Shown here: positions 1 through 64,000 of the stretch, one piece after another
How the letters are laid out: the number at the start of each line of letters is the position of its first letter
Position numbering within the stretch: position 1 is the stretch's first letter
Source: Myxococcales bacterium
Lineage (GTDB): Bacteria > Desulfobacterota > Binatia > UTPRO1 > JBBIJE01
Length of the DNA: 64,000 bases
Direction of reading: 5' to 3'
Assembly: GCA_037446155.1 (NCBI GenBank)
Contig: JBBIJE010000008.1
Coordinates: 94,049-158,048, forward strand
Position numbers and translations under genes: made by a program
Notes under the pieces: model-generated
Told to the model about the DNA's origin: nothing
The model's input: only the letters and a program-made list of their open reading frames with translations
The model's database searches: none

Positions 1-330
1 CCACATGAGGGCGAGCGCAAGCGAGATCTGGAGCTCCCCCCGAAAAATCAGGAATTTCCCCGCCGGAAACCACCACCAGTGGAGCAGGTGGAAGTTGGCT
101 AGCTCGTAGAGAAAACCCACTACGGCGGCGGCCGCGAAGCAGAACCCTGTCCCGCGGCGGGGTACGAGCACGGCCAAGAGTCCCATGACGACGCCGAACA
201 TGAAGATGACGTTCAAGGTGGGATAAACCGGCGAGCGGTATACCCAAAGCCTCGTGGCCCGAGCGAGCGTTTCCGCCAAGACGCCGAAGGCGGCTGCGGT
301 AACGAGTACATCGGCCTTTCGACGAAGCAC
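1..330 (-). CDS. Partial hydrophobic membrane protein. The N-terminal part lies in the window, the protein continues past position 1, and the start codon is uncertain (in-frame ATGs at 201 and 186; the ORF opens after a stop at 385-387).
   Basis: Open frame on the minus strand with no stop down to position 1. Translation reads ...LVTAAAFGVLAETLARATRLWVYRSPVYPTLNVIFMFGVVMGLLAVLVPRRGTGFCFAAAAVVGFLYELANFHLLHWWWFPAGKF... and is strongly hydrophobic. The ORF track omits it because the stop codon lies outside the window. Confidence 0.3.
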   Translation of the reverse strand, partial: MLRRKADVLVTAAAFGVLAETLARATRLWVYRSPVYPTLNVIFMFGVVMGLLAVLVPRRGTGFCFAAAAVVGFLYELANFHLLHWWWFPAGKFLIFRGELQISLALALMW

Positions 331-367
331 TTCTTCGTTCCTGAAGGGCGCTGCGGCGCTCGATAGG

Positions 368-1462
368 TCAACCCTCGAAAGAGCTTACCGTCGTGCGATT
401 GACCTCGTCGATGAGCTGGCGCAGCCTCCCGAAGTTGAAGCGGTTGAAGGGAATGACCAGGCGAGGCAGGTGAGCGATTTCGGCCTCGTCCTCTTGCGCG
501 AGCGCTCCTCTCTGCTCGATTCTTCCCCCCGTTAAGAGGTCGGAAAACCGCCGGTTTAGGTTGTTCAGAGCGGCGGCCCCGAGTGGCCGATTGAGCCTCA
601 TGACGAGGTTGTCTTCGACGTAACGGCACGAGTGATAAACGCGATAGAAAGTGGTAATCTCTTCCACTGCCTCGCTCACGCTCGCGGTTAGGCGAAAAAG
701 GTGCATGTCCTCCTCGGAGATCAAGGCGCGGCGGAGCAAGTGATCCTCGACGTAGCGCTTCCAGGTCTTCCAGTAAGTCCCTGTGGGCGAGTCGATGAGG
801 ACGATGGGAATCGGTTTCGTCTTGCCGGTTTGGACGAGCGTCAGCACTTCGAACCCCTCGTCATTGGTGCCGAAGCCTCCCGGGAAGAGCGCCACGGCAT
901 CGGCTTCCTTGACGAAAAAAAGCTTTCGCGTGAAGAAGTATTTGAAGCTCAAAAGCTTCCGATCGTTATCTATGAATTCGTTCGCCCGTTGCTCGAAGGG
1001 GAGGCGAATGTTGATGCCGAAGCTGTTTGCGCGCCCGGCCCCCTCCTGACATGCCCGCATGATGCCGTCCCCCGCGCCGGTTATGATCATGAACCCGGCT
1101 CTGGCCATCTGGCGGGCGAACTCACGCGCCTGCTCGTAAACCGGGTCCCCCTCGGGGGTTCGAGCGGAGCCGAACGTGCTCACCTTGCGCACCCCCCGGT
1201 ATGGGGCGAAGATCTTCATCGCAAGCCGCATTTCCTTCAGCGCGGCATTGAGCAGCTTGAGGTCGGCGATGGCGGGCTCGTCCCTGGCTAGCTTGACCAC
1301 CGTCGCCAGCATGTCGGCCACAAGCCTCGCCGCCGGCTTGTCCCGGGCAAGTTCCACTTCGCTCAGGAGCCTCGCGATCGCTTCCGACGGAAGCCGCCGC
1401 TTGCGCCTGCCCTTGCCCTCGGGGGCGGGCGCTTCCTTAGAGGACTCTTTTCTGGTAGCCAC
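368..1462 (-). CDS. LOG-family protein (cytokinin riboside 5'-monophosphate phosphoribohydrolase / PpnN-like nucleotide nucleosidase) with a C-terminal extension.
   Basis: Contains the LOG signature PGGFGTNDE, plus MIITGAGDGIM glycine-rich and Rossmann-like motifs. 364 aa. Confidence 0.7.
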   Translation of the reverse strand: MATRKESSKEAPAPEGKGRRKRRLPSEAIARLLSEVELARDKPAARLVADMLATVVKLARDEPAIADLKLLNAALKEMRLAMKIFAPYRGVRKVSTFGSARTPEGDPVYEQAREFARQMARAGFMIITGAGDGIMRACQEGAGRANSFGINIRLPFEQRANEFIDNDRKLLSFKYFFTRKLFFVKEADAVALFPGGFGTNDEGFEVLTLVQTGKTKPIPIVLIDSPTGTYWKTWKRYVEDHLLRRALISEEDMHLFRLTASVSEAVEEITTFYRVYHSCRYVEDNLVMRLNRPLGAAALNNLNRRFSDLLTGGRIEQRGALAQEDEAEIAHLPRLVIPFNRFNFGRLRQLIDEVNRTTVSSFEG

Positions 1463-1519
1463 GCTGCAGATTCTAGCATCCGGCGGGGCTTCCGGGGACC
1501 GAGGAATTTACCTACTCTT

Positions 1520-2347
1520 ATGGGGTCGATGCGTGAGCGTTTCTCGCGGGCAAGGAATCGCCTAGTGGCTCGGATTCTGGGATATTCTCCGCGCTTGTCC
1601 GACCGCTGGGCGAAAGCCTTCGCGGCAAGAGTGGAAAGCGGTCCCATCCCGTGGGCGAAGCCGCGCGCGGCAGTCCGGCATTGCCGCTTGGCTCTGGTAA
1701 CGACCGCCGGCCTCCACCTCGAGCACGAGCCCCCGTTCGAGATGTCCGACCCGGCCGGGGATCCGACCTTTCGCGTGATTCCCGACCGCGTCGATCCGAG
1801 GTCGATCAGGATCACCCATGACTACTACGACCACCGGGATGCCGAGCGCGACGTAAACGTCGTATTCCCCATCGAGCGGCTGCACGAGCTCGTTAGCGCC
1901 GGCGAAGTCGGTTCGTCTGCTCCACGCCACTTTAGCTTCATGGGCCACGTGCTTTCGCGGCACATCCCCCGCCTGGTGCGGGAAACCGCGCCTGAAGTCG
2001 CGGAGCGCTTGAAAAGCGATCGCGTGGAGTGCGTTCTTCTCACACCGGCTTGAGGGGTCTGCAATCAGTCCGTCGGACTGATCGCTCGCGTGATCGAAGG
2101 GGCGGGGATACCGACCGTGGCGGTAAGCTTGAAGCGCGAGATCACCGCCAAGGTCAAACCTCCCCGCGCCATCTTCCTGCGCTGGCCGTTCGGCCATCCG
2201 CTGGGCCGCCCGGGCGCGAGGGAACAGCACCTGAGTGTCATGCGGGCCGCGCTCGAGCTCTTGGAGGAGGCTCAGGAACCCGGAGTTATCCGCGATCTTC
2301 GCATTCCCTGGCGGCCCAGCCGTTTTCCTCGAGACCAGGTGGGATAG
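1520..2347 (+). CDS. Putative selenoprotein of the glycine/sarcosine/betaine/D-proline reductase protein B (GrdB/PrdB-like) family, with selenocysteine encoded by the in-frame TGA at 2051-2053.
   Basis: ORFs 1520..2053 and 2090..2347 are in the same frame and are separated only by TGA. Coding-like GC3 continues across the TGA. The TGA sits in a ...LLTPA-U-GVCNQS... context (UxxC). A hairpin follows about 8-10 nt downstream. The second ORF would otherwise need a weak GTG start with no RBS. Confidence 0.5.
2061..2085 (+). promoter_or_regulatory. Candidate bacterial SECIS-like hairpin immediately downstream of the in-frame UGA.
   Basis: atcagtcc (2064-2071) pairs with ggactgat (2075-2082). It is extended by g2061-c2085 and c2062-g2084 around a mismatch at a2063/c2083, and begins 8 nt after the UGA at 2051-2053. 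Confidence 0.35.
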
Positions 2348-2351
2348 GGGG

Positions 2352-3353
2352 TCAGCCCCTCTGGGCCCACCACGCAGGGTAGGGAATATTATCGACGCAG
2401 ACGTCGTGGACCTCCGCGGCCGCGCACCCGTGGGCCCTCAATACTTTGCAGAGCTTGAATCTTCCCAGGCGGCTCGGGCGCTGGTAGAGGCGCACCAGAC
2501 AGTCTCCGGTCTGAGTGTTCCAGCACTCCGAGGTAGCGTAGGTGGGAGAGGTGTAAACGAATTTCAGGACGAGCCGCGGGTCGGTTCGGATATCGACGAG
2601 GAGCTTGAAGGGACCCTGGTACGCCTCGAAGGACCAATAGCCGAGGCCGGCTCGGGCGCGGTTGAAGAAAAGGTCCGAGACCCCGCTCGCCTCTATCTTG
2701 TAATCGCTCGCGTAAAGATTCGCGAAGGTGAGATCGACGCCGCCTGGCACCCCCGCAGAAAGAAGCTCGACGACGGCACCTTCGTCCTCCTCGAAATTGC
2801 AGCAATGCCCCCAAAGCCAACGGGCGGCCCGCTCCGTTCCCCAATGATGCGCTTGATGGCCCGGTGCGCCGCTCACGGTGCGGGTCGACCCGTTTATGCT
2901 CACCCTGCCGCTCAGAAAAACCTTGGGGTTGGGGATGGTGACGGAGCTTCGGCTTTGGGTTAGGGCGCGAAGTGGGCCGCCGAAGAAGTAGTGCGGGTTC
3001 AAGGCGGGCCGGTAGGTCAGGTCCCAATCGACGCGCTTGCCGTAAGCCTCGAACGCTCCGCTCAAAGCCCCCTCGCGCAGACTCGCCGGCCCGATCGCTA
3101 GATCCAAAACGCCCTGGGCGAGCCTGATCTCGCTGGCCGGGAAGGTCTTGCTGATGGCTAGGTTCAGATCCGGGTTTCGCCTGCACGTGTAACCGAACCA
3201 TAGGGTGCCCCCCGCAGCCGGGTGAGTGTCGAGGGGGTTCAAAAGCGTGTAGCGGATCCAGTACCCGTCGCCAGTTTGTGGATCGGTAAAAATGAAGTAC
3301 CAAACTTCGTAGAATTTGCTTCTGCTTCCGTCCCATCGCGGTGTGTTAGGCAT
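2352..3353 (-). CDS. CrtC/AttH-like protein (hydroxyneurosporene-synthase-like, lipocalin-type fold); function unknown.
   Basis: N-terminal region KFYEVWYFIFTDPQTGDGYWIRYTLL resembles the EWWY...dG..y motif of the CrtC/AttH family. Start chosen at ATG 3353, which is preceded by AAGGAGGG. Confidence 0.35.
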   Translation of the reverse strand: MPNTPRWDGSRSKFYEVWYFIFTDPQTGDGYWIRYTLLNPLDTHPAAGGTLWFGYTCRRNPDLNLAISKTFPASEIRLAQGVLDLAIGPASLREGALSGAFEAYGKRVDWDLTYRPALNPHYFFGGPLRALTQSRSSVTIPNPKVFLSGRVSINGSTRTVSGAPGHQAHHWGTERAARWLWGHCCNFEEDEGAVVELLSAGVPGGVDLTFANLYASDYKIEASGVSDLFFNRARAGLGYWSFEAYQGPFKLLVDIRTDPRLVLKFVYTSPTYATSECWNTQTGDCLVRLYQRPSRLGRFKLCKVLRAHGCAAAEVHDVCVDNIPYPAWWAQRG

Positions 3354-4866
3354 CGCTCCCTCCTTTTCTCGGGGCATCGCCGCCTGGCAAGTAGTAGAGA
3401 CTCGCCCAGGCGCCGCGTTTGGTACGCGCCCGCATCTCCAAACGCGCCCTCCCGCTCTGCTCGATCAGCCGCCAGGAGTCGGCCGTCAAATCTTCCTCCG
3501 CGACCGCAAGCCACGCACGCCCGCGGATCAGAAGGCGCTCGAGGGCCGCGGGGCCGAGGGGGAAGCTTTGCGGAGCTTGCGGGAGCTCGGCGAAGAAGGC
3601 GATACGCGGATCGCGCGCCACCACCACCTCGCCGGCAGCCCCTGCAATTCTGCTCGCGAACGCTTCCAGGTAAGGCTCGCAGGTGGAAACCCGAAGGCCC
3701 TTGGCCAGGATCAAGGTGCACGTCAATGCCACCATGGCACCTGCTACCTTAATGCCGTGCCGCCTCTCCAGCCACCGATAGGCGACCTCGAAGCCGACCC
3801 CGCACCATATCGTTGCCAGCGGAACGAGCGCGGCGTAGAAGCGCCGATTGACGAAAAGCAACGCGAAGAGCCCGACGTAGAACCAGACCACGAGGTGGAG
3901 AAAGCCATCCAGAGCCAAGCGCCGCCTCCTGCATTCGACGATCCCTATGAGCAGGAAGGGAACGAACGCGAAGTGAAGGCAGTCGGCGAAGGCCACGAAG
4001 GTCCGCGGCACGTCGATCGCAAGCTTTCTCGGCACGAGCGGCATTCTCTCGCGCAGCGCCTCGAGAAAACCGATCCTCGCGCTCTCCTCTTGGGGTATCA
4101 CCCTGCCTTGCCCGGTAGCCTCGCGTATTCCCAGGCTCAAAACGTTGGCCGTCTTGCGGGAAAGGACGAGGTGCCCGGTATCCAGTCGCAGGTAGTAGAT
4201 ATACGGTAGCGCGACGAGAGCGGCGAGGAGCAAAGGCTGGCCGGCTTCCCATATGTGCTTGATGGAGCTTGCCGGTTTGCTTCGGTGGGCCCGTGCCGCG
4301 GCCAGCCCGAGCGGCAGAGCAAGAGCGAGGCCTTCCGGCCTGACGAGATACGAAAAGCCGCACGCAATGCCGCTCAAGCGAAGCCAAGCCAACTTCCGTT
4401 CGCTCTGCAGGGAGCGTACCGCGAGCCAGACCGCCAAGAGGAAGAGGAAACCATAAAGCGCCTCGCTCCGTACCGTGGCCGCGTACCTGGCAGGATAGGG
4501 GCATAGGGCGGTGCCCAGCAGGGATGCCGCGAACGCCAGGGGACCAACGCGAGCCGCGCTGAGCAAGGCCGCAAGGGGCACAAGGGCCAGAGTGCTGCTC
4601 GCAATCGCAAGCAAGATCCCGGCTTTCCGGAAATTATCGAGCAACAGTCCAACGGCCGCAATCGCCGCTGGGTAGCCCGGAGGGTAGAAGGAGGAAAGCG
4701 CGTCCCGCCAATTTCCTTGCGCTATCTCGGTCGCCGCCTGCAGGTAGCGGATTCCATCAACGGATAGACAGATCCCGGCGCTTGCCAGGTAAAGGCGAAG
4801 CCAAATCGCCGCGGAGGCCGCCGCTACCAGTGCCACAACTTGCGCGCGGGTTGACATGCCCGACAA
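3346..4866 (-). CDS. Glycosyltransferase family 39 / ArnT-PMT-like integral membrane glycosyltransferase with a C-terminal soluble domain.
   Basis: Multi-TM N-terminal half, about 300 aa, reads ...GIRYLQAATEIAQGNW...FYPPGYPAAIAAVGLLL..., typical of PMT_2/ArnT-like transferases. 506 aa. Its stop lies 4 bp from the start of the downstream gene. Confidence 0.5.
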   Translation of the reverse strand: MSGMSTRAQVVALVAAASAAIWLRLYLASAGICLSVDGIRYLQAATEIAQGNWRDALSSFYPPGYPAAIAAVGLLLDNFRKAGILLAIASSTLALVPLAALLSAARVGPLAFAASLLGTALCPYPARYAATVRSEALYGFLFLLAVWLAVRSLQSERKLAWLRLSGIACGFSYLVRPEGLALALPLGLAAARAHRSKPASSIKHIWEAGQPLLLAALVALPYIYYLRLDTGHLVLSRKTANVLSLGIREATGQGRVIPQEESARIGFLEALRERMPLVPRKLAIDVPRTFVAFADCLHFAFVPFLLIGIVECRRRRLALDGFLHLVVWFYVGLFALLFVNRRFYAALVPLATIWCGVGFEVAYRWLERRHGIKVAGAMVALTCTLILAKGLRVSTCEPYLEAFASRIAGAAGEVVVARDPRIAFFAELPQAPQSFPLGPAALERLLIRGRAWLAVAEEDLTADSWRLIEQSGRARLEMRARTKRGAWASLYYLPGGDAPRKGGSDA

Positions 4867-4955
4867 CCGGCAGGAGGATAGAGGAGGTCGGGCGGGCTGT
4901 AAAGCGGGGCCGCTCGAGTGCCGCGATTGTTGGCAGGTTCGGCATCTGCTAGGAG

Positions 4956-6098
4956 ATGACTGTGACGGCGCGCGAAAAACTGGCGCGTATTCGAGGGGAA
5001 CTCGAGGACCTTCTCTTCGAGCGGTCCCAGGTGATAGAGGGTGCCCTCACCGCGCTTTTGAGCTGCCAGCACCTGCTCGTGATCGGTCCCCCCGGCACGG
5101 CGAAGTCGATGCTCGCTGAAGAGCTTTGCAGGCGCGTCGAGGGTGCTGAATACTTCCAATGGTTGCTCACGCGATTTAGCACGCCCGAGGAGCTCTTCGG
5201 CGCCGTGAGCCTGCGCGCGCTGGAGCGGGACGATTACCGACGCGTGACGGCACGGAAGCTCCCCGAGGCACACATCGCGTTTCTGGACGAGATCTTCAAG
5301 GCGAACTCTTCCATTCTGAACGCCATCCTCGCGCTCATGAACGAGCGCATATTCCACAACGGCTGCGAGCGCGTGCCCGTGCCACTGCTCACTCTGGTAG
5401 GCGCTAGCAACGAGCTGCCGGAGGAGGACGAACTGCAGGCGCTCTACGACCGGTTTCTCATTCGCTTCGTCGTGGACTACATCGGCGAGGACTTCAGATT
5501 CATCAAGATGCTCCAAAATAGGTCGCGCGCCCAGGTGACCACCGTATCATTGGCAGAGCTTACCGTGATGCAAGAGGAGGCGGCGCTGGTGGAGGTACCG
5601 GGCGCGGCGGTGCGGCTCATCTGCGATATCCGGCGCGAGCTCGGCCGCAAGAAGATCGTGGCCTCGGACAGACGCTATCGCCAGGCCGTCGAGGCGCTCA
5701 AAGCTCACGCATTTCTCCACGGCAGGGGCGAGGTCTCCGAAGATGACATCGGGTTTTTGGCCAACATCCTGTGGAAGGAGCCGAGCGAGCGAGGCGAAGT
5801 GGCAGCCACGATCCACCAGCTTCTGCACGGGCACGAGGACGAGGTGCGAGAACTCCTGTACCAGAGCCGCGAGTTGGCGGAGTATGCCCTCAGACCCTGG
5901 GGAAGCGAGGACCTGGCGCGAAGGGCGAGGGTCGAGGCACACGCGAAGATGCGTCGGATACTGGAGAAACTCGACGAAATAGCGGCCGGGGCACGCGGCT
6001 TGGGTCGCCCGTTGGGAGAAGTAATGGCCATAAGAAAAGAGATAGAAGCCCTGCAAGAAAAGGTCGCGGGGAGCGTGAGAGAGATCCGGGGAGGATAG
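4956..6098 (+). CDS. ravA: RavA-like MoxR-family AAA+ ATPase.
   Basis: Walker A LLVIGPPGTAKS and Walker B IAFLDEIFKA. The block FQWLLTRFSTPEELFG...LPEAHIAFLDEIFKANSSILNAILALMNERIFHNG...ASNELPEEDELQALYDRFLIRF aligns closely by eye to E. coli RavA. Confidence 0.8.
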   Translation: MTVTAREKLARIRGELEDLLFERSQVIEGALTALLSCQHLLVIGPPGTAKSMLAEELCRRVEGAEYFQWLLTRFSTPEELFGAVSLRALERDDYRRVTARKLPEAHIAFLDEIFKANSSILNAILALMNERIFHNGCERVPVPLLTLVGASNELPEEDELQALYDRFLIRFVVDYIGEDFRFIKMLQNRSRAQVTTVSLAELTVMQEEAALVEVPGAAVRLICDIRRELGRKKIVASDRRYRQAVEALKAHAFLHGRGEVSEDDIGFLANILWKEPSERGEVAATIHQLLHGHEDEVRELLYQSRELAEYALRPWGSEDLARRARVEAHAKMRRILEKLDEIAAGARGLGRPLGEVMAIRKEIEALQEKVAGSVREIRGG

Positions 6099-7652
6099 GT
6101 GCGCGCCCGGAGGCCAGAAGAGGGCTGTTGGATCGAAAGCGACTCCTACGATCGAGCCGCCCTGGCGCAGACCCTGTTGTCATGTGCGCAGGCCCATGCG
6201 GTGGTGGAGGCGGGGGAGCGCCTTCTGCCCCACTTTTCGGCGCTGGTGCAGGATATCTTTTGCCTGCTCTTCAAGTACACCATCGTCTATCGGCCTGCGC
6301 ACGCCATGCCGCCGAGCGCGCGATTGAACCTCACGCTGCTCAAGGCGCTCGAGGAAGGGCCGGCTTATCCCCTTCTTCGAGCGACGACGCTCCTGGAGGA
6401 GGACAAAGCCGGCCTTGCGGCTCTGATGATACTGGAAGAGATCGTGGAGCTTTTGCGAAGCGAGAAGATGTTGAACCGCCGGGAGATCCTGGCTTTGTGG
6501 GAGCTTAAAGAGGGAGAAGAGGAGGCGTGGGAGTCGGTCGAGATGGAAAGGAGCGCCGAGCAGCTCTATGGCGCTGGGACCGGCGGTAGGAGCAGGAAGG
6601 GGGCGCAGAGCCTGAAGCAGTTCAGGGCCGAGCAGATCCGAGCCAGGGGCCGGGTGCGCGCGCTCGCCGCCCGCAGCGCCTACGCAACCGAGGAGATCCC
6701 CGAGGGGGTGAGAGGGGAACTTGCGGCTGTTTGCGCGCGTGCGTGCGAGGGTGTGGAAGCCGCCAGCCGACATCTCGACGAGTGGGAAAGGGTCTTGGGA
6801 GGGCGGTGCGGCAATCTGCCAGCGGCGAAGCTCGAGCTCGCCCACAGACTGGCCAAGAGCCCGAAGCTAAGAAAGCTCTCGCTCTTGGTGGGGCGGATGC
6901 GGGAGCTTGCCTGCGCCATGCGCCGGCGCGTCTTGGAGCGCTCGAGCGAAGAGGTTTACGAGATAGGCCAGGGGGCTGAACTCGGTCGCCTTCTGCCCTG
7001 CGAGTTGGTGCGGCTTACACACGCCAAATTGCGCGGCGACTTCTGCCGGCGCCTGTTGGAACGGCAGCTTCTGGTTTACGAGCTTGCGGGGAGTGGCCGC
7101 CGGGGGCGGGGGCCGATGGTCGTGTGCTTGGATTGCAGCGGGTCGATGGCGGGAGAAAAGGAGCTTTGGAGCAAGGCGGTTGCCCTTACCCTCCTCGACA
7201 TCGCTCGGCGCCAGCGGCGTCGCTTTCGCGCCGTCTGTTTCGCCGGTGCGCCGAGCCAGCTAGGCATTATGGAATTCGGTACCAGAGGGGGGTACGGCGG
7301 GAGTTTGGCTGGGGCGCTCGATCTCGCCGAGTATTTCCCGGGCGGGGGCACCGATTTCCAAATCGCGCTGGATGCGGCGATCGACGGCATCCGCGGCGTG
7401 GCAGAGGGAGGCTCACGGATGCGATGGGGCCGCGCCGACATCGTGCTCATCACCGACGGCGAGTGCCGGGTGGAAGCCGAATGGTTGGAAAGATTCCGCC
7501 AGGCCAAGCGGCGAATCGGCTTTTCCCTTTACTCCGTCCTGGTGGACACGGGTCCGAGCTTCGAGGGAACGGTCCTGGAACTCAGCGACCGGGTAACGAG
7601 CGTAACCCGCCTGAGCGCCGAGGGCGCCAGAGAGGTTTTCCTCGGGCTCTAG
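6099..7652 (+). CDS. viaA: ViaA-like von Willebrand factor A domain protein, partner of RavA.
   Basis: C-terminal VWA domain with a MIDAS-like motif VVCLDCSGSMAG, then GGGTDF and VLITDGE. The region RRLLERQLLVYEL resembles E. coli ViaA. The gene is coupled to ravA (its start immediately follows the ravA stop). Confidence 0.7.
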   Translation: MRARRPEEGCWIESDSYDRAALAQTLLSCAQAHAVVEAGERLLPHFSALVQDIFCLLFKYTIVYRPAHAMPPSARLNLTLLKALEEGPAYPLLRATTLLEEDKAGLAALMILEEIVELLRSEKMLNRREILALWELKEGEEEAWESVEMERSAEQLYGAGTGGRSRKGAQSLKQFRAEQIRARGRVRALAARSAYATEEIPEGVRGELAAVCARACEGVEAASRHLDEWERVLGGRCGNLPAAKLELAHRLAKSPKLRKLSLLVGRMRELACAMRRRVLERSSEEVYEIGQGAELGRLLPCELVRLTHAKLRGDFCRRLLERQLLVYELAGSGRRGRGPMVVCLDCSGSMAGEKELWSKAVALTLLDIARRQRRRFRAVCFAGAPSQLGIMEFGTRGGYGGSLAGALDLAEYFPGGGTDFQIALDAAIDGIRGVAEGGSRMRWGRADIVLITDGECRVEAEWLERFRQAKRRIGFSLYSVLVDTGPSFEGTVLELSDRVTSVTRLSAEGAREVFLGL

Positions 7653-7719
7653 CCTTTAAGACGACCTTCAGGCCGGCTCGCCTCGCTCTTCTTGCGTCGG
7701 CCAAAGAGGCGTCGGCGCG

Positions 7720-8661
7720 TCAGAGCCCTTCCATCAAGACTGTGCTCAAGTAGCGGTCGGCGCCGCTCGGCAGGACCGCCACGATGAGCTTACCAGCACT
7801 CTCCGAGCGCCTGGCGACCTGAAGCGCCACCCAAGCCGCCGCACCGCTCGAGATGCCGCACGCTATCCCCTCTAGTCGTGCCAAATCGCGGGCGGTCTTG
7901 ACTGCGTCGGAGTCGGTAACGGTGACTACCTCGTCGATTATCTTGGTGTTCAATACCTCGGGAACGAAGCCCGCTCCGATCCCTTGAATCTTGTGGGGGC
8001 CCGGGCTGCCCCCCGAAAGGACGGGCGAGGCGGCCGGCTCGACGGCAATTGCCTTGAAACTCTGCTTTCTGGGTTTTATTACCTCTGCTACGCCGGTTAT
8101 CGTCCCCCCCGTGCCGACCCCGGAAACCAAAATGTCCACCTTGCCGTCGGTGTCGCGCCAGATCTCCTCCGCGGTCGTGCGCCGGTGGATTTCCGGGTTT
8201 GCCGGGTTGCGGAACTGCTGCGGCATGAAGGCGCGCGGCGTGCTTTTTACGATCTCGTCGGCTTTCGCGATCGCCCCCCGCATTCCCTCTGCCGCGGGCG
8301 TCAGCACCAGCTCGGCGCCGAGCAGGCGCAGCAGGCGCCGCCTCTCTTCGCTCATCGACTCCGGCATCGTGAGGATGAGCCGGTAGCCCTTGGCAGCCGC
8401 CACGAAGGCGAGCGCTATTCCCGTGTTTCCGCTCGTCGGTTCCACCAGAACGGATCCCGGCCCGATCTTTCCCGCCCGCTCGGCGGCCTCGATCATGCTT
8501 ACGCCTATGCGGTCCTTGACGCTGCTCAAAGGGTTGAAGAACTCGAGCTTGGCGTAGATGGTCGCCTTGACGCCTTCGGTGATACGGTTCAGCCGGACCA
8601 TGGGGGTGTTCCCAATCGTCTCGGTTATGCTGTCGAACAATCTCGCCATCGTCTCCTCCAA
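7720..8661 (-). CDS. cysK: Cysteine synthase A (O-acetylserine sulfhydrylase).
   Basis: PLP-lysine motif SSVKDR, plus GNTGIALA and GTGGTITG loops. 313 aa with a typical CysK start, ...[11 protein letters not shown]. Confidence 0.85.
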
Positions 8662-8806
8662 TCAGGTCTTGTTAGAAGCGCCGCCCTCGCGGCACAACCC
8701 CGGGTTGGTCTCGCTCACCGGCCCCTACCCTACTATAGCTGGGCGGCGTTGGAAAAGAGGGATGGCGGCTGGGGATTCGGCTCCCTGGCTGCCGGCCCTG
8801 AGGCGT

Positions 8807-9631
8807 TTAGCCGCGGGGCTGAGGGCGTGGCATGAGCCTAAGGAACGCGGGCACTGGACGCGCTGCCGCCGGCACCGGCTCGGCCAACGCGGCTACGATA
8901 GCCTCCACTTCGGGAGGGGAGAGGAGGGTATCGGCTGGCTCGGCGCGGATGGCGCGGGCGACGTTCGGAGCCGTGACCACCATTACCCCGCGGCGGTTTT
9001 CCCCTACAGCCACGAGTCCGTGGGGGAAGCATAGGACCGGCTTGACCTTAGGGCGAAACCCTAAGCGGCGGAAGATCCGTTCGGCTACGCAAGCGGCCTC
9101 CATCTTCGCCTCTTCCACCAAGTCGTCCCTCGTTTTTCTTCCGGCAAGAAACGCGCCAGGCTCCCTGGAGGCGCCCCTCCGTTCACCGGTCCGTCGCGTG
9201 GTTACGACAAAAACACCGTTGGGACCTACTACCACATGTTCCTGCTTACCAGGCGTTCCCACCAGACGGCGGAGAAGCTCGTAGCCTCGCAGGCGCTCGA
9301 GCACGCGGCCGGTGTCGCGCATGGCGGCCTGGAGATTTCGGGCCTCCTTGAGACGCCCCACGCTTCGACCCAAGGAGCGGCAGTAGCGCCAGGCGATGAC
9401 GCCAAGCCCAAAGGCCATACAGAGGTGGGCGATCCCCTGGCCAGAGGAAATCATCGCGAAAGCTGCGCAGCCGCTAACGACTGCCCCGAAGAGCGAAAGA
9501 GCTAGCAACCGAAACTCGGCCCCTGTTACCGGGCGGCGGATCCGCAACATGCGGATTGCGCAAAGCAACCGCCGTGCCATGGCCTGCTCTCTAGTCCAGG
9601 AGCCCGTTCCGTGCCGAAAACCCAAGCGCAA
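8807..9631 (-). CDS. NERD (nuclease-related domain) membrane-anchored protein.
   Basis: Hydrophobic segment near the N-terminus followed by HVVVGPNGVFVVTTRR, which matches the NERD core hhIgpnGvFViEvK. Confidence 0.5.
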   Translation of the reverse strand: MRLGFRHGTGSWTREQAMARRLLCAIRMLRIRRPVTGAEFRLLALSLFGAVVSGCAAFAMISSGQGIAHLCMAFGLGVIAWRYCRSLGRSVGRLKEARNLQAAMRDTGRVLERLRGYELLRRLVGTPGKQEHVVVGPNGVFVVTTRRTGERRGASREPGAFLAGRKTRDDLVEEAKMEAACVAERIFRRLGFRPKVKPVLCFPHGLVAVGENRRGVMVVTAPNVARAIRAEPADTLLSPPEVEAIVAALAEPVPAAARPVPAFLRLMPRPQPRG

Positions 9632-9720
9632 GCAGGCGGGGGCAGGTCGAGATCCGCCAATGCCAGGGATCTTTCTACGGCCTATGGTCAGTCAACTTAG
9701 GGGAAGCGAGCGGCGAAAAA

Positions 9721-11034
9721 TTAGCGACCGTCAACGTTGTTGGACGACCCGCAAGCCGAGCGGCACGCCTCGGCCAAGATATCGACCGTGTGTTTAACGG
9801 GGATCGCCAGTCCCGCGGCTTTAAGCCCGGCCGAGATTTGCAGGGCGCATCCGGGGTTGGGTGCGACCACGACATCGGCCTTCGCGCGGCCGACCGCCGC
9901 CGCCTTCCGCTCGACGAGCCGCCGAGCCATTTTAGGCTGGAGGAGGTTGTAATCGCCGGCGCTGCCGCAACAAAGCTCCGCATCGTCGAGGTCGATGACC
10001 TCGACCCCCGCAATGGATCCGAGCAGTTGTCTCGGCTGCGCGCGGATTCCTTGTGCGTGTGCGAGGTGGCAGGGGTCGTGATAGGCTACCCGCCTAGCCG
10101 GAAGGGCCGATAGGCGCAGCTCACACTCGGCGAGAACCTCGTGGATGTCGCGAACCTTGATGGAGAACGCCCTCGCTTGATCTTTGTACCTTTCATCTCT
10201 TGCCAACAGTTCACCGTACTGCTTCAGCATCGCGCCGCACCCTGCCGCGTTGGTGACAACGTAGTCCAGTCCAAGCTCCCCGAACGCCTCGAGATTTTGC
10301 CGCGCCAAAGCCAGCGCGCCGGCGCGGTTGCCGCCATGGAGAAAGAGCGCCCCGCAGCAGCTCTGTCTTTGCGGCACGTGAACCTCGAAGCCCGCGCGCG
10401 AGAGCAACTCGACGCTGCGCTCGTTAGTGTCCGCGAAAAGAACCGGCATCACGCAGCCCTCGAGAAAACCGACCGCTCCGCGCCTTTTTCCTTGCGCCCG
10501 CAACCAGGGGGAGAGCAGTCTGGGGCGCGGGAGCGGCTCGGGCAAGAGAGCGAGCAGGTACGCCAGCGAGGATCGCCGTGGCACCAGCCGCCGCGCCAGA
10601 GCCAGCAAACGAGCCCGCTCGGCCAAACGCAGCAAATCGGTCGCCCGCGCAAGGCGCCTCGGAGAGGCGAACAACCACTCGACGGAGCGCCGTCGCAGCG
10701 TATCGTGAAGCGGCCTTCGCCGGCTCTCTTCTACCCAGGCCCGCGCCTGCTCGAGCAACGATCCGTAGCGCACCCCCGAAGGGCAGGCGGAGTCGCATCC
10801 CCTGCACCCCAAGCACAGATCGAGGTGGCGCAGCGCCTCGCGGTCGAGCGAAATTTTCCCTTGGCTAAGCGCGCGCATGAGGTAGATCCTACCCCGCGGG
10901 GAGTCCGGCTCGCGCGCAAGCTCTAGATAAGTCGGGCAGGACTGGAGGCAGAGCCCGCAGTGGACGCACTCGAGAAAGGCCTCCTCGGGCGCGAAAAGCG
11001 GCTTTGCGGTGGCACTGCGAGAGTCCTCAGGCAC
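9721..11034 (-). CDS. glcF: Glycolate oxidase iron-sulfur subunit GlcF ((Fe-S)-binding CCG-domain protein).
   Basis: Two ferredoxin-like motifs, CVHCGLCLQSCP and CLGCRGCDSACP, followed by two cysteine-rich CCG regions. 437 aa. Confidence 0.75.
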   Translation of the reverse strand: MPEDSRSATAKPLFAPEEAFLECVHCGLCLQSCPTYLELAREPDSPRGRIYLMRALSQGKISLDREALRHLDLCLGCRGCDSACPSGVRYGSLLEQARAWVEESRRRPLHDTLRRRSVEWLFASPRRLARATDLLRLAERARLLALARRLVPRRSSLAYLLALLPEPLPRPRLLSPWLRAQGKRRGAVGFLEGCVMPVLFADTNERSVELLSRAGFEVHVPQRQSCCGALFLHGGNRAGALALARQNLEAFGELGLDYVVTNAAGCGAMLKQYGELLARDERYKDQARAFSIKVRDIHEVLAECELRLSALPARRVAYHDPCHLAHAQGIRAQPRQLLGSIAGVEVIDLDDAELCCGSAGDYNLLQPKMARRLVERKAAAVGRAKADVVVAPNPGCALQISAGLKAAGLAIPVKHTVDILAEACRSACGSSNNVDGR

Positions 11035-12393
11035 CTACCTCCCCCCGCCAAACCGCCCGGGCGCGAGAATCCCCTCGGGATCGAGCTCGGCCTTGAGGCG
11101 TCGCATCAAGGCCGCGACCGGACCCCAGTTGCTCCAGACCCCTGCGAGCCTTTTCAGCTCGAGCGGCGCACGACATAGCGCCAGATCGCCACCCGTCCGC
11201 CGCACCTTCTCCCTCCAACCCGAGGTAAGTGCCGCAAGAGCCTCGATCGACTCGACTCCCTCGACGGTAGCCCAGATGCTCCCGCAATCGGGGATGACTA
11301 CGAGCGACAGGCGCGCCGCTCGCCCGAGCGCGTCCACCTCCTCCGCCATAGCGGCGGCGAACCCGCCCGCAAGGCGCGGCAGCAGCGCGGCGCGCCAAGC
11401 AACCTCGCTGGCCTCCCGAAGCGGCTTATCGCGAAGGCACCGGTAGGCCTCGGCACCCACTTCGCGCGCGTGCAACCCGTCGTGGGCGAGGTGTTTTCCG
11501 AGCTCATCCACCTGCCAGCTTACCTGTCGGGGGGATCCCGCAAAGCCTACGAGCAGCCCGCACTCCACTTCGCCAATGGTGCGACCTCCCGAGAATGCGG
11601 CCGAGATGAAGGGCCCAAGCCGCTCCTCAGCCAACCGTAGCCCCAGGCTGGCGGCCGCCGCCACGCCGGCTTCGGTATCTACTACGAAGTATCGGATTAG
11701 CTCGGGCGTCGGCTGCACTTTCATCGTGGCTTCCACGATCACGCCGAGCGTTCCCAGCGACCCCACGTAGAGCTTGGGCAAGTCGTAGCCGGCGACGTTC
11801 TTGACGACTCGACCACCGGCCCTCACGAGAGTTCCGTCCGGTAGAGCTACGCGCAGCCCTAGCAGAAAGTCGCGAATCCGGCCGTGAGAAACTCGGCAAG
11901 GCCCCCAGAGATTTGCCGCTATCAAGCCGCCGACGGTTTGGTGCTCCGGCGAAGGCGGATCGATCGGGAGCCATTGGCCCCGGGCGCCGAGCAGATCCGC
12001 CAGCGCTCCCAGCCCAGCCCCGGCCTCGACCGTGACGGTCATATCTGCAGGCTGGTAATCTATTACGCCACCGAGGCCCGTCGTGACGAGGGCCAGGTCG
12101 TAACGATGAAGGGGGCCGCCGAGGTCGATGAAGTTCCCCCCTCCGATCGCGACGGTCGCAAGCTTGTCTTCGGCTGCGTGACGAAGACACTCGCTCAATT
12201 CGCCGAGCGTTTTCGGCCGGGCGACCCAACGGGGCTTTAGCGAGTCGATAGCGCGCGCCTCTATTGGGTCGGCCGCTCGCAGAAGCTCGCACCCCGCCGA
12301 GCCAAGCGGACTCTCGCTCTCTCCATCGGGGCCTGGAGGCTCGAAGGCCGGTCGATTCTTCGGCCCTCCTGCGCCCCCTTCGCTCTCCATCAT
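11035..12393 (-). CDS. glcE: Glycolate oxidase FAD-binding subunit GlcE.
   Basis: FAD-binding PCMH-type domain with motifs GGGNFIDLG and RVVKNVAGYDL. It sits between glcD and glcF with overlapping or adjacent stops and starts. Confidence 0.65.
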   Translation of the reverse strand: MMESEGGAGGPKNRPAFEPPGPDGESESPLGSAGCELLRAADPIEARAIDSLKPRWVARPKTLGELSECLRHAAEDKLATVAIGGGNFIDLGGPLHRYDLALVTTGLGGVIDYQPADMTVTVEAGAGLGALADLLGARGQWLPIDPPSPEHQTVGGLIAANLWGPCRVSHGRIRDFLLGLRVALPDGTLVRAGGRVVKNVAGYDLPKLYVGSLGTLGVIVEATMKVQPTPELIRYFVVDTEAGVAAAASLGLRLAEERLGPFISAAFSGGRTIGEVECGLLVGFAGSPRQVSWQVDELGKHLAHDGLHAREVGAEAYRCLRDKPLREASEVAWRAALLPRLAGGFAAAMAEEVDALGRAARLSLVVIPDCGSIWATVEGVESIEALAALTSGWREKVRRTGGDLALCRAPLELKRLAGVWSNWGPVAALMRRLKAELDPEGILAPGRFGGGR

Positions 12394-13835
12394 GCCGGTG
12401 CCTGCTTGCGCAAGTTCACGCTCTCTACGCAGCTACCCGGGGTGGGAAAGATCTTGCCCGGATTGGCTCGACGCAGAGGATCGAAAGCGTTTCTTACCGC
12501 CTGCATCCACTCGATGTCGGCCTCCTCGAAGAGAAGGCCGAGCTCGGCGATCTTCTCCACCCCGATTCCGTGTTCACCGGTCAGGCTGCCGCCCAGCGCT
12601 ACGCACTCCCTCAAGATCTCTCTGCCCGCCGCCACCACACGAGCTACTTGGTCGGGATCGCGCTCGTCGTAAAGCAGGATCGGATGGATGTTGCCGTCGC
12701 CGGCGTGGAACACATTGGCGATGCGGAGGCTATGGCGTTTGCCGATCTCTTCGATTCGGCGCAGTATTTCCGGCAGCTTGGTTCTAGGCACCACCCCATC
12801 CTGGGTACAGTAGTTCGGTGCCAAACGCCCCACGGCACCGAACGCTCGCTTGCGGCTGCGCCACAATGCCTCCCTCTCCTCGGCAGTGGCGGCCGTGCGA
12901 ATATCGCGAGCTTCCAGATCTTTCAGCAGCGCGATGATCTTTTCCACCTCGGACTCCACCGCCTCCTCCAGGCCGTCCACCTCCACTATCAGTACGGCGC
13001 CCGCACCGGTGGGAAAGCCGAAATGGTAAGCGGCCTCGACGGCTTCGATTATCAATCGGTCCATCATCTCGATTGCCGCGGGAACGATCCCGGCGGCGAT
13101 GATAGCCGACACTGCCGCCGTCGCGTGGTCGACCGATTCGAAGATCGCAAGCAAGGTGCGCGCGGCGGCCGCCGTGCGCTCGAGCCTCACCGTGACTTCG
13201 GTCACGATGCCGAAGGTCCCCTCGCAACCGACCACGACACCGAGCAAATCGTACCCGAAAGTGTCCTCTACCTCGCCACCGATCCCTACCACCTCTCCGT
13301 CCGGCAGGACGAGCTTTACACCGAGCACGTGGTTGGTGGTGACACCGTACTTCAGCGTGTGCGGACCTCCCGAGTTTTCGGCGACGTTCCCCCCGATCGT
13401 GCATGCCGCCTGGCTCGAGGGGTCCGGGGGGTAGTAGTACCCGGCATGCTTTACCGCGTTGGTGATGGCGAGGTTCACCACGCCGGCTTGAGCCGTGAGG
13501 CGGCGGTTGGGGAGATCTATCGACAGTATGCGGTTCATGCGACTGGTGCAGATCATGACCGGCGCATCCGCGGGCAGGCATCCTCCGGAGAGGCCGGTTC
13601 CGGCGCCCCGCGGCACGAAGGGCACGCCTGCGCGGTAGCAAGCATTCAGGCAGCGGCTGACCTCGTCGGTAGTGGCGGGGAGAAGGACGATTTCGGGGAT
13701 GGCGCGAGTCAGGGTATACCCGTCGCACTCGTACACATAGCGGCCGGCTTCGCTGGTCACGAGCCCTTGGGGCCCGAGGATCCGGCTTAACTCCTTTACC
13801 AGAGCGGCAGGCACGGATCGGGCTGTGATTGACAT
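12390..13835 (-). CDS. glcD: Glycolate oxidase subunit GlcD (FAD-linked oxidase).
   Basis: FAD-linked oxidase motifs VPRGAGTGLSGG and IGGNVAENSGG. 481 aa, first gene of the minus-strand glcDEF operon. Confidence 0.8.
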   Translation of the reverse strand: MSITARSVPAALVKELSRILGPQGLVTSEAGRYVYECDGYTLTRAIPEIVLLPATTDEVSRCLNACYRAGVPFVPRGAGTGLSGGCLPADAPVMICTSRMNRILSIDLPNRRLTAQAGVVNLAITNAVKHAGYYYPPDPSSQAACTIGGNVAENSGGPHTLKYGVTTNHVLGVKLVLPDGEVVGIGGEVEDTFGYDLLGVVVGCEGTFGIVTEVTVRLERTAAAARTLLAIFESVDHATAAVSAIIAAGIVPAAIEMMDRLIIEAVEAAYHFGFPTGAGAVLIVEVDGLEEAVESEVEKIIALLKDLEARDIRTAATAEEREALWRSRKRAFGAVGRLAPNYCTQDGVVPRTKLPEILRRIEEIGKRHSLRIANVFHAGDGNIHPILLYDERDPDQVARVVAAGREILRECVALGGSLTGEHGIGVEKIAELGLLFEEADIEWMQAVRNAFDPLRRANPGKIFPTPGSCVESVNLRKQAPA

Positions 13836-13897
13836 GGCGCGAATGATATCATTTTGGTATCCATATACTGCAATCTCGAGCGGAGAGGATTTTTGTC

Positions 13898-15073
13898 ATG
13901 AGGGAGCGCACCGCAGTTTTCCCGCCCCCGGAGCGGATTCTACTGGGCCCCGGTCCGAGCAATGTCCACCCGCGGGTTCTCGCGGCTATGAGTGCGCCGG
14001 TTGTGGGGCATCTCGATCCCGCGTTCATCGATATCATGGAAGAGATCAAGGCGTTGCTGAGGGAGCTCTTCGGCACCCGCAACGAGCTCACCCTGCCGAT
14101 TTCTGGGACCGGTAGTGCCGGACTCGAAGCGTGCCTGGTGAATCTCATCGAACCGGGCGATCGCGTGGTAGTCGGGGTGAACGGCGTGTTCGGGGCTAGG
14201 CTTGCCGATGTGGCTGCCCGCGCCGGAGCGGAGGTCACTGCGGTTCACGCGCCGTGGGGCTCGATCGTCACCGCGGACCAGATTCGCGAGGCGCTGCGCG
14301 AGGCAGGCAAGGCGAAGCTCGTCGCGATCGTGCACGCCGAAACCTCGACGGGCGTCTGGCAGCCTCTGGAGGAGATTTCGGCGGTGGTTCACGAGGCGGG
14401 AGCGCTATTCGTCGTCGACTGCGTGACGTCGCTCGGAGGCTGCCCGGTAGAAGTGGACAAATGGGGGATAGACGCGGCCTACAGCGCAACGCAAAAGTGC
14501 CTTAGCTGTCCACCCGGGCTAGCGCCTGTGACCTTCGGACCGAGGGCGGTGGAGGCGGTCAGGCGGCGCAAAGGCAAGGGGCAGAGCTGGTATCTCGATT
14601 TGAGCCTTCTCGAACAGTACTGGGGGGAGGCGAGAGTGTATCACCACACGGCGCCGATCAGCATGAATTACGCGCTGCTCGAGGGTCTAAGAGTTATCGA
14701 CGAGGAGGGGCTGGAGAAGCGATTTGCCCGACACCGGCGAAACCACGAGGCGTTGATAGCGGGCCTATCGGCCCTAGGCTTGAACATCGCGGCCAAACAT
14801 CCGCATCGCCTGTGGATGTTGAACAGTGTCGCCGTCCCCCCCGGGATAGACGAGGCGCAGGTACGCCGCGAGCTCCTCGACCGCTACGGGATCGAGATCG
14901 GAGCGGGGATCGGACCGCTCAAGGGGAGGATATGGCGGATCGGGCTCATGGGGGAGTCGAGCACGGAGGATAATGTGCTCTTGGTTTTGCGCGCCTTGGA
15001 GGATGCGCTTGCGCGCCAAGGCTTCAGGCAGGGCTGCGGGGAAGAACGCGCCCGGGCGTTTCTCGGACGCTAG
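13898..15073 (+). CDS. Class V aminotransferase (serine-glyoxylate / alanine-glyoxylate aminotransferase-like).
   Basis: Typical AGXT-family N-terminus LLGPGPSNVHPRVLAAM. The PLP lysine lies in SATQKCLS. 391 aa, divergent from glcD. Confidence 0.75.
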   Translation: MRERTAVFPPPERILLGPGPSNVHPRVLAAMSAPVVGHLDPAFIDIMEEIKALLRELFGTRNELTLPISGTGSAGLEACLVNLIEPGDRVVVGVNGVFGARLADVAARAGAEVTAVHAPWGSIVTADQIREALREAGKAKLVAIVHAETSTGVWQPLEEISAVVHEAGALFVVDCVTSLGGCPVEVDKWGIDAAYSATQKCLSCPPGLAPVTFGPRAVEAVRRRKGKGQSWYLDLSLLEQYWGEARVYHHTAPISMNYALLEGLRVIDEEGLEKRFARHRRNHEALIAGLSALGLNIAAKHPHRLWMLNSVAVPPGIDEAQVRRELLDRYGIEIGAGIGPLKGRIWRIGLMGESSTEDNVLLVLRALEDALARQGFRQGCGEERARAFLGR

Positions 15074-15112
15074 CGTGCGGGTCTGGCGCCAAGGGGAAGA
15101 AGGGCCGGGCGC

Positions 15113-15301
15113 CTAGGGGGCACGGCGGTTCATCTCTTTTGCCAGCTTCGGCTCTAGGACGGTATGGGTTGCCGACTTCATCTTGAGCCCCATTTTGATA
15201 AGAAAATCTCCTCCCAGATCTCCATAGTAGGTAACAAAAACCAGGCACGCCACCGCTCCAACCAACATCCCAACGAGGAAACTTCTGACTCCAGGGGTCA
15301 T
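15113..15301 (-). CDS. Small, 62-aa, single-pass membrane protein (hypothetical).
   Basis: GGAGG RBS 7 nt upstream of the ATG. Hydrophobic core FLVGMLVGAVACLVFVTYY. The overlapping 128-aa ORF in another frame looks non-coding. Confidence 0.3.
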   Translation of the reverse strand: MTPGVRSFLVGMLVGAVACLVFVTYYGDLGGDFLIKMGLKMKSATHTVLEPKLAKEMNRRAP

Positions 15302-15419
15302 CGTTCCACCTCCTCGACTCGACCGCTATAGCGCTCCTGCCACCCAGCCCCCAAATGGTGGCCGTGGCCCCGCGTCCCTGGCGTAAATCTGCTTTACGAA
15401 CAGGCCGCATTATCTTAGT

Positions 15420-16628
15420 TTGCCGCTACGTATGTCAATATCGCGCTGGCGCTCGTTAGGCGGGATCGTTGCGGCGTACCTCTCGCTCGCCGTCGGCTGC
15501 CGCCCCCACGTTCCCCCGAAGGCCGAGGTCCCCCTGGCGGGTTACTTGGAGCCTGCCGGCTCGCGCGTTCTCTCGACGCTTTTCGATGACGGGGATACGG
15601 TGTCTCTCGTGCAGGCGCTCGACCGCAGCATTTCTTATTACCGCCTGAGGGATCCCACGCAGACAATCGAGATGGGCGGTGTCGGATTCTCCGCCTCGGC
15701 CATGTTACGAAGCCTGGAGCGATTGCGCTCCCTTTTGGAGGACTCTCCCGGTGCCTACGGGCTTGGCGAGGCCCTAGGCGAAATTTTTTCCCCGTATCGG
15801 GTCACGGTTTCAGAGGGCGTGCTTTTCACCGGCTACTACCATCCCCTCATTGCGGGCAGCTTGCGGCCCGACGAAGTTTACAAGTATCCCATCTGGGGGC
15901 GGCCGGTAGATCTAGTTTCTTTTTCTCTGCGGGACTTCTGTGCCGAGTGCCCGCCGCTGCTTGCGGCCGGAAGGGTGGATGGGGCGCGGCTTTTGCCCTA
16001 TTTCTCGCGAGCGGAGATCGAAGCGGGCGCGCTGGCTTTGCGGGCGCGGCCCATAGCGTGGGCCAGGGATCCCCTCGATATCCTGTTTTTACAGATCCAA
16101 GGATCGGGAAGCCTGGTGCTCCCTGACGGCCGACGCATCGGGCTCGCTTTCGCCGGTTCTAATGGTTTTCCTTACCGTAGCATCGGGCGGCGGCTGGTGG
16201 AGAGCGGCAAGCTCTCGCTTGCGGATTCCAGCGCCCAGGCGATAAGGCGCTACCTCGCCGAGCATCCCGAGGAGGCGAAAGAACTGATCGACTCCAATCC
16301 CCGGTACGTTTTCTTCGGCTTTTCCGCCGACCCCGCGACTGGAAGCCTCGGGGTACCGCTTACGCCGGGCAGGTCGGTCGCCGCCGACCCAGCCTACTAT
16401 GCACCGGGAGCCCTGGCATTCGTACGCACCCGTCGCTACGAGCCGAGCGGTCGCCGCTACGCCCCGCTCGGCCGTTTGGTTCTATATCAGGACAGCGGGG
16501 CCGCCATCCGCGGTCCCGGTCGCGTGGATATCTATTGGGGGGAGGGGGAGGAGGCCGAGGAGGTTGCCGGGAGGCAGCGCAGTCGGGGGGAAATGGTGGT
16601 TTTCGTCCCAAGGGAGCAAGGAAATTAG
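15420..16628 (+). CDS. mltA: Membrane-bound lytic murein transglycosylase A (MltA), lipoprotein.
   Basis: Lipobox LAVGC after a signal peptide. Shows the MltA-like domain organisation, including FLQIQGSGSLVLPDG in the 3D-domain region. Confidence 0.65.
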   Translation: MPLRMSISRWRSLGGIVAAYLSLAVGCRPHVPPKAEVPLAGYLEPAGSRVLSTLFDDGDTVSLVQALDRSISYYRLRDPTQTIEMGGVGFSASAMLRSLERLRSLLEDSPGAYGLGEALGEIFSPYRVTVSEGVLFTGYYHPLIAGSLRPDEVYKYPIWGRPVDLVSFSLRDFCAECPPLLAAGRVDGARLLPYFSRAEIEAGALALRARPIAWARDPLDILFLQIQGSGSLVLPDGRRIGLAFAGSNGFPYRSIGRRLVESGKLSLADSSAQAIRRYLAEHPEEAKELIDSNPRYVFFGFSADPATGSLGVPLTPGRSVAADPAYYAPGALAFVRTRRYEPSGRRYAPLGRLVLYQDSGAAIRGPGRVDIYWGEGEEAEEVAGRQRSRGEMVVFVPREQGN

Positions 16629-16649
16629 GCGGCTTCGCGTTCGCGGGCG

Positions 16650-17384
16650 ATGGCAAAGGGGATGAATCCGTCGGCCGACTGCGGTGGGCTCGCCGTGCGT
16701 TTAGCCGCGTGGGGAGTTCACGCCTACACGGCCGCGGGGGCGTTAGTGGCTTTCCTCGCTCTTGACGCCGTAATGGAGGGGGAGCCGGTTCGGGCTTTTT
16801 GGTGGCTTGCCGTGGCCCTCTTGATCGATAGCTCGGACGGCGCTCTCGCCAGACGTTTCAGAGTGAAGGAGGTAATTGCGCAATTTGACGGCTCGCGCCT
16901 GGATGACCTCGTCGATTACCTAAATTACGTTCTGGTTCCGGTGGCGCTCATGTATCGCCAGCGCCACTTCCCCGACGAAATCGCCCTTCTCGTTGCCGCG
17001 GCCGCGCTGCTCGCCAGCGCCTACGGTTTTTGCCGCAAGGAAGCCAAAACCGCCGATAACTTCTTTTTGGGTTTTCCCTCCTACTGGAATGTGGTGGCCT
17101 TTTACGTGTACGCGCTACGCATCGGCCAAGCCGCCGCAGGCGGCTGGGTGCTCGCGCTTTCCGCGCTGGTCCTGGTGCCCGTCCGTTTCGTTTATCCTTC
17201 GCGCACCCCTTTCTTCAGGAAGACAACCGTCACGCTCGGCGTGGTCTGGGGAGCGATCGTCCTCGGTTGTCTCTGGAAGCTACCCGCCGCACCCGTTTGG
17301 CTCGTTTGGCTCTCGCTCCTCTTTCCCGCTTACTACGCCTTGCTCTCGTTTGCGCTCGAGATCCGCCGCCGCCTGTGCCTCTAA
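16650..17384 (+). CDS. CDP-alcohol phosphatidyltransferase family protein (phosphatidylcholine-synthase-like).
   Basis: DG..AR...G...D...D signature, DSSDGALARRF...FDGSRLDDLVD, in a multi-TM protein of 244 aa. Confidence 0.5.
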   Translation: MAKGMNPSADCGGLAVRLAAWGVHAYTAAGALVAFLALDAVMEGEPVRAFWWLAVALLIDSSDGALARRFRVKEVIAQFDGSRLDDLVDYLNYVLVPVALMYRQRHFPDEIALLVAAAALLASAYGFCRKEAKTADNFFLGFPSYWNVVAFYVYALRIGQAAAGGWVLALSALVLVPVRFVYPSRTPFFRKTTVTLGVVWGAIVLGCLWKLPAAPVWLVWLSLLFPAYYALLSFALEIRRRLCL

Positions 17385-17468
17385 AGGGGGCCGGGCCCGC
17401 GGCGCACAAGGACCGCACCGCGAGGCTTGCGGCTTCTTGCGGGGGCCGGTCGGCGTCAAAGAGGCTCG

Positions 17469-18281
17469 CTAATGGACTTCGGCGCCCCCCGCCACGTTTA
17501 GTGCAATCCCCGTGATGTTATCCGACCGGCACAGAAAGACAGTGGTGTCCCCGATGTCCTCGGGGGGCTGATCCCGCTTCAAATACGTGTTGGCGGCAAC
17601 GAAGGATTCGTAAGCCTTGGCTTCTTCGACGTTGAGCCTCATGGCGACCGCGGCATCGAGCACCTTGTCCCACATGTGGGTCCTGAGAAACCCCGGGCAG
17701 ATGGCGTTTACCGTGATGTTCAGGGGGCCGAGCTCCTCCGCCAGCGCCTGCGTGAAACCTATGACCGCGAACTTGGAGGCGCAGTAAGCTGCCACTCCCG
17801 CCCGACCTGTCTTCCCCGCGATCGAGGAGATATTTATAATTCGTCCCTCGCCTTGGCGCGTGAGGGCGGGGATGGCCGCCTTGCAGCAGAGAAAGACCCC
17901 TTTCACGTTTACCGCCATCAGTCGGTCCCACAGCTCCTCGGGCATCATGGCGACCGGGATCGCGGCCACCACGCCGGCATTGTTGACCAGGATGTCGAGG
18001 CGCCCGAGTTTCTCTTCGGTTTCCCGGATCGTCCGCTCGACGTCGGCGTTCCTCGTGACATCGGCCGCAATCGCCACGCCTTGCACGCCGTGCTTCTCTA
18101 CCAGCGCAATGGTCTCGTTGAGTTCGCGCTCGCCCGAAAGCTCATAGGGGATGGAGGGATCCCCGCTGGATAGATCGGCAGCCGCGATGTGCACGCCTTC
18201 GGCGGCGAGCTTAAGCGCTATCGCCCGGCCTATCCCTCGGGCCGCACCCGTTACGAGAGCAACCTTTCCTCGGAGTTCCAT
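17469..18281 (-). CDS. SDR-family short-chain dehydrogenase/reductase.
   Basis: TGAARGIG cofactor motif, NNAG, and the S...YxxxK catalytic triad context. Start chosen at MELRGK, which has a GGAGGG RBS. Confidence 0.8.
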   Translation of the reverse strand: MELRGKVALVTGAARGIGRAIALKLAAEGVHIAAADLSSGDPSIPYELSGERELNETIALVEKHGVQGVAIAADVTRNADVERTIRETEEKLGRLDILVNNAGVVAAIPVAMMPEELWDRLMAVNVKGVFLCCKAAIPALTRQGEGRIINISSIAGKTGRAGVAAYCASKFAVIGFTQALAEELGPLNITVNAICPGFLRTHMWDKVLDAAVAMRLNVEEAKAYESFVAANTYLKRDQPPEDIGDTTVFLCRSDNITGIALNVAGGAEVH

Positions 18282-18445
18282 GGTATCCCTCCCGCGGTCT
18301 CTTATCGACTCTTGTGCTACTTGTGGCGCAAAGCGCAACCGCTCCGCCGCTCAGGTGGGGCCGAAGCTAGCGCGGCAGCGAAGCCGAGTCCAGGGCCGCC
18401 GCGCGGCCCGTTGAGACAGGCTTTTGGCGCGGGTAAAATTCCCGC

Positions 18446-19957
18446 ATGGGGCAGACGATCGCCGCCTCGCCGCCGCGCTTTGGTGTGCGCGCGAAACTCA
18501 TCGTTGCCGCCGCCGCCGTCGTAGCCGCGATAAACGGAGTGGCCATGTGGCGGGCGCTCGCCAACGTCGAAGCGCAAGTTCTCGCCGATGCCAGGCAGCG
18601 CGTGCGCTTGGTGAATTACGCTGTCGAGCGAACCGCGGTAAATCTCATGCTCTCGGGAGAGCCGGATCGGTTGCAGATCTTTGTAAGCTCGCTCAAGGGC
18701 CACTCGGATATCGCAGACGTCAGGATTCTCGACCGAGAGGGAACGGTAGTCGCTTCCTCGGTGCCGAGTGAGCTCCGCACACGGCTTTCGCTGCGCGGTA
18801 TCGGCCTCGTGGTTCCGAGCGAGCGGCAGCGAATTATCGCCGAGCACGCCGGGGAGGGACACTTCTTGACTGTGGTAAGTCCCGTCCGCAACGAGCCGAT
18901 GTGCCACAGGTGTCACTCCGCCTCCGAGCGGTTCAACGGCACGTTTGTGGTAAGCATTTCCATCGACCCGCTGGTCTCGCGCGTTTCCGGGCTTCGTCGC
19001 TACCAGTTGGCTACGGGAACGGGTGCGGTGGCCGCCATGATCGGGGCGCTTTGGGTATTGATCTCGGTTATGGTTAGCCGGCCCATAAACCGCTTCATGA
19101 GCGCCATCTCGCAGGTTCGACGAGGCGATCTGTCGGCCGTCGTGGATGTAAGGCAGCGGGATGAGTTGGGGGCGCTCGCCCAGCATTTCAACGCTATGGT
19201 GGGGGAGATCCACCAGGCGCGCGAGCGGCTGGAAGAGTATCATCGCAGGGAAATCGCCCAAGCGGGCAGACTGGCGAGCTTAGGAGAGATGCTTTCGGGT
19301 CTGGCCCACGAGATCCGCAATCCGCTCGCGGGGATCATCGGGGCGATGGCCGTATTCGAACAGAGCATGGCCGAGGAGGACCCTCGCCGCGAGGTGGTTC
19401 GCGAGGTGGGCGAGCTGGTGCGGCGGTTGGGGAAGACGGCGGACGCGATCTTGACTTACGCCCGACCGTCGCCGCCGTCGTTCGAGCCGATCGACATCCA
19501 CCAACTTCTCGATTACTCGCTATTTCTGGTGGGCGCCGATAAGCCGCGCACTGGGGTTGAGATCGTGCGGGAATACGCGCCATCGCTTCCCGCGCTGGTC
19601 GGCGATCCCAAGCAACTGCAGCAGGTCTTCGTGAACCTGCTTCTCAACGCGCTTCAGGCTGTTGGCGAGCGCGGCCGGATCGTGGTTTCCACGGCGGACG
19701 GCATGGACGGAGGTGTGCGCGTTACCGTCGCCGACGATGGACCTGGGATCGACCCGGCCCACCGGGACTCGATTTTCGAGCCATTTTTCACGACCAAAGC
19801 CAATGGAACCGGGTTGGGCCTCGCGATAAGCCGCCGTCTCCTCGAGGCTCACGGCGCGACCATTTCGCTGGAGGACCGGCCGAAGGGGACCGCCTTTGTC
19901 GTTCATTTGCCGGGACCTCCTCCCAAGGCGGATCTTGGCCGCCAAGGACCGGCGTGA
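18446..19957 (+). CDS. Sensor histidine kinase with a periplasmic domain carrying one c-type haem-binding CxxCH motif.
   Basis: Topology: TM1 (about residues 16-36), a periplasmic domain of about 140 aa containing PMCHRCHS (nt 18902-18916), TM2, a HAMP-like region, the HisKA H-box [12 protein letters not shown], and HATPase_c motifs DDGPGI and GTGLGL. Confidence 0.8.
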
Positions 19958-19985
19958 AATCCCGGCTCACAAACCCGGGTTTTGT
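19958..19985 (+). terminator. Weak rho-independent terminator after the histidine-kinase gene.
   Basis: cccgg (19961-19965) pairs with ccggg (19975-19979), followed by TTTTG. The stem is short and the loop is 9 nt. Confidence 0.35.
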
Positions 19986-20049
19986 CCTTGCGAGCCCAAG
20001 GCCAGGCGGAGGTGCCTTGGGTGGCGAGGGGATGGGTTTTCCTGTGTTT

Positions 20050-20065
20050 TGGCATGAGCGTTGCA
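20050..20065 (+). promoter_or_regulatory. Sigma-54 (-24/-12) promoter upstream of the NtrC-type regulator gene.
   Basis: TGGCATGagcgTTGCA matches the TGGCACG-N4-TTGCA consensus, with GG and GC at the correct spacing. It lies about 220 bp upstream of the ATG at 20287. Confidence 0.55.
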
Positions 20066-20286
20066 GTGGCATACCCCAGACACCAGTTATGGACGGGCGC
20101 AGTGAATAACGCTGTTTTATATGGACTGATTCCGGGCCACCCAGCCGCCCGCATGGGTTTGGCCCTAGAGGTAATTCTCGGCCCCCATCCAGTAGCCTCG
20201 AGGGGGAAGCCTAGTTTGGAGGGCTATACCATTATCGGGCTCGGTGAGCCTGGCGCGGTGAGACGGAAACGCACGAGAGGGGTGCT

Positions 20287-21660
20287 ATGCAGGCGCGGGT
20301 GTTGGTAGTCGATGACGAGAAGCTCATTCGCTGGTCGCTCTCGCAACACCTGACCAAGCAGGGTTTCGAAGTATTTACCGCAGAAGGAGCCGAGGACGGG
20401 CTCAAGCTCTTTAGCGACGAGCTGCCCGAAGTCGTGATTCTCGATGTGCGGCTCAAGGGTGACGATGGTATCGAGGTCCTTCGGAAGATCCGCGAGGTGG
20501 ACGAGGATGTATCGGTTATAATGATTACCGCACATGCCGCCGTCGGCTCGGCCGTCGAGGCGATGAAGCTCGGCGCTTACGATTACATTACCAAGCCTTT
20601 CGAGCTCGACAAGGTCGAGCGTGTGGTGAACAAGGCGCTCGAAGCGGGCCGTCTAAAACGAGAGGTCGCCAGATTCAGGCGCGGACAGAAGCGCAAGTTC
20701 GGCTTCGAGAAGATCGTGGGAAGCTCCTACGCGATGCAGCGCGTTCTGGAGACGGTGGAGAAGCTGGTCGTGAGCGACTTCCATACGGTGTTGCTGCAGG
20801 GGCCCAGTGGATCGGGTAAGGATCTGGTAGCGCGCGCGCTTCATTTCAATAGCGCGCACGCCGACGCGCCCTTCGTGGACCTGAATTGCAGCGCCATTCC
20901 CGAGTCGCTGATAGAAAGCGAACTTTTCGGTTTCGAGAAGGGCGCGTTCACCGACGCCCGAGCCGCGAAGAAAGGGCTTTTCGAACTGGCGGAGGGCGGC
21001 TCGATCTTTCTCGACGAGATCAGCGACATGCCCCTAGGGGTGCAGAGCAAACTGCTCAAGGTGATCGAGAACCGTACGGTGCGCAGGCTGGGGGGACTTC
21101 GCGATATTCCGGTCGACACGCGCGTGATCGCCGCTACGAACCGCCGACTCGACGAGGAGGTAAAAAACAAACGGTTTCGCGAAGATCTCTTCTACCGGCT
21201 AAACGTCATAGCCATAACGCTTCCCTCGCTGGCCGAAAGGCGCGAGGACATTCCGGCCTTGGCACACCATTTCATCGAACAGTTCAATCGGGAGTTTCGC
21301 CGCTCGTTCACCGGCGTAGATCCCGAGGCGATGAACCTGCTTTGCGCTTACCCTTGGCCTGGTAACGTACGCGAGCTACGGAACGTGATCGAACGCGTGG
21401 TGATTTTGGAACAAGGACCGTTGATTCTCCCCGACCACTTGCCCCCCGAGGTCAGAAAGGGCGGCACCCCGGTGCATGACGGTGGCTTTAGATTGGCGCC
21501 GAGCGGGGTATCGCTCGAAGAAGTGGAGCGGAGTTTGGTTTTGCAGGCGATCGAGCTTTCGCACGGAAACCAAACCCATGCCGCCCAGCTTCTTCAGATA
21601 AGCCGCGACGCTTTGCGTTATCGGCTTCAGAAATACGGTCTCCTTCAAGGCAAGTCATAA
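20287..21660 (+). CDS. Sigma-54-dependent response regulator (NtrC/AtoC family enhancer-binding protein).
   Basis: Receiver domain (VVDDE...D54 context ILDVRL). AAA+ sigma-54 activator domain with Walker A GPSGSGKD, the GAFTDA motif (a GAFTGA variant) and ESELFGFEKGAF. C-terminal Fis-type HTH. Confidence 0.85.
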   Translation: MQARVLVVDDEKLIRWSLSQHLTKQGFEVFTAEGAEDGLKLFSDELPEVVILDVRLKGDDGIEVLRKIREVDEDVSVIMITAHAAVGSAVEAMKLGAYDYITKPFELDKVERVVNKALEAGRLKREVARFRRGQKRKFGFEKIVGSSYAMQRVLETVEKLVVSDFHTVLLQGPSGSGKDLVARALHFNSAHADAPFVDLNCSAIPESLIESELFGFEKGAFTDARAAKKGLFELAEGGSIFLDEISDMPLGVQSKLLKVIENRTVRRLGGLRDIPVDTRVIAATNRRLDEEVKNKRFREDLFYRLNVIAITLPSLAERREDIPALAHHFIEQFNREFRRSFTGVDPEAMNLLCAYPWPGNVRELRNVIERVVILEQGPLILPDHLPPEVRKGGTPVHDGGFRLAPSGVSLEEVERSLVLQAIELSHGNQTHAAQLLQISRDALRYRLQKYGLLQGKS

Positions 21661-21878
21661 GGCAGTGCAGGAACCTATGAGTCGCCACTCGCTGCGTATT
21701 ATTACGCATTGGGTGAGGGAGATTCCGCAGCGACCGGCGGTTCCGCAGTGCTGGCGCGGTGAGAAAAGGGGGGGCACTGTTCCGCACCCGGGCAAGCGGT
21801 GGCGAAGGGCCCGGCGCCGCTCGCCTCCCGCGGGGGCGGCGCCTGAGACCGGGGGGACCCAGCGCACCCCGATGCGGC

Positions 21879-24347
21879 CTATCTGTCCTCGAGCGGGGGC
21901 CCGGTTACTCCGTGCGCGGTTCGGTTGGAGCCCGCATCCGCCTCCCAGGGGATCGGGGATCCATTGAGTAGGGCGGCGGCATCGCGCCCCCTGCAGCCCG
22001 CGTCGATGATCGTTGCGCCTCGTATGTCGATGATCCCGGCTCCCCCGGCGGCCTCGATCCTCACTCTGCCGCATTTGCCGAAATCGTTTCGCAAGGTAGC
22101 CCCCCGCAGGCTTACGTCCCCGCTATCCGTGCCGATCGCGATGTTTCGCCCCGCCCGGACCACCCCCTCGGAGAGCTCGATATCCTCGGCGGCACGGGCC
22201 GAAACGCTCCCTTCGATGTAGGTATGGTATTCATTGCCACAGTCTCCCAAGATCAGACTCCCTCGGGCGGAAGTGATTTCCAAATTGTCCCTCGGTCCTG
22301 CCGTCGTAACGGACACGCGCGCATGTCTTTGGTCGCCCTGACTGGCGAAGGTCACGGATCGGGCGGCTACGGTTGTATCCTCGAGGTTTATGGGGCAGCC
22401 CGGGGCCTGGCACTCGACGGCGACGACCCCGCCTGGGCGGTGCTCCCCGCCGGCCCTTAGCAGAGCGGCGGCGATGAAGATGCCGCTCTGTGCTTCGAGT
22501 ATCAGCTTGCCGTTGGGATTGCGCGCGAGTAGCTCGGCATTTGAAACGCTTACGTAGGTTTCGGCTCGAACGTGGACCGCGTTCCCCTTATCGTCGGCGG
22601 CAAGGCCGGCGCCTGGTCCGAGGATGGTCACGGAGCGGGCTTCGATCTCGAGCGAGCCGGTTCCGGGAAGCGGGGAAAGCGGGCAGCCCACGATAAGGTC
22701 GCCTTCCGCCTCGATTCGGGTAATCCTGCCGCGTCGTTGAATGAGAGGGTGGGCCGGGCAGTCGGTGATTTCGATGGCCTGCACGGGCGGCTCCGGCATT
22801 GCGATGTCGCAGCCGGCGCAGGCGTCTCCGATTCCGTCCCCATCGCTATCGGTCTGCTCCGGGTTGACGACGGCGGGACAATTGTCGCAACCGTCTGGAA
22901 TCCCGTCCCCATCGCTGTCCGAAGAGCCTCCGCACGGGTCAGCGGTACAAGATACCGTAACGGGAATGACTCCTAGAGTGGTCCCGCTTCCCACCTCGCG
23001 GAACTCGATAGCGAAGGCGCCGGAGATGGCCGACCCGTCGCCGCTAAGCGTAAGCTCGAAGGTGGCGCTGCCGCCGGGGGAGACGTCGGGGACTAGCGCC
23101 GGGGCGAACGACGAGGCGAGCGCCGAGGGAAGAGGGCTGAGCCGCAGCGTCACGTCAATGGGTTTTTGACTCGCCTGGAGCACCGAAGTCACCACGGCAT
23201 CGCGAAGAGCCGAGGCGCCAGCAGCGACATCGAACACGAGCGGGGTACCATCTGCGGCAGTCGCTCCGGTTAAGATGGCCAGGGCCGAGAGCATCGGGCC
23301 CGGTGCCCACGAGGGACCGGCGGGGTCACGTTGGGCCTGCGCTCTGTCCCCGAGGCCGATCACCTGGATGCCGAGGGAGTTCAATGCGTCCACGGTTTCC
23401 TGGACCGTTCCCGCCCCGCTTGGAACTACAGCGCCCGGGATCGTGTTTGCGCCGCTCGACTTTGCGTTGCTCACGTATCCGAAGCGGGAGACCCCCGCGG
23501 TCTCCCTCTGGCAGGCGAACGCGCTCGTGGGAACCGTTCCCCCAGATCCGGTGATGGTTGCGGGGATCGGGCCAGCAGTCGGGTCGAACGCCGCGATCGC
23601 GCAAGTGTCGGTTGCCAGTACCGTAAGGTGCAGGGCGCCAGGACGCCAGCCGACTCCTCCCAGCGAGCCGGAGGTGGGAAGCAGGTTGGTCGAAAAGGGA
23701 GGCACATCACCGCTCCAGTCGGGTGAGATCTGCGTGGCTTCGGCGCCGGCCACCTGCGATCCGTCAGCACCCGTCATCCTGCCGTCCCCGTTGCCGTCGA
23801 AGCCGCGGCCAGTCGCCACCTGGAGCAATCCATCGGCAATCGATGCCTCCGGCGTGTCGCCACCGTTTCCCGGGGCGCTACGCCCCAAGGCCTGCTCGAT
23901 GAGCGCTGCAAACGAGGGATCGTCGGCTGCGATAATCGGCTGATTGAGGATAAAGGGGCGGTCCGAAGAGCGCCCTCGGCTAAACCCCGATCCCGGGCCG
24001 CCGTAATCCTCGAAGCGTCCCACGCCGAACGCGAAGTCCACTTCGGGAAGAACCGTTTCGAGCGAGCTCACGAGGTCGGCGAACACTTCCCTCACCTGCG
24101 GCGCAAGAGTCGTAAAGCTGCCCGTGTCATCGAAAAGCAAGAAGACGTCGACGCTACCGGTGACGGAGCCGTGGGGAAGAGTGACAGATACCGACAGCCG
24201 CTCCTCGAGACCGCGGCACACCGGTGAGTCGCCAAGGAGCCAGATAGCCTCGGGTGTGACCTCTTGTCCGGGTGCAGGAGCCCCTCCAGCCAAGAGGAGA
24301 AGCGTGGCCGCGCTAGCGGCGCCCGCCCAACGAGCCGCATGACGCAT
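21879..24347 (-). CDS. Large secreted multidomain protein: signal peptide, VWA-like domain, calcium-binding thrombospondin type-3 repeats, and a C-terminal right-handed beta-helix.
   Basis: Signal peptide AATLLLLAGGAPAPG. MIDAS-like LLFDDTGSF. TSP3 repeats SDSDGDGIPDGCDNCPAVVNPEQTDSDGDGIGDACAGCD. The C-terminal third has the regular repeats typical of a beta-helix. 822 aa. Confidence 0.55.
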   Translation of the reverse strand: MRHAARWAGAASAATLLLLAGGAPAPGQEVTPEAIWLLGDSPVCRGLEERLSVSVTLPHGSVTGSVDVFLLFDDTGSFTTLAPQVREVFADLVSSLETVLPEVDFAFGVGRFEDYGGPGSGFSRGRSSDRPFILNQPIIAADDPSFAALIEQALGRSAPGNGGDTPEASIADGLLQVATGRGFDGNGDGRMTGADGSQVAGAEATQISPDWSGDVPPFSTNLLPTSGSLGGVGWRPGALHLTVLATDTCAIAAFDPTAGPIPATITGSGGTVPTSAFACQRETAGVSRFGYVSNAKSSGANTIPGAVVPSGAGTVQETVDALNSLGIQVIGLGDRAQAQRDPAGPSWAPGPMLSALAILTGATAADGTPLVFDVAAGASALRDAVVTSVLQASQKPIDVTLRLSPLPSALASSFAPALVPDVSPGGSATFELTLSGDGSAISGAFAIEFREVGSGTTLGVIPVTVSCTADPCGGSSDSDGDGIPDGCDNCPAVVNPEQTDSDGDGIGDACAGCDIAMPEPPVQAIEITDCPAHPLIQRRGRITRIEAEGDLIVGCPLSPLPGTGSLEIEARSVTILGPGAGLAADDKGNAVHVRAETYVSVSNAELLARNPNGKLILEAQSGIFIAAALLRAGGEHRPGGVVAVECQAPGCPINLEDTTVAARSVTFASQGDQRHARVSVTTAGPRDNLEITSARGSLILGDCGNEYHTYIEGSVSARAAEDIELSEGVVRAGRNIAIGTDSGDVSLRGATLRNDFGKCGRVRIEAAGGAGIIDIRGATIIDAGCRGRDAAALLNGSPIPWEADAGSNRTAHGVTGPPLEDR

Positions 24348-24594
24348 GGCTATTCACCTCCCGCCCCTCCTTGGCCGACGGGGGCCTCTGCTTGGCCTGG
24401 CGCGCCGGCTCGCGATCGCTTTATCGTCCAGCCCGAAAAATCATCCGCTCCGCACCCCCGCCTGTCAACAGGGGAAATTCCCAGCCGGACGCAGACGAGA
24501 CCGGGCGGGAGAGCGCTTGGGGTTGGACCCAGCCGTTCTTACCGAGACGGTGTTCGGTACCTTTGGAGAAAGGCCCCCGCCATGAGAAGGCGAA

Positions 24595-26418
24595 TCAGCC
24601 GGCCGGCGCCTCCTTTTCCTCTGTGCCTAGAGGGCCGTAGCCCTTGGGGTCGTGGTCCTTGCCGTGGCAGGTGAGAAAGCAGCGCCCGCTGTCCGCCCCG
24701 AGTGGTTGAAAGGAGAGAGCCCCGGAGGAGCTGGGCTGGACTATCGGCTCTCCGGTCTCGTCGCGCAGCATGAAATTGATAAGCGCCGGGTTTTGACGCG
24801 AGCCGTGGGGGTCGTGACAGATGGCGCACGAGGATTTTTCCCCGACGATGTGCTTGCGGTGTTTGAAAGGCTGATCGGTAAGGACGGCGGCGCGGTTGTG
24901 GCATTTGTAACAGAGGGCGTACGAGGCGAAAGATTCCTGCACCTCTTGGCCCTCTTGGCGGTATTCGCGCTCGAGAAGGGGCTCGAAATTCGATCCGTGG
25001 GGCCCTGCCGGCCCGGTTCCGCCGGCGCCGGGTCCATCTTCGCTGCTGTGACAGTCTGTACAGTATAAGATACTGCCAGAGGTTAGCGGCGGCTCCAGGC
25101 CGACGATCGTGAAGTTGCGTCCCGGCCCCTCCACGGGGTGGTAGGAGGGGTTTGCAAGATCGAAAGCCAACCTGAGATCGGTCAAGGGGTCTTGGCGCTC
25201 GATCCTCGGGGCGAGCGCGTTCGATATGCCGTGACACTTGAAGCAGACCTCGTACTGAAATTGAGCCTCGGCGATCGAGCTTCCCGCGGCGGTGACTCCT
25301 GAGACGCCCGTCAATGCCCCCGACACCGCCGGAGCCATCCCGGAATCGGGATTCGTCGCATGGGGGTCGTGGCAGTCGACGCACTCCACGTGGCGCGTCA
25401 TGGTGAGCGGGTCCTCGACGGGATCGTGCACGCCGGCTGCGACATCGACCGGATGGCGGCTGAACTTCAGGAACTCCTCAGCGATGTCCTTGGCCGCCAC
25501 GGCTCCGTTGTGACACGCGAGACACACGTCCTCCTCGAGGTCGGATCTGAGCAGCCGGGGGCCGCTCGGGGCCGAGTGCGGCGTGTGGCAGTTCTCGCAT
25601 GCGTTCTCCGCCACGGTTTGAAAGTCGGAGTCGGGCCAAGGGTCGGGGGGCGTTCCGTTCCAGGTTGCGGAAGAGAGCGCGTGGGTGGAGCTCACCCAGC
25701 GATCCGGCCTGTGACAGGCAAGGCAGAGGTCGCCGAACCGCGGGTCGGTGACGAGGAACTTGGGAAACCGGTCGGTATGGGGGTCGTGGCAGCTCGTACA
25801 TTGGAGCTGGCCGGACTGGTCGAGCTTCACGTGACTCGGAAGGAGGTCCGGCGAGACGAGCTCCCCTCGGCGCGAGGCCAGCGTGAGGTCGTAGAGGAAG
25901 GAAATCGGGTGGTCGTCCGAGAGGTCGGTGCCTAGTACCGCACGGCCCGTGAGTGGTCCTGCCGAGGGTGCCGGTCCCCCGCCCGTCTCCCTGATGGCGC
26001 CCAGGGCGAGAGTGCCGTCGTGACAGCTCAGGCAGAGCCGAGAGACGCCGGTCGGCTGCTCGAGCGCCGCTTCCAGTGTCGAGCTTTCGTAAAGCTGATA
26101 CACTTCGAGCGACTGCTCCCGGTTCCAAAGCGCCCGGCTGGGGTTCGCGTTGTGCGGTATGTGGCAGAAGATACAGAGGTTTCCCTCCCCCCCCGCCAGT
26201 CCGATCGATGGATTCGGGACACTCAGATTATGGACCGTCGTCTCGATTCCGGCCTGCGCAAGGGGCACGGCGGGCAAGCGTGCCAAAAGAGCCAGTACCA
26301 GCGCGACGAAGGCCCTGGCGGCTTTGATCCGGGCTCTTTCGCTAACCGCTCGGGTGGCGGTCGCTTGCGCTACAACCGGCGGTCGCAACCCCGAGCAGCA
26401 TCTATTGGCCCCTATCAC
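24595..26418 (-). CDS. Multihaem c-type cytochrome with 11 CxxCH motifs plus one CX3CH (about 12 haems), secreted.
   Basis: Signal peptide ...LLARLPAVPLAQA. Haem motifs are CIFCH, CLSCH, CTSCH, CLACH, CENCH, CLACH, CVDCH, CFKCH, CTDCH, CYKCH, CAICH and CFLTCH. Several are of the doubled CxxCHxPH(N/G) type. Confidence 0.8.
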   Translation of the reverse strand: MIGANRCCSGLRPPVVAQATATRAVSERARIKAARAFVALVLALLARLPAVPLAQAGIETTVHNLSVPNPSIGLAGGEGNLCIFCHIPHNANPSRALWNREQSLEVYQLYESSTLEAALEQPTGVSRLCLSCHDGTLALGAIRETGGGPAPSAGPLTGRAVLGTDLSDDHPISFLYDLTLASRRGELVSPDLLPSHVKLDQSGQLQCTSCHDPHTDRFPKFLVTDPRFGDLCLACHRPDRWVSSTHALSSATWNGTPPDPWPDSDFQTVAENACENCHTPHSAPSGPRLLRSDLEEDVCLACHNGAVAAKDIAEEFLKFSRHPVDVAAGVHDPVEDPLTMTRHVECVDCHDPHATNPDSGMAPAVSGALTGVSGVTAAGSSIAEAQFQYEVCFKCHGISNALAPRIERQDPLTDLRLAFDLANPSYHPVEGPGRNFTIVGLEPPLTSGSILYCTDCHSSEDGPGAGGTGPAGPHGSNFEPLLEREYRQEGQEVQESFASYALCYKCHNRAAVLTDQPFKHRKHIVGEKSSCAICHDPHGSRQNPALINFMLRDETGEPIVQPSSSGALSFQPLGADSGRCFLTCHGKDHDPKGYGPLGTEEKEAPAG

Positions 26419-26431
26419 GTTCCCTCCCTGC

Positions 26432-28525
26432 TCAAAATCTTCTGATGACCTCCAGTGCCACCCTGTCTTCGCGACTATCGGTTGCCAGGACGGAGCGATT
26501 GAAATGATCGTAGCTGAGCGTCCATTCGAGCGCGCGAAGCTCCCCTCTGATCCGCCCCCCGAAATCGAAAAAGTCGGTATCGCCGGAGAGCGAATCGCGC
26601 CGAAGCCTAGCCCCGGCGAACGTCTCGAGCTGAAAAAGGGTGACCGGACGCCAGGTCATGTTGGCGCGAAACGTGTAGAATTCGGTTTCTCGGGTCGGGT
26701 TTTCGAAGCTAACCAACGACTGCGATCCACTCAGGCCCACCCTGAGCCGCGGTGTGAACCTGTACACCACGACTTGGTTGAAATCGAAAGATTCGAAGGT
26801 AAGGCGCTCCGAGCGGTAGTTACGATACTGGTTGAACGCCGAAGCGATCGCCGCCCCGCGCTCCCAGCGAAGCTCCACTCCGGCCGTGTCAGATTTTATG
26901 TCCTCGAGAAATCCCTGATCGTCGCCGCTCATCAGCCTTTCGTAGGTGCGCTCGTTGATGTAGAAAATATGGATCAGGCCGAAGTCGAGACCCACATTGG
27001 AGCTTACAGCGGTCGTCGAGAAACGCAACTCGGGCGGCACTTCGAAGGTATAGTCAACGAGAACCGTTTGCCCTTCCGCGATCAGCCCGAGCGGGTTGCG
27101 CTCCACCTCCAGCCTATCTCCCACCACCGTCAGGCTGTAATCGGGTCCCTCTTCGAAAATCGTCGTTCCGGTCACGTCCGTTATGACTACCGTCGCCGGA
27201 TCGACACGGCGGTTGTCGAGGAAGAACGTGCCGGCGGGACCGAAAGTGTGGCTTTCTGCGAAGACGTCGATCCTGCCTGTCGGGACCGTCTGGTCGTCGA
27301 TCCGATACGACCCTGCCACGCCGGCCAGAAAAAACCCCTGCCACGGGATGCGCTTGCGGTACGAAAGATTCGCGTTGGGGCCGTAAGAGGTGAAATCGCC
27401 TTGGGTGAAGTCCGAGCGTGTGCCGCTTAGCAAAAGGGAACTGTTTAGCGACTGATAATATTGATGGTTGACGCCGACCGAGCCTGAGTGGGTTCTGGTT
27501 TCCGAAAACTCCGATTCCAGGTTCGCGAAGCTGTACCTATAGACGGTGGCGAGGTCCCGGTGATGGGTAAGCCGCAAACCCTCGCTCGCCGTTATCGAGC
27601 GGGACGAGATACTGCCCGAGCGGTCGAAGAGACGGGCCGAGGAGTTGAGGCTGTTATTCGAGAACTCCCCAAAAAGGAGCCGATGGACCACGCTTGCGTC
27701 GTGAGCGGTAAAGCTGCTGAAGGGGTTGAGCAGGTTGTCGAAGTCGGTGAACTCGTAGCGCAGATCGGCGTCGCTTCGTTCTTTCGAATGTCGCGCCGTC
27801 AACCCGGCGATCCGCCGCCTCTCCTCGCGCTCGGAGCGTGAGCCCGCGGCCCTGAACTCCTCGTCCAATTCTTCCTCGCGGGCGTAGACCGTGGCCGGGA
27901 GCGTTCTCGATCTCATGTTGACAGTCGCCCCTTTGGATTCGATCCTGACGTCGGAGGTCCCGGCGAAGTCGCGAGATATCGTGCTGTCGTTGCGAAAAGC
28001 GAAAGCGTCGAGGCTTATTCTTCGCTCTCTCAAGAGCGTCGCCCGCGCATCGTAGCCTATGAGCGTTCCGTCGCCGCTCGGCCCTCCGGCGCTTCCGGAG
28101 TTCTCCTCTTGGAACAAGCCGAACTCCCCTGCAAGCCGAAAGGACAAGAGGTCGGGGCTGTACAGAAAACCTCGGTTGTGGATTCCCAACCTCTCGCGAG
28201 CGAGGAGCCTGCGTAAAGTTACGTCCTCGCCCGAAGCCGGTGAAACGGTTTCGTCGCTGTAATCGGCCCGGCCGATTATCCTACCCCCCCAATCTCCCAC
28301 GCTCAGCCACTGCGCTTCGGCCTTAGCGCCGCCGAGCGCCTGCAACATGGAGCACCCGAGCCCGAGGGCCACCAGCCGGAGAATGCGCCCGCCGGCTCTT
28401 GCGTGCTTCTCGATTGGGCGCCCGCGAGCGAAGGGGCTCTTGGTATCGCCCGCCGTTCCGTTGGTGCTTACCGCCGCGGCAGCCGCACGAGGTCGGAGTG
28501 CGACAAGTTCCCAGTCAGCAGCCAC
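26432..28525 (-). CDS. Outer-membrane beta-barrel protein (porin-like). The exact start is uncertain; a signal-peptide-like segment RILRLVALGLGCSMLQALGGAKA lies about 50 codons into the ORF.
   Basis: 697 aa. C-terminal ...VIRRF ends in Phe, as in Omp85/porin-type barrels. Alternating amphipathic beta-strand pattern rich in Y/F/R/D/S. Its stop is 14 bp upstream of the multihaem cytochrome start. Confidence 0.5.
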   Translation of the reverse strand: MAADWELVALRPRAAAAAVSTNGTAGDTKSPFARGRPIEKHARAGGRILRLVALGLGCSMLQALGGAKAEAQWLSVGDWGGRIIGRADYSDETVSPASGEDVTLRRLLARERLGIHNRGFLYSPDLLSFRLAGEFGLFQEENSGSAGGPSGDGTLIGYDARATLLRERRISLDAFAFRNDSTISRDFAGTSDVRIESKGATVNMRSRTLPATVYAREEELDEEFRAAGSRSEREERRRIAGLTARHSKERSDADLRYEFTDFDNLLNPFSSFTAHDASVVHRLLFGEFSNNSLNSSARLFDRSGSISSRSITASEGLRLTHHRDLATVYRYSFANLESEFSETRTHSGSVGVNHQYYQSLNSSLLLSGTRSDFTQGDFTSYGPNANLSYRKRIPWQGFFLAGVAGSYRIDDQTVPTGRIDVFAESHTFGPAGTFFLDNRRVDPATVVITDVTGTTIFEEGPDYSLTVVGDRLEVERNPLGLIAEGQTVLVDYTFEVPPELRFSTTAVSSNVGLDFGLIHIFYINERTYERLMSGDDQGFLEDIKSDTAGVELRWERGAAIASAFNQYRNYRSERLTFESFDFNQVVVYRFTPRLRVGLSGSQSLVSFENPTRETEFYTFRANMTWRPVTLFQLETFAGARLRRDSLSGDTDFFDFGGRIRGELRALEWTLSYDHFNRSVLATDSREDRVALEVIRRF

Positions 28526-28759
28526 AGGTCATGCATCCTCCACTTTCGGATCTCGGCCGACCGGCCCGACCGCGATAGCCCTGGGAACAATAACGGCAGC
28601 GCGACTCTACAGCCAGCAACCTCCCCCCACCCTCTGGTGTCCTGCAAGCCCAGACGCGAGCTTGCGCCGGCTAGACGGCATTCAGAGCCTAGCGCAAGGG
28701 GGGGAAATCTACAATAATGATTCGTGTCGCGACAATCGCGGTCGAAAGAGGGGAAAGGT

Positions 28760-29905
28760 ATGCGGATCTACGCAGACGCGGGGGGCTCGGCACTTGGTTG
28801 CGTGCAGCGAAGAGGGCTGCGGGCGGGGCTCGTTGCGGTCGCGGGCCTGGTGGCGACGGTGTTCCTTAGCGGCTGCCCTGCTCGGAAATCGGGCATGGAG
28901 CTTATACCGCTCATGTGGCCCGAGCCCCCCGAGACTCCGAGAATCCGGTTCGTCACGGCCTTCGCCAGCGAAAGGGATTTGAGGAGCGGCTTCGATGTGG
29001 GCAAGTTCCTGCAGGACGTCGTCATCGGAAAGCCGCCGCCTGTTTGGCACCTCTACGCTCCGATGGGCGTGGCGGTTTCCGATGACAAGCGGGTTTACGT
29101 TGCCGACTATGGGCAATCGATGGTTTACATATTCGACCTCAAGCGAAACCGCGTAAAAACCATCGGGGAGGACGGAGGCTTCGGTAAGCCCACGGATGTA
29201 GCGGTTGACGCCAAAGGGGAGGTGTACGTTCTCGATCAGCCGAGCAACGCGGTGGTTGTACTCGATGCCGACGGCAATTCGCTTCGGGGCATGGCGCTCG
29301 AGCACGTTATTCGCCCGACCGGGATAGCGATCGACGACCAAAGAGGGCGCATGTACGTGGCGGACTCCTCGAAAAGGGAGTCTACCGAGCACTATGTCAG
29401 GGTGTACGATAAAGAGAGCGGAGCGTTTATCCGAAACATCGGTAACGGCAGGGGATTCGAGGAGGGAAACCTCTACTTTCCCACCTTCGTTGCGGTGGAC
29501 AGCACGGGGAATATCTACGTCTCGGACACGATGAATAGCCGCGTGGTGAAATTCGACCCCGAGGGGAATTTTCTCATGACCTTCGGTAAGAGGGGGGACC
29601 AGTTCGGCGAGTTCGACAAGCCCAAGGGGGTAGCTCTCGATACCTTTGGCAACCTCTACGTGGTCGACTCGAGCTGGAGCAACGTCCAGATCTTCAATCA
29701 ACGTGGCCAGGTCCTTCTCTTCTTCGGTGGCAGAAGCCGCTACCCTGGCATGCTCGAGAACCCAACCGGGATAGACATAGACGGGAATAACACGATTTAC
29801 GTGGCCGATACCTTCAACCGCCGCGTGAACGTCTATCAACTGGTAAATACCACCGCAGGGGACAGCTTTCTCCAGTTGCCCGAGCCGAGCGGGGAGGAGA
29901 AGTGA
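28760..29905 (+). CDS. NHL-repeat six-bladed beta-propeller lipoprotein.
   Basis: Lipobox FLSGC. Repeated NHL blades P.GVAVD..G.VYVAD..N..V..FD. Start chosen at ATG 28760, which has a GAGGGGAAAGG RBS (the ORF-track start at 28724 is a GTG). Confidence 0.7.
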   Translation: MRIYADAGGSALGCVQRRGLRAGLVAVAGLVATVFLSGCPARKSGMELIPLMWPEPPETPRIRFVTAFASERDLRSGFDVGKFLQDVVIGKPPPVWHLYAPMGVAVSDDKRVYVADYGQSMVYIFDLKRNRVKTIGEDGGFGKPTDVAVDAKGEVYVLDQPSNAVVVLDADGNSLRGMALEHVIRPTGIAIDDQRGRMYVADSSKRESTEHYVRVYDKESGAFIRNIGNGRGFEEGNLYFPTFVAVDSTGNIYVSDTMNSRVVKFDPEGNFLMTFGKRGDQFGEFDKPKGVALDTFGNLYVVDSSWSNVQIFNQRGQVLLFFGGRSRYPGMLENPTGIDIDGNNTIYVADTFNRRVNVYQLVNTTAGDSFLQLPEPSGEEK

Positions 29906-30714
29906 AAGGCGCTGGGAGAGCCGCGCGCGCCGCCGTCGTTGTCGGGACGCTTATCGCCGTTGCAGCTTGTCCTCGATTCGCGGCTGGCGGGCCGGATCCT
30001 GGAACCGGCATTACCGATAGCCCCCACGACCTAACCGCGGGGCACGGAACCGCCTCGACGACCGACGAAGCCGCAAGCATTTGCGTCTTTTGTCATGCGC
30101 CTCACGGAGGGGGCGGCCAGGCGCCCGTCAGCACGAGGCTTCTCTGGAACCACAGGCTTTCCGCCCAAAGCTTTAGCTGGAGCGATCAAACCCATACGGT
30201 TGGGGGGACGGAGCTTCCGACCAACATAGGCACATGGGCGGGGCCCAGCAAGAATTGCTTGTCTTGCCATGATGGGACGGTCGCGGTTGGCGATGTTCTG
30301 CGCACCGGTTCTCCTGGGCTCCCCTCGTTTACCGTGACAGGCTCCCGCCTCGTTGACGGGAAGATCGCCGCGGGTAACCTCATCGTGGTCGAACCGGGCG
30401 GAGATTTGAGCGGAAACCACCCGGTCGGTGTGCCCTATCCTTTCGGAGGTGTGCCCAGCACTTACAACAACATCGCCACGGGGCCAGGTGTGGAGCTTTC
30501 CGAGTACGTTGCCGCGCCGGTAAACGTCAAGCTCTTCACCGACATCGGAAATGACGTGATAACCGGACCGACGACCGGGAGGACAGGGATCGAGTGCGGA
30601 AGTTGCCACGACGTTCACAACCGACGGGCCTTGGATCGCCCTCTGTTGCGAGACCTTTTCACGTCGGGGGCAGGGGCTTCGGCGCGTCTTTGCTTGGACT
30701 GCCATAATCTCTGA
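29902..30714 (+). CDS. Tetrahaem c-type cytochrome (doubled-CxxCH type), paralog A.
   Basis: Signal peptide VVVGTLIAVAA. Haem motifs CVFCHAPHG, CLSCHDGT, CGSCHDVHN and CLDCHNL. The GTG start overlaps the NHL gene stop. Confidence 0.75.
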   Translation: MKGAGRAARAAVVVGTLIAVAACPRFAAGGPDPGTGITDSPHDLTAGHGTASTTDEAASICVFCHAPHGGGGQAPVSTRLLWNHRLSAQSFSWSDQTHTVGGTELPTNIGTWAGPSKNCLSCHDGTVAVGDVLRTGSPGLPSFTVTGSRLVDGKIAAGNLIVVEPGGDLSGNHPVGVPYPFGGVPSTYNNIATGPGVELSEYVAAPVNVKLFTDIGNDVITGPTTGRTGIECGSCHDVHNRRALDRPLLRDLFTSGAGASARLCLDCHNL

Positions 30715-30822
30715 GGCTCTCCGGGCCGCGGCATTTCTCGCAGAGCTTAACTCTAGGCCCATCGTCGCGGCTCTATTGCCCACGGGAGGGGTTTTATCTC
30801 GGCATCCTGCGCAGCGACGGGC

Positions 30823-30859
30823 TGCGAGAATCTCCGCAGCCGCTGCGCGAGAATCCGCA
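30823..30859 (+). promoter_or_regulatory. Tandem 16-bp dyad elements TGCG-N8-CGCA (candidate enhancer or UAS for a sigma-54 activator).
   Basis: TGCGAGAATCTCCGCA (30823-30838) and TGCGCGAGAATCCGCA (30844-30859). Their centres are 21 bp apart, about 75-110 bp upstream of the sigma-54 promoter at 30933. Confidence 0.45.
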
Positions 30860-30932
30860 ATCCAAGGGCGCGAGTTTCGGGCGCCGAGGCGGTAACATAT
30901 GGAGAAAGCAGACGTTTTTTTATCCTGGCATG

Positions 30933-30948
30933 TGGCATGAGAGTTGCT
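30933..30948 (+). promoter_or_regulatory. Sigma-54 (-24/-12) promoter upstream of tetrahaem cytochrome paralog B.
   Basis: TGGCATgagagTTGCT has correct GG/GC spacing. It lies 60 bp upstream of the ATG at 31009. Confidence 0.55.
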
Positions 30949-31008
30949 CGAAGGGCGTGCCAGGGGCGCCGGTGGCGTGACCCAAATTTCAGGAAGAGGA
31001 GGAAAGCT

Positions 31009-31815
31009 ATGAACGTTAGAAAAGGGTGCCACGTAACAGTAGCCTTGTGCGCGGGGCTTGCGCTGGCGCTCGCTCCTAAGCTCGTGTGGGCCCAGGCCGC
31101 ACCGGGTGCGGGAATCGAAGATAGCCATCACGATTTCACAGCCGGGCACGCGACCGCCTCGACGACCGATGCCGGAGCGGGGATTTGCATCTTTTGCCAT
31201 GTACAGCACCGGCAGGGGGCTCCAGCGACTGCCAGCACGAGGCTTCTTTGGAACCACAAGCTCTCGTCGTTGAGCTACTCATGGAGCGACGTTACCAAGA
31301 CGGTCGGTGGGACGGATTTGCCGACCAACCTTGGGACTTGGGCCGGGCCTTCGAAGAACTGCCTCTCTTGCCACGACGGGACGGTCGCGGTGGGTGATGT
31401 GTACCGTACCGCCGCATTCCCCGCGACGTCGTTCACGGTCACCGGGACCCGGATCACCGATGGGAAGATCAGCGCAAGCTTTCTCCTGATCCCGAGCGCC
31501 ACTGGCGATCTCAAGGGTAACCACCCGGTCGGCGTGCCCTATCCCTTCGGCGGGGCGCAGAGCACGTACAATGGGATCACCACCGGCTCGGGCGTAGCCA
31601 CCGGTGATTACAAAGCCGATCCGCAAAACGTCCGCATCTACACCGACGTGGGCAACGATTACCAGATCGGTGGAACCACCGGGCAGGCCGGAATCGAGTG
31701 CGGAAGCTGCCACGACCCGCACAACAGGGACGTCAAGGAAGATCCGCTTCTTCGCGATTTCTTCACGCTCGGGAGCGGTTCTCCGAGCGCGATCTGCCTA
31801 GACTGCCACTTCTAG
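31009..31815 (+). CDS. Tetrahaem c-type cytochrome (doubled-CxxCH type), paralog B.
   Basis: RBS AGGAAGAGGAGGAAAGCT-ATG. Haem motifs CIFCHVQH, CLSCHDGT, CGSCHDPHN and CLDCHF. It is collinear with paralog A along its whole length, including the shared NCLSCHDGTVAVGDV block. Confidence 0.75.
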   Translation: MNVRKGCHVTVALCAGLALALAPKLVWAQAAPGAGIEDSHHDFTAGHATASTTDAGAGICIFCHVQHRQGAPATASTRLLWNHKLSSLSYSWSDVTKTVGGTDLPTNLGTWAGPSKNCLSCHDGTVAVGDVYRTAAFPATSFTVTGTRITDGKISASFLLIPSATGDLKGNHPVGVPYPFGGAQSTYNGITTGSGVATGDYKADPQNVRIYTDVGNDYQIGGTTGQAGIECGSCHDPHNRDVKEDPLLRDFFTLGSGSPSAICLDCHF

Positions 31816-31863
31816 TTGGCAGGCTGGCCGCGCGGCGCGTGCTAGCCGCTCGGCTGAGGAATG

Positions 31864-31897
31864 AACCCGGGGAGCGATAGGCTCCCCGGGTTTTTTT
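31864..31897 (+). terminator. Rho-independent terminator.
   Basis: cccggggagc-gata-ggctccccggg forms a perfect 10-bp GC stem and is followed by TTTTTTT. It lies 49 bp after the paralog B stop. Confidence 0.75.
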
Positions 31898-31973
31898 GAT
31901 TCCGCTCTCCCTGCGCGGCGGGCCCTGTGCTAACCTTTCCTAAATGAGGTGGACTTGCCGTCGGATGGGGGGG

Positions 31974-32648
31974 ATGAAGCTCATTCTCGCTCGCACTCGC
32001 AGAGTTCTTGGAGCTTGGCGGCTAACTCGCTTGCGCAGCGGATCGCTTAGACTAGTGGCGCTCGCTTCGGCCCTGCTCTTCGTTGCCTGCGAGAGCCGAA
32101 CCCGCTACCTCGTTCTTTCACGACTCGTTGACGGGATGCCGTCTTACGAGGAGTGGCTCGAATCTTCCCCTCCCAAGCCGCTTCGCCGCTATGCGCCGCG
32201 CAAGACTCGCGAGGCTTTGGCTCCCGCCCCCGTAATGCCGACCCCCGAGCCTGCGAGAAACGAGATCGAGCAGGCGAAGGCGAAAGATGAAGCCTTCGCC
32301 ATGCTCCCCAAGGACGATAGCGGTGCCGTGGATTGGGTTGCCGCGCTCCGCGAGGGCGTGATCTCGCCTAGAACCGCGATCGAAGGTGGAGGCGAGCCGC
32401 TGGAGCAGATGCCGATCGACGTGGAGATAGGAGCGGAAGACCCGGCAACGAGCGCGATCTTTCCCCATCCGGCTCATACGCAGATCATACTCTGCGACTC
32501 CTGCCATCCGGAGCCATTCCAAATGGCGGCCGGCTCGACGGAGATGTCGATGGATGCGATGTACGAAGGCCGCCTCTGCGGCCAGTGCCACGGGACGGTC
32601 GCCTTCGGCTTGGAGAGTTGCGGCCGGTGCCATCCGAACATGCGATGA
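31974..32648 (+). CDS. Trihaem c-type cytochrome lipoprotein. The start is uncertain (31944 or 31974).
   Basis: Lipobox LLFVAC. Haem motifs CDSCHPEPF, CGQCHGTVAF and CGRCHPNM are clustered in the C-terminal 60 aa. Confidence 0.6.
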   Translation: MKLILARTRRVLGAWRLTRLRSGSLRLVALASALLFVACESRTRYLVLSRLVDGMPSYEEWLESSPPKPLRRYAPRKTREALAPAPVMPTPEPARNEIEQAKAKDEAFAMLPKDDSGAVDWVAALREGVISPRTAIEGGGEPLEQMPIDVEIGAEDPATSAIFPHPAHTQIILCDSCHPEPFQMAAGSTEMSMDAMYEGRLCGQCHGTVAFGLESCGRCHPNMR

Positions 32649-32983
32649 GGACTCTGGTAGCCTACACTATGAGCCTGGCATTGGGGCTGGGCGTTTGGGC
32701 TGTCTCTGTACCCGTGGCCCAAGCTGGGCCGGGAGACATCGTATTCGAGCGCGAGAAGGCCGTGGGCGTGGACCCAGCCGTCTTCCCGCACTGGATCCAC
32801 CGAATACGCTACACTTGTAGTGTGTGCCATCCGGCGCTTTTTCAGATGAAGCGCGGCGAGGATCCGGTCACGATGAAAAGCATCGCCGCCGGCGAACACT
32901 GCGGTAAGTGCCACAATGGGCGCGTTGCTTTTCCGATCTCGCTCACGACCTGCGTGCGCTGCCACTATATCCCGGCAGACTGA
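32645..32983 (+). CDS. Trihaem periplasmic c-type cytochrome (c7/c3-like, small).
   Basis: ATGA start overlaps the upstream stop. Signal peptide MRTLVAYTMSLALGLGVWAVSVPVAQA. Haem motifs CSVCHPALF, CGKCHNGRVAF and CVRCHYIP. The CxxCHxxxxAF spacing is the same as in the upstream gene. Confidence 0.7.
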   Translation: MRTLVAYTMSLALGLGVWAVSVPVAQAGPGDIVFEREKAVGVDPAVFPHWIHRIRYTCSVCHPALFQMKRGEDPVTMKSIAAGEHCGKCHNGRVAFPISLTTCVRCHYIPAD

Positions 32984-33057
32984 CGCGGGGTGGCCGCGAG
33001 GTGGCGCCGGCGCCAGGCGGCCGTGCGCGCTGTAACTCGCCGAGTGAAATGAGTTAG

Positions 33058-33083
33058 GCTCGAGCCTCGGAAGAGGCTCGAGC
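33058..33083 (+). terminator. GC-rich stem-loop with an 11-bp stem and a GGAA loop but no U-tract; a possible terminator or stabilising hairpin after the trihaem operon.
   Basis: gctcgagcctc-ggaa-gaggctcgagc is a perfect inverted repeat. Confidence 0.35.
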
Positions 33084-33141
33084 GCCGACGGCAGCGCCTG
33101 CTTGGCCTGGCTTTCCCCTGGCTTGGGATACCCGATGGGCG

Positions 33142-33179
33142 CCAGCCCGGGCTGCGAGAAAATCCGCAACGCGCTGCGT
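33142..33179 (+). promoter_or_regulatory. Dyad element TGCG-N8-CGCA with a degenerate second copy 22 bp downstream (candidate UAS).
   Basis: TGCGAGAAAATCCGCA (33142-33157) and TGCGTGATTCCCCGCT (33164-33179). They lie about 130-165 bp upstream of the sigma-54 promoter at 33308. Confidence 0.4.
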
Positions 33180-33307
33180 GATTCCCCGCTCGACTGGGGT
33201 GGCTCTTTTCCCGCGGAATCCTCGGTTCGTCGATTGTGCGACTGGTGAGACGCACAAAATCAGGGACTTAGATCGGGAGACGGCGCTTTGTGGGCTGCGA
33301 TGCGCTT

Positions 33308-33323
33308 CGGCATGCGCCTTGCT
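33308..33323 (+). promoter_or_regulatory. Sigma-54 (-24/-12) promoter upstream of the giant multihaem cytochrome gene.
   Basis: cGGCATGcgccTTGCT has correct GG/GC spacing. It lies 93 bp upstream of the ATG at 33416 and is nearly identical to the promoter at 42973. Confidence 0.5.
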
Positions 33324-33415
33324 CGGCCTGGTAGCCAAGACGGTAGGCCCGGGGGCTTGGCGTGTGGGAGTGGAGGGGCCTCGCTAAGTCCAAGCAGAGA
33401 GGAGGAGGCAGCTTC

Positions 33416-36400
33416 ATGCGAGGACAAGGTAGGACGACATTGGTCATCGGCGCCGTGGGTTTGCTGGCGCTATTTTTTGCGTCGGGTAAAGCCCTTGCCG
33501 ATCCGAGTTATTTCACTTCGCGGTGCGCGCTTTGCCATGCGGACGATACGCCGACTTGTGATGGGTGTCACGGGCACGTGGTTGGGGGCCTCAAGGCTGT
33601 GACCGACAAACAGCAATATTTACCTGGTGAGACGGTTACCGTGACTTTTCAGTCCTGGAATTGGGGCGGTTGGGTTAGGGCGGTCTTGTATGACGAGACG
33701 ATGACGGAAGTGGATCGGGTAACGGGTCCCACGGGGACTGGGGACGATGGTAGTGGGGATCCGAGTCTGTGGTTTCCGGTGGTTTTGAGTGCGCCTGCAC
33801 CTATGGCATCGGGGTTTTACACGTGGAGCGTTGGGTGGTTCGGGAGTCCTGGGACGCCAGGAGGTGCGTACCCGCACATCCAGGATGTGGTTTCCACGAA
33901 CCAGTTCGAGGTGACGACCTCCGGTAGCACCACTACCACGACCAGCACTACTACGACGAGCACCGCGAGCACGACGACGAGCACTGCAAGCACGACGACC
34001 AGCACGGCGACAACGACCTCGACCACGACGACTACGACATTGCCGCCTCCCGCTGCGGAGCTGGATCATTTCTTGTGTTACGCGACGAAGCTCAAGAAGC
34101 TGATTTCGGTAGATCTGAGCGACCAGTTCGATTCAGGAACCTACACCGGCAACGTAGCCAAACTCTTTTGCGCGCCCGCGGACAAGAATGGCGAGGGGAT
34201 CTCCGATCCGGATACGCATCTTCTGTCCTACAAAATCAAGGGCTTGCATGTGGGCCGGACGAATGTGGAGGTTTTGGATCAGTTCGGGACGTACGTCTAC
34301 GACACGAAGAAAACCGATAGCCTGATGATTCCGACGGCAAAGAGCATAGCTCCGGCTCCTCCGCCCGGCCCGCCGAATCCAGCGAGTTTGGTGGATCATT
34401 ACCGGTGTTTGAAGGTGAAGACGAGCGCTGGGACGCCCAAGTTTCCGAAGGACAAGAGCGTTCAGGTTGTGGATCAGTTCGGGGCCGCGCGGACCTTCTT
34501 CGTGAAGAAGCCCTCTCGGTTGTGTTTGCCTGTGGACAAGAACGGGGAGGGGATCAAGAACCCGGACATGCACCTCATGTGTTACAAGGGCAAGACGTCG
34601 GTTAGAACGTCTGCCGTTGGAGTGCAGATCAACAACCAGTTCGGTGCGGATACGATCGCGCTAAAGAAGGAGGCAGAGCTTTGCCTGCCAGCTCGAAAGA
34701 ACCCGCGGAAGGTAAATCCGGGAGACCCGGTGTTGGCGCCGGCTGCCGGGTACATCGGGTCTCCGACCTGCATGGAGTGCCACGAGGAAAAGTACTGGGG
34801 CTGGATCGACACGCTCCATCGGTTGCCGATTCGTGACACCAACGAGCCTGGGCTTACGGGCAAGGCTATCGTGGCGGACAGCGACGGTGACGGGACGGAC
34901 GACTTCAAGGAGGGAACGAATCTCGCAACCGCGCCAAACGCCACCCCATTTGCCGTGTACGGCTCCAACGCGCCGGTATTAGGGTTCGATCCCGGCCGGG
35001 TGGATCCGAACAGCGGAGCGATGGGGGTTTACACTATCACGATCGGGCCCATCACTTACGACATAACCCGCACGCACGGCGGAAACGGGTACTGGAAGCA
35101 ACGCTATCAGACCAGGATAGGTGACAGTTACTACTACCTGCCGGTTCAGTACAACGAGACCGCTAACGCATACGTCGTTTACAATGGCGGCGACTGGTAC
35201 GACGGCTCGAACAATCCGCGCTACACCAATCCTGCTACACTCGAGGCCGACATCGACAAGAGTCGTTCCTACGAGCGCAACTGTGCGGGATGTCACAACA
35301 CCGGCGTCGACGTCGAGGTGGATGGCGCCGGGCAGTGGGTGACAGGGTACGTGGAGCTCGGGATCGGCTGCGAGGACTGCCACGGGCCGGGTGAAACTCA
35401 TGCGGCGAGCATGGATCCCGCCGACATCATAAACCCGGGCAAGTTCGGGCCGTGCGACGGCGACCTGGTTGCGGGCGACGGCAACAAGGACGGTACCTGC
35501 AGGGAATCCGGCGTGCCTTGCGATGCGGTGGATTTACCATTCCCGGTGAACTCTCCTGATTGCCTGGCTTCTGCGAACGAAGTCTGCGGCCAGTGCCACG
35601 GCCGTGGGGCGAGCACCCTGGTGATGAACGGCAAGACGTTGGGCTACCCGGCCAAAGACGACGGTGCCGGCGGCTTCCAGGGGTTCGTACCGGGCAATAT
35701 CCTGGCAGACTTCTACGCCTTCACGACCTCGACCGGGGACTACTGGGGTTTGAACCAGGTGTTTGGCGGGGAAGGGCACACGGTTCCATCGAGCCCGAAC
35801 TCGTTCGTAGCCTCCAAGAGCCATCACCAACAGTACCTCGACTGGCTCATCAGCCCGCACGCGCCCGATAACTTCTACGACCCGACGTGCTTTAGCTGCC
35901 ACGACTCGCACGGAAGTGGTAACGAGCACAACATCGTGGAAAGCCTCGAGGAAGACGGGGTCGAGATTCCGACCAAGGTGGATGACAATAGTCTCTGCTT
36001 GGCTTGTCACGCGACTCACGGCCCCTTTGCGGGCGTGACCAAGGAGCAGGTGGCCGAGATCGGCTCGGGGACCACGCCGCCCGAGATCGTTGACGCCGTC
36101 CTCGACCACATGGCCGAGGAGGCCGGGATGGGTGGAGCCTACGATCCACTGGGATCCGGTGTGGGCCGCTGCACGAGCTGCCATCTGCCGCAGCTTGCGA
36201 AGTCGGCGGTAGGGGGCACGGATGCCGAGGGACACACCACGGGCGACGTTACCACTCACACCTTCACGATCATCTGGCCTAGCGTGAACGAGCGCCTGAC
36301 CGGAAGCGACAAGAGCATGAGCAACTCCTGTACCGGCTGCCACAGCACGGGCTCGCCACTCGGCATGGACGAGGAGCTCTTCGAGTGGGCCAAATCGGGC

Positions 36401-37330
36401 CACGCCGACTTGACCGCACGGCACTGGCGGTATGCGGCGGGCGAGGAGCGGGCGGCTTGCGTGCGGTGTCACTCGGGCAACGGGTTCGTCGATTTCCTCG
36501 CGGGGATCCCCGAGGGGGATCGGCGCACCGAGCCCAAGATGGTCACCTGCTACGCTTGTCACGACGGGACACCGGGCGACTTGCACCCGGTGCGCGCGGT
36601 GGCTTCGGTGACCTTCCCGTCGGGGTCGGTTATCACGGCGGGTGACGATGCCAAGATCTGCATGAACTGCCACCAGGGCAGGCAGAGCAAGAGCAGTGTG
36701 GACACGTACCTGCTGACCCACCCCGATCCGAGCCCGATCAACTTCGGCTCCGTCAACCCGCATTACTTCGCGGCTGCGGCGGTCTTCTTCGGCTCCTCGG
36801 TTAGCGGTATGTACCAGTACGACGGCAAGACCTATCTCGGTGAGTCACCCCACCGGCCGTTCAAGGGTTACTGTCTCGACTGCCACTTGAGCGAGACGCC
36901 CGGTAGCGACGACGTGGGCGGGCACACGATGGCGATGGTCGCCGACGGCCAGGAGAACACGGCAGGTTGCGGTTGCCACGCTTCTCAACCTGGCTTGGAT
37001 GCCTACAGGAACCCGTTTGGCGGAGCCGTGGACTACGACGGCGATGGGAACACCTCCGAGGGCATCAAGGGTGAGATCCAGACCATGATGGACGATCTCA
37101 TAGCGGCTCTGAACGCTGCCGGCATCACCTGCACCGACTCGTATCCGTACTGCTCGGGCTGGAACGGCACGACCGAGCAGCAGAAGAGCCAGCTCAAGGC
37201 CGCGTACAACTACCGGTTCTTGAAGACCGAGCATGGCGCTTATGCCCACAACGGGCTGTACGCGCTCCAGATCTTGCACGACTCGTATGCAGATTTGACG
37301 GGAGGCCCGCACGCAGGTGTAAGGCCCTAG
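33416..37330 (+). CDS. Giant secreted multidomain c-type cytochrome of 1304 aa. Order: N-terminal dihaem module, Thr/Ser-rich linker, four copies of a cysteine-containing repeat, then a C-terminal multihaem domain of about 12 haems, for about 14 CxxCH in total.
   Basis: RBS GAGGAGGAGG. Signal peptide LVIGAVGLLALFFASGKALA. CxxCH motifs are CALCH, CDGCH, CMECH, CAGCH, CEDCH, CGQCH, CFSCH, CLACH, CTSCH, CTGCH, CVRCH, CYACH, CMNCH and CLDCH. The linker is about 40 residues of S/T. Confidence 0.8.
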   Translation: MRGQGRTTLVIGAVGLLALFFASGKALADPSYFTSRCALCHADDTPTCDGCHGHVVGGLKAVTDKQQYLPGETVTVTFQSWNWGGWVRAVLYDETMTEVDRVTGPTGTGDDGSGDPSLWFPVVLSAPAPMASGFYTWSVGWFGSPGTPGGAYPHIQDVVSTNQFEVTTSGSTTTTTSTTTTSTASTTTSTASTTTSTATTTSTTTTTTLPPPAAELDHFLCYATKLKKLISVDLSDQFDSGTYTGNVAKLFCAPADKNGEGISDPDTHLLSYKIKGLHVGRTNVEVLDQFGTYVYDTKKTDSLMIPTAKSIAPAPPPGPPNPASLVDHYRCLKVKTSAGTPKFPKDKSVQVVDQFGAARTFFVKKPSRLCLPVDKNGEGIKNPDMHLMCYKGKTSVRTSAVGVQINNQFGADTIALKKEAELCLPARKNPRKVNPGDPVLAPAAGYIGSPTCMECHEEKYWGWIDTLHRLPIRDTNEPGLTGKAIVADSDGDGTDDFKEGTNLATAPNATPFAVYGSNAPVLGFDPGRVDPNSGAMGVYTITIGPITYDITRTHGGNGYWKQRYQTRIGDSYYYLPVQYNETANAYVVYNGGDWYDGSNNPRYTNPATLEADIDKSRSYERNCAGCHNTGVDVEVDGAGQWVTGYVELGIGCEDCHGPGETHAASMDPADIINPGKFGPCDGDLVAGDGNKDGTCRESGVPCDAVDLPFPVNSPDCLASANEVCGQCHGRGASTLVMNGKTLGYPAKDDGAGGFQGFVPGNILADFYAFTTSTGDYWGLNQVFGGEGHTVPSSPNSFVASKSHHQQYLDWLISPHAPDNFYDPTCFSCHDSHGSGNEHNIVESLEEDGVEIPTKVDDNSLCLACHATHGPFAGVTKEQVAEIGSGTTPPEIVDAVLDHMAEEAGMGGAYDPLGSGVGRCTSCHLPQLAKSAVGGTDAEGHTTGDVTTHTFTIIWPSVNERLTGSDKSMSNSCTGCHSTGSPLGMDEELFEWAKSGHADLTARHWRYAAGEERAACVRCHSGNGFVDFLAGIPEGDRRTEPKMVTCYACHDGTPGDLHPVRAVASVTFPSGSVITAGDDAKICMNCHQGRQSKSSVDTYLLTHPDPSPINFGSVNPHYFAAAAVFFGSSVSGMYQYDGKTYLGESPHRPFKGYCLDCHLSETPGSDDVGGHTMAMVADGQENTAGCGCHASQPGLDAYRNPFGGAVDYDGDGNTSEGIKGEIQTMMDDLIAALNAAGITCTDSYPYCSGWNGTTEQQKSQLKAAYNYRFLKTEHGAYAHNGLYALQILHDSYADLTGGPHAGVRP
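33915..34045 (+). repeat. Low-complexity ACC/ACG/AGC codon repeat encoding the Thr/Ser-rich linker inside the giant cytochrome gene.
   Basis: About 130 nt of imperfect triplet repeats (accaccacgaccagcactactacgacgagcacc...) encoding TSGSTTTTTSTTTTSTASTTTSTASTTTSTATTTSTTTTTT. Confidence 0.5.
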
Positions 37331-37388
37331 CTAAGCTACCTCTGCCCCCTTACGCCCCACGCAAAAGGGGGTTTGCACCGCTCGGTAG

Positions 37389-37420
37389 GACGGGCCCCGG
37401 AATCCCCTCCGGGGTCCGTC
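37389..37420 (+). terminator. Long GC-rich hairpin after the giant cytochrome gene with no clear U-tract (possible terminator).
   Basis: gacgggccccgga-atcccc-tccggggtccgtc forms a stem of about 13 bp with one wobble pair. It lies 59 bp after the stop. Confidence 0.35.
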
Positions 37421-37491
37421 CCCCTTCCTAAAGAGTAGCGCCGGAGACCGTTGCGCAGGAAAACGCAAGCTTTTCGAAGCCGGCGGCGCGC

Positions 37492-38706
37492 CTAGCCGAT
37501 GGCGTCGAGACCGGTTATGTCCCTGCCGACTATGAGCGTGTGCATGTCGTGGGTTCCCTCGTAGGTCTTTACCGTCTCGAGATTCATCATGTGGCGTATC
37601 ACCGGGTATTCGTTGACGATGCCGTTCGCCCCGAGGATGTCTCTGGCCAGGCGCGCTATCTCCAGCGCGTGCGCGACGTTATTGCGCTTGGCGAGCGAGA
37701 TCTGCTGCGGCCGCGCCAAACCCGCGTCCTTGAGCTTTCCCAGCCTCCAGGCCAGAAGCTGGCCCTTCGTGATCTCGGTTAGCATGTACACGAGTTTCTC
37801 CTGTACCAACTGGTACCCCGCTATCGGCCGCCCGAACTGTACCCTTTCCTTGGCGTAGGAAAGGGCCGTCTGGTAGCAGGTGATCGCCGCCCCGAGTGCC
37901 CCCCAGGCGATTCCGTAGCGTGCCTGGGAGAGGCAAGAGAGAGGAGCCTTGAGGCCCCTTGCCAGGGGAAGCCTGGCTGCTTGCGGTACTCTTACCTCCT
38001 CGAGGACGAGTTCGGAGGTGATCGAAGCGCGCAGCGAGAATTTCCCTCTTATGTCGGAGCTAGAAAAACCCGAAAGACCGCGCTCCACCAAGAATCCGAG
38101 GATTTCCCCGCTACTCTTGTCCTTCGCCCAAACGACCGAGACGTCGGCGATCGAACCATTGGTGATCCAGCGCTTGGTGCCATGGAGAACCCAGCCGTCC
38201 TCGGTCTCCACGGCGCTGGTTCGCATCCCGGCCGGGTTCGATCCGAAGTCGGGCTCGGTCAAGCCGAAACACCCGACGGCCCCTCCGCGCGCCAGCAAGG
38301 GGAGCCAGCGCTCCTTTTGTTCCTCGCTTCCGAACCGGTGGATTGCGTACATTACCAGTGAGCCCTGGACCGAGGCCATCGAGCGGAGCGCGCTGTCGCA
38401 CCCTTCGAGCTCCTGCATTATCAGCCCGTAGCTTATGTTATCGAGGCCGGGGCATCCGTATCCTGACAAGTTGGCGCCGAAAAGCCCGAGCTCTCCCATG
38501 CGCCCGATGAGATGGCGCGGGAAATCGCCCCGCGCGTGGTACTCCTCGATTATCGGCGCGCACTCGCGCTCCACGAAAGCCGCCACAGAGGAGCGCACGA
38601 GCTTTTCCTCCTCGCCCAGGAGCTCCTCCAGCCCGTAATAATCCACCCTGGACTGCATCGTCATAGTGGATCCCTCCCCATAATCTTTGCCTTCCGCTTG
38701 GTTCAA
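37492..38706 (-). CDS. Acyl-CoA dehydrogenase family protein (glutaryl-CoA dehydrogenase-like).
   Basis: Typical ACAD three-domain layout across 404 aa. Includes the FAD/CoA-binding motifs (G)CFGLTEPDFGSNPAGMRT and WITNG. Confidence 0.8.
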   Translation of the reverse strand: MNQAEGKDYGEGSTMTMQSRVDYYGLEELLGEEEKLVRSSVAAFVERECAPIIEEYHARGDFPRHLIGRMGELGLFGANLSGYGCPGLDNISYGLIMQELEGCDSALRSMASVQGSLVMYAIHRFGSEEQKERWLPLLARGGAVGCFGLTEPDFGSNPAGMRTSAVETEDGWVLHGTKRWITNGSIADVSVVWAKDKSSGEILGFLVERGLSGFSSSDIRGKFSLRASITSELVLEEVRVPQAARLPLARGLKAPLSCLSQARYGIAWGALGAAITCYQTALSYAKERVQFGRPIAGYQLVQEKLVYMLTEITKGQLLAWRLGKLKDAGLARPQQISLAKRNNVAHALEIARLARDILGANGIVNEYPVIRHMMNLETVKTYEGTHDMHTLIVGRDITGLDAIG

Positions 38707-38845
38707 GGTCGCTTAAGGTAGCCGCCCTTTGCCCAGGGGCGGCCTCTTGCAATTAGCATAAAAGGGGGTTATGTGTTTCTAAAAAAAGTCCCCGGGGTAT
38801 ATCAGGGGGGCTTATGAATGTGGATCCCTTGGTGCGTGGGAAGTC

Positions 38846-39724
38846 ATGCATTTAGAAACACTGGGGGTATTCTGCGACCTTATCGAGAGCGGCAGCTTCT
38901 CTATCGCCGCAACTCATAATTTCATCACCCAGTCGGCGGTGAGCCAACAGATCAGGGCGCTCGAGAATCGCTTCGATCGGAAGCTCGTGGAGCGCACGCG
39001 GGGAAGGATAAGGCCGACACCGGCTGGTGATATCTTATACCAGATCGCGAAGGAGATCATAACCCGCTACCGGGAGCTCGAGGACAAGCTCAACGCCTTC
39101 TCGAACGTGGTGACCGGCTCGGTAAGGCTAGCCACGGTGCACAGCGTCGGCCTCTATGAGCTTTCCGGGCCGCTCAAGAAATTCCTCAAGGCTTTCCCGC
39201 AAGTCAACGTGCACCTCCAGTATCGCCGGTCGAACATGATCATCGAGGAGATCCTGCGGGGAAACATCGACATCGGGATCGTCGCCTACCCGACGGCGCG
39301 CCCGCAGATCGGGGTAGTGCCGTTTCGCGAGGACAAGCTCGTGCTCGCCTGCCCGCCGGGGCACCACTTGGCGCGCTTTCGTCGCGTACCGCTCAAGAAG
39401 CTTGCCGGGGAAGCGTTCGTGGGCTACGAGCGTGACATCCCCACCCGCAAGGCCACGGATAGGATCCTCAGAAAGGCGGGGGTGCAGGTGCGCTACGTGA
39501 TGGAGCTCGACAACATCGAGACGATAAAGCGCGTGGTGGAGATCGGCACCGGGATCGCGATCGTGCCCGAGCCGGCTATCCGCCAGGAGGTGAAGAACCG
39601 AAGCCTGGTAGCGGTCCAGCTCGGCGACGAAGATTTCATTCGTCCCGTGGGTATCGTTCACAAGCAGGGCCGGGTATTCTCGCCGGCGGTGGAAAAATTC
39701 ATCGAGTTCCTGCGCAAGGGTTAG
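38846..39724 (+). CDS. LysR-family transcriptional regulator.
   Basis: N-terminal HTH SFSIAATHNFITQSAVSQQIRALE followed by a LysR substrate-binding domain. 292 aa. Confidence 0.8.
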   Translation: MHLETLGVFCDLIESGSFSIAATHNFITQSAVSQQIRALENRFDRKLVERTRGRIRPTPAGDILYQIAKEIITRYRELEDKLNAFSNVVTGSVRLATVHSVGLYELSGPLKKFLKAFPQVNVHLQYRRSNMIIEEILRGNIDIGIVAYPTARPQIGVVPFREDKLVLACPPGHHLARFRRVPLKKLAGEAFVGYERDIPTRKATDRILRKAGVQVRYVMELDNIETIKRVVEIGTGIAIVPEPAIRQEVKNRSLVAVQLGDEDFIRPVGIVHKQGRVFSPAVEKFIEFLRKG

Positions 39725-40665
39725 GTGCTAGCTACGGCCGGGATCACTTGCTCGGCGAAAAGCCGAAGAGTGTCCGGGTGGGCGCCGTCGCTGAACATCA
39801 GCGCAAAAAGGGTAACGCCCGCCGCCACCTTGCCCCGCAGCGTCTCGGCGACCCGGTCGGGCGTGCCCGCAACGGCCAGGTTGTTCAGGTCTGCGAAGCC
39901 GGCCCACGCCTGCTTGGCATCCGCCCATTTGGCTTCGAAATCTCTTCGGTCCCGCCCGAGCACGACCAGGCACTGCTCCGAGATCGTGATCTGGCTTATC
40001 TCCCTTCCCACCCGGCGGCAGTGACGCTCGAGGGCCTCTATCTTGCGCTCGATTTCAGGCGCGGCGTTCATGGGGCAGTTCCACCGGTCGGCATGGGTAG
40101 CCACGACTCTGAGCAAGAGCTTTTCTCCGGCGCCGCCCACCGTGATAGGAGGATGGGGCTTTTGCACGGGCTTGGGATCGTTGACGGCCTGCTCCAGGGA
40201 ATAATACTTCCCCTGAAAATCGGCGCGCTCTTGCGTAAACAGGCGTCGAATCACCTCTAGCCCTTCGTCGAGCTGCTCTATTCGCATCCTCGCGGAAGGG
40301 AAAACGTAGCCGTAGCCCCGGTACTCCTCCTCCATCCAGCCTGCTCCGAGTCCGAGCTCCAGCCGCCCTCCACTCACGCAATCGAGCGTCGATGCCATCT
40401 TGGCGACAAGCGCTGGGTTGCGAAAGGAATTGCAGAGGACGAGTGTGCCGAGTCGAAGGCGCTTGGTGGCAGGTGCCAGCGCACACAGCGTGCTCCAAAC
40501 CTCGAGATAGCTGCGATCGGGGAAACCGCGCATCCACATGTGGTCCGGAAGCCACAAGGAGTGAAAGCCCAACTCGTCCATGGCCTGGGCGCGCTCGCGG
40601 ACTTCCGAAAACGTCACGCCGACCGGCAAGAGGAACACACCAAAACTTGCCTGCTTCCCGTCCAT
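39721..40665 (-). CDS. Luciferase-like monooxygenase (LLM) family oxidoreductase, flavin- or F420-dependent.
   Basis: TIM-barrel LLM motifs FHSLWLPDHM and LGLGAGW. 314 aa. Confidence 0.7.
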   Translation of the reverse strand: MDGKQASFGVFLLPVGVTFSEVRERAQAMDELGFHSLWLPDHMWMRGFPDRSYLEVWSTLCALAPATKRLRLGTLVLCNSFRNPALVAKMASTLDCVSGGRLELGLGAGWMEEEYRGYGYVFPSARMRIEQLDEGLEVIRRLFTQERADFQGKYYSLEQAVNDPKPVQKPHPPITVGGAGEKLLLRVVATHADRWNCPMNAAPEIERKIEALERHCRRVGREISQITISEQCLVVLGRDRRDFEAKWADAKQAWAGFADLNNLAVAGTPDRVAETLRGKVAAGVTLFALMFSDGAHPDTLRLFAEQVIPAVAST

Positions 40666-40813
40666 CTCCCCCCGGCCCGCGCAATTAGATCACAGGACCG
40701 ACTTGGATGTGAAGAGGGCTGGCGTGATCTTTCCCGTCGCGATACTCTCGCTCGCGCCCGGGCTCTTCTCCCATTATAATCTAATGAGTTAGGTCCTTCG
40801 GGAAGGAGACGAA

Positions 40814-41899
40814 ATGGTTTCAGGAAATCGCAAGAGAGTGGCTGTCGTCGGTGCTACCGGTATAGCCGGCCAGCAGTTCTTGGTGGCCTTGGCGGGCCAC
40901 TCCTCCCTGGAAACGGCGGTGCTTGCCGCCTCGTCCCGCTCGGCCGGCCGAAGCTACGAGGACGCCCTGAGAGACCAGAAGACAGGCGCCATGCGCTGGT
41001 GGTGCGGGCAGGCGCCACCGGCGGATGTCTTGAAATTGCCGGTGGTTGATGCTACCGAGCTCGACCCAACCTCGGTCGATCTGGTCTTCTCTGCCGTGGA
41101 GAGCGACGCCGCAAGGGATCTCGAGCCTCGCTACGCGCGCCATGTCCCGGTCATAAGCACCGCTTCCGCTTTTCGGTATGAGGACGACGTGCCGCTGCTC
41201 ATACCCGGCGTCAATCTCGAGCATGCGCCGCTCATAGACCTGCAGCGGAAGAAGCGCGGCTGGCGGGGATTCATCGCTCCTATCCCCAACTGTACCACGA
41301 CCGGCCTGGCGATAGCGCTGAAGCCGCTCCAGCAGCGGTTCGGCGTAGAAAGGGTGGTGATGACCTCGATGCAGGGGATCTCCGGTGCGGGGCGCTCGCC
41401 TGGAGTGGTCGCGCTCGATATCGTGGACAACATCATCCCCTTCATTCCCGGCGAGGAAGAGAAGGTGGCGCGGGAGACCAAAAAGATCCTCGGTGTCTTG
41501 GCGGAGGGGGCGGTACGGCCGGCGGACATAGTGGTGAGCGCTACCTGCACGAGGGCTTGCGTCACCGAAGGGCACACAGAGTCGGTTTCGGTGGCTACCA
41601 GCAAACCCTGTCCCCCCGAAGAGGTGCGGGAGGCCATGCGGGGCTATGACGGCGGGTTACGGGGACTTTTCTCGGCACCGGAGCACCTTATTTTGGTGAA
41701 CGACGACCCCTTTCGGCCCCAGCCGCGCGTGGATCGGGACGCTGAAGGGGGGATGGCCACGACCGTCGGCAGGATCCGGCCGGACCCGGTGTGGGAGAAC
41801 GGCGTGCGCTTCTTGCTCGTTTCCCACAACACCAAGATGGGCGCGGCCAAGGGGGCCGTTTTGGTGGCGGAAGCGCTTTTGCGTGACGGCTATTTATAG
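40814..41899 (+). CDS. asd: Aspartate-semialdehyde dehydrogenase.
   Basis: VAVVGATGIAGQ NAD(P)-binding motif. Active-site cysteine in IPNCTTTGL. 361 aa. Confidence 0.85.
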   Translation: MVSGNRKRVAVVGATGIAGQQFLVALAGHSSLETAVLAASSRSAGRSYEDALRDQKTGAMRWWCGQAPPADVLKLPVVDATELDPTSVDLVFSAVESDAARDLEPRYARHVPVISTASAFRYEDDVPLLIPGVNLEHAPLIDLQRKKRGWRGFIAPIPNCTTTGLAIALKPLQQRFGVERVVMTSMQGISGAGRSPGVVALDIVDNIIPFIPGEEEKVARETKKILGVLAEGAVRPADIVVSATCTRACVTEGHTESVSVATSKPCPPEEVREAMRGYDGGLRGLFSAPEHLILVNDDPFRPQPRVDRDAEGGMATTVGRIRPDPVWENGVRFLLVSHNTKMGAAKGAVLVAEALLRDGYL

Positions 41900-41937
41900 G
41901 GGGCCGGCGGGGCAGGCGGCTGGCACAGGGCGGAGCG

Positions 41938-42774
41938 ATGGGTCGTTTGCGCAAGCGTATCGTGGATTTTCTGACTCGCGAGCTCACCAAGCCGCACGGG
42001 ACCTACCAGCGCACGGCACCCAACGACCTCGAGAATCTAAAGCAGGCCATAAAAAAGGGTGACGTCCTTCTGGTCGAAGGTGACCAGCGGGTAAGCGAAG
42101 TCATAAAATACCTCACCCAGAGTTCCTGGTCCCACTCGGCGATTTATATCGGCGACGAGCTGCTTCGGCGCTATCCGGAATTGAAGGAGCCCATCCTTCG
42201 GCAATTCGGTGAAGAGGCCCGCTATCTGATCGTCGAGGCGCTGGTGCACGAGGGAGTCACCGCATCGCCGCTTTCGAAGTACATCGACTTCAATATCCGT
42301 ATCTGCCGCCCCCACAATTTGCGGCGGGACGACCTCCAGCAGATCCTCGATGACGTGATCGCGCAGATCGGTGACCGGTACGACATAAAAAACTTGGTAG
42401 ATCTGGCCAGGTATTTCCTGCCCGTAACCCTGGTGCCCCGGCGCCTGCGCCGCAGCGCGCTGCAGTTCGCAAGCGGCCTGCCCACCCAGGTGATTTGCTC
42501 GAGTCTGATCGCCAAGGCCTTTCACAAGGTCGGCTACCCCATAATTCCGACGGTTACGGAGCAGGTGGAAGCGCGGGGCGCGGGGAGAAGAAGCTGGCGG
42601 GAACGCTTAGGACTTGGCGGCCGCAGCAAGCAACGGGCATGGCTCTTCCGAAAACGACCCGTGCGGCTCATTACGCCGCGGGACTTCGATTTGTCCCCTT
42701 ATTTCGAGGTGGTAAAGTTTAACTACCTCGCTGGAGCGGGTTTCGATTACAAGAAAATCCGCTGGGCTGACTGA
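41938..42774 (+). CDS. YiiX-family permuted papain-like hydrolase (putative).
   Basis: The region GDVLLVEGDQRVSEVIKYLTQSSWSHSAIYIGD resembles the conserved YiiX/DUF830 core, with candidate catalytic S/H/C residues in permuted order. Confidence 0.35.
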   Translation: MGRLRKRIVDFLTRELTKPHGTYQRTAPNDLENLKQAIKKGDVLLVEGDQRVSEVIKYLTQSSWSHSAIYIGDELLRRYPELKEPILRQFGEEARYLIVEALVHEGVTASPLSKYIDFNIRICRPHNLRRDDLQQILDDVIAQIGDRYDIKNLVDLARYFLPVTLVPRRLRRSALQFASGLPTQVICSSLIAKAFHKVGYPIIPTVTEQVEARGAGRRSWRERLGLGGRSKQRAWLFRKRPVRLITPRDFDLSPYFEVVKFNYLAGAGFDYKKIRWAD

Positions 42775-42847
42775 TCGGCGGACAAAAGACAAGTCACGAC
42801 CTGGGCGGCGGCGGTCCCCACAAATCTGTGTGGTTTCACTCACCCGC

Positions 42848-42884
42848 TGCGGAAAAGCGCGCACCGCGTGAGAATTGCCGCGGT
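42848..42884 (+). promoter_or_regulatory. Dyad element TGCG-N8-CGCA with a degenerate GAGAAT-containing copy about 21 bp downstream (candidate UAS).
   Basis: TGCGGAAAAGCGCGCA (42848-42863), then CGCGTGAGAATTGCCGCG. They lie about 90-125 bp upstream of the sigma-54 promoter at 42973. Confidence 0.4.
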
Positions 42885-42972
42885 CATTGTTGTGGCGGCC
42901 TTCGTGTGTAACTGCGCCTCGTTTAAAGGCCTTCGCTAGGCCCCGCGGGTGTGGTGGCGCTGCAATTGCTGA

Positions 42973-42988
42973 CGGCATGCGGCTTGCA
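42973..42988 (+). promoter_or_regulatory. Sigma-54 (-24/-12) promoter upstream of the haem/PKD/NHL paralog operon.
   Basis: cGGCATGcggcTTGCA has correct spacing. It lies about 55 bp upstream of the TTG start at 43043. Confidence 0.55.
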
Positions 42989-43042
42989 TCGGCCTGTCCG
43001 CGGTCCCAGTGTCTCAAGCCTGGGGCAGGAGGGGCATGCGTC

Positions 43043-45517
43043 TTGTGCCGGAAGCTTGCTAGCGCTGCGATCGTCGGTCTGTTTTTCCTTGGCCTTGCCG
43101 GGGGAAGCGCACTTGCCGACCCGAGCTACTTCGCCATCCGCTGCGCCCTTTGCCACTATGACGACAACCCGACCTGCTCCGGCTGCCATCAGCACGTTCA
43201 GGGCGGCCTCGTGGCGAGGACCGACAAGACTCAGTACTGGCCCGGCGAAACCGTAAGAGTGACGCTTTCGTCGTGGGACTGGCCGGGTTGGGTGCGGGCG
43301 ATCCTTTACGACCAGAGTGGGCGCGAGCTCACGCGCGTAGGCGGGGCCACCGGAACCGGCGACGACGGAAGCGGCAATCCCGCGCTCGAGCTCCCCGTGG
43401 TCTTGGTTGCCCGCGCTCCCCTGACGGCGGGGTCTTACAGGTGGACCGTGGCGTGGTTTGGCAGCGGAGGCTCTCCCGGCAACGAGTTTCCCCATCTGGA
43501 AGAGCCGGTACCGACGAACTCCTTCGACGTCAGCGGCAGTCCCCCCAGTACGACGACCACCACCACGTCCTCCACTACTACGACCGTTCCAAGCACCACG
43601 ACGACCACCACCACCACGACCACCACCACGGCGACCGCGACCACGACCAGCACTACCGCGAGCACTACGACCACGAGCACCTCCTCCACCACCTCCACGA
43701 CGCTTCCGGGCCCCCTCGACGATTTCCTCTGTTACAAGGTGCGGGCTAGGCAGGACGTCAGCGTAAATTTGAGCGATCAGTTCGATTCGGGCCAATATCT
43801 GGGGAGGGTGGCAAAGCTTCTCTGCGCGCCGGCTGACAGCGGCTCGGGTATATCGCACCCGCAAACGCACCTTATGTCTTATCGGATCCAGGGGCCCCAC
43901 CTGCGGCGAACGGGCATCGAGGTGGTGAACCGTTTTGGCACCTATTACTTCGACACCAAGAAGACCTACAGCCTCATGGTGCCTACGGCAAAGAGCCTGA
44001 TTCCCGACCCGCCGCCGGGGCCGCCTGACGCCGGCGCCGTGGACCACTATCGGTGTTTGACTATAAGGACAACGACGGGCACGCCCGAATTTCCAAATGG
44101 GCTTACGATTGCCGTAACCGACCAGTTCGGAACCCACAACTTCGCGATCAAGAAGCCGCGCACCCTCTGCGTGCCCACCGACAAGAATGGAGAGGGAATC
44201 GAGCGGCCACAGGCATACCTTACCTGTTACAAGGGAAAGGCTGACCCGAGGGTGTCCGTTGCAGGGGTCCAAGTCAACAATCAGCTTGGGCAAGCCGTGT
44301 TGAACCTGAGCAAAGAGATAGAGCTTTGCGTGGCCTCTCAGCCGCCACCTGGACCAACCACGACTACGACGACCACGACGAGCAGCACGACCAGCACCAC
44401 GGTCACGCCCACTAGCACCACTACCACCACGACCACCGTGCCGGGCAACGAGCCGCCGACGATCGCCGTTAGCGCCGATCGCACTGAAGGGCCCATAGCC
44501 TTGAGCGTTCGGTTTAGCGCTTCGGCTACCGACCCCGATGGAGAGGTCGTTGCGATCCACTGGGATTTCGATGACGGCACGGTGGGGAGCGGGGCTTCGC
44601 TTTCTCACGTATTTCACGTGGCCGGCGGCTACAGAGTTACCGCCACGGCAACCGACAACCGGGGAGGGCAGGCACGGGCTACGATCCCAATAGCGGCAAG
44701 GCCGCTCGCGGGCGGGTCCGTGGATCAGCCGTATCCGACCCGCCTGGCGCTCGGACCCCAGGGGAAGCTCTACGTAACCGATGCCTCCGCCGGGTCGGTC
44801 TTCGTTTACGATTCTAGTTTGAATCCTGCGGGCGAAATCGCTGGGATCGATCTTCCCTTGGGTGTGGCGGTCGACAGCCAGGGGCGAATTTACGTGGGTA
44901 GCGACGGGGCCGACTCGGTCGAGGTCTACGACGGCGCCGGGGTCAAGCTTTACAGCATCGATGCGGGCGGGATCTCGATGCCGAACGACATTGTCATAGA
45001 TACCGCGGACATTCTCTACGTCGTCGATAGCCGGGCGGATACGGTGCGAGTGTATAACGCCGCAGGCACGTGGCTTAGAGACATCGGGGGCCCGGGCGAC
45101 GGTGCGGGAGAGTTGCGCTTTCCCGCCGCGGTGGCCATCGGCGGCGAGCCGCCGGAGCTTTACGTAGCCGATCAGGGCCACTCGCTCGTTCAGGTTTTCG
45201 ATCCCGGCGGAACGTTCCTGCGCAGTTTCGGCGGGGCGGTGGGGGCGTTTTCACCGCAATGGAAGGGCCTCTTCGTGAGGATGCAGAGCCTTTCGCTGGA
45301 TGGACGCGCAGCCTTGCAAGTGGCTGATACCTACATGGATCGGGTGCAGTTTCTCGATCGCACGACGGGTGAGTTTCGCGGCTACTACGGCGAGTTCGGC
45401 GGTGGCGCCGGGCAGCTCAATCTACCCCTCGACCTGGTGGTTACTGGGGACAACCGAGCCATCGTGGCGGACGCGGAAAACCACCGGATCCAGTGGTTCG
45501 ATCTCGAGGTGCCCTAA
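43043..45517 (+). CDS. Secreted paralog of the giant cytochrome. Same N-terminal dihaem module, Thr-rich linker and four cysteine-containing repeats, followed by a second Thr-rich linker, a PKD domain and a C-terminal NHL beta-propeller.
   Basis: TTG start 10 nt after AGGAGG. Signal peptide ...LASAAIVGLFFLGLAGGSALA. Haem motifs CALCH and CSGCH. The PKD domain shows IHWDFDDGT. Repeated NHL blades LYVTDASAGSVFVYD and LYVVDSRADTVRVYN. It is collinear with 33416..37330 over the first 430 aa or so. Confidence 0.75.
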   Translation: MCRKLASAAIVGLFFLGLAGGSALADPSYFAIRCALCHYDDNPTCSGCHQHVQGGLVARTDKTQYWPGETVRVTLSSWDWPGWVRAILYDQSGRELTRVGGATGTGDDGSGNPALELPVVLVARAPLTAGSYRWTVAWFGSGGSPGNEFPHLEEPVPTNSFDVSGSPPSTTTTTTSSTTTTVPSTTTTTTTTTTTTATATTTSTTASTTTTSTSSTTSTTLPGPLDDFLCYKVRARQDVSVNLSDQFDSGQYLGRVAKLLCAPADSGSGISHPQTHLMSYRIQGPHLRRTGIEVVNRFGTYYFDTKKTYSLMVPTAKSLIPDPPPGPPDAGAVDHYRCLTIRTTTGTPEFPNGLTIAVTDQFGTHNFAIKKPRTLCVPTDKNGEGIERPQAYLTCYKGKADPRVSVAGVQVNNQLGQAVLNLSKEIELCVASQPPPGPTTTTTTTTSSTTSTTVTPTSTTTTTTTVPGNEPPTIAVSADRTEGPIALSVRFSASATDPDGEVVAIHWDFDDGTVGSGASLSHVFHVAGGYRVTATATDNRGGQARATIPIAARPLAGGSVDQPYPTRLALGPQGKLYVTDASAGSVFVYDSSLNPAGEIAGIDLPLGVAVDSQGRIYVGSDGADSVEVYDGAGVKLYSIDAGGISMPNDIVIDTADILYVVDSRADTVRVYNAAGTWLRDIGGPGDGAGELRFPAAVAIGGEPPELYVADQGHSLVQVFDPGGTFLRSFGGAVGAFSPQWKGLFVRMQSLSLDGRAALQVADTYMDRVQFLDRTTGEFRGYYGEFGGGAGQLNLPLDLVVTGDNRAIVADAENHRIQWFDLEVP
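43549..43705 (+). repeat. Low-complexity ACC/ACG codon repeat encoding a Thr/Ser-rich linker; a second copy lies at 44355-44441.
   Basis: Encodes TTTTTSSTTTTVPSTTTTTTTTTTTTATATTTSTTASTTTTSTSSTTSTT. The complementary strand gives artefactual poly-Val ORFs (43435..43698 and 44338..44580). Confidence 0.5.
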
Positions 45518-45529
45518 AGGCTTTGAAAG

Positions 45530-47380
45530 ATGAAAAGCAGCGTGATCAAGGGAACGGGCCTGCTCTTTGCCGTGGCGGTCCTGTGCCTGCCTTCGAGATC
45601 GCAGGCGCTCGATCCCCCTCACAATGCGAGCAACCACATCGACTGTAACTCTTGTCACGCCGTGGTCCCCGCCTTCATCCCGCTTCGCCAAAGGCAGGAG
45701 AGCGCCTGCAAGACCTGTCACAACCCGACCGGTCAGGCATCCACCCGTTCGACTGCGCTTCGGAACCACGTGGTAAACGGGGGGAGCAAGATCGTGGATT
45801 GCGGATCCTGTCATGATCCGCACGGTCCCTCGATCACGACGGATCCCCATACCGGGCGGAGAGCGACCAACCTTTGGTTGATCCGCTGGGATACGGCTAA
45901 GTACGTTGCGGGGGCCCTGGAGCCCGCGATCTTTCACGAGCGGCCGGCGCATTTCGCGTTCGGCGACGCCAATCCGCCTTGGAACGGCGCATGCCAGACC
46001 TGCCACGCGCAGACGAGCCATCATCGTAACGACGCCACATCCGACCACAGCCACCAGTTGGGAGATGACTGCACGCAATGCCATCTTCACGGAAGCGGCT
46101 TTTTGCCCGCCGGGGGTGGCGGGGACTGCACGGGCTGCCACAGCGGGCCGCAGGACAACGGGGACGGAGTTCCGCCGGGCGGTCGGCGCGCTGTGGTTTC
46201 CGAGTTTCCGACCGGAGACGAGGGCCTACACGCCCATTACGGGGCGGAGCTTGGAAGCGACGACTGCGTCATCTGCCACAGCCAGGATACGCACATGGAC
46301 GGATACGTGGACCTGATCGATCCCGACGACGGCAGCATGTACCGCTTCAAGCTCAGGGGAGATCTCTTATCCGATCCTGATCTCTCCGATTTCTGCGCTC
46401 ACTGCCACGACGCCGATGGCGCCGCGCGGCTGGCCACTCCGCTGGATCCCTTCGGGAACGGAAACGCACCGCCCGATGTCGCCACGCGCTTCCAGGGAAC
46501 CCTCAGGTGGGACGAGTGGTACGGTGACTTCTGCTTCGGCGAGGAAGGTACGCTGCGCCAGGTCAACAGTCACCATGACATCAGCGACTCCGATCAGGCC
46601 TGGAGCGGAGCGAAGATCGAATGCCTAAGCTGCCACGGGGCGCACAACCCTTCGGCCGCTCGCCCCGTCGTCGATCCCTTCGACACCGCGACTCCGTGGA
46701 CCGGAAAGGACAACGGATTTTGCTTGAGCTGCCACGCCGGCGGAAACGGACCCGCCGATCCGGACTTCCCCGCCGGTGTCGTCGGCCCGGCAGTTCCTCT
46801 GCGCGGCCTCGATACTTGCTACTACACGGGCGGGCCCTGGTGGGTCGATTATACCTGGACACACGCGGCGCACGGTCTCGACTCCAAGCGCGCTTGGTCG
46901 GGTTACTCGGGCGCGCCGGGATACGAACTGCCCTGTCTCGGGTGTCACGACCCGCACGGGTCCTATACGCCCGCCAACCCGGCCGGGAATCCTTATATGA
47001 TCCGGGACTTCGTCGATGGGACGCAATTCGTGGACGACGGGACGCGCACCGGAGGCTTCACCGGTCCCCCCTGGAACACGTTCGGTACCTCGGGCCCGGT
47101 GGTCGTGACGATAAGCGGCACCGACGTGGATTGGGGAAGCTCGCAGAGTCTGTGTGGCCGCTGCCATGCAAGTTGGCTTGCGGCCTACGACTGGCACGCG
47201 TACTGTACGGGTTGTCAAACTTGCCACGGTCACGGCCAGGCGTGGGGCAACGCCGACTGGGTCGGTTTTGACGACGACACCCCGTGCCCGGTAGGGGGGA
47301 GCGGCATTGCTGGGGGCACCGGATCGGGCCGGCTGCTCTTCGACCGCAAGAACCCGCCAATTCATTTCGGGGCGCAGTAA
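45530..47380 (+). CDS. Secreted multihaem c-type cytochrome with 13 CxxCH motifs.
   Basis: Signal peptide LLFAVAVLCLPSRSQA. Haem motifs CNSCH, CKTCH, CGSCH, CQTCH, CTQCH, CTGCH, CVICH, CAHCH, CLSCH, CLSCH, CLGCH, CGRCH and CQTCH. It starts 12 bp after the upstream stop, so it is in the same operon. Confidence 0.8.
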   Translation: MKSSVIKGTGLLFAVAVLCLPSRSQALDPPHNASNHIDCNSCHAVVPAFIPLRQRQESACKTCHNPTGQASTRSTALRNHVVNGGSKIVDCGSCHDPHGPSITTDPHTGRRATNLWLIRWDTAKYVAGALEPAIFHERPAHFAFGDANPPWNGACQTCHAQTSHHRNDATSDHSHQLGDDCTQCHLHGSGFLPAGGGGDCTGCHSGPQDNGDGVPPGGRRAVVSEFPTGDEGLHAHYGAELGSDDCVICHSQDTHMDGYVDLIDPDDGSMYRFKLRGDLLSDPDLSDFCAHCHDADGAARLATPLDPFGNGNAPPDVATRFQGTLRWDEWYGDFCFGEEGTLRQVNSHHDISDSDQAWSGAKIECLSCHGAHNPSAARPVVDPFDTATPWTGKDNGFCLSCHAGGNGPADPDFPAGVVGPAVPLRGLDTCYYTGGPWWVDYTWTHAAHGLDSKRAWSGYSGAPGYELPCLGCHDPHGSYTPANPAGNPYMIRDFVDGTQFVDDGTRTGGFTGPPWNTFGTSGPVVVTISGTDVDWGSSQSLCGRCHASWLAAYDWHAYCTGCQTCHGHGQAWGNADWVGFDDDTPCPVGGSGIAGGTGSGRLLFDRKNPPIHFGAQ

Positions 47381-47398
47381 ACGAGCTGCGCCCCGTTT
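47369..47398 (+). terminator. Rho-independent-like terminator overlapping the stop codon of the 13-haem cytochrome gene.
   Basis: ggggcgcag-taaacgag-ctgcgcccc forms a 9-bp stem, followed by GTTT. Confidence 0.5.
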
Positions 47399-47567
47399 GT
47401 GACCCTAAACCTCCCCATGGGACGATAGCGGCTGGCTGCGGGCTCGAGTTGCCGCCGCCCCGCCCCGCGCAACCAGTTCTATTTCAGCGTGTTTTATGGG
47501 GCGAGGAGCGAGTCGATCGCTGGGATTTGCGGCGGCGCCTGAGACCTGGCCGCCGGAGGTAGGAGCC

Positions 47568-47921
47568 ATGGCAGGAAGAATCGTAAGGATAGTCGCTCTT
47601 GTAGGATTAGCGGCCGTTTTGGCAGCGCCCGGCCAGGCCTGGGCCGGCCGCTGGCACGGACACCGCTTCGGCCACCACCACGGGCACCACGACGGCTCTT
47701 TGGCGCTCGGTGTCGCCGGTGCAATAGTCGGCACTGCGCTTTTGGCCGACGTGCTCGTCGGCCGTCCCCAAGTGATCGTGACCACGCCCCCCCCGTATTA
47801 TGGAGGCTATTACCCTTACGCCCCTTGCCCCCCTCCCTACGGATCTTATTGGCACGGTTATCGCGACGGCTTCTACGAGGGGCGCCACTATCGCAGGCGG
47901 TACCGCTACTGGGGTTACTGA
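47568..47921 (+). CDS. Small secreted protein of 117 aa, rich in His, Gly, Pro and Tyr (hypothetical).
   Basis: RBS GGAGGTAGGAGCC-ATG. Signal peptide IVALVGLAAVLAAPGQAWA. His cluster GRWHGHRFGHHHGHHDG. The C-terminal PPPYYGGYYPYAPCPPPYGSYWHGYRDGFYEGRHYRRRYRYWGY is Tyr-rich. Confidence 0.45.
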   Translation: MAGRIVRIVALVGLAAVLAAPGQAWAGRWHGHRFGHHHGHHDGSLALGVAGAIVGTALLADVLVGRPQVIVTTPPPYYGGYYPYAPCPPPYGSYWHGYRDGFYEGRHYRRRYRYWGY

Positions 47922-48134
47922 GGACAAGTGCGTAGAGGCGCCAGGCGCCGCGAAAGCTGCGGTCCCGAGGTTTAGCTGGTTCTCGCTACCGGCGTGAGAT
48001 CCGAAGCGGCCGGCAGGCAAGCGCAGGGGCACCTCCGCGAGCAGGGTTGACAAGTCGGCGGCGGCCCGGCCGCCGCTCGCCCTCTTGCCGTGTGCCGATC
48101 CGCGCGATACAAGAGACCTGCGACACCGAGGATC

Positions 48135-49316
48135 GGGATGCTGGCTGGGCGGATCAGAGGGGCGGTGGCTTGGGCAGGGCGCGGCGGCCTTTGCGTGCTC
48201 CTCTCTCTTGTCCCCATGGTCTCCTCTTCGGCCGCGCCAGAAGAGGCCAAGCCGTATCGCGCCGCCCTTCTCGTGGAGCCAGAGACGGGCCGCGTGCTCT
48301 TCGAGGATCAGGCGCACACCCCTTACCCTCCGGCCTCCATGGTGAAAATGATGACGGTCCTCGTGGTCTTGGACATGGTAAAGCGGGGTGCCCTGAGCTT
48401 GGAGGAGACCGTGGTGGCGTCGGCCCACGCCGCCCGCATGGGGGGCTCCCAAGTCTATCTCAAGCAGGGCGAGAAATTCACTGTGCGAGAACTCCTCGAA
48501 GCTGTCATGATCCACTCTGCCAACGACGCCTCCGTCGCCCTTGCCGAACACGTGGCTGGAACCGCCGAAGAATTCGTCGATATGATGAACGAAAAGGCGC
48601 AGGAGCTTGGCCTCAAGGAGACAGTTTACCATTCCGTTCACGGGCTGCCTCCAGAGCCGGGTCAGGAAGACGATCTCATGAGTGCGTACGACCTTGCGCT
48701 CCTCGCGCGCGCGCTGCTCAAGTACCCCGAAGCTGCCGAGTGGGGTGCCATGAAGACCAAGCCCTTTCGCGGCGGCGCTTTTACGCTTTACAACCCGAAT
48801 CGCTTGCTCGGGCGCTTCCCGGGCGTAGATGGAGTCAAGACCGGCTACCATCGCGGCGCCGGCTTTTGCGTTACGGCTACGGCCAAGCGAGGCGACTTGC
48901 GGCTTATTACCGTGATCATGGGCTCGCAGCGCCGGGAGGATTGCTTCGGGAGCGCCGCTAAGCTCCTGCGCACCGGGTTCTCGAAATATCGCATCTTTAC
49001 GGTGGCCAAGAGAGGCGAGCTCTTGGGAGCGAAGCTCGCGGTCAAAGACGGAGTCGCCCGGCAGGTCGATGCCATAGCGATGGAGGATCTCAAGGCGCTG
49101 GTCGAGAGAGGAAGCGAGAAGCGAGTGCAGGTTGCGCTCAAGACTCCTCCGGGCGGAGTGCCTGCGCCGCTAGAGCCAGGTGTGGCCGTGGCATCCGCCG
49201 CCCTGGTGTTGGATGGAGCCGAGCTTGCCGAGGTTCCGATCGCCCCGGCAAGCAGCGTCGCACGCGCCAGCATCTTCTTGCGCCTCCTTCGCAAGCTCGA
49301 GCCGCAGGCGAAGTAG
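48135..49316 (+). CDS. D-alanyl-D-alanine carboxypeptidase (serine-type, PBP5/DacC-like, peptidase S11).
   Basis: Active-site motifs ASMVK (SxxK), SAND (SxN) and KTG, plus a signal peptide. Start placed at Met16 of the ORF-track ORF. Confidence 0.75.
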   Translation, partial: GMLAGRIRGAVAWAGRGGLCVLLSLVPMVSSSAAPEEAKPYRAALLVEPETGRVLFEDQAHTPYPPASMVKMMTVLVVLDMVKRGALSLEETVVASAHAARMGGSQVYLKQGEKFTVRELLEAVMIHSANDASVALAEHVAGTAEEFVDMMNEKAQELGLKETVYHSVHGLPPEPGQEDDLMSAYDLALLARALLKYPEAAEWGAMKTKPFRGGAFTLYNPNRLLGRFPGVDGVKTGYHRGAGFCVTATAKRGDLRLITVIMGSQRREDCFGSAAKLLRTGFSKYRIFTVAKRGELLGAKLAVKDGVARQVDAIAMEDLKALVERGSEKRVQVALKTPPGGVPAPLEPGVAVASAALVLDGAELAEVPIAPASSVARASIFLRLLRKLEPQAK

Positions 49317-49334
49317 AAGAGCGGGGCCGGCGCG

Positions 49335-49946
49335 TCAAGCCGTGGATCCGGGCCGGCGCCCCCGCGGCTGCGCCGAGATTTCCTCTTCCCATGGAGGCCT
49401 CTTCCATGCGAGAAGGTGGAGGCGCAACAGGGCTGCGGAGGAGTTGATCAGCGTATCCACCACCCCAAGGACGTAGGTCAGGGAAACGAGGAGAGGTGGC
49501 GCCGACGGTGCCGCGGCAGCCACTCCGGCACAGGCTACCAGCCAGTTCCCTATACCTCCAAGGTGTCCGAGGCGATTGGCGATCTGCCGCTTGTCCGTCG
49601 CTTTCTGCGGCAGGACGAAAAGGGTCGCCGCGTAGAGCGAAAAGGCGAAAGTGACGGCGAGCGGCAAAAGGAGGGGGAGGATCCCCGCGTACGCGAGGAT
49701 GGCTATCGTGGGCAGAAGAAGCGCTATGTCGGCGAGCGCGTCGAGGCGCTGGCCGCGGATTCCAACCCTTCCGATCCGGCGGGCGAGGATACCGTCGGCC
49801 AAGTCGCTTGCCGCTCCAAGTAAGAGCGCTCCCAGCGGCACCTGCCAGGGACATGAGCCCCGAAGCGAGAAGAGGAGGGAGGCGGCCGCGACGGGGGAGA
49901 GAAGCAGGCGAGCGCCGCTAAGGAGGTCGGGAAAGCCCAGCAACAT
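49335..49946 (-). CDS. CDP-alcohol phosphatidyltransferase (PgsA-like).
   Basis: Signature AASDLADGILARR...G...LDALADIAL in a multi-TM protein of 203 aa. Confidence 0.6.
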   Translation of the reverse strand: MLLGFPDLLSGARLLLSPVAAASLLFSLRGSCPWQVPLGALLLGAASDLADGILARRIGRVGIRGQRLDALADIALLLPTIAILAYAGILPLLLPLAVTFAFSLYAATLFVLPQKATDKRQIANRLGHLGGIGNWLVACAGVAAAAPSAPPLLVSLTYVLGVVDTLINSSAALLRLHLLAWKRPPWEEEISAQPRGRRPGSTA

Positions 49947-49955
49947 CTGGCCGAG

Positions 49956-50720
49956 CTATCTCTTGGCCCCCTCGAGGACTTCCACGCGCTGCTTCCTCTG
50001 CTTTTGCCTCCGCAGCAGAATGTACAGGGCACCAGCTCCACCATCGACCGGCCGGGCGGTCGTGAACGCTAGAACCGATCGCGCGTGCGCCCCCGAGGAG
50101 AGCCAGCATTTGAGCTTCTCTTTCAGGATCGGCTTCTGGCCGAGCGAGTTGCGCCCCCGCCCGTGAACGATGAGGACGCACCGAAGTCCAGCCCTGAGGG
50201 ATTTTCCGAGGAATCCATCCACACTCGCCTTTGCTTCCTCTACTGTCATGCCATGTAGGTCCAAATAGTCCTGCCAAGAGAACTCCCCTCGCCTCAGCCG
50301 GCGCACCAATCGGGGGTCGAGTCCGACCACGGCGCCTTCCACGTACTCCTCCGAGTCGCTTATATCGAAGCTGAAGCTCGTGGCCATGAGGTCGGCGAAG
50401 GCCGCTGCCCTCTCGGCTGAAACCACCGGCCGCCGCGGCCCCCCGGGGGCGACTTCTACCCGCCGTGGCCCGTCGGGTAGCCTGGTCACGTCGGCAACGG
50501 CCGCGAAGAAAGCCGCCGCCGGATCGTCGGGGGCGGTCTCTTCCCGCACCGTCCGAGCCTCTGCGGCAGGCCTCGGTCTGGGGGCTCGGGTCGGCGCCAC
50601 GAGTTTAGCAAGCTCTTTGAAAGGCGAGTTCAGAGCCTTGGGCGGCTTGTTCGGGGGCCAATCTCGTCGGCTCGGAATTTTTCCCCGGCGGCGTTTCATA
50701 TCGGGGGGCTCCTCATGCAA
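49956..50720 (-). CDS. Smr-domain protein.
   Basis: C-terminal Smr domain with LDLHGMTVEEA...VLIVHGRG. Confidence 0.55.
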   Translation of the reverse strand: MHEEPPDMKRRRGKIPSRRDWPPNKPPKALNSPFKELAKLVAPTRAPRPRPAAEARTVREETAPDDPAAAFFAAVADVTRLPDGPRRVEVAPGGPRRPVVSAERAAAFADLMATSFSFDISDSEEYVEGAVVGLDPRLVRRLRRGEFSWQDYLDLHGMTVEEAKASVDGFLGKSLRAGLRCVLIVHGRGRNSLGQKPILKEKLKCWLSSGAHARSVLAFTTARPVDGGAGALYILLRRQKQRKQRVEVLEGAKR

Positions 50721-50812
50721 GAATAGATGAGCGAGCTCGGGCGAGCAAGGAGCCGGATTCGGTCGGTGTGCCCGGGCGCTGCCAGCCGAACTTCATCGGT
50801 GAGGTAGGGGTT

Positions 50813-52465
50813 ATGCAGAATTTACGAGATCTCACTATCGGCGCGCTTCTCGACCAAACGGCGAGCCGCTGCGCGAGCTCGGATGCTTTGGTTTTCCCGG
50901 AGTTTCGATTGCGGCAAAGTTACCGGCAGCTTCGCGACAGCGTGGATCGCCTCGCCAAAGGACTCATCGGGCTTGGCATCGAGCCCGGGGAACACCTGGC
51001 GGTTTGGGCCACGAACTGGCCCCAGTGGGTGTGGCTCCAATTTGCGGCTGCGAAGGTCGGTGCGGTTCTGGTTACCGTAAACCCCGCTTATCGGGCGGGC
51101 GAGCTAGCCTATGTTCTGGAGCAGTCGGAGGCCTCGGGCCTTTTCATGATCAGCCGGTTTCGGGACTCCGATTATATGGCGATGCTGCGGGAGGTCTGCC
51201 CGGAGATCGCCGGCAGCAGGCCGGGGCGCCTAGCGGCGAAGAGATTTCCCCGCTTGCGTCGCGTGGCGCTCTTCGAGGAAAGCGGGCTGCCCGGAGTGCT
51301 CGGATGGCGGGACGTGATGGCGGCGGGGATCGGTATAAGCGACCACATGTTGAGAAAGGTGGAGGAGCAGGTCGATCCGCAAGACGTGGTCAACATACAA
51401 TACACCTCCGGGACCACGGGTTTTCCCAAGGGAGCCCAGCTTACGCACCGCAACCTCTTTCAAAATGCTTACTACTCGGGCGAGTGCATGCGGCTTACGG
51501 AGCGCGACCGACTCTGCGTTCCCGTCCCTTTCTACCATTGCTTCGGGTGCGTGCTGGGCACGCTGGTTGCCGTGTGCCGCGGCTGCGCGGTGGTGGTTCC
51601 GAGCGAGCATTTCGACGCCGAGAAGACGCTCGCGGCGGCTGCGGCCGAGCGCTGCACCGTAATACACGGAGTGCCGACGATGTTCGTGGCCGAGCTTTCC
51701 CACCCGAGATTCGAGGAGTTCGACCTGAGGAGCTTGAGGACCGGGATCATGGCCGGCGCGCCCTGTCCGGAGGAGCTCATGAAACAAGTGGTGGAGCGCA
51801 TGCACGCCAAGGAGATGACCATAGCTTATGGGCAGACCGAGGCCTCTCCAGTCATCACACAGACGCGCGCGGAGGATCCCATCGCGCTTCGCGTCTCGAC
51901 CGTGGGGCGGCCGCTTCCAGGGGTGGAGGTGAAGATCGTCGATCCCGCAAGCGGCCGCAGGGTTCCAGCCGGGAGCCAGGGAGAGCTCTGCTGCCGCAGT
52001 GCCATGGTGATGAAGGGCTACTACAACATGCCCGAAGCCACCGCCGAGGCGATAGATGCCGAGGGGTGGCTCCACACCGGGGACCTGGCGGTCATGGACG
52101 AGCACGGCTACTGCCGCATAACCGGCCGCATAAAGGACATGATAATCAGGGGGGGCGAGAACGTTTACCCGCGCGAGATCGAGGAGTTTCTCTATGCCCA
52201 TCCACAGATCGCTGAAGCGCATGTCTTCGGTGTCCCGGACGCCAAGTTCGGCGAAGAGGTGGCGGTTTGGATTCGCCTCAAGCCGGGGGCCACGATGTCA
52301 CCCGAAGAGGTTCGCAATTTTTGTCGTAACCGGATCGCGCACTACAAGATACCGCGTTACGTGAAGTTCGTGACTGATTTTCCCATGACGGTGACGGGAA
52401 AGGTGCAGAAGTTCAGGATGCGGGAACTCGCTGCGCGCGAGCTCGGATTGGCCGACAATCTCTAG
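50813..52465 (+). CDS. AMP-dependent acyl-CoA synthetase/ligase (fatty-acid--CoA ligase-like).
   Basis: AMP-binding motif IQYTSGTTGFPKGAQLTHRN, plus the motif II/III regions YGQTEAS, TGDLAVMDEHGY and the lysine-containing IPRYVKF. RBS GAGGTAGGGG. Confidence 0.8.
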   Translation: MQNLRDLTIGALLDQTASRCASSDALVFPEFRLRQSYRQLRDSVDRLAKGLIGLGIEPGEHLAVWATNWPQWVWLQFAAAKVGAVLVTVNPAYRAGELAYVLEQSEASGLFMISRFRDSDYMAMLREVCPEIAGSRPGRLAAKRFPRLRRVALFEESGLPGVLGWRDVMAAGIGISDHMLRKVEEQVDPQDVVNIQYTSGTTGFPKGAQLTHRNLFQNAYYSGECMRLTERDRLCVPVPFYHCFGCVLGTLVAVCRGCAVVVPSEHFDAEKTLAAAAAERCTVIHGVPTMFVAELSHPRFEEFDLRSLRTGIMAGAPCPEELMKQVVERMHAKEMTIAYGQTEASPVITQTRAEDPIALRVSTVGRPLPGVEVKIVDPASGRRVPAGSQGELCCRSAMVMKGYYNMPEATAEAIDAEGWLHTGDLAVMDEHGYCRITGRIKDMIIRGGENVYPREIEEFLYAHPQIAEAHVFGVPDAKFGEEVAVWIRLKPGATMSPEEVRNFCRNRIAHYKIPRYVKFVTDFPMTVTGKVQKFRMRELAARELGLADNL

Positions 52466-52504
52466 GAAAAATCGGGGATCGTCGCTCGCCCGCCGCCCTC
52501 TGGT

Positions 52505-53509
52505 TTAGAATACCGACCGGCGCTGTGCCAACAGATCGGAGAGCATCTGCTGGATGATCTGGCGCACTTCGTTGGCCTTCGCCTGGACGGCGGGCTTCTG
52601 GAGTCGGCGTCGGCCCACGAGGTCGTCGAAGGTAAGCGGCCGCCCGAACTGAATGTACCACTTGGTGGGAAGCGGCACCGCTCCGAGAACGCCCAAAAAG
52701 GGGAAGAAGGGGGTCACCGGAAGGTAAGGGGCTCCGATCATCCTTCCGAGGCTCGGGATTCTGGCGATAAGCGGATACGTTTCCTCGGCTCCTACCACCG
52801 CTACCGGCACGACAGGTGCCGAGAACTTGAGGCTCATGCGCACGAAGCCGCTGTTGAAGGGCTTTAGCACGTAACGCTCGGAAAAGAGCTTCGCCGTCCC
52901 TGCCACCCCCTCCGGGAATATGCCCACTACTTCTCCCCGTTCGAGGAGAATCTCGGCGTTCTGTCGTCCAGCCACCACCGCTCCGACGCGACGGTAAAAG
53001 TGCGGCACCCACGGCATCCGCTCCACGAACCGGTCGTACAGAAACCGGGCGATACGCCCGCCGCGTTTTTCCTCGAGTGCATACGAGATCATGGCCGCGT
53101 CGAAGGGCAGGGCGCCGGAGTGGTTGGCGACGAGCAGCACGGGCCCTCGCCTCGGCACGTTGCGGATGCCGATTGCCTCGACACGCCAGTAGTGATGGTA
53201 CAAAAAGCTAAAGAGGGGCGTCACTCGCGCCCGGAACGCGGGCTCGAAGCCGAAATCGTCCGCTCCTTTGGTAGCCGCACGTCCCCGCCCCGCCTCGGCC
53301 CCCTCCAACTGGCCTGCCAGTTCCGCAAGCGCCGCCGAAGCCGCCTTGAGGCGCTCTTCGAACCGACTGGCACGCCCACCGGCAGAATGCCGGGCGTCTG
53401 CCTCTGGAGCTTCGCTTAAATTTTGCGCAACCTGCGACACCACACCGACTCTCTTACTCTGCCATCGATAATAGCACAGCTTCCTCGCTCGCGCAGGACG
53501 CCGTGTCAA
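52505..53509 (-). CDS. Lysophospholipid / glycerol-phosphate acyltransferase family protein.
   Basis: HX4D acyltransferase motif VANHSGALPFD, plus the downstream FPEG motif GIFPEGVAG. Confidence 0.6.
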   Translation of the reverse strand: MTRRPARARKLCYYRWQSKRVGVVSQVAQNLSEAPEADARHSAGGRASRFEERLKAASAALAELAGQLEGAEAGRGRAATKGADDFGFEPAFRARVTPLFSFLYHHYWRVEAIGIRNVPRRGPVLLVANHSGALPFDAAMISYALEEKRGGRIARFLYDRFVERMPWVPHFYRRVGAVVAGRQNAEILLERGEVVGIFPEGVAGTAKLFSERYVLKPFNSGFVRMSLKFSAPVVPVAVVGAEETYPLIARIPSLGRMIGAPYLPVTPFFPFLGVLGAVPLPTKWYIQFGRPLTFDDLVGRRRLQKPAVQAKANEVRQIIQQMLSDLLAQRRSVF

Positions 53510-54139
53510 CTCGCTGGCAGTAGCGCCAAGATTGGCCCAACCTGAGTCAAGAAAGGGTCGCCAATCGCTTGGAAAATCGACGGCACGGCAATTGCTCTGG
53601 AGTTTTCGAAGGGCGCAGGGTCACATTTTCCCGGGGACCCCCCGGGGACTTAACCGACGTGGGTAGGCGCGCCAGAAGGATAAAAGATGTCGCGGCGGGC
53701 AATGATGATTGCGGGTCGCTGGTGTTGTGTGGCACTGGCGAGCTCGATCCTAGCCTTCCTTTTCGCAAGCCTTGCGCTGCACACATGGCGCAGCCGAGGG
53801 TTGAGCCGGCCTTCCGGGAGCGCGGCGGCTTTGGGGGCGCAGGACTCGCTCGGCCCTGGCCTCTTGCACAACGCGGGCGCCTGTACCGCTTCGGAAGGCT
53901 GCGGGCGTTAGCCGCTCAGATGCGCGCAGGGAACCAGCCGACCCGCGCCCTGTCGCGTTCCTGCCTCCCGTTCGGACATCCTTTGCAGCCCATACCAGTG
54001 GCGCAATCGGTAGCGAGCGTCTTTCGTGCATCTCGCGCGAGCGGAGCCAGGTTGCAGTCGTTCGGTTTGGATTTCGCACCGATAGGTCCTAAGCGACCGC
54101 AGCCCGTAGCTCCCCTCGAGTCGTTCGACTATAATTTTA

Positions 54140-56476
54140 GTGGTACGCCCGATGCGCCCGTGCGACTTGAAGAGCCTCGAGTTCCACAAGGTCCTGGAAG
54201 CGCTTGCCCGGTGGGCGGCATCGGAGCCGGGTCGTGCTGCCTGCCTCGCTCTGCAACCCGCCACAGATCCCGAGGAGGTGCGTGAGCGGCTCACCCGCCA
54301 AGCCGACCTCGTTCGGCTGGTGAACGAGCGCGGGGCTCTTCCCCTTCGACCCTTCAGCGACATTTCTAGGCTGCTCACCCTTGCGAGGCACGAAGGGGCG
54401 ATGTTGAGCGGCCCTCAGTTGCTGGAGATCTTGAACGTGATAAGACTCGCCCGGCTGTTGCGTGCTTATCTTCGGCCTCACGCGGATCGGTTTGCCAGTT
54501 TGGCTGGCCTGGCGCGCTCGCTCAGGCCCCTCCCGGAGCTGGAGTCCGCCCTTGCCCAAGCGCTCGATCAGGACGGAAGACTCAAAGATCAGGCGAGCCC
54601 GGCCCTCGCCGAGATCCGCCGTACCATAAAAGAGCTTCGTCAGGAGGTGGAGGAGCGCTTGAAGCGCCTTCTCCACTCGCCGGCACACGCGGACGTGATT
54701 GCCGATGACTACGTAACGATACGCAACAATAGATTCGTTATCCCCGTGAAGCCCCATTTCGCGCAGTCACTTCCGGGAATCGTGCAGGATCGATCCGCTT
54801 CCGGAGAGACCTATTTCATAGAGCCGCTCTTTGCGGTCGAGATAAACAATCGGCAGATGATAGCCATCAAGGAGGAGGAAGCGGAAGAGAGGAGGCTTCT
54901 CGTAGCCTTTACCACGTGGGTGGGGCGATCCGCGGCCGAGATCGAGGAAGCTTATGCGGCCTTGGTGCGGGCCGATGTGCTGGCGGCGGCCGCGGCTTTC
55001 GCCGTCAAGCTGCGCTGCACCAAGCCTGACCTTTCCGATGGCGACATCGAACTCAAGCAAGCGCGGCATCCTCTGCTGGAGCTCACCGGCCGCACGGTGG
55101 TGGCGGTCGACATCCGTGTCGGAGGCAGGGGCCAGGGCTTGGTCCTGAGCGGGCCGAACACCGGGGGCAAGACCGTGGCGCTCAAGACCGTCGGTCTTCT
55201 CACGCTCATGGCGCAAAGCGGGCTCTTGGTTCCGGCTGCGGAGGGGAGCAGAGTGGCGTGCTGCAAGGCGGTCCTGGCGGACCTGGTCGATGAGCAAAGC
55301 ATCGAGCGCAACCTTTCGACCTTTTCTTCTCATATCGCGAACCTCGTGGATATTTTCGCGAGGTTGAAGCTCCCTTGCCTCGTGCTGCTCGATGAGCCGG
55401 GGGTGGGAACCGATCCGGAAGAAGGAGCGCTGATTGCGGTGGGATTGCTTTCGGCGCTCACCCGAGCGGGAGCGTCGGTAGTGGTGGCTACCCATTACCG
55501 GGCGGTCAAGCTCCTCGCCCTGGACTCGCCGAATTACGAGATAGCAGCGGTGGACTTCGATCCGGTGAGCTTACAGCCGCGCTACAGATTGGTTTACGGC
55601 TCGATAGGGGAGAGCCTGGGACTTGCGGTCGCGGCCAGGCTGGGTTTGCCGGCTGAGGTGCTTGCTACCGCGCACCAGCGCAGATCCGAAGAGGGCGAAG
55701 AGCTGCGCTCGGCCGTCGAGAAAATGGAGGAAGCCAGGCGAGAATACGAGGAGAAGGCGGCCGAGCTAGAGCGAGAAAGGGTGCGTGCGCGCGAGGCATT
55801 CGCAGAGCATCAGGCGCTTGCAGCGGAGCTGCGCGAGCGAAAGCGGAGGTACTGGCGAACGGAGCTTGCCGCCGCGCGCGCGTTCTTGCAGGATCTCAAA
55901 GCGCAGGGACGCGAGCTTCTCTCCGTCGTGAGAAGACGCCCGGATGGGGCAGCGGCGCTCAGTGCTTTTGTGGCCGAGAAGCGAGCCCAGATAGCCGCGC
56001 GCGAGGAGGAGATCGCGCCGGTGGTAGAAGCTGCAAGCGAGCCGCCCGTCGTGGGCGATCTTGTGGAGGTGGCCGGCAAGGGGATTCGGGGAGAGCTTTC
56101 CGAAGTGTTTGGGGAGCGAGCGCGGATCGTGCGGGGCGGGTTGCGCTTCGAGGTGAAGCTTGGAGACCTTCGGCGGGTCGGGGTCCCCGAGAGGGGGAAG
56201 ACCACGGTCAAGGTTCCTGAGCATTCCGGTACTCCTCTGGAGATCAACCTCACGGGGCTTAGGGTGGGGGATGCGCTTCGCCGGCTCGAAGACTTCCTCG
56301 ACCGGGCTCAGCTTGCCGGGCACGCGGAGGTCCGGGTCATTCACGGGATCGGGACCGGTGCATTGAAGCGGGCGGTTCTCGAATACCTGGCCACCTCACC
56401 TTACTGCGCCGCACACCGCGAGGCCGATCAGGGAGCCGGGGGGGTTACGGTGGTGGAGCTGCTTCCGCAAGCGTAA
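54140..56476 (+). CDS. mutS2: Endonuclease MutS2.
   Basis: MutS domain V Walker A LSGPNTGGKTVALK, a coiled-coil middle region and a C-terminal Smr domain (VRVIHGIGTGALKRAV). 778 aa. Confidence 0.85.
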   Translation: MVRPMRPCDLKSLEFHKVLEALARWAASEPGRAACLALQPATDPEEVRERLTRQADLVRLVNERGALPLRPFSDISRLLTLARHEGAMLSGPQLLEILNVIRLARLLRAYLRPHADRFASLAGLARSLRPLPELESALAQALDQDGRLKDQASPALAEIRRTIKELRQEVEERLKRLLHSPAHADVIADDYVTIRNNRFVIPVKPHFAQSLPGIVQDRSASGETYFIEPLFAVEINNRQMIAIKEEEAEERRLLVAFTTWVGRSAAEIEEAYAALVRADVLAAAAAFAVKLRCTKPDLSDGDIELKQARHPLLELTGRTVVAVDIRVGGRGQGLVLSGPNTGGKTVALKTVGLLTLMAQSGLLVPAAEGSRVACCKAVLADLVDEQSIERNLSTFSSHIANLVDIFARLKLPCLVLLDEPGVGTDPEEGALIAVGLLSALTRAGASVVVATHYRAVKLLALDSPNYEIAAVDFDPVSLQPRYRLVYGSIGESLGLAVAARLGLPAEVLATAHQRRSEEGEELRSAVEKMEEARREYEEKAAELERERVRAREAFAEHQALAAELRERKRRYWRTELAAARAFLQDLKAQGRELLSVVRRRPDGAAALSAFVAEKRAQIAAREEEIAPVVEAASEPPVVGDLVEVAGKGIRGELSEVFGERARIVRGGLRFEVKLGDLRRVGVPERGKTTVKVPEHSGTPLEINLTGLRVGDALRRLEDFLDRAQLAGHAEVRVIHGIGTGALKRAVLEYLATSPYCAAHREADQGAGGVTVVELLPQA

Positions 56477-56529
56477 AGCCTGGGCTCGTCTCAACGGAAG
56501 CCTCGTGGCGGGCGCCAACAACCCCTTTT

Positions 56530-57459
56530 TTACAGGCGCAAAAGCTTCTTGGCGGTTCCCCCCAGCAGAGCGTCCACCTCTTGGGCCGTAAACTTCACCC
56601 CTTCCGGCGCATTTTCCGGAAGCCCCTTTACGAGATCGACCCACTGCTTGTCGTTGACGAGCGGGCGGTACGCGGGCCCGTCGGTGCCGAAGAGCACGCG
56701 GTCGATTCCCACCTCGTCTACGGTCTCCCTCAACTCTCGACAGAACTCGGCGTAGCGGCGCGTGGCGCGCGGCTGCCAGCCTGAGAAGTCCATGGCCAGG
56801 TTCGACACCGTGGCTGCGATATTCATGAGCTCGTGGCGCCAGCAGAAACCGAGGTGCGCCGCGATTACCTGAAGCTCGGGGAAATCGACGCAGACATCGT
56901 CGAGGTAAATCGGCTGAGCGTACTTGCTGCGAAGCCTTCCGATGATCGGGCCGGTGTGGATCAGAACCGGTACCCCGTACTCTTGGGCCTTCTCGTACAG
57001 TGGGTAAACCACCTTGTCGTTAGGGTAGTAACCGGAAGTGGGATGGAGCTTCAGTCCCTTGAAGCCCCACTCCGATATCGCCCGCTCGAAGAGATCGACC
57101 GCGTTGGGGCGCCGGGGATCGACTCCGGCAAAGGCTACCAGCTTATCGGGAAAGCGCCTCACTATCTCGGCGTGCAAGCGATTTTGCTCCTCTACGGGAA
57201 CCGTCTGGCCTCCGAGCCCGAGCCCGTAGTCGAGCGGCAGCAGGATGGCCCGATCTATGCCCGCTTCCTCCATGCTGGCGATTTGCTTCTCGCCGCTCGG
57301 GTCGAATAGGAGCGGAGCCAATTGCGTCCAGAGCTGGTCCAAAGCGACCTCGAGGCCTTGTGCGGCCAGGGCTCTCCGACCGGCCTCCGCCAGCCCTTGC
57401 CAGAAGGCCTCCGGCAGCCACTCCTCGACGAAGATATGGCAATGGGCATCGATTATCAT
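56530..57459 (-). CDS. Amidohydrolase-family metal-dependent hydrolase (TIM barrel).
   Basis: N-terminal IIDAHCHIF metal-binding His pair. Conserved His/Asp are spread over 309 aa, as in the amidohydrolase-2 family. Confidence 0.6.
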   Translation of the reverse strand: MIIDAHCHIFVEEWLPEAFWQGLAEAGRRALAAQGLEVALDQLWTQLAPLLFDPSGEKQIASMEEAGIDRAILLPLDYGLGLGGQTVPVEEQNRLHAEIVRRFPDKLVAFAGVDPRRPNAVDLFERAISEWGFKGLKLHPTSGYYPNDKVVYPLYEKAQEYGVPVLIHTGPIIGRLRSKYAQPIYLDDVCVDFPELQVIAAHLGFCWRHELMNIAATVSNLAMDFSGWQPRATRRYAEFCRELRETVDEVGIDRVLFGTDGPAYRPLVNDKQWVDLVKGLPENAPEGVKFTAQEVDALLGGTAKKLLRL

Positions 57460-57824
57460 ATGAGACTCCTTCCCTGTACTCTGGTAGCTATACAGCCGAC
57501 TGCTCTACCATCGAGGCGCCAAAAAGGGTGCAGACGCCGGTCCGCCGACGGTAGACGCCGGCCTGGTTCCCGACGGCTCCCCTCGCAAAGGCGCGCGCAG
57601 AGTGCAAGCCAGCGATCGGACTTTTCCTTTCGCGACCGGCCGGGGCGCTCGCCCCCCCACCATTTCCCTTGCTGTCCCGTGGGGGCAGCTATACTCGACC
57701 GACGGGGTTCGATCAACTCCGGTTCGAATCCATGCGGAACAGGTGGGCTGCGGCCGACCGCGCGGTTGACAGAGCAGCGCAAGCCGCTATATTCCCCCGG
57801 GAATAACGCACTTCCTCGGGACCC

Positions 57825-58277
57825 ATGGATGAGCCCATCAAAGGGGGGCGCCCGCCGGCTTTGGGCACGGGGCCGGTTGCGAGCGGCTATCGCGTAGGCG
57901 GGCGCATGTGGATCGAAAAGAAGGGGCAGACCTTCCTTTCCTGGGGACGTGTGGTCCTGCTGGAACAGATTCGTACCCACGGCTCGATCGCCGCCGCCGC
58001 CCGGGCCATGGGGATGGGATATCGCCATGCCTGGGAACTTGTCGCGCAAATGAACGAGCTTGCGCCTCGACCTCTGGTGATCAAGGTGGCAGGCGGGCGA
58101 AGGGGTGGGGGGGCGCGGCTCACGAGCGCTGGGGAGCTGGCCATAGCACGATTCTGGCGCCTGGTGGGTGAGTTCCGGGGGTGGCTGGACGGCCAGGAGG
58201 CGGAGATCATGACAGGGCCGGGTGCGACTCGCCGGACGATGGGCAAAAAGCCGGTTGCGCGAAAGGGTGGGCGGTGA
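57825..58277 (+). CDS. ModE-like molybdate-responsive transcriptional regulator, N-terminal HTH domain only. The true start may be the internal Met at 57906.
   Basis: WGRVVLLEQIRTHGSIAAAARAMGMGYRHAWELVAQMNE...GGRRGGGARLT matches the ModE N-terminal winged-helix core. Confidence 0.55.
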   Translation: MDEPIKGGRPPALGTGPVASGYRVGGRMWIEKKGQTFLSWGRVVLLEQIRTHGSIAAAARAMGMGYRHAWELVAQMNELAPRPLVIKVAGGRRGGGARLTSAGELAIARFWRLVGEFRGWLDGQEAEIMTGPGATRRTMGKKPVARKGGR

Positions 58278-58389
58278 GCCGAGGGGAAGCTTCGCGCAAA
58301 GGCCTCTTGGCTCCGGCGGCTTGGGTGGATCATGGAAGAGGACGCTCCTCCTCCCGTGTTTCCCTTCCGTTCTTTTTGAGGCCGGGACC

Positions 58390-59313
58390 GTGAGCCCCCG
58401 AAGATCCACGCGGCGTCTCTACATTTGGTTTCTATTACTAGTAGGGGTGGGTTCAGGCTGGCTTTGGTTGGAAAGCGTACGGGAGGGACGGGCCACCAAA
58501 CCGCGGTCGCAGGAGCATCGGCAGGGGGAGACGCGGGCTGTGGAGCGTTCGATCGAACTTTTTGTCGGCTCGGCGTCGCGCTTGCCGGTTGAGGAGGCGG
58601 CCAGGATTTTCGAGCGTGAAGCGGGCGTTAGCGTAGTTTTGCATTTCGGCGGCTCCGGCAGGATGCTATCCGAGATGAAGCTTTCGGGGTGTGGTGATAT
58701 TTACCTCCCAGGATCGTCCGATTACATGGAGCTAGCCAAGGAAAAGGGTCTGGTAGTGGCCCAAAGCGAGAGGATAGTGGCGTACCTGGTGCCGGCTATC
58801 GTGGTCGCGGAGGGAAACCCGCTCGGCGTCTTGGGTCTCGAGGATCTCGCGCGGCCCGGCTTACGAGTTGCGATCGCGCGCCCCGATGCCGTCTGTGCGG
58901 GCCTGTACGCCGTGGAAGTCCTCGAGCGCGCGGGGATATCGGGCCGGGTGCGTCCGAACATCGTCACTCATGCGGAATCGTGCGAGAAGCTGGCTCAGGT
59001 AGTGGCGCTCGGCTTAGCCGATGCAGCGATCGGTTGGCGTGTCATGCAATATTGGGATGACGAGCGTCTCGAAGCGGTGGCGCTTGCGCCCGAGCAGGTG
59101 GCTCGCATCGGCTACATTCCGGTCGCCGTATCCGTCTTCAGTCGCAACCCCGCCCTGGCACGTCGCTTCATTGCCTTCCTCACCTCGCCTGCGGGACGCA
59201 GCATATTCAGCAAGTGGCACTATACGGTTACGGAGGAGGAGGCGCGCCGGTTCGCGCAAGCCCAAGCGCCGGTGGGCGGGCGCTGGGAGCTTCCGCGAAT
59301 GTGGCAGCGCTGA
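58390..59313 (+). CDS. modA: Molybdate/tungstate ABC transporter substrate-binding protein (ModA/WtpA-like).
   Basis: Signal-anchor RRSTRRLYIWFLLLVGVG. Periplasmic binding-protein fold with the oxyanion-binding context VVLHFGGSG...YLPGSSD. Start placed at an in-frame GTG inside the ORF-track ORF. Confidence 0.6.
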   Translation: MSPRRSTRRLYIWFLLLVGVGSGWLWLESVREGRATKPRSQEHRQGETRAVERSIELFVGSASRLPVEEAARIFEREAGVSVVLHFGGSGRMLSEMKLSGCGDIYLPGSSDYMELAKEKGLVVAQSERIVAYLVPAIVVAEGNPLGVLGLEDLARPGLRVAIARPDAVCAGLYAVEVLERAGISGRVRPNIVTHAESCEKLAQVVALGLADAAIGWRVMQYWDDERLEAVALAPEQVARIGYIPVAVSVFSRNPALARRFIAFLTSPAGRSIFSKWHYTVTEEEARRFAQAQAPVGGRWELPRMWQR

Positions 59314-59319
59314 GGCGAC

Positions 59320-60099
59320 ATGGGTGGCAGGGCGTTTTCGGTCTTTCTCGCCTGCGGTCTGGGGCTCGCCTTGACCATAGTACTGGCCCTGCTCGCGTCT
59401 GAGGTGGCCTTTACTGGCGTAACGGCGCCGGCTGCGACGCTCCTTTCAAAAGACGCGAGGGCCGCGATCCTGCTGAGCCTACTCTGCGCCAGCGCAGCGG
59501 CGGCACTGGGGCTCCTCGTCGCCGTTCCGGCGGCTTATTTCCTGGCGCGCTACCGTTTCAGGGGGGCCACGATCATAGACGCGCTGCTCGACGTCCCCGT
59601 GGTGCTCTCGCCCGTGGCTTTGGGGCTTGCGCTTCTCCTCTTCTTTCGCACCGGTGCGGGGTTGTGGCTCGAGGCTCACGTCATGCGCTTCGTTTTCGAG
59701 GTGCCAGGCATAATATTGGCGCAGTTCCTCCTGGCGGTCGCTCTCGAGATTCGCGTGCTCAAGGCTACATTCGAAGATGTCGATCCTCGCATGGAAGTCG
59801 TCGCGCGTTTCTTGGGTTGCAGCCCGTGGAGGGCCTTCACCCGGGTGACGCTTCCGCTTTCGCGGGCTGGCTGCCTCGCCGCCTTCATCCTCGGATGGGC
59901 TAGAGCGGTCGGGGACTTCGGAGCGACAGTTACCATAGCGGGCGCGGTCAGAGGGAAGACCGAAACCATTCCGGTAAGCATTTATCTTCGCATCTCCTCG
60001 CTCGAGATCGAAGGGGCAGTCGCGCTTACGCTGGTTCTTACGGCGATCGCCTTCGTTGTCCTTGTCGCGGTTCGCGCTCTAGGGAGAAAGGGGTATTGA
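59320..60099 (+). CDS. modB: Molybdate ABC transporter permease.
   Basis: Six TM segments and an EAA-loop region in LGCSPWRAFTRVTLPLSRAG. Confidence 0.7.
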   Translation: MGGRAFSVFLACGLGLALTIVLALLASEVAFTGVTAPAATLLSKDARAAILLSLLCASAAAALGLLVAVPAAYFLARYRFRGATIIDALLDVPVVLSPVALGLALLLFFRTGAGLWLEAHVMRFVFEVPGIILAQFLLAVALEIRVLKATFEDVDPRMEVVARFLGCSPWRAFTRVTLPLSRAGCLAAFILGWARAVGDFGATVTIAGAVRGKTETIPVSIYLRISSLEIEGAVALTLVLTAIAFVVLVAVRALGRKGY

Positions 60100-61172
60100 T
60101 CAGGGTAGAGTCACTGTGCGTTTCCTTCGGCCGCTTTAGGCTTCGGGACATATCGCTCGAGGTTCCGGCCAGCACCTCTCTTGCGATCCTCGGCCCTTCG
60201 GGGGCCGGGAAAACGCTTCTTTTGGAAAGCGTCCTGGGCGTGAAGAGGCCCGAGCGAGGCCGGGTCGTGCTCGACGGGCGGGATGTCACTTTCCTTCCAC
60301 CCGAAGAGCGCGGCGTTTCCTACGTGCCGCAGGATCTTGCGCTCTTTCCGCACCTTTCCGTTCGGGACAACATTCTCTTTGGCCTCAGGGCACGGGGCCG
60401 CAAGGTGGTAGAAGATGCAGAGCTTTCGCGCGTGGCAGAGCTTTTGGCCATCGGCCCTCTCCTCGATCGGCGCGACATCGGCAATCTCTCGGGAGGGGAA
60501 AAGCAGCGCGTGGCCTTGGCCAGGGCTCTCATCGTCAGGCCCAAGGTGCTCTTTTTGGACGAATCCTTCTCGGCCCTCGACGGCTACATCAGGCGGCAAC
60601 TGCAGGAGCAGTTGTGGGAGCTAAAGCGCTCGCTTGGGCTCACCCTTTTCCAGGTGACGCACGATCAGGAGGAGGCGTTCCTCTTGGGTGACCAGATAGC
60701 GGTGGTGATGGACGGACGGCTCGAACAGGTGGGCCCGGCAGAGGAACTGCACGCGCGCCCGTTGAACCTCCGGGTCGCCCGCTTCTTGCTGACCCGAAAT
60801 CTTCTTTGCGCGCGCTACCGCGGCCGGGAGGGGGAGTATGGCGTGGTCGCGATCGACGGCGTCGATATCCGTCTCCTTCCGCCCCCGCATGCGTTTGGTG
60901 TAGAATGCCATATCGGCATTCGCCCGGAGGAAGTGGTGCTTATCCGGCCGGGCCGGCCGGTAAAGGAGAGCCAGCGGGTAAACCTCTTTCGGTCGCGGGT
61001 GGAGAGTGTGGTCAACCTGGGACACCGCCGCCTTCTCAGGCTTCGCGTCGCCGGGGGCCTGAGCTTCGACTGCGCGCTTTCGCCGCGAGCGGCAAGAGAG
61101 ATAGCGGTGAGCGAAGGGGAGGAGGTAGCGGTGCACCTTAGGCCCGAGTCGATCCTTTTCTTTCCGGCGTAA
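60096..61172 (+). CDS. modC: Molybdate ABC transporter ATP-binding protein with a C-terminal TOBE domain.
   Basis: Walker A GPSGAGKT, ABC signature LSGGEKQRVALARAL, and Walker B VLFLDESFSALD. The C-terminal 120 aa or so are TOBE-like. Confidence 0.75.
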   Translation: MIRVESLCVSFGRFRLRDISLEVPASTSLAILGPSGAGKTLLLESVLGVKRPERGRVVLDGRDVTFLPPEERGVSYVPQDLALFPHLSVRDNILFGLRARGRKVVEDAELSRVAELLAIGPLLDRRDIGNLSGGEKQRVALARALIVRPKVLFLDESFSALDGYIRRQLQEQLWELKRSLGLTLFQVTHDQEEAFLLGDQIAVVMDGRLEQVGPAEELHARPLNLRVARFLLTRNLLCARYRGREGEYGVVAIDGVDIRLLPPPHAFGVECHIGIRPEEVVLIRPGRPVKESQRVNLFRSRVESVVNLGHRRLLRLRVAGGLSFDCALSPRAAREIAVSEGEEVAVHLRPESILFFPA

Positions 61173-61263
61173 AGCACCGCTCGAGAGGCCAGCCAGCCGC
61201 GCCAAGCCGGCGCCGAAGGCAACGCTACCGAGCGCCGTCGCGCAGAGGGTGCGGCGCTTGCCG

Positions 61264-61280
61264 GGCAGTCCGCTTGCGAA
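61264..61280 (+). promoter_or_regulatory. Weaker sigma-54-like -24/-12 element upstream of the outer-membrane protein gene.
   Basis: GGGCAGtccgcTTGCG has correct GG/GC spacing but a non-consensus -24 region. It lies about 65 bp upstream of the ATG at 61345. Confidence 0.3.
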
Positions 61281-61344
61281 TCCTTGCCAAAAGGGATCGA
61301 GTTGCGCTAAATCGCCTGGGGACGCGTCCCCCGGGGAGGTGGCT

Positions 61345-63072
61345 ATGCGGCGCTCGACATGGCTTAGGAGAGAAGTCCAGGCGATCTTGGCATCCGTGAT
61401 CCTTTTGGGGGGCGCGGGCGAGAGCAGCGGAACGCTCTTTCGCTCGGGCCCGCTCGAGCTTTCCGGAAACCTCCAGTCCCAGCAGCTCATCCGTCACCCG
61501 AAGATCACGAAGTACCAGTTCATCCAGCAGCGCAACGTCGTTCACCTGCGGGCCGACTGGGAATGGCTCGATGAGGGGCGTTTTCTCGATCGCTTCGATA
61601 TTCCCTTTGTCGAGAAGTCGCATCTTTTCATTCTGTACCGGGGTGTTTACGACAGCGTGTACGATTATCTGCCCGGGATGCGCGTGAGGAACGACCTTCG
61701 GGGCAGGCTGGTCGACCCGCGGCACAACGACCTCGACGATCTCTCGCGCCACGAGCGCGATGCGCTCAAGTTCGAGAACTCGCTTCGCGAGGCGTACGTC
61801 GATATCTTCTTGAAGGATCTCCCTTTGAGCTTTCGGCTCGGCAAGCAGCAAATCATTTGGGGCGAGTCGGACGGGTTTCGGATGCTCGATCGGGCGAACA
61901 ACCTGGATCTCACATGGCATTTCCAGCAGGAGCTTCCCCCGCCCGCCTTCGGCTTCGACGAGCTTCGCATCCCCTACTGGATGGTGAAGGGCCTGTGGGA
62001 GTTCGGCAACGTGGGGCGGCTGACCAATGCGTTCGTGGAGGCCTATTGGAATCCGGGGGACTGGCAGCCGGCGAAGATCGCGTTCTTGCCGCGGCCCTGG
62101 GGGGTCAAGATCATGGATCCGCTCACCAACCATTTCGACGGCGCTTTTTTTCTCCCCTTCGAGGCCGACCGCTTGATGAACAACACCGTCCTTTTCAGGC
62201 GCGGCGATTATGCGCGCAATCCCCTGGAGAACAGCCAGTTCGGTATCAGGTTCAGCGCCGTTTCGGCCGAGCGGATGTGGAGGGTGGTGCCGGAGGGATT
62301 GCAATTCACCGTCGGCTATCTCTACCAAAGGTTCGGGGCGGACGGCACGGCTGCGGCCATGGCGAGGGGGCTGCCCGAAACGCCTGAGAACGAGATCAAG
62401 CACACCGAGTTGGTCGTCGATCGCATCCTGCCGGTGGAGTTTTTCGCCCCCTACATCCACACGATCGGCTTGGCCGCCAACTATGCCGAGGATAACTATA
62501 CCAGGGCAGTCTATCGCTTCGAGACCGCCTACGACTTCGGGATCCCGTTTTACACCAGGGCGCGCCGGACCACGTACTCCCCTTTTCTCCCCTTCATTTA
62601 TGACAGCGACATGTGGAAGGCCTTGATTGCCTTCGATCGGCCGACCTGGATACGCGCGCTCAATCGGCGAAGCACGTTTTTCATTACCGGCCAGTGGTTC
62701 GTTCACTACTTGATCCATCGCAAAGACAATATCGTGGGTGGCCTCGACCTCCCTTCGGCCTTGCGGGGATTAGATATCTCCCTTCGCGACGACGTCCACC
62801 GCTGGGAGATGCTGCTCACCTTCGGGATAATCGGATTCTACAGGGGCGGAAGTGTGGTTCCCTCGTCCATTTACATTCTCGACCCGGTAAATAGTTACAG
62901 CCAGGAGTTCGTTTGGGGGGTCGACTACTTCGTTACCCCGGATTTCGCAGTGAACCTGAGCCAGCGCTTCCTCATAAACCCGACCAAGAAGGTGAATTTC
63001 GAGCCCTGGGGACTGGGAGGCTTGAACGAAGGCCGCTCCGAGTTGGGGCTTCGTTTAACGTACCAATTCTGA
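61345..63072 (+). CDS. Outer-membrane beta-barrel protein, possibly DUF1302 family.
   Basis: RBS GGGGAGGTGG. Signal peptide ILASVILLGGAG. RLGKQQIIWGESDGFRMLD motif. C-terminal ...LRLTYQF ends in Phe. 575 aa. Confidence 0.45.
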   Translation: MRRSTWLRREVQAILASVILLGGAGESSGTLFRSGPLELSGNLQSQQLIRHPKITKYQFIQQRNVVHLRADWEWLDEGRFLDRFDIPFVEKSHLFILYRGVYDSVYDYLPGMRVRNDLRGRLVDPRHNDLDDLSRHERDALKFENSLREAYVDIFLKDLPLSFRLGKQQIIWGESDGFRMLDRANNLDLTWHFQQELPPPAFGFDELRIPYWMVKGLWEFGNVGRLTNAFVEAYWNPGDWQPAKIAFLPRPWGVKIMDPLTNHFDGAFFLPFEADRLMNNTVLFRRGDYARNPLENSQFGIRFSAVSAERMWRVVPEGLQFTVGYLYQRFGADGTAAAMARGLPETPENEIKHTELVVDRILPVEFFAPYIHTIGLAANYAEDNYTRAVYRFETAYDFGIPFYTRARRTTYSPFLPFIYDSDMWKALIAFDRPTWIRALNRRSTFFITGQWFVHYLIHRKDNIVGGLDLPSALRGLDISLRDDVHRWEMLLTFGIIGFYRGGSVVPSSIYILDPVNSYSQEFVWGVDYFVTPDFAVNLSQRFLINPTKKVNFEPWGLGGLNEGRSELGLRLTYQF

Positions 63073-63285
63073 CGCACCGCCCGTGCGGGCGATTGCTCCT
63101 GGCGGCCCTTTGTGCGAGGATCGGCGCGACCGATCATCGTTGGAAAATCCGGTTGCAGATGCCAAAGCTATGTTGTGCTTGAGGCTCGAGATCTGCGAAC
63201 GGGGCGGACTGGACGAAGCTGCGAGGGAAAGTCCGTGCGGCGGCTAGCCGGCAGGCGTGAGCGCGCGGGGGGTTTGCGAACTGGC

Positions 63286-64000
63286 ATGCTCCCGGCCCTT
63301 CTGTGCCTTTTCCTGTTCGTAGCCTTGCTTCTCTTCCTCCCCTGGTTTTCCGCTTTGGATGGTGCGGTGGCCGGGGCGTTTCTGGCAACCCGCACCTGCA
63401 TGCTGCAGGAGTTTCTCGAGGAAACGAGCCACTTGGGCTACGGGCTTTCGGCTCTCTTTCTTCTCGCGATCGCTCTGTGGTGCGTGCCTCGCCCGAAAAA
63501 CCGCCTTCTCGGCCGGGATCTTCGCACAGTGCTCGCCACGATGGGAATCGGCGCCCTGCTCGTTCAGTTCCTGAAAACCCTCATCGTGCGGGAGCGACCC
63601 AGCATGATTCCGGGCATGGCAATCGGACACAGCATGCCGAGCGGAGACATCACCAACGGCACCATCGCACTCGCGCTCGCTCTCTGGCTCGCCCGGCGCC
63701 ACCTTGGGGGCTTGGGCCGAAAGCTTGCGGCTGCCGCCAGCGTGCCGCTTCTTCTCGTCTTGGTCTTCCTCAGACTTGCGCCCCTGCGCCACTGGTTTAC
63801 CGATGCGGCGGCCAGCGTACTCTTGGCCCTTGCCTGCGTGAGCTTCGCAAGAGGTGCGCTAGCGGGGAGAGGGTGGTGGCGGCCGCTTTCTTTGGGAGCG
63901 GCTCTTGGGCTTGCTCTCTTGCTGGTGACCTATACTCCGAGCTTGAGGATTCGCCTGACTTCGCCACTTACCCTGCCTGGTAAGCCTGCGGCGGTCTGGC
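63286..64000 (+). CDS. PAP2-family phosphatase (phosphatidic-acid-phosphatase type 2-like), partial; it runs off the window end.
   Basis: Open frame from ATG 63286 with no stop before 64000. Multi-TM protein with PAP2 motifs KTLIVRERP (KxxxxxxRP), MPSGD (PSGH-like) and LRLAPLRHWFTD (SRxxxxxHxxxD-like). Confidence 0.45.
   Translation, partial: MLPALLCLFLFVALLLFLPWFSALDGAVAGAFLATRTCMLQEFLEETSHLGYGLSALFLLAIALWCVPRPKNRLLGRDLRTVLATMGIGALLVQFLKTLIVRERPSMIPGMAIGHSMPSGDITNGTIALALALWLARRHLGGLGRKLAAAASVPLLLVLVFLRLAPLRHWFTDAAASVLLALACVSFARGALAGRGWWRPLSLGAALGLALLLVTYTPSLRIRLTSPLTLPGKPAAVW

Follow-up and report, generated by a model that had tools for sequence, protein, structure and literature searches.

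The core of the locus described here (24.6-33.0 kb of the window, that is, of the whole 64-kb stretch of DNA analyzed) is probably an outer-surface electron-transfer locus of the OmcE/Uet type, for which we propose a mechanism, accessory proteins and a mode of regulation. Judged by homology, the extracellular electron transfer (EET) system is of an already described kind, uniting OmcE relatives with a Uet cluster. The gene order NHL, OmcE-like, barrel, NHL and undecahaem recurs in Acidobacteriota, a betaproteobacterium and a metagenome-assembled genome (L001), and the entire layout is retained in a close relative (L003/L084). A first-pass annotation of this DNA had read the region as an EET system; this broad role is upheld by the homology to OmcE, the Uet-type inventory and an OcwA-like domain. 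It had overlooked the match of the gene set to described omcE/Uet clusters, as well as the OmcE homology of both 4-haem genes and of the N-terminus of the 11-12-haem protein.

In a six-frame scan of the window, CxxCH-rich ORFs are confined to 24.6-47.4 kb, and the rest of the 64 kb contains just four isolated CxxCH motifs, all frames counted. The existence of this cytochrome-rich region and the haem motifs gene by gene (11 CxxCH plus one CX3CH, CFLTCH; then 4, 4, 3, 3, 14, 2 and 13) agree with the first-pass list, but its totals do not: eight cytochrome genes rather than nine were counted, carrying 54 CxxCH and one CX3CH. These 55 sites, to which the earlier list itself adds up, replace the approximately 69 CxxCH claimed. 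Nor is the region one continuous island of about 23 kb, since five unrelated housekeeping genes separate it into two blocks. No signs of horizontal acquisition were found in it (GC is flat at 0.60-0.65 and tRNAs are absent).

Table. Features of the cytochrome-rich region and its regulatory flank (positions in the window; annotation sources as given)
Feature	Position	Strand	Details
Sensor histidine kinase	18446-19957	+	Periplasmic sCache_3_2 / Mcp40H-20_sensor with one CxxCH (CHRCH at 18902); Pfam
NtrC-type response regulator, sigma-54 activator	20287-21660	+	Receiver, Sigma54_activat, HTH_8; Pfam
CTGCG-N8-CGCA dyad, fifth copy	21692-21708	+	Directly 3' of activator gene
822-aa secreted protein	21879-24347	-	VWA-like and TSP3 matches under Pfam cut-off
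UetJ-like undecahaem cytochrome, 607 aa	24595-26418	-	11 CxxCH + CFLTCH
Outer-membrane beta-barrel, 697 aa, UetC-like / omcE-adjacent family	26432-28525	-	About 29 strands
NHL beta-propeller lipoprotein, UetH/I-like	28760-29905	+	Lipobox LSGC; Pfam NHL E 6e-31 (ORF from 28724)
OmcE-like tetrahaem cytochrome, paralogue 1	29902-30714	+	Possible lipobox VAAC
Two CTGCG-N8-CGCA dyads, putative activator binding sites	30822-30838, 30843-30859	+	
Sigma-54-like -24/-12 element	30933-30948	+	TGGCATGAGAGTTGCT; kept in L003
OmcE-like tetrahaem cytochrome, paralogue 2	31009-31815	+	Sec signal, cleavage VWA|QA
Intrinsic terminator, strong	31863-31893	+	13-bp stem and T-run; ends the one-gene unit of paralogue 2
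c7-type trihaem cytochrome, UetD/E/G-like	31944-32648	+	Long N-terminal region, possible lipobox; Pfam Cytochrome_C7
c7-type trihaem periplasmic cytochrome	32645-32983	+	Start overlaps preceding stop (ATGA)
CTGCG-N8-CGCA dyad	33152-33168	+	5' of 1304-aa gene; kept in L003
Sigma-54-like -24/-12 element	33308-33323	+	CGGCATGCGCCTTGCT
1304-aa secreted 14-haem protein	33416-37330	+	Dihaem Ig-like head, poly-Thr/Ser linker, DUF7450 x2, OcwA-like 12-haem domain
Acyl-CoA dehydrogenase, LysR, luciferase-like oxidoreductase, Asd, C92 peptidase	37492-42774		Pfam
CTGCG-N8-CGCA dyad	42847-42863	+	5' of second block; related site in L084 at 8963
Sigma-54-like -24/-12 element	42973-42988	+	CGGCATGCGGCTTGCA; close relative has TGGCATGCGGCTTGCA
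825-aa secreted protein	43040-45517	+	Dihaem head, S/T linker, DUF7450, second S/T linker, PKD, NHL propeller
616-aa 13-haem cytochrome	45530-47380	+	Sec signal; no close solved relative
Small secreted protein, 141 aa	47496-47921	+	His-rich then Pro/Tyr/Gly-rich; no family match

The tetrahaem cytochromes belong to a large family (>2,500 matches). Paralogue 1 aligns over its full length with Geobacter OmcE (PDB 7TFS; phmmer E 1.4e-15, query 27-269 on OmcE 20-231). Eight Cys and eight His residues (H31, H55, H58, H107, H149, H205, H208 and H230 in OmcE numbering) do not vary among Geobacter OmcE, the two paralogues and the N-terminal domain of the 607-aa cytochrome; the identity of the standalone tetrahaems to Geobacter OmcE is just 27-31%, with about 40 extra loop residues. 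We infer that one conserved N-terminal His (VHNL / PHDL) is the ligand donated to the neighboring subunit. Paralogue 2, which is orthologous to the only copy in L001 (71% identity), is likely the major subunit. The tetrahaem is encoded alongside a large barrel and a beta-propeller lipoprotein, the setting by which Petersen et al. recognize OmcE-type cytochromes; the same authors warn that polymerization need not hold for every OmcE-like protein. Even for Geobacter, there is dispute over whether OmcE filaments are physiologically required (PMC11077965; PMC13194489).

In the 607-aa cytochrome, the N-terminal ~180 residues form a complete OmcE-like tetrahaem module (E 1.3e-23 against 7TFS; E 1e-16 against the Desulfuromonas soudanensis OmcE bundle, 9YUQ), which is followed by a 7-8-haem extension, and the protein matches Paired_CXXCH_1 in Pfam (E 1e-31). 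The true start of its gene is probably about 15 codons inside the ORF; the gene call in the close relative is 592 aa. Full-length homologues were identified in about 28 of 83 loci and are present in loci from Gallionellaceae, Aromatoleum and Gammaproteobacteria, and three loci (L039, L049 and L081) have the protein split into an OmcE-like gene and a 7-haem gene.

The adjoining 697-aa protein, which the first-pass annotation had called an outer-membrane beta-barrel, indeed models as a large barrel (AF2, pLDDT 87) into which a domain of ~65 aa is inserted and which ends in Phe. No Pfam family, MtrB_PioB included, matched it at E <= 0.01. Profile comparison by hhalign relates it to the family encoded directly 3' of omcE in 33 Geobacter/Desulfuromonadales loci (probability 97%, E 1.3e-10, 581 columns) and to a Rhodocyclales/Gallionellaceae barrel family (probability 98%, E 2e-13, 300 columns), reversed-sequence controls giving 0.6% and 3.3%, respectively; the kinship to the Geobacter family is remote, at 13% identity and visible at the profile level only. 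Membership in the MtrAB/PioAB porin-cytochrome class was considered and rejected, as the barrel has no MtrB_PioB match and its structural similarity is generic only. An NHL homologue adjoins the OmcE-like gene in 75 of the 83 loci, and the c7 proteins match TIGR04257 (nanowire_3heme).

Lineage-specific secreted accessories are encoded by the 1304-aa gene and by the second block (825, 616 and 141 aa), with the promoter/dyad signature seen in the core, and the two largest of them seem to be under the genetic switch of the core. These two proteins are 56% identical across their first ~430 residues, which comprise the head, the S/T linker and four sub-repeats of ~45-50 aa. Pfam confirmed the multihaem domains, an NHL propeller and PKD plus NHL that had been read from the sequence in the first pass, and it identified the repeats of both large proteins as DUF7450. 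The view that this architecture is absent from described EET systems also stands, the dihaem head being an uncharacterized family of ~200 clusters and DUF7450 a Pfam domain of unknown function. The PKD and NHL matches of the secreted protein at 43 kb lie in an ORF version of 880 aa. The C-terminal ~850 residues of the 1304-aa protein are collinear with OcwA of Thermincola potens (E 8.6e-18, four segments), a cell-surface nonahaem terminal reductase (PDB 6I5B). Unlike OcwA, the domain in the window has 12 haems rather than nine, lies behind a dihaem head, Thr/Ser stalk and DUF7450, and occurs in a host with an outer-membrane barrel gene. A long glycosylatable stalk probably displays the OcwA-like terminal oxidoreductase domain of this protein. 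The small secreted protein, called as a 117-aa gene in L084, has a probable start at ~47568. The VWA and TSP3 domains claimed for the 822-aa protein both proved to be matches below the Pfam cut-offs; this protein is 88% identical in the close relative (L003) and missing from other OmcE loci, and whether it is part of the electron-transfer system is uncertain.

Sigma-54 promoters with a shared upstream dyad had been proposed to wire the region, and three sigma-54-like promoters of this kind were recovered, the dyads sitting 90-160 bp upstream of the -24/-12 elements at 30933, 33308 and 42973. The plain sigma-54 consensus, however, cannot be counted as enriched across the window (8 matches versus 3.75 expected), so that support for sigma-54 control comes from element position and the dyad rather than from the consensus count. 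The dyad occurs six times versus 1.35 expected, a count attained in one of 100 shuffles. At the sequence level, the hallmarks of a sigma-54 regulon are present: -24 GG and -12 GC, upstream putative binding sites and an activator gene in cis; rpoN is absent from the window. The kinase-activator pair was found again in L059 and L080 together with a -24/-12 element located 70-80 bp upstream of the OmcE-like gene, and the sigma-54-type signature also recurs in L046. Homologous kinases with one CxxCH each adjoin OmcE-like genes in L046 and L059, as do activator homologues in L046 (52% identity), L059 and L080. The divergent region between the barrel and NHL genes has no -24/-12 element, so that sigma-54 may not control the whole of the core.

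Set against the published Uet inventory of a tetrahaem, a 28-strand barrel, c7 trihaems, NHL proteins and an undecahaem (10.1101/2022.05.06.490989; PMC9900912), the window has counterparts of UetA (tetrahaem), UetC (barrel), UetD/E/G (c7), UetH/I (NHL) and UetJ (undecahaem) of Ca. Tenderia electrophaga and some Gallionella. UetJ is described as having a "doubled CXXCH" with 11-12 motifs, compared with 11 CxxCH and one CX3CH here; UetC is predicted to have ~28 strands, compared with ~29 in the AF2 model; and the VWA-type proteins near Uet have the sub-threshold VWA-like 822-aa protein as their counterpart. The PPIase UetB and the cupredoxin UetF were not found among the 19 ORFs scanned at 18.4-47.9 kb. 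In addition, the window differs from Uet in having two c7 genes instead of three, one free-standing NHL protein instead of two, a doubled tetrahaem gene, extra giant secreted cytochromes, and divergent operons in place of the conserved uetA-J order, and from related loci in having no second propeller next to the barrel.

A minimal omcE cluster comprises two multihaem cytochromes, two propeller lipoproteins, OmcE and a large barrel (10.1101/2025.10.22.684050). With the clusters of Geobacter sulfurreducens and D. soudanensis (7TFS, 9YUQ) the window shares a homologous tetrahaem with its ligands kept, a propeller lipoprotein directly upstream, a barrel of a remotely related family and multihaem cytochromes within the cluster. 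The Geobacter loci, in contrast, have separate 9- and 8-haem cytochromes, no OmcE-fused undecahaem and no c7 genes inside, and the window has no nearby glycosylation island. The osc cluster of G. sulfurreducens (Shen et al. 2025, cited in PMC13194489) is alike in concept, since it combines the gene of a filament subunit with those of paralogues and of proteins proposed to act in folding, secretion (OscE/F/G) and morphology; its OmcS is a hexahaem cytochrome with no sequence similarity to OmcE. By description, the locus also resembles those of Desulfovibrio ferrophilus IS5 (DFE_448-451, DFE_461-465), where multihaem cytochromes are co-expressed with NHL propellers, proposed to stabilize the outer-membrane complex in the role held by beta-barrel proteins in iron reducers (PMC5815863).

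Several other explanations were weighed. It is rather unlikely that the locus encodes a non-filamentous porin-cytochrome conduit of the Mtr/Pcc type, in which the undecahaem threads the barrel like MtrA in MtrB and the tetrahaems remain monomeric surface or periplasmic proteins with no polymer. The barrel gene does adjoin a multihaem gene, but the barrel lacks an MtrB_PioB profile match and the DmsE/MtrA decahaem model (TIGR03508) reaches 59.8 bits against a cut-off of 192.2. MtrAB and OmbB-OmcB, the comparators named in the first pass, are for these reasons not the closest; the MtrC/OmcA models likewise score far under their cut-offs, and the barrels of MtrCAB and OmaB-OmbB-OmcB have 26 strands versus ~29 here. 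Threading of UetC by UetJ was put forward by the Uet authors themselves, and filaments have been demonstrated for just two OmcE homologues (10.1101/2025.10.22.684050); against this, all eight OmcE haem-ligand His residues are kept, including the putative inter-subunit donor, and one tetrahaem gene is set off by a strong promoter and terminator of its own, an arrangement that is common for abundant structural subunits.

That the same hardware runs in reverse, as a lithotrophic or electrotrophic electron-uptake pathway rather than in dissimilatory metal reduction, is a serious possibility that we hold only tentatively. Uet has been proposed to serve electron uptake in Ca. Tenderia and Gallionella (10.1101/2022.05.06.490989; PMC9900912), and the inventory (undecahaem, c7 trihaems, NHL and a 28-30-strand barrel) is nearer to Uet than to the Geobacter omcE cluster with its 8- and 9-haem cytochromes. 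UetJ-like genes often occur in loci from Gallionellaceae, Rhodocyclales, Sedimenticola and Chromatiales, and a Rieske/cytochrome b complex adjoins the cluster in L001; carbon-fixation or oxidase genes indicating lithoautotrophy are, however, absent from the window, and the OcwA-like domain is kin to a terminal reductase. Because multihaem chains are generally reversible, sequence cannot settle whether electrons move to minerals or partner cells or are taken up. By comparison, it is very improbable that the locus encodes a periplasmic multihaem reductase acting on soluble nitrite, hydroxylamine, sulfite or tetrathionate. OcwA, the nearest solved relative of the 1304-aa C-terminal domain, does come from a lineage of cytochromes with kinship to NrfA-type enzymes and there is a weak match to an NrfB-type pentahaem subunit, but no NrfA, NrfD, CxxCK or sirohaem partner was found, the gene set contains an outer-membrane barrel and OmcE homologues, and surface proteins typically have the long Thr/Ser linkers, PKD and Ig-like domains seen here.

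Under the preferred reading of an OmcE/Uet-type locus, c7 cytochromes would ferry electrons over the periplasm, and the undecahaem protein, presumably located in or at the barrel, would pass them through the outer membrane. Its OmcE-like head would dock on the tetrahaem polymer via the same His-to-haem contact as between subunits, while the propeller lipoprotein may aid export or assembly; for this organism, both filament formation and any direction of electron flow are inferred. The major subunit would be the product of paralogue 2, which stands alone between a sigma-54 promoter and a strong terminator. The kinase might sense the periplasmic redox state or a ligand through its c-type haem and drive the NtrC-type activator, which would bind the CTGCG-N8-CGCA dyads and open the sigma-54 promoters.

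The field has yet to establish how cytochrome nanowires leave the cell, how they are anchored, how they begin and end, and how they receive electrons. The Desulfuromonadia omcE operons encode no OmcE-like filament-end candidate (2025 OmcE-bundle preprint), whereas the locus in the window and about 30 related loci do encode one, an OmcE-like module fused to a haem-rich extension and placed beside a barrel. We put forward, as a speculative and somewhat doubtful idea, that OmcE-type nanowires have the UetJ-like undecahaem as their base (or tip) adaptor. The inter-subunit His-haem bond would link its N-terminal OmcE-like module to the filament, while its 7-8-haem tail would pass through the ~29-strand barrel and reach the periplasmic c7 cytochromes; the two-gene arrangement in Nitrospirota, with an OmcE-like and a 7-haem gene, would be its unfused counterpart. 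In this organism, the same sigma-54/haem-sensor regulon would further control stalked surface proteins of a new class (dihaem Ig-like head, Thr/Ser linker, DUF7450 and a variable effector), acting together with the filament. If true, this would explain the anchoring and charging of OmcE-type filaments. The locus also offers a regulatory handle, consisting of a haem-sensor kinase, a sigma-54 activator and a defined dyad, and the secreted architecture of dihaem head, linker and DUF7450 is flagged for study as an uncharacterized design. Together, our results suggest that one widespread machine exists in two separately named versions, as the omcE cluster in metal reducers and as the Uet cluster in bacteria that take up electrons, a unity that bears on how EET potential is read from metagenomes.

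A six-frame scan of the whole window confined clustered CxxCH motifs to 24.6-47.4 kb, with only four isolated CxxCH outside this cluster in any frame. The motifs belong to eight genes and amount to 54 CxxCH plus one CX3CH, which is the sum of the individual counts in the first-pass annotation rather than its headline of nine genes and about 69 CxxCH. The CX3CH of the undecahaem protein is also kept in its homologue in a metagenome-assembled genome (MAG locus L001). The cytochrome "island", described earlier as one stretch, consists of two blocks because five unrelated genes (acyl-CoA dehydrogenase, LysR regulator, luciferase-like oxidoreductase, aspartate-semialdehyde dehydrogenase and C92 peptidase) interrupt it. 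Synteny, raised earlier as a check, was confirmed in a close relative (JGI 3300010938, contig Ga0137716_10000031; 88-98% protein identity), where the complete arrangement is preserved, the five genes between the blocks included. GC content is flat along the window and no tRNA genes were found in it; therefore, nothing points to recent acquisition, and the reading as a horizontally acquired island was rejected. Two minus-strand ORFs overlap real plus-strand genes and appear to be shadow ORFs of 63% GC DNA; the 408-aa one is the naive longest-ORF pick and would mask both tetrahaem genes. The small secreted product encoded 3' of the 13-haem gene, in the relative as well, contains a His-rich stretch, a hydrophobic segment and a Pro/Tyr/Gly-rich tail, and has no family match.

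Coordinates of features in the window (gene starts are approximate)
Feature	Position	Strand	CxxCH	Sequence	Remark
Sensor kinase gene	18446-19957	+			single CxxCH at 18902
Sigma-54 activator gene	20287-21660	+
Fifth dyad copy	21692-21708			CTGCGTATTATTACGCA	just 3' of activator gene, between two convergent genes
Undecahaem (607 aa) ORF	24595-26418	-	11		plus one CX3CH (CFLTCH)
Barrel (697 aa) gene	26432-28525	-
NHL lipoprotein gene	28760-29905	+
Tetrahaem 1 (270 aa) ORF	29902-30714	+	4
Possible lipobox, tetrahaem 1	29902-29980	+			…LIAVAAC; VAAC
Minus-strand ORF (408 aa)	30031-31257	-
Sigma-54-like -24/-12	30933			TGGCATGAGAGTTGCT	tetrahaem 2, ~60 bp to start
Tetrahaem 2 unit	30933-31893
Tetrahaem 2 ORF	30937-31815	+	4
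c7 ORF 1	31944-32648	+	3
c7 ORF 2	32585-32983	+	3
c7 gene overlap	32645-32648				ATGA
Sigma-54-like -24/-12	33308			CGGCATGCGCCTTGCT	1304-aa gene, ~95 bp to start
1304-aa protein ORF	33362-37330	+	14
Five unrelated genes	37492-42774
825-aa protein ORF	42875-45517	+	2
Sigma-54-like -24/-12	42973			CGGCATGCGGCTTGCA	825-aa gene, ~55 bp to start
13-haem (616 aa) ORF	45530-47380	+	13
Small secreted protein gene	47496-47921			GRWHGHRFGHHHGHHDG	His-rich stretch of product
Minus-strand ORF (414 aa)	47607-48851	-

Against solved structures, tetrahaem 1 had one convincing match, the filament subunit of Geobacter sulfurreducens OmcE (7TFS; E 1.4e-15, end to end). The first ~200 residues of the 607-aa protein match OmcE better than tetrahaem 1 does (E 1.3e-23); the OmcE bundle of Desulfuromonas soudanensis is a further match (9YUQ, E 1e-16). 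Geobacter OmcE was aligned with two other OmcEs of Geobacteraceae, the two paralogues of the window, the single-copy protein of the related MAG, and the N-domains of the 607-aa protein and of its homologue. Exactly eight Cys and eight His are among the invariant residues, namely those of four CxxCH motifs and four additional His, as needed if each of four haems has two His ligands. OmcE and OmcS filaments use a His of the adjacent subunit as a ligand to one haem (PMC9473688); we infer that this ligand is the conserved N-terminal His (KHDL in OmcE; PHDL, HHDF and VHNL in the window). Tetrahaem 1 has a possible lipobox and tetrahaem 2 an ordinary Sec signal, and one copy may be membrane-tethered, perhaps as a minor or terminal subunit.

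The 697-aa protein matched no Pfam family, and a word-indexed search returned only 13 homologues. Its model built from these 13 sequences (AF2, haem-free; pLDDT 87) contains ~29 long antiparallel strands and a small inserted domain, and its C-terminal residue is Phe, with which outer-membrane proteins typically end. BLAST reached only four loci, and an iterated HMM halted at 12 without reaching Geobacter; the direct relatives found by this HMM adjoin OmcE-like genes in Acidobacteriota, Nitrospirota and a betaproteobacterium. Since the link to Geobacter is visible by profile-profile comparison only, a reversed-sequence control was added. The 33-member Geobacter-type barrel family was matched with a probability of 97% (E 1.3e-10, 581 aligned columns; control 0.6%), and the Rhodocyclales/Gallionellaceae barrel family with 98% (E 2e-13, 300 aligned columns; control 3.3%).

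A one-genome-per-species scan with Geobacter OmcE (sequence rebuilt from an alignment) yielded 80 loci from Geobacter, Desulfuromonadales, Acidobacteriota, Nitrospirota, Rhodocyclales, Gallionellaceae, Gammaproteobacteria, Myxococcota and others. Geobacter-type loci have the order 9-haem, 8-haem, propeller, OmcE, 740-780-aa protein and propeller, corresponding to the "minimal omcE cluster" described by Petersen et al. (10.1101/2025.10.22.684050). In 75 of 83 loci, the OmcE-like gene has a homologue of the window's NHL lipoprotein gene as a neighbour. The order NHL, OmcE-like, barrel, NHL and undecahaem was observed in L029, L032 and L038 (Acidobacteriota), L052, and MAG L001, the last of which also has both c7 genes in the order of the window. 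Full-length 11-CxxCH proteins with an OmcE-like N-domain occur in ~28 of the 83 loci; none was seen in Geobacter-type loci within 10-kb flanks. Elsewhere the protein is split into an OmcE-like tetrahaem gene and an adjacent 7-haem gene (L039 9560-11380 and L049 14061-15967, Nitrospirota MAGs; L081 2298-4192, an unclassified MAG). Full-length and split forms were listed with a profile including the OmcE-like domain, used only for that purpose; the two forms represent a natural fusion/fission pair. A jackhmmer search with the C-terminal extension of the 607-aa protein spread to multihaem cytochromes at large and was discarded.

Other features of these loci deserve mention. OmcE homologues were detected in Acidobacteriota, Myxococcota and a Ca. 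Neomarinimicrobiota single-cell genome (L029, L032, L038, L073, L080, L042), all outside the five phyla of the 2025 OmcE preprint (10.1101/2025.10.22.684050); in the three Acidobacteriota loci they are accompanied by a barrel and propellers. A Desulfuromonadales MAG has a 2324-aa ORF with 43 CxxCH directly 3' of its OmcE-like gene (L046 10816-17787), and gammaproteobacterial clusters contain ~1025-aa ORFs with 24 CxxCH (L074 2569-5646, L083 6693-9767, L063 4508-7588). In L001 (5342-8687), the opposite strand encodes a Rieske/cytochrome b complex with c-type cytochromes immediately next to the OmcE/Uet-like cluster, and this complex could be an inner-membrane link; no such equivalent was found in the window.

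The uet cluster of Ca. Tenderia electrophaga and some Gallionella comprises UetA (tetrahaem, predicted extracellular), UetB (PPIase), UetC (barrel, 28 strands predicted), UetD/E/G (c7 trihaems), UetF (cupredoxin), UetH/I (NHL proteins) and UetJ (undecahaem, 11-12 motifs), with VWA-type Bat proteins downstream (10.1101/2022.05.06.490989; PMC9900912). Judged by this published inventory, UetA (twice), UetC, UetJ, two of UetD/E/G and one of the NHL proteins are represented by counterparts in the window, whereas UetB, UetF and the conserved gene order are absent. Its c7 proteins match TIGR04257 "nanowire_3heme"; the ATG of the second c7 gene overlaps the stop of the first, which suggests translational coupling. 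Because the Gallionellaceae and Rhodocyclales loci, with their Uet-like gene order, were retrieved as OmcE homologues, omcE and uet clusters look like two versions of one system, a link stated by no paper in the literature searched.

The two largest secreted proteins (1304 and 825 aa) share 56% identity over their first ~430 residues, which together with their Pfam domains bears out the architecture of dihaem head, S/T linker and four repeats proposed earlier. The shared part opens with a Sec signal, followed by two CxxCH spaced 11 residues apart, a domain of ~120 aa, a poly-Thr/Ser linker of 45-60 aa and two DUF7450 units (PF24247); each unit consists of two sub-repeats of ~45-50 aa with conserved Cys. 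Beyond it, the C-terminal ~850 aa of the 1304-aa protein are collinear with OcwA (6I5B; E 8.6e-18), the nonahaem surface terminal reductase of Thermincola potens, and the 825-aa protein ends in PKD and an NHL propeller. An exhaustive search of 1.84 billion representatives found the dihaem head in 205 clusters (141 at E <= 1e-10), always immediately following a signal peptide. Among the 150 best head proteins, 130 have only the two head haems and a few have more; the C-terminal parts are mostly Ig-like repeats (HYDIN/ASH/Cep192/DUF1573), CARDB, PKD or FG-GAP. DUF7450 without the head is common (182 matches in a word-limited search), and the DUF7450-region search returned no protein with a dihaem head; among head relatives, the combination was limited to the two window proteins and one orthologue. 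Both proteins are read as putative surface-exposed accessories on glycosylatable stalks. One head protein elsewhere (P0281, JGI 3300042731 contig; 778 aa, 10 haem motifs in all) is encoded two genes away from genes for an NHL protein and for a 223-aa doubled-CXXCH protein, a hint that proteins with this head may accompany OmcE-like modules in further organisms; the gene of another (P0269, head plus multihaem) has no such neighbours.

The sigma-54 promoters with a shared upstream dyad noted in the first-pass annotation held up as predictions: each of three -24/-12 elements has one or two CTGCG-N8-CGCA dyads 90-160 bp upstream, and elements and dyads are retained in the close relative. Six copies of the dyad are present in the window where 1.35 would be expected (1 of 100 shuffles reaches six), and all are intergenic; enrichment of the sigma-54 consensus across the whole window was not significant. 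No promoter element was found near the fifth dyad copy. Two dyads and a sigma-54-like promoter precede the tetrahaem 2 gene, which also has a strong ribosome-binding site; the intrinsic terminator behind it (13-bp stem) is stronger than any other in the region. With its own promoter and strong terminator, tetrahaem 2 is therefore predicted to be a one-gene sigma-54 unit, as expected for a putative abundant structural subunit. Part of the core may use another promoter, since no -24/-12 element lies between the divergent barrel and NHL genes. The kinase, whose gene is followed by that of an NtrC-type sigma-54 activator, has its CxxCH in a periplasmic Cache/Mcp40H-20-type sensor domain matching PF21563, a family based on the sensor domains, with haem c, of GSU0582 and GSU0935, two Geobacter chemoreceptors. 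Homologous kinase-activator pairs adjoin OmcE-like genes in L046, L059 and L080; the kinases of the first two have exactly one CxxCH each, and in the last two the OmcE-like gene has a -24/-12 element 70-80 bp ahead of it.

The main rival to a filament-based reading is an Mtr-like conduit without filaments. The barrel and the cytochrome fail the MtrB_PioB and MtrA/DmsE profile tests, and MtrAB, named earlier as a comparator, is not the closest system, although the working principle of such a conduit could still apply. A periplasmic reductase of a soluble substrate is unlikely, as the barrel, the OmcE homologues and the surface-type domains speak against it.

The core is a member of a described kind of system. 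Compared with described omcE/Uet examples, it differs by a duplicated subunit gene, a divergent layout and the loss of the second propeller, and adds co-regulated stalked proteins and a haem-sensor/sigma-54 control that recurs in three unrelated lineages. Homology and modelling provide the component families, Sec signals, an LSGC lipobox on the NHL protein and a possible lipobox on the longer c7 protein. In the proposed OmcE/Uet-type mechanism, periplasmic c7 cytochromes would hand electrons to or from the barrel-associated undecahaem protein, whose OmcE-like head would couple to a tetrahaem 2 polymer. The propeller lipoprotein might assist export or assembly; the analogy is to a model of porin-type secretion that was put forward for OmcS (OscE/F/G; PMC13194489) and discussed for OmcE (10.1101/2025.10.22.684050). 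For Geobacter OmcE the link made is with metal reduction, for Uet with electron uptake; even in Geobacter, how much OmcE filaments matter physiologically is disputed (PMC11077965; PMC13194489). Set beside the report that omcE operons of Desulfuromonadia have no OmcE-like candidate for the filament end (Petersen et al., 10.1101/2025.10.22.684050), the OmcE-like module heading the undecahaem protein is the most useful lead.

Follow-up and report, generated by a model that had tools for sequence, protein, structure and literature searches.

The omcE nanowire cluster of Desulfuromonadia (the GSU0618 region of G. sulfurreducens, and D. soudanensis; 10.1101/2025.10.22.684050; structures 7TFS and 9YUQ) has a published minimal set of two multihaem cytochromes, two beta-propeller lipoproteins, OmcE and a large beta-barrel. 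What OmcE filaments do physiologically is a matter of dispute even in Geobacter (PMC13194489). The undecahaem electron transfer cluster uetABCDEFGHIJ of 'Candidatus Tenderia electrophaga' and the Tenderiales encodes UetC, for which the authors predicted 28 strands and a cytochrome held in the manner of MtrA in MtrB (10.1101/2022.05.06.490989). In work on the Gallionellaceae, Uet is counted among the porin-multihaem-cytochrome complexes (PMC10734462). Probably of the same kind is the occ cluster of 'Ca. Dechloromonas occultata', which encodes the undecahaem OccP (10.1101/695007). A large barrel is also encoded together with multihaem cytochromes in MtrCAB of Shewanella and in the OmbB-OmaB-OmcB and ExtABCD-type systems of Geobacter.

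The locus described here (Table 1) lies in a window of 64,000 nucleotides, the whole stretch of DNA that we analysed. Its barrel gene and the gene for a 12-haem cytochrome (C12) are the core of a widespread gene module, known from genes alone, whose relatives are the Uet and OmcE-nanowire clusters. The first-pass annotation had presented the two genes as a candidate conduit; they are not self-contained but one arm of a conserved OmcE/NHL/c7 module.

Table 1. Coordinates of the cluster components and associated sites in the window
Feature	Position	Strand	Details
Sensor histidine kinase (sCache/HAMP) and sigma-54-dependent response regulator	18446..21660	+	Pfam
C12, secreted 12-haem c-type cytochrome	24595..26418	-	607 aa; motif count and Pfam
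OmcE-like tetrahaem N-domain of C12	25699..26253	-	residues ~56-240; phmmer
Outer-membrane beta-barrel ORF	26432..28525	-	697 codons/aa; C-terminus LEVIRRF
Inserted small beta domain of barrel	27032..27286	-	~85 aa, ORF residues ~414-498; AlphaFold2 model and alignment
NHL-repeat beta-propeller lipoprotein	28724..29905	+	divergent from barrel; Pfam NHL 6e-31; lipobox FLSGC
OmcE-like tetrahaem cytochrome 1	29902..30714	+	270 aa; 4 CxxCH; full-length 7TFS match E 1.4e-15
Sigma-54-type promoter-like site	30933..30947	+	TGGCATGAGAGTTGC; directly ahead of OmcE-like gene 2; 1 mismatch to TGGCAC-N5-TTGC
OmcE-like tetrahaem cytochrome 2	30937..31815	+	4 CxxCH; 7TFS E 6.6e-10, 9YUQ E 5.1e-9
Strong intrinsic terminator-like hairpin	31863..31893	+	right after OmcE-like gene 2; stem 13 bp, 9 G-C; then TTTTTGATT
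c7-type trihaem cytochrome a	31944..32648	+	234 aa; 3 CxxCH; NCBIfam nanowire_3heme 2e-18
c7-type trihaem cytochrome b	32585..32983	+	NCBIfam nanowire_3heme 8e-21; PDB 3OV0 E 3e-45
Accessory cytochrome	33362..37330	+	1322 aa; 14 CxxCH; DUF7450 repeats; Ser/Thr-rich linker

The barrel protein and its cytochrome partner

The barrel reading frame with a C-terminal Phe is present as first annotated. Its first 51 codons are unconserved in homologues, and translation probably begins at the GTG at 28372; the product would then be ~646 aa long, its signal peptide ending in AKAEA, before QW. The family is large and unannotated, with 2,404 cluster representatives at E<=1e-3; in an alignment of 162 sequences the C-terminal F is found in 129 and R695 in 159. 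The AlphaFold2 model (pLDDT 82) supports the barrel nature proposed earlier and is all-beta, with ~28 long strands, short hairpin joins and very short loops. Foldseek matched this model to generic large outer-membrane barrels only, at 8-10% identity and TM-scores of 0.25-0.41; the highest score, 0.41, was to MtrB (6R2Q_B), and FimD, LptD and TonB-dependent transporters were also among the matches. The claim that the barrel is larger than MtrB holds only marginally, as ~28 strands compare with 26 but the chain lengths are equal (649 residues in 6R2Q_B). OmbB has about 20 strands.

No Pfam or NCBIfam family matched the barrel protein. Models for TonB-dependent and Omp85-type proteins, the identities that the first-pass annotation had set against its own reading, found no match in nine family members even at E<=10, nor did those for ushers, LptD and MtrB_PioB. 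The model and the HMM searches of these nine members likewise show a barrel without a plug, POTRA or LptD N-terminal domain. It does contain a small inserted domain of six short strands (pLDDT 76-86 in the model) between strands 17 and 18, flanked by the long strands E346-362 and E448-463. This domain is the best-conserved part of the protein, with E424, L436, D462, Y463 and Y492 each kept in at least 92% of the 162 sequences. An NCBIfam 'tail tube' match to residues 413-495, below threshold, probably reflects mere beta-sandwich resemblance.

The barrel and C12 genes are tightly coupled. The barrel stop ends at 26432 and the C12 GTG lies at 26418, leaving a 13-nt spacer with a ribosome binding site; GGGAGGGAAC precedes the GTG, and the spacer contains GGAGG. 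The earlier description of a secreted cytochrome with 11 CxxCH motifs, one CX3CH and doubled units agrees with our count: the CX3CH is CFLTCH, five motifs take the CxxCHxPH form, and Pfam Paired_CXXCH_1 matches at E 1e-31. The signal peptide ends in PLAQA, before GIETTVHNL, and has no lipobox; a lipobox-like match is absent from 108 of 120 family members, and the signal peptides of those inspected are ordinary. All 61 aligned family members keep the 11+1 motif pattern, which is therefore no chance arrangement. Relatives of C12 are numerous (5,900 matches at E<=1e-5 among 8,000 candidates scored), the best 120 being 51-60% identical, with one near-identical copy at 90%. Twenty-eight His are invariant, 12 within motifs and 16 elsewhere, so that bis-His ligation of all 12 haems is possible in number. 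We found no CxxCK or other catalytic-site signature in C12.

The N-terminal third of C12 resembles the OmcE subunit. Residues 35-237 align with chain residues 2-231 of the OmcE filament subunit 7TFS (phmmer E 1.3e-23), D. soudanensis OmcE (9YUQ) matches at E 9.7e-17, and all four CxxCH motifs and the extra haem-ligand His residues line up with OmcE. A single-chain structure model of C12 was of low confidence (pLDDT 43). Membership of the MtrA/DmsE family was tried and rejected (59.8 bits against a cutoff of 192), as was membership of the OmcA/MtrC model (21 against 209).

A module shared across phyla

The module comprises an NHL propeller lipoprotein, one or more OmcE-like tetrahaem cytochromes, c7 trihaems, the barrel, optionally a further NHL protein, and the 12-haem cytochrome. 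OmcE-type tetrahaem genes and NHL propeller lipoproteins are always present, and c7 trihaems usually are. The order NHL / OmcE-like / c7 / c7 / barrel / NHL / C12 is seen in related loci L001, L003, L005 and L006 and varies in L007 and many others; an NHL gene adjoins the barrel in nearly all. Every cluster component orders the related loci by similarity in the same way (L001/L003, then L005-L007). Of 80 sampled GTDB loci, fetched only by OmcE similarity, 57 combine the barrel family with a multihaem cytochrome that bears an OmcE fusion (modal 11 CxxCH), and in 34 the barrel, NHL and C12 genes are direct neighbours; the barrel occurs without the fused cytochrome in three, all short contigs (<=6.4 kb). 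Within these OmcE-fetched loci the co-occurrence of barrel and C12 is near obligate and extends over more than 10 phyla. Barrel type and fused cytochrome covary, since the 11-haem UetJ-position proteins of uet-like loci share the OmcE-like domain, whereas Geobacter-type clusters have an unrelated barrel and no OmcE-fused cytochrome.

The tetrahaem and trihaem genes reported near the pair number two of each. OmcE-like cytochrome 1 aligns with G. sulfurreducens OmcE. Cytochrome 2 is 72% identical to its L001 orthologue; its likely start, the ATG at 31009, would yield a 268-aa protein whose signal peptide ends in KLVWA, before QAAPGAG. The sigma-54-type site at this gene has a near-identical counterpart ahead of the sigma-54 activator gene, at 20050; it is suggestive only, because the window-wide count of such sites (65 against 56 expected) is not above chance. 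The N-terminus of the NHL lipoprotein reads VFLSGC, then PARK. Trihaem a possibly carries a lipobox, LFVAC, and trihaem b, whose PDB match 3OV0 we take to be GSU1996, likely starts at the ATG at 32645, overlapping the stop of trihaem a. These c7 trihaems are the likely periplasmic partners of the pair, and the absence of a periplasmic octahaem, flagged at first as an oddity, is therefore no anomaly. The 14-CxxCH accessory cytochrome is outside the conserved core; DUF7450 proteins also occur near the L003 cluster. The histidine kinase/response regulator pair adjoins the cluster in L005 and L007 too and is a candidate regulator of it.

The components of uet that match the window are UetA, a tetrahaem of extracellular type (the OmcE-like genes), UetC with its predicted 28 strands, the c7 trihaems UetD/E/G and the NHL proteins UetH/I; UetJ, like C12, is a large cytochrome of 11/12 haems with CxxCH motifs in doubled units. 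For sequence comparison we used loci that match the published uet map in gene order, not the Tenderia sequences themselves. The barrel family aligns with the UetC-position barrels of L055, L069 and L076 (hhalign 95%, E 4e-8, 344 columns), a distant homology in which uet-like barrels are only remotely similar to the window barrel and most fall below HMM thresholds. The UetJ-position 11-haem proteins have an OmcE-like N-domain, as C12 does, with weak C-terminal similarity (48-75 bits). Unlike uet, the window has no prolyl isomerase (UetB) or cupredoxin (UetF), one NHL gene rather than two, two trihaems rather than three, two tetrahaem paralogues, and 12 rather than 11 haem motifs in its large cytochrome. 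Gene order also differs: its barrel gene immediately precedes that of the large cytochrome, and its cluster consists of two divergent operons.

With the omcE cluster the window shares tetrahaem genes of the OmcE type, which encode four CxxCH and the further ligand histidines, a beta-propeller lipoprotein next to them, a large outer-membrane barrel without annotation, and other multihaem cytochromes. In contrast, the Geobacter-type barrel (L008, 806 aa) has no detectable relation to the window barrel (hhalign probability 1-13%), and the Geobacter-type accessory cytochromes (~330 aa, 8-10 CxxCH) have no OmcE-like domain. The window has no glycosylation genes, and its OmcE-like proteins are only putative filament subunits. 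The osc (omcS-companion) genes of G. sulfurreducens (Shen et al. 2025, as summarised in PMC13194489) also encode companions beside a nanowire cytochrome, and the beta-propeller-like OscD and channel-like OscEFG can be likened to the window by that summary's description only. OmcS, a hexahaem protein, shows no sequence relation to OmcE, and the prolyl isomerase OscH has no counterpart in the window.

Possible roles of the pair

In our judgement it is moderately probable that the barrel and C12 form the outer-membrane core of a conserved OmcE/Uet-type extracellular-electron-transfer module, as a haem wire, sheathed by the porin, through which OmcE-type subunits are connected to the pool of periplasmic c7 cytochromes. 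In such an arrangement the c7 trihaems, encoded in the divergent operon, would pass electrons to or from the eight C-terminal haems of C12, and C12 would sit in or pass through the barrel, like MtrA in MtrB. Its OmcE-like N-domain would emerge outside and touch free OmcE-like tetrahaem subunits, which may polymerise, while the NHL propeller lipoprotein would help to assemble or hold the complex. Triheme periplasmic cytochromes have been proposed to charge OmcS filaments directly (PMC10954620). The porin-cytochrome conduit of the first-pass annotation is thus retained in part: such a conduit has been proposed in print for the related uet (10.1101/2022.05.06.490989; PMC10734462) and TonB-dependent and Omp85 models go unmatched in nine family members, but the barrel has no Pfam MtrB_PioB match and C12 is neither an MtrA/DmsE protein nor an OmcB-like lipoprotein.

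The OmcE-like N-terminal third of C12 also opens another reading, possible although we would not expect it, in which the barrel is chiefly an usher-like pore that secretes or anchors haem-loaded OmcE-like subunits. The inserted domain would then be a plug or docking site, and C12 the extracellular base, tip or terminator subunit of a filament. By textbook barrel geometry, a 28-strand barrel would have a lumen of roughly 4 nm. The sole conserved non-strand element of the barrel, the small inserted beta domain, can be compared with usher plug domains, FimD is among the Foldseek matches, and OmcE-like gene 2 is bracketed by a promoter-like site and a strong terminator of its own, an arrangement common among genes for major filament subunits. 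The modelled pore of the uet paper, ~5 nm, would admit a folded tetrahaem domain; the uet barrel gene follows tetrahaem and prolyl isomerase genes and does not adjoin the undecahaem, which fits secretion equally well; and the OmcE-bundle preprint reads the large barrels of the omcE and omcS regions as 'secretion or anchor'. However, the barrel has no sequence similarity to ushers, no chaperone or prolyl isomerase gene was found in the window, and the barrel tracks the presence of the fused multihaem cytochrome, not of OmcE alone. The secretion-pore and haem-wire readings are not mutually exclusive.

It is improbable that C12 works as a soluble electron carrier, capacitor or reductase in the periplasm and adjoins the barrel through co-regulation only. 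This would fit an SPase I signal peptide with neither lipobox nor membrane anchor, and weak partial matches to periplasmic NrfB/DmsE-type models, but not the near-obligate co-occurrence with the barrel across so many phyla or an N-domain homologous to an extracellular filament subunit. Moreover, the invariant His suffice for bis-His ligation throughout with no sign of a catalytic site, and the related UetJ and OccP are predicted to be extracellular.

True homology with MtrAB/PioAB or with the OmbB-OmaB-OmcB porin-cytochrome complexes is highly improbable. The logic of a barrel with a multihaem cytochrome is shared, MtrB gives the best TM-score and a similar chain length, and C12 has partial matches to DmsE-family and MtrC-domain HMMs. 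These matches fall far below the cutoffs, however, the MtrB_PioB model is unmatched across the nine family members, and the barrel model exceeds MtrB by two strands. C12 carries an OmcE-like domain, there is no adjacent octahaem gene and no lipoprotein outer cytochrome in the window, and NHL propellers and OmcE-like genes are integral to its module. That the barrel is an unrelated transporter (a nutrient porin, or an LPS or polysaccharide exporter) beside the cytochrome by chance is scarcely credible, for although it lacks functional annotation and counts LptD and TonB-dependent transporters among its top Foldseek matches, it has none of their accessory domains or families and is syntenic with cytochrome genes in more than 50 loci of many phyla.

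We return to the porin-sheathed haem wire as our preferred account of the barrel and C12. Through the module to which they belong, electrons probably cross the outer membrane, and the module may also anchor a cytochrome filament.

The barrel and the secreted 12-haem cytochrome

The gene pair that the first-pass annotation picked out as a candidate porin-cytochrome electron conduit is present on the minus strand (table), with a 13-nt spacer containing GGGAGGG between the barrel stop and the GTG of the cytochrome. The 697-codon barrel ORF ends ...LEVIRRF, in agreement with the C-terminal Phe described earlier; its first 51 codons are absent from homologues, and the true start is probably a GTG within the ORF. 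An AlphaFold2 model built from a 7-sequence alignment (mean pLDDT 82) bears out the beta-barrel prediction: it is entirely beta, and its 28 long strands, connected by hairpins of 2-7 residues, begin directly after the signal peptide, with no plug, POTRA, usher N/C or OstA domain before them. The first-pass annotation had weighed a TonB-dependent or Omp85-type protein against the conduit; these identities, together with usher and LptD, were rejected, as none is matched in Pfam or NCBIfam and the model has no accessory domain. The chain had also been thought larger than MtrB and is no longer than it (649 residues in 6R2Q_B, the MtrB chain). The Foldseek matches of the model in the PDB are all large outer-membrane barrels (LptD, TonB-dependent transporters, FimD, SlpA) sharing 8-10% identity with it; the best TM-score, 0.41 to 6R2Q_B at 8% identity, is generic barrel resemblance.

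No Pfam family is matched by the window barrel, and nine members of its family gave no match at E<=10 either; from NCBIfam came only sub-threshold partial matches. One of these, to a phage tail tube, was taken as beta-sandwich resemblance, not homology. The family is nevertheless large: by an exhaustive profile search its size comes to 2,404 representatives at E<=1e-3, or 1,006 at E<=1e-30, in clusters (about 2,400) defined at 50% identity. Word-indexed searches, whether queried with the barrel by itself or its alignment, recovered only six proteins; the rare family that this suggested was a prefilter artefact.

In the model, strands 17 and 18 are separated by an inserted domain of six short strands, which spans model residues 363-447 (about 414-498 of the ORF). 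The best conserved residues of a 162-sequence alignment are concentrated there (E424, L436, D462, Y463 and Y492, each at least 92%), Y389, R695 and the terminal Phe being likewise conserved. The domain is probably functionally important. We dropped the idea of an invariant His426 within it as a haem ligand, this residue being kept in only 101 of the 162 members. Short variants of about 600-610 aa occur in two related loci (L012, 10673-12484; L029, 10799-12631); they match the barrel profile in separate pieces (positions about 38-365 and 540-645), and the middle region, including the inserted domain, is absent or diverged.

The adjoining 607-aa cytochrome, here C12, carries 11 CxxCH motifs plus one CFLTCH, five motifs having the doubled CxxCHxPH form, just as first read. 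Its Sec/SPase I signal ends ...PLAQA before GIETTVHNL and has no lipobox; in its family, 108 of 120 members likewise show nothing resembling a lipobox, and the signal peptides inspected are ordinary. Pfam matches are to Paired_CXXCH_1 (E 1e-31), Cytochrome_C7 and an MtrC/MtrF domain, and NCBIfam gave only sub-threshold partial matches. Residues 35-237 match the OmcE filament subunit 7TFS (PMC11936953) at E 1.3e-23 and OmcE of D. soudanensis (9YUQ) at E 1e-16. The 11+1 haem-motif pattern recurs in all 61 aligned members, and 28 His are invariant, of which 12 belong to haem motifs and 16 lie elsewhere. This number suffices for bis-His ligation of every haem, and for that reason C12 looks like a wire rather than an enzyme. 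A single-chain AlphaFold2 model of C12 from a 40-sequence alignment is of low confidence (pLDDT 43). The family comprises at least 5,900 matches at E<=1e-5 among 8,000 candidates scored. The best 120 relatives share 51-60% identity over about 560-630 aa, apart from one near-identical copy at 90%, and those with a name are from Gammaproteobacteria, Acidobacteriota, Planctomycetota, Rokubacteria, Methylomirabilis and Omnitrophica.

Features of the window and their positions
Feature	Position	Strand	Description
MoxR-type AAA ATPase, then VWA protein	4956-7652	+	bpMoxR domain (MoxR-vWA-beta-propeller ternary systems)
Sensor kinase and sigma-54-dependent response regulator	18446-21660	+	sCache/HAMP kinase; pair adjoins cluster
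Second sigma-54-like site	20050-20064		TGGCATGAGCGTTGC, near-identical to the first; between kinase and regulator genes
822-aa secreted protein	21879-24347	-	thrombospondin type 3 repeats, weak vWA-like match; directly downstream of C12 gene
Sigma-70-like promoter match	24468-24440		TTGACA-17-GATGAT; precedes 822-aa protein gene
12-haem cytochrome C12	24595-26418	-	607 aa
Barrel ORF	26432-28525	-	697 codons
Probable true barrel start	28372	-	GTG
OmcE-like gene 1	29902-30714	+	tetrahaem
Sigma-54-type promoter-like site	30933-30947	+	TGGCATGAGAGTTGC; upstream of OmcE-like gene 2
OmcE-like gene 2	30937-31815	+	tetrahaem, as annotated
Probable true start of OmcE-like gene 2	31009	+	ATG
Strong terminator hairpin	31863-31893	+	13-bp stem and T-run; after OmcE-like gene 2
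c7 trihaem	31944-32648	+	
c7 trihaem	32585-32983	+	
1322-aa protein	33362-37330	+	14 CxxCH, two DUF7450 repeats, long Ser/Thr-rich linker; downstream of c7 genes; probably a large surface cytochrome
880-aa protein, then 616-aa cytochrome	42875-47380	+	NHL/PKD/DUF7450; cytochrome with 13 CxxCH; about 5 kb from main cluster

Covariation of the barrel with an OmcE-fused cytochrome

The tetrahaem and trihaem genes reported nearby lie in a divergent operon of two tetrahaem genes, two c7 trihaem genes and an NHL propeller gene, which encodes a lipoprotein (lipobox LSGC). The match to 7TFS extends along the whole of both tetrahaems (E 1.4e-15 for gene 1, 6.6e-10 for gene 2), with all four CxxCH and the further ligand His invariant in the joint OmcE alignment. 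The closest solved relative of the c7 trihaems is PDB 3OV0, which we take to be GSU1996. Placed between a sigma-54-type promoter-like site and a strong terminator hairpin, OmcE-like gene 2 looks like a separately, highly expressed structural-subunit gene, comparable to some pilin genes. Because its annotated ATG falls within the promoter motif, translation probably begins at the ATG at 31009. A scan of the window for sigma-54 sites gave 65 matches against 56 expected, which is not above chance, and the matches are not kept at equivalent positions in most related loci.

The order NHL / OmcE-like / c7 / c7 / barrel / NHL / 12-haem cytochrome is common to three contigs with barrel homologues (L001, L003 and L004, the last near-identical to the window) and to three fetched via the cytochrome (L005-L007), whose barrels are clear homologues of the window barrel (E 1e-74 to 1e-86, 29-32% identity over the full length). 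The similarity ranking of the related loci is the same for all components, L001 and L003 first and then L005-L007. We also scanned one genome per GTDB species with the OmcE alignment only, which yielded 80 loci from many phyla, annotated by local HMMs. Their recurrent order is OmcE-like / NHL / barrel / NHL / C12. A barrel together with a multihaem cytochrome beginning with an OmcE-like domain (modal 11 CxxCH) is present in 57 of the 80; barrel, NHL and C12 are directly adjacent in 34, and the three barrel-only loci are all on contigs of at most 6.4 kb. The barrel type covaries with the OmcE-fused cytochrome. The window is unusual in three features only: no NHL gene between barrel and C12, two divergent operons, and two OmcE-like paralogues.

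Labels of the metagenome-assembled genomes with this barrel at the OmcE-like locus include Verrucomicrobiota, Bacteroidota, Planctomycetota, Acidobacteriota, Calditrichota, Nitrospinae, Nitrospirae, Methylomirabilota (Rokubacteria) and several Proteobacteria classes. One locus labelled as a Thermoplasmata archaeon (L046, JBHHWA010000004.1) has an OmcE-like gene, NHL, a weak barrel match (E 1.7e-7), NHL and a C12 homologue; an outer-membrane barrel is unexpected in an archaeon without an outer membrane, and the contig may be mis-binned.

Surrounding genes vary. The 822-aa protein lies outside the core module, because it is kept only in near-identical L004. The kinase-regulator pair is also found beside the cluster in L005 and L007, and DUF7450 proteins occur near it in L003. 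The two relatives closest to the window's cluster without being near-identical have, immediately upstream, a Rieske/cytochrome b complex of the bc type together with c-type cytochromes (L001, 4671-6772; L003, 1-1822), and L003 has FeoAB iron-transport genes nearby. This hints that the cluster may be connected with iron or with electron flow at the quinol level, a connection of which the window itself gives no sign.

Relation to Mtr, Pcc, Uet and OmcE clusters

The conduit guess was reasonable at the class level, while the pair itself is no homologue of Mtr or Pcc. The barrel has no MtrB_PioB Pfam match and about 28 strands against 26, and does not belong to the MtrB family. On the MtrA/DmsE side, C12 scores 59.8 bits on TIGR03508 (the DmsE family) against a cutoff of 192.2, over partial stretches only. 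Geobacter Pcc (OmbB-OmaB-OmcB) comprises genes for a porin, a periplasmic octahaem and a lipoprotein dodecahaem; the window operon is set apart by its gene content, having no octahaem gene and, in C12, an SPase I signal without a lipobox.

The window cluster is nearest to uet of 'Ca. Tenderia electrophaga', and yet is not a canonical uet cluster. The uet parts are a tetrahaem (UetA), a prolyl isomerase (UetB), a predicted 28-strand barrel (UetC), c7 trihaems (UetD/E/G), a cupredoxin (UetF), NHL proteins (UetH/I) and an undecahaem (UetJ) (10.1101/2022.05.06.490989). Uet is a porin-multihaem-cytochrome complex according to Hoover et al., whose list of potential UetJ proteins has members with 11 haems and with 12 (PMC10734462), and the occ cluster appears similar to uet (10.1101/695007). 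The strand count predicted for UetC equals that of our model, and the tetrahaem, c7 and NHL types are common to both; copy numbers differ, the window having two tetrahaems, two c7 trihaems and one NHL lipoprotein. The window differs further in its 12 haem motifs and its gene order, and neither a prolyl isomerase nor a cupredoxin was found among the ORFs scanned at 4956-52465. Two of the related loci reproduce the uet gene order (L069, L076) and two do so partly (L055, L059). With such uet-like loci standing in for UetC itself, their barrels are remotely homologous to the window family (hhalign 95%, E 3.9e-8, 344 columns). At the UetJ position of these loci, the 11-haem proteins open with a complete OmcE-like domain; compared with C12, this N-domain is strong (iE to 2e-43) and the C-terminal part weak (48-75 bits). 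Because of these two likenesses, the window pair belongs to a broad OmcE/Uet-type kind. It is no orphan oddity, but a member of a widespread, already described, experimentally untouched kind.

With the Desulfuromonadia OmcE cluster the window shares OmcE homologues (four CxxCH and four further ligand His), a neighbouring beta-propeller lipoprotein and a large beta-barrel, but no homology was detected between the window's barrel and the Geobacter-type barrels of L008, L013 and L016 (hhalign probability 1% and 13% for L008). L008 (Geobacter sp.) has the order resB, ccsB, two cytochromes of about 330 aa (one with 10 CxxCH), NHL, OmcE, an 806-aa unannotated protein and glycosyltransferases, which fits the published description of the Geobacter-type OmcE cluster; its accessory cytochromes have no OmcE-like domain.

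Possible roles of the module

We lean towards a conduit in which C12 would be lodged in the barrel as a wire across the outer membrane, with the c7 trihaems of the cluster passing electrons to it from the periplasm. The OmcE-like N-domain could then make contact with free OmcE-like subunits outside. The c7 step is in line with the proposal that triheme periplasmic cytochromes charge OmcS filaments (PMC10954620). In the paper on uet, UetC was proposed to hold a cytochrome in the way MtrB holds MtrA, and it was noted that some component might polymerise (10.1101/2022.05.06.490989).

More speculatively, C12 may serve an OmcE-type filament as its dedicated base subunit, a kind of nanowire socket: the N-domain would co-polymerise with the free tetrahaems, and the eight-haem tail would pass through the 28-strand barrel and reach the periplasmic c7 pool; we regard this as a tentative proposal. 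An OmcE-like protein with extra haems has been sought, and none was found in Geobacter-type operons (10.1101/2025.10.22.684050); window-type and uet-type clusters encode one. If the proposal is true, one complex would anchor, nucleate and electrically charge the filament.

The main alternative is that the barrel could be chiefly an export and anchoring pore for the OmcE-like subunits. The large barrel of the OmcE clusters has been described as a putative secretion pore or anchor (10.1101/2025.10.22.684050), and this role would suit both the gene order of uet and the conservation of the inserted domain. We think it rather unlikely to be the main role, and it does not exclude a conduit.

New here are the size of the barrel family, its inserted domain, the OmcE-fold N-domain of C12 and of the UetJ-position cytochromes, and the link between Uet and OmcE. 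The module joins two formerly separate literatures, on Uet porin-cytochrome complexes and on OmcE nanowire clusters. Its distribution is much wider than that of the Geobacter systems. It bears on how cytochrome nanowires get out of the cell, stay attached to the outer membrane and are supplied with electrons, matters on which the functional evidence is contested even in Geobacter. The barrel with its OmcE-fused C12 is a concrete, testable candidate for the link from periplasm to filament. Moreover, the barrel and 12-haem families are both without specific annotation, and could mark extracellular electron exchange in metagenomes.

Follow-up and report, generated by a model that had tools for sequence, protein, structure and literature searches.

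Tandem TGCG-N8-CGCA dyads upstream of sigma-54-type promoters: putative enhancers for secreted multihaem cytochrome genes

A 16-bp dyad, TGCG-N8-CGCA, occurs twice in tandem upstream of a sigma-54-type promoter of a secreted cytochrome gene in the 64-kb stretch of DNA analysed here (64,000 nucleotides, 63% G+C; hereafter the window). Is this pair an enhancer, and if so, for which activator and for which genes? Multihaem cytochromes perform metal respiration and extracellular electron transfer, and little has been learned about their regulation beyond Geobacter, Shewanella and Desulfovibrio. A preliminary description of this DNA read the arrangement as that of an NtrC-family enhancer, and the promoter match, distance, helix phase and evolutionary footprints reported below all support that reading in silico.

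At the locus that raised the question both dyads are exact matches, 21 bp apart, and they lie 110 and 74 bp 5' of the promoter at 30933, in agreement with the roughly 75-110 bp given before. The dyad had also been reported to recur upstream of promoters at 33308 and 42973; exact matches are indeed present there, at 33153 (it had been placed at 33142) and at 42848. The claim that each recurrence has a degenerate second copy 21-22 bp away holds at the former, where a partner at 33175 lies 22 bp off, but not at the latter, where the element at 42866 misfits the N8 spacing and is not conserved (it is CCGTGGGGGTGGCCGC in the close relative L100), which counts against an enhancer there. A fourth locus, the 21693/21714 pair, was absent from the earlier list. 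The sites are as follows.

21693 to 21708, no strand: strong dyad TGCGTATTATTACGCA, exact match, 33 nt past the response regulator stop codon
21714 to 21729, no strand: degenerate partner TGAGGGAGATTCCGCA, one mismatch, 21 bp from the 21693 site
30727 to 30742, no strand: possible remote third site; its reverse complement, TGCGAGAAATGCCGCG, has one mismatch to the dyad
30823 to 30838, no strand: distal dyad TGCGAGAATCTCCGCA, exact TGCG-N8-CGCA, the weaker site of the 31009-gene pair
30844 to 30859, no strand: proximal dyad TGCGCGAGAATCCGCA, exact TGCG-N8-CGCA, the strong site
33153 to 33168, no strand: strong dyad TGCGAGAAAATCCGCA, exact match, 5' of the 33416 gene
33175 to 33190, no strand: degenerate partner TGCGTGATTCCCCGCT, one mismatch, in tandem with the 33153 site
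33234 to 33257, no strand: palindrome TTGTGCG-N10-CGCACAA with perfect 7-bp arms, between the 33153/33175 pair and the promoter
42848 to 42863, no strand: strong dyad TGCGGAAAAGCGCGCA, exact match, 5' of the 43043 operon
42866 to 42881, no strand: doubtful second element GCGTGAGAATTGCCGC

The dyad pairs lie on one helix face. At all three cytochrome loci the upstream sites are about 75-155 bp 5' of a sigma-54-type match on the same strand, and, measured from the -24 GG, the site centres are 83/104 bp away at the 30933 promoter, 127/149 bp at 33308 and 119 bp at 42973. The 30727 site, read on the minus strand, fits the half-site TGCGRRAAW (its counterpart in L101 is TGCGGAAAATAGGCCG) and is a possible, if weak, additional remote site for the 31009 gene, while the 33234 palindrome may be an extra site of the DctD/KguR type discussed below.

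The promoters themselves are the following.

20050 to 20065, plus strand: promoter TGGCATGAGCGTTGCA, 3' of the kinase gene and 5' of the regulator gene
30933 to 30948, plus strand: promoter TGGCATGAGAGTTGCT, one mismatch to TGGCACGNNNNTTGCW, with a T7 run just 5'
33308 to 33323, plus strand: promoter CGGCATGCGCCTTGCT, two mismatches, GG and GC in place
42973 to 42988, plus strand: promoter CGGCATGCGGCTTGCA, with a second match, TGGCGCTGCAATTGCT, at 42955

In all four, the -24 GG and -12 GC are exactly 10 nt apart in a sequence near TGGCAC-N5-TTGCW, and the island's intergenic DNA has no sigma-54 matches other than 20050, 30933, 33308 and 42955/42973. Those at 30933 (described as a consensus one), 33308 and 42973 had been called sigma-54 promoters, and they do match the consensus, with conservation in relatives at the first and last: the 30933 promoter is identical in L086 and is TGGCATGAGGGTTGCT in L101, with the abutting T7 run conserved, and the L100 ortholog of the 42973 promoter is TGGCATGCGGCTTGC. 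The 20050 promoter is likewise kept amid diverged surroundings (TGGCATGAGCATTGC in L086; TGGCATGCGGATTGC in L084/L085, an 86% relative). The promoters at 33308 and 42973 are paralogous, so these two loci are not fully independent. By their sequence these promoters are predicted to be sigma-54 dependent. Three observations weigh against an enhancer: there is no rpoN gene within the 64-kb window, no clear dyad upstream of the 20050 promoter, and no convincing IHF site between enhancer and promoter, where the best match, AATCAGGGACTTA near 33258, has one mismatch to WATCAANNNNTTR and the others have at least two. An IHF site or intrinsic bend in that interval is common, not obligatory.

The genes downstream bear out the earlier statement that all three promoters drive secreted-cytochrome genes (4, 14 and 2+13 CXXCH motifs, with signal peptides).

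31009 to 31815, plus strand: secreted tetrahaem cytochrome gene; Paired_CXXCH_1 (Pfam), four CXXCH motifs, signal peptide
33416 to 37330, plus strand: gene for a 1304-aa secreted protein; 14 CXXCH motifs, DUF7450 repeats, signal peptide
43043 to 47380, plus strand: two-gene operon, a secreted-cytochrome locus
43043 to 45517, plus strand: operon gene 1, TTG start; secreted, two CXXCH motifs, DUF7450, PKD and NHL domains
45530 to 47380, plus strand: operon gene 2, a cytochrome with 13 CXXCH motifs

The 31009 gene is monocistronic, ends at a terminator (31863-31893, a 13-bp stem and T-run) and is a paralog of the 29902 gene. The N-terminal 430 aa of the 33416 protein are 56% identical to the 43043 protein.

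Could such sites arise by chance in GC-rich DNA? The exact dyad taken singly is not enriched (6 in the window against 2.49 expected, a number reached in 9 of 100 shuffles). Tandem pairs, defined by a spacing of 20-23 bp and at most one mismatch in total, are: three occur, the 21693/21714 pair being the third counted, against 0.017 expected, none of 1000 shuffles reaches three, and p-values for this motif, here and below, are indicative only since it was defined after the data had been viewed. No tandem pair was found in 1.24 Mb of unrelated loci, which were L001-L080 from the regulator search (best among the matches listed, 54% identical). The core alone is not diagnostic, as GAGAATC and TGCGRRAAW are frequent in coding DNA, and a de novo search for enriched 9-mers over intergenic regions gave no clear motif, GC-rich noise dominating. 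Looser-regex matches near Acidobacteriota regulators were rejected as coding sequence for the kinase H-box AHEIRNP (GCGCACGAAATCCGCAATCC), and readings of the dyads as Fur, IHF or LysR-type sites were rejected on sequence grounds. The AHEIRNP-coding DNA is a trap for motif scans generally.

Close relatives allowed the sites to be footprinted. The set comprised L086, L100 and L101, in which the regulators are 97-98% identical and the spacers far more diverged, two or three close genomes in all. The 33153/33175 pair and the 33234 palindrome fall in a 2.2-kb gap between L086 and L100; a metagenome search with the 33416 N-terminal domain and a further protein search both gave mostly distant DUF7450 proteins and no ortholog of that region. 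The 30844 dyad is TGCGTGATAATCCGCA in both L086 and L101, with 8/8 arm positions and 14/16 columns invariant (surrounding spacer, 36-46%). Its weaker neighbour at 30823 is TGAGAGAATTCCCGCG in L086 and TGCGAGAATACCCCCA in L101; 11/16 columns are invariant and GAGAAT is kept, the arms vary, and both are lost in L086, a point against the enhancer. Taken together, the 30823/30844 block is 78% invariant against 43% in its flanks (indicative p = 7.5e-5). At the fourth locus the 21693 dyad (TGCGTATTTTCGCGCA in L086, TGCGTAATTTTACGCA in L101) keeps its arms and varies in 4/8 spacer columns, its 21714 partner is TGGGTGATATGCCGCA and TGCGCATTATTTCACA in the same two relatives, and the block has 62% invariant columns against 28% in the flanks (23/37 versus 51/182; indicative p = 1.0e-4). 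The 42848 dyad is TGCGGAAAAATTCGCA in L100, with arms unchanged and three spacer changes. Over the three strong dyads, 0/24 arm positions vary against 9/24 in the spacer (indicative p = 8e-4). The shared core had been given as GAGAAnATC, but it changes in the best sites of the relatives and the arms are conserved instead; the TGCG/CGCA arms are the conserved and presumably the recognised part. The dyad at 37452, which stands alone, has not been kept in relatives.

A candidate for the protein that would bind these sites is encoded nearby.

18446 to 19957, plus strand: sensor histidine kinase; PF21563, HAMP, HisKA and HATPase_c, with a periplasmic c-type-haem sensor domain
20287 to 21660, plus strand: NtrC-family response regulator; receiver, Sigma54_activat and Fis-type HTH_8 domains (Pfam)

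The regulator had been singled out as the only sigma-54 activator present and as the partner of a haem-containing kinase, and both points stand: it carries the only sigma-54 AAA+ domain within the window (Sigma54_activat, E = 2e-65; HTH_8, E = 1e-13), and the kinase has the PF21563 domain with a periplasmic CHRCH motif that aligns with a CxxCH invariant in four orthologs. The regulator's loop reads GAFTDA, an accepted functional variant of GAFTGA (PMC4641369). Its best NCBIfam hits are to the AtoC, NtrC and NtrX models, all far below cut-offs and with no DctD assignment, and its nearest solved structure is of the Aquifex NtrC1/NtrC4 type. We infer that this regulator is the candidate binder of the dyads.

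The 21693/21714 pair lies between convergent genes, with no recognisable sigma-54 promoter within 200 bp, which does not favour an enhancer at that position. The pair together with the 20050 promoter nevertheless suggests positive autoregulation; alternatively, it may be the retained enhancer of an ancestral layout in which regulator gene, enhancer, promoter and cytochromes followed one another. In the more distant relatives L088-L090 (Nitrospirota; regulator 60% identical) the regulator and a haem kinase, whose CxxCH is invariant, lie inside cytochrome clusters, and in L089 and L090 the sequence TGCGCGTGAAATCyCGCA is found 33 nt past the regulator-cytochrome operon, about 100 bp upstream of GGTACGCGAATTGC, a conserved sigma-54-like promoter. 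Arm spacing there is N10, as in the 33234 palindrome, against N8 at the sites here and N6 in DctD, and a single rigid geometry of the dimer is hard to square with this variation among lineages. Homologs of the 31009 cytochrome in L081, L083 and L102 (73-77% identity) lie within NHL-cytochrome operons, have no promoter of their own and yield no footprint; neither a sigma-54 promoter nor a dyad was found at those of L081 and L102, which speaks against an enhancer reading, and in L083 a sigma-54-like promoter and three GAGAAT elements precede the NHL gene, without TGCG/CGCA arms.

We consider it likely, though well short of certain, that the tandem dyads serve as upstream activating sequences, or enhancers, and that the secreted multihaem cytochromes make up the sigma-54-dependent regulon under their control. 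An ordinary bacterial enhancer fits best because pairs lie upstream of three sigma-54 promoters and beside a matching activator gene. The analysis establishes the sites, the non-randomness of their tandem order, their placement relative to conserved sigma-54-type promoters and their conservation in evolution; we infer the bound protein, the sensed signal and the activation itself as follows. The periplasmic c-haem domain of the kinase would sense redox state or a haem ligand, and the kinase would phosphorylate the regulator, whose dimers would bind the high-affinity dyad through the Fis-type helix-turn-helix and then, cooperatively, the weaker dyad two helical turns away. Dimers at both dyads would nucleate the AAA+ hexamer, DNA looping would carry it to the closed complex of sigma-54 RNA polymerase at 30933, 33308 and 42973, and ATP hydrolysis by the hexamer would open the promoter.

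The dyads might instead be true enhancer or operator sites for another protein encoded outside the window (another sigma-54 activator, a dimeric repressor or a co-regulator), with the 20287 regulator acting elsewhere. We regard this as unlikely but as deserving serious attention. The window covers just 64 kb of the genome, such genomes carry many NtrC-family paralogs (hundreds among the matches listed in the relative search), the regulator's 20050 promoter has no obvious dyad 5' of it, and similar DNA-binding domains are unreliable predictors of similar motifs (PMC4641369). Set against this are the conserved dyad pair only 33 nt from the regulator gene, the co-occurrence of the kinase-regulator pair with a similar dyad and promoter in the 60%-identity relatives, and the fact that the neighbourhood of the sites encodes neither a second activator nor a dimeric regulator that would suit. 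For the LysR gene at 38846, its family leads one to expect a different type of binding site.

Two further explanations dispense with a DNA-binding protein or with function altogether. That the resemblance reflects shared ancestry or composition, GC-rich palindromes being left over from duplicated promoter regions of paralogous cytochrome genes, gains some plausibility from the 63% G+C of the genome, from the exact 16-mer not being over-represented, and from the paralogy of the 33416 and 43043 genes and promoters and of the 31009 and 29902 genes. We nonetheless judge it very improbable: the tandem arrangement is far beyond chance, the 21693 pair adjoins no paralogous gene, arms are kept and spacers vary between genomes while the lone 37452 dyad decays, and the paralogous upstream regions align only at promoter and dyads, which, at 56% protein identity, is the expectation under selection on those elements. 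Hardly credible is the idea that the inverted repeats act as RNA, forming hairpins, terminators or attenuators that belong to the genes before them (the 29902 cytochrome; the regulator). The 30823 and 21693 regions do both lie 3' of a stop codon, a 7-bp stem is possible at 30820-30841 (GGCTGCG...CGCAGCC), and the fold predicted for the sequence here has z = -2.15. However, no T-run follows the dyads and no terminator is predicted at these sites, predicted folds differ among orthologs and in L086 are no better than shuffles (z = 0.20 and -0.55), the L086 changes break pairing and are not compensatory, there are no Rfam matches, and the 33153 and 42848 sites are not 3' of a co-directional gene end that would need a terminator.

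Returning to the enhancer reading, we offer more tentatively, as a conjecture we would not yet favour, that the haem-c kinase and sigma-54 activator together are a master switch that answers to redox state or a haem ligand and controls secreted multihaem cytochromes, with autoregulation through the downstream enhancer. The enhancer 3' of the activator gene would then reach across 1.6 kb to the sigma-54 promoter of that gene, and the cytochromes controlled would probably serve extracellular electron transfer in this uncultivated, Nitrospirota-related lineage. If true, this would be the first defined cytochrome cis-regulatory code outside the Proteobacteria/Desulfobacterota models and directly usable for regulon prediction in metagenomes. 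In any case the locus presents a compact, testable circuit in which a haem kinase, a sigma-54 activator and a defined dyad of 16 bp would serve three or more target promoters, and its site rule (tandem TGCG-N8-CGCA, two helical turns apart, 80-150 bp 5' of GG-N10-GC) could predict a regulon across the complete genome and related ones. The mechanism itself is classical, so the value lies in annotation and hypothesis, not in new transcription biology.

How does the arrangement compare with known systems? At glnAp2, NtrC has two dyads on the same helix face 100-140 bp 5' of a -24/-12 promoter; cooperative binding of dimers there seeds the active oligomer, and the enhancer can also work from afar or from a downstream position. 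NtrC, whose consensus is TGCACC-N5-GGTGCA with sites three turns apart, governs the nitrogen regulon. The dyads here share the same-face upstream pair and differ in site consensus, spacing and regulon.

The motif had been thought assignable to no known regulator, but it closely resembles both the DctD site TGTGCGgaaatCCGCACA and the proposed KguR site. At Rhizobium/Sinorhizobium dctA, DctD binds tandem sites whose affinities differ 50-100-fold (PMC11077940, which cites Ledebur and Nixon 1992 and Scholl and Nixon 1996). Both systems pair a strong with a weak dyad in tandem 5' of a sigma-54 promoter, as sites (here putative) for an NtrC-family response regulator, and TGTGCGgaaatCCGCACA and TGCGAGAAAATCCGCA share the TGCG/CGCA arms and an A-rich GAAAT(C) centre; in the DctD site, however, TGCG and CGCA are separated by N6 rather than N8, and the outer TG/CA of its arms corresponds to GC/GC here, the 33234 palindrome excepted. 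The targets here are cytochromes, not a dicarboxylate transporter, the sensor kinase is of the haem-c and not the DctB type, and none of the tests run (NCBIfam) makes the regulator an ortholog of DctD. For KguS/KguR of uropathogenic E. coli the site TGTGCG-N8-CGCACA was proposed from sequence, with gel shifts on whole fragments (PMC3694859). The core and spacing, TGCG-N8-CGCA, are identical to ours and both regulators are NtrC-family two-component proteins, whereas KguR targets alpha-ketoglutarate utilisation genes and there is no evidence that it is orthologous to the 20287 regulator. The full 6-7-nt arms TGTGCG(G)/(C)CGCACA are absent from the tandem sites, which have only the inner TGCG/CGCA flanked by GC (GCTGCG); the arms of the 33234-33257 palindrome do include the TGTGCG/CGCACA of DctD and KguR (PMC11077940, PMC3694859).

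The characterised examples of the GSU0582/GSU0935-type periplasmic haem-c domain (PF21563) are chemotaxis receptors (PMC3460858, PMC8396549). The kinase domain matches this family and keeps its CxxCH, but here its output would go to a histidine kinase and, through it, to a sigma-54 activator. Sigma-54 activators are also found beside cytochrome genes in BccR (GSU0598) of Geobacter sulfurreducens, at the cbcBA operon (doi 10.1101/2021.04.15.440034), and in DVU3142 of Desulfovibrio vulgaris, at the ohc operon (PMC4641369). In each the adjacent activator is needed for, or predicted to drive, cytochrome expression from a -24/-12 promoter, as we propose for the regulator described here. Those activators are divergent from their targets, which are inner-membrane bc-type or octahaem complexes, and a haem-c sensor kinase partner is not described for them; here, in contrast, several dispersed secreted-cytochrome promoters share one type of site.

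The following genes bear on how the TGCG-N8-CGCA dyads are read:

18446-19957, kinase with a periplasmic PF21563 domain (Geobacter MCP haem-sensor type) and a CHRCH motif
20287-21660, activator with receiver, sigma-54 AAA+ and HTH_8 domains
31009-31815, secreted cytochrome with four CXXCH motifs
33416-37330, secreted protein of 1304 aa, 14 CXXCH motifs
43043-45517 (TTG start), protein with two N-terminal CXXCH motifs and DUF7450, PKD and NHL domains
45530-47380, cytochrome with 13 CXXCH motifs, after the 43043 gene

The CXXCH motifs bear out the cytochrome genes that the preliminary description placed downstream of three promoters, and the kinase domain and motif agree with the haem-containing partner it gave the activator. 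A tblastn search with the activator's AAA+ domain found no sigma-54 AAA+ domain elsewhere in the window, as had also been claimed. Since a strong terminator (31863-31893) follows it, the 31009 gene is monocistronic. The N-terminal 430 aa of the 33416 and 43043 proteins form a shared module (33416-34720, 43043-44340) that combines DUF7450 repeats with two CXXCH motifs and a long linker rich in Thr/Ser.

Both exact 16-mers described at the first locus are present (TGCGAGAATCTCCGCA, 30823-30838, and TGCGCGAGAATCCGCA, 30844-30859), 21 bp apart and 110 and 74 bp 5' of TGGCATGAGAGTTGCT (30933), much as the claimed 75-110 bp; TGGCATGAGAGTTGCT differs from the sigma-54 consensus TGGCACGNNNNTTGCW at one position. 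The promoter matches claimed at 33308 (CGGCATGCGCCTTGCT) and 42973 (CGGCATGCGGCTTGCA) are likewise found, each 3' of dyad sites. The second-locus dyad, however, is at 33153 (TGCGAGAAAATCCGCA) and not at 33142, and of the degenerate second copies proposed 21-22 bp away, the one at 33175 (TGCGTGATTCCCCGCT, one mismatch, 22 bp from 33153) stands, whereas GCGTGAGAATTGCCGC (~42866), the supposed partner of the third-locus dyad TGCGGAAAAGCGCGCA (42848), lacks the N8 spacing. A new pair, TGCGTATTATTACGCA at 21693 and TGAGGGAGATTCCGCA at 21714, 21 bp apart, lies 33 nt past the activator stop codon between convergent genes. Pair sites other than 21714 have a GC directly before them (GCTGCG), and the 30823 site is a 20-bp palindrome with perfect arms (GCTGCG-N8-CGCAGC). 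The recurring picture is one strong and one weak site, two helical turns apart.

Chance frequency, raised earlier as a possible objection and checked here within the window, accounts for the 16-mer by itself but not for the tandem arrangement. The bare dyad is not over-represented (6 against 2.49 expected, with 9 of 100 shuffles reaching 6), nor is it with one mismatch allowed (65 against 57). Three pairs, defined by a spacing of 20-23 bp and ≤1 mismatch over both sites together, occur in the window, where dinucleotide-preserving shuffles average 0.017; 0 of 1000 shuffles reach 3, and there are none in 1.24 Mb of unrelated loci.

At ≤2 mismatches, the only sigma-54 matches in island intergenic DNA are at 20050, 30933, 33308 and 42955/42973, and a same-strand dyad site or pair lies upstream of three of them (30933, 33308 and 42973). 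The fourth, TGGCATGAGCGTTGCA (20050), is between the kinase and activator genes and is kept in a 98% and an 86% relative; because it is conserved while the spacer around it diverges, the activator gene probably has its own predicted sigma-54 promoter. About 35 nt past the expected start of this promoter is a hairpin with a T-run (20099-20115, GCAGTGAATAACGCTGT TTTATAT), from which a leader of ~170 nt extends to the activator start codon (window 20050-20286). The hairpin region is kept in relative L086 and not in the 86% relative, and could be an attenuator or small RNA; the small ORFs called in this gap differ (54 aa in L086, 77 aa in L084). Two promoters have additional elements: the -24 element at 30926-30948 is doubled (cTGGCATgTGGCATgagagTTGC; shared by L086 and absent from L101), and a second full match, TGGCGCTGCAATTGCT at 42955, lies 18 bp 5' of the 42973 promoter (42955-42988). 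Elsewhere, a perfect consensus TGGCACGGCGGTTGCT (9564-9579, minus strand) is inside or just 5' of a NERD-domain ORF (8807-9631); no TGCG-N8-CGCA dyads are near it, so this promoter would need a different activator. A further good match, CGGCACGGCAATTGCT (53581), is 5' of a MutS2 gene.

Close relatives, identified by activator identity (L086 and L100, 98%, JGI 3300010938; L101, 97%, SRR24236065; L084 and L085, 86%, short contigs), have non-coding DNA that has diverged far more than their proteins. Both L086 and L101 have TGCGTGATAATCCGCA as the proximal dyad 5' of the 31009 ortholog, with 8/8 arm positions invariant, the distal dyad is TGAGAGAATTCCCGCG and TGCGAGAATACCCCCA, respectively, and the promoter and 5' UTR are conserved; 29/37 columns of the dyad-pair block are invariant against 69/161 of the flanking spacer (Fisher p = 7.5e-5). 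The pair 3' of the activator gene persists in mostly unalignable spacer (TGCGTATTTTCGCGCA and TGGGTGATATGCCGCA in L086, TGCGTAATTTTACGCA and TGCGCATTATTTCACA in L101; 23/37 invariant columns against 51/182, Fisher p = 1.0e-4). In L100 the 42848 dyad is TGCGGAAAAATTCGCA, with arms retained and three spacer changes; its putative second element is lost. Across relatives the arms of the three strong dyads vary at 0/24 positions and the spacers at 9/24 (p = 8e-4), so the constrained part is the arms and not the shared GAGAAnATC core described earlier. The lone dyad at 37452, a negative control, has both arms mutated in L100.

The relatives show several other features. The 5' UTR of the 31009 gene (30953-31008) is invariant at 48/56 columns over three genomes, against only 36-46% in the adjoining spacer, which points to a leader function in addition to the ribosome-binding site. 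The L084 and L085 contigs, from two independent assemblies, end 26-27 nt past the activator stop, just before the expected pair, hinting at a repeat or strain-variable junction. In L100, identity approaches 100% over ~110 bp (37331-37440) lying between the 33416 gene and the convergent acyl-CoA dehydrogenase gene, a level well beyond that of other intergenic DNA; this stretch contains a strong hairpin (GGACGGGCCCCGG...CCGGGGTCCGTCC), has no Rfam match, and may terminate transcription in both directions or be a structured element of unknown kind. For the 29902 cytochrome, the L086 ortholog (19974-20429) is annotated at only 151 aa and is possibly disrupted.

Arrangement, position, conservation and gene neighbourhood make it very probable that the dyads are activator (enhancer) sites for predicted sigma-54 promoters. 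That they act instead as RNA hairpins or terminators is highly improbable, since they have no T-runs, terminator calls or Rfam matches, and predicted folds are unlike between orthologs, those of L086 being no better than shuffles. Shared ancestry could also make the loci alike: the 33416 and 43043 genes are paralogous (56% identity over 430 aa) and their promoters visibly related, so the 33308 and 42973 loci are not independent. The paralogous upstream regions, however, align only at the promoter and dyad, which argues for constraint, and we consider ancestry an improbable explanation.

The 20287 regulator is the somewhat favoured candidate for the protein that binds the dyads. The main rival, that another regulator does so, draws on the fact that only 64 kb of sequence is visible, and seems unlikely. 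Overall, we lean towards tandem dyads as enhancers of a sigma-54 secreted-cytochrome regulon controlled by the haem kinase and activator, of which we infer the binder, the signal and the sigma-54 dependence.

Nitrospirota MAGs (L088-L090; a named cluster member is Nitrospirae bacterium RBG_16_64_22) encode activators of 58-60% identity, within multihaem cytochrome clusters and with a kinase partner that has a PF21563 domain and an invariant CxxCH. In L089/L090 a dyad with the window's arms and N10 spacing (TGCGCGTGAAATCCCGCA or TGCGCGTGAAATCTCGCA) lies 33 nt past the activator-cytochrome operon and ~100 bp 5' of GGTACGCGAATTGC, both being conserved islands in the alignment. The promoter GGGCACCGAGATTGCA is 5' of the whole operon holding the kinase and activator genes, with a conserved GGTGCGCGATTCsACGTyGCGG ~100 bp 5' of it. 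This linkage indicates that cytochrome genes, dyads resembling TGCG...(G)AAATC...CGCA and predicted sigma-54 promoters became associated with this regulator family before the window's lineage arose, with the spacing change as a caveat. A relative of 72% G+C (L083) has sigma-54-like promoters TGGCACATCACGTGC (NHL-cytochrome operon) and TGGCACGTCCGATGC (DUF7450 gene) at 8100-8392 and 17300-17473, the former with three GAGAAT elements 5' without TGCG/CGCA arms; these may represent the window's regulon in diverged form. The H-box AHEIRNP coding sequence of histidine kinases (GCGCACGAAATCCGCAATCC) strongly resembles the proximal dyad GCGCGAGAATCCGCAATCC (L014:6620, L019:9142 and L020:9331 in background loci, and window 19306), and dyad motif scans will return kinase genes as false positives.

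These observations can serve regulon annotation and hypotheses on how haem or redox state might control cytochrome expression in this uncultivated lineage. The mechanism itself is unsurprising: this kind of enhancer is already known, and this member is new. The layout is of the classical NtrC/DctD enhancer type, in line with the NtrC-family arrangement first described; in Rhizobium, the DctD site reads TGTGCGgaaatCCGCACA and comes as tandem sites of very different affinities (PMC11077940). No named equivalog, DctD and KguR included, can be assigned to the activator, whose AtoC/NtrC-like matches fall below cut-offs; its nearest solved structures are of the Aquifex NtrC1/NtrC4 type, and the loop for sigma-54 contact reads GAFTDA, which is among the accepted variants (PMC4641369). 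Cytochrome operons under sigma-54 activators include cbcBA of Geobacter, controlled by BccR (doi 10.1101/2021.04.15.440034), and, by prediction, ohc of Desulfovibrio, under DVU3142 (PMC4641369). The stretch from the 33153 pair to its promoter contains a perfect palindrome, TTGTGCG-N10-CGCACAA (33234-33257). The site proposed for the NtrC-family regulator KguR, TGTGCG-N8-CGCACA (PMC3694859), is identical to the window dyads in core and spacing (TGCG-N8-CGCA).
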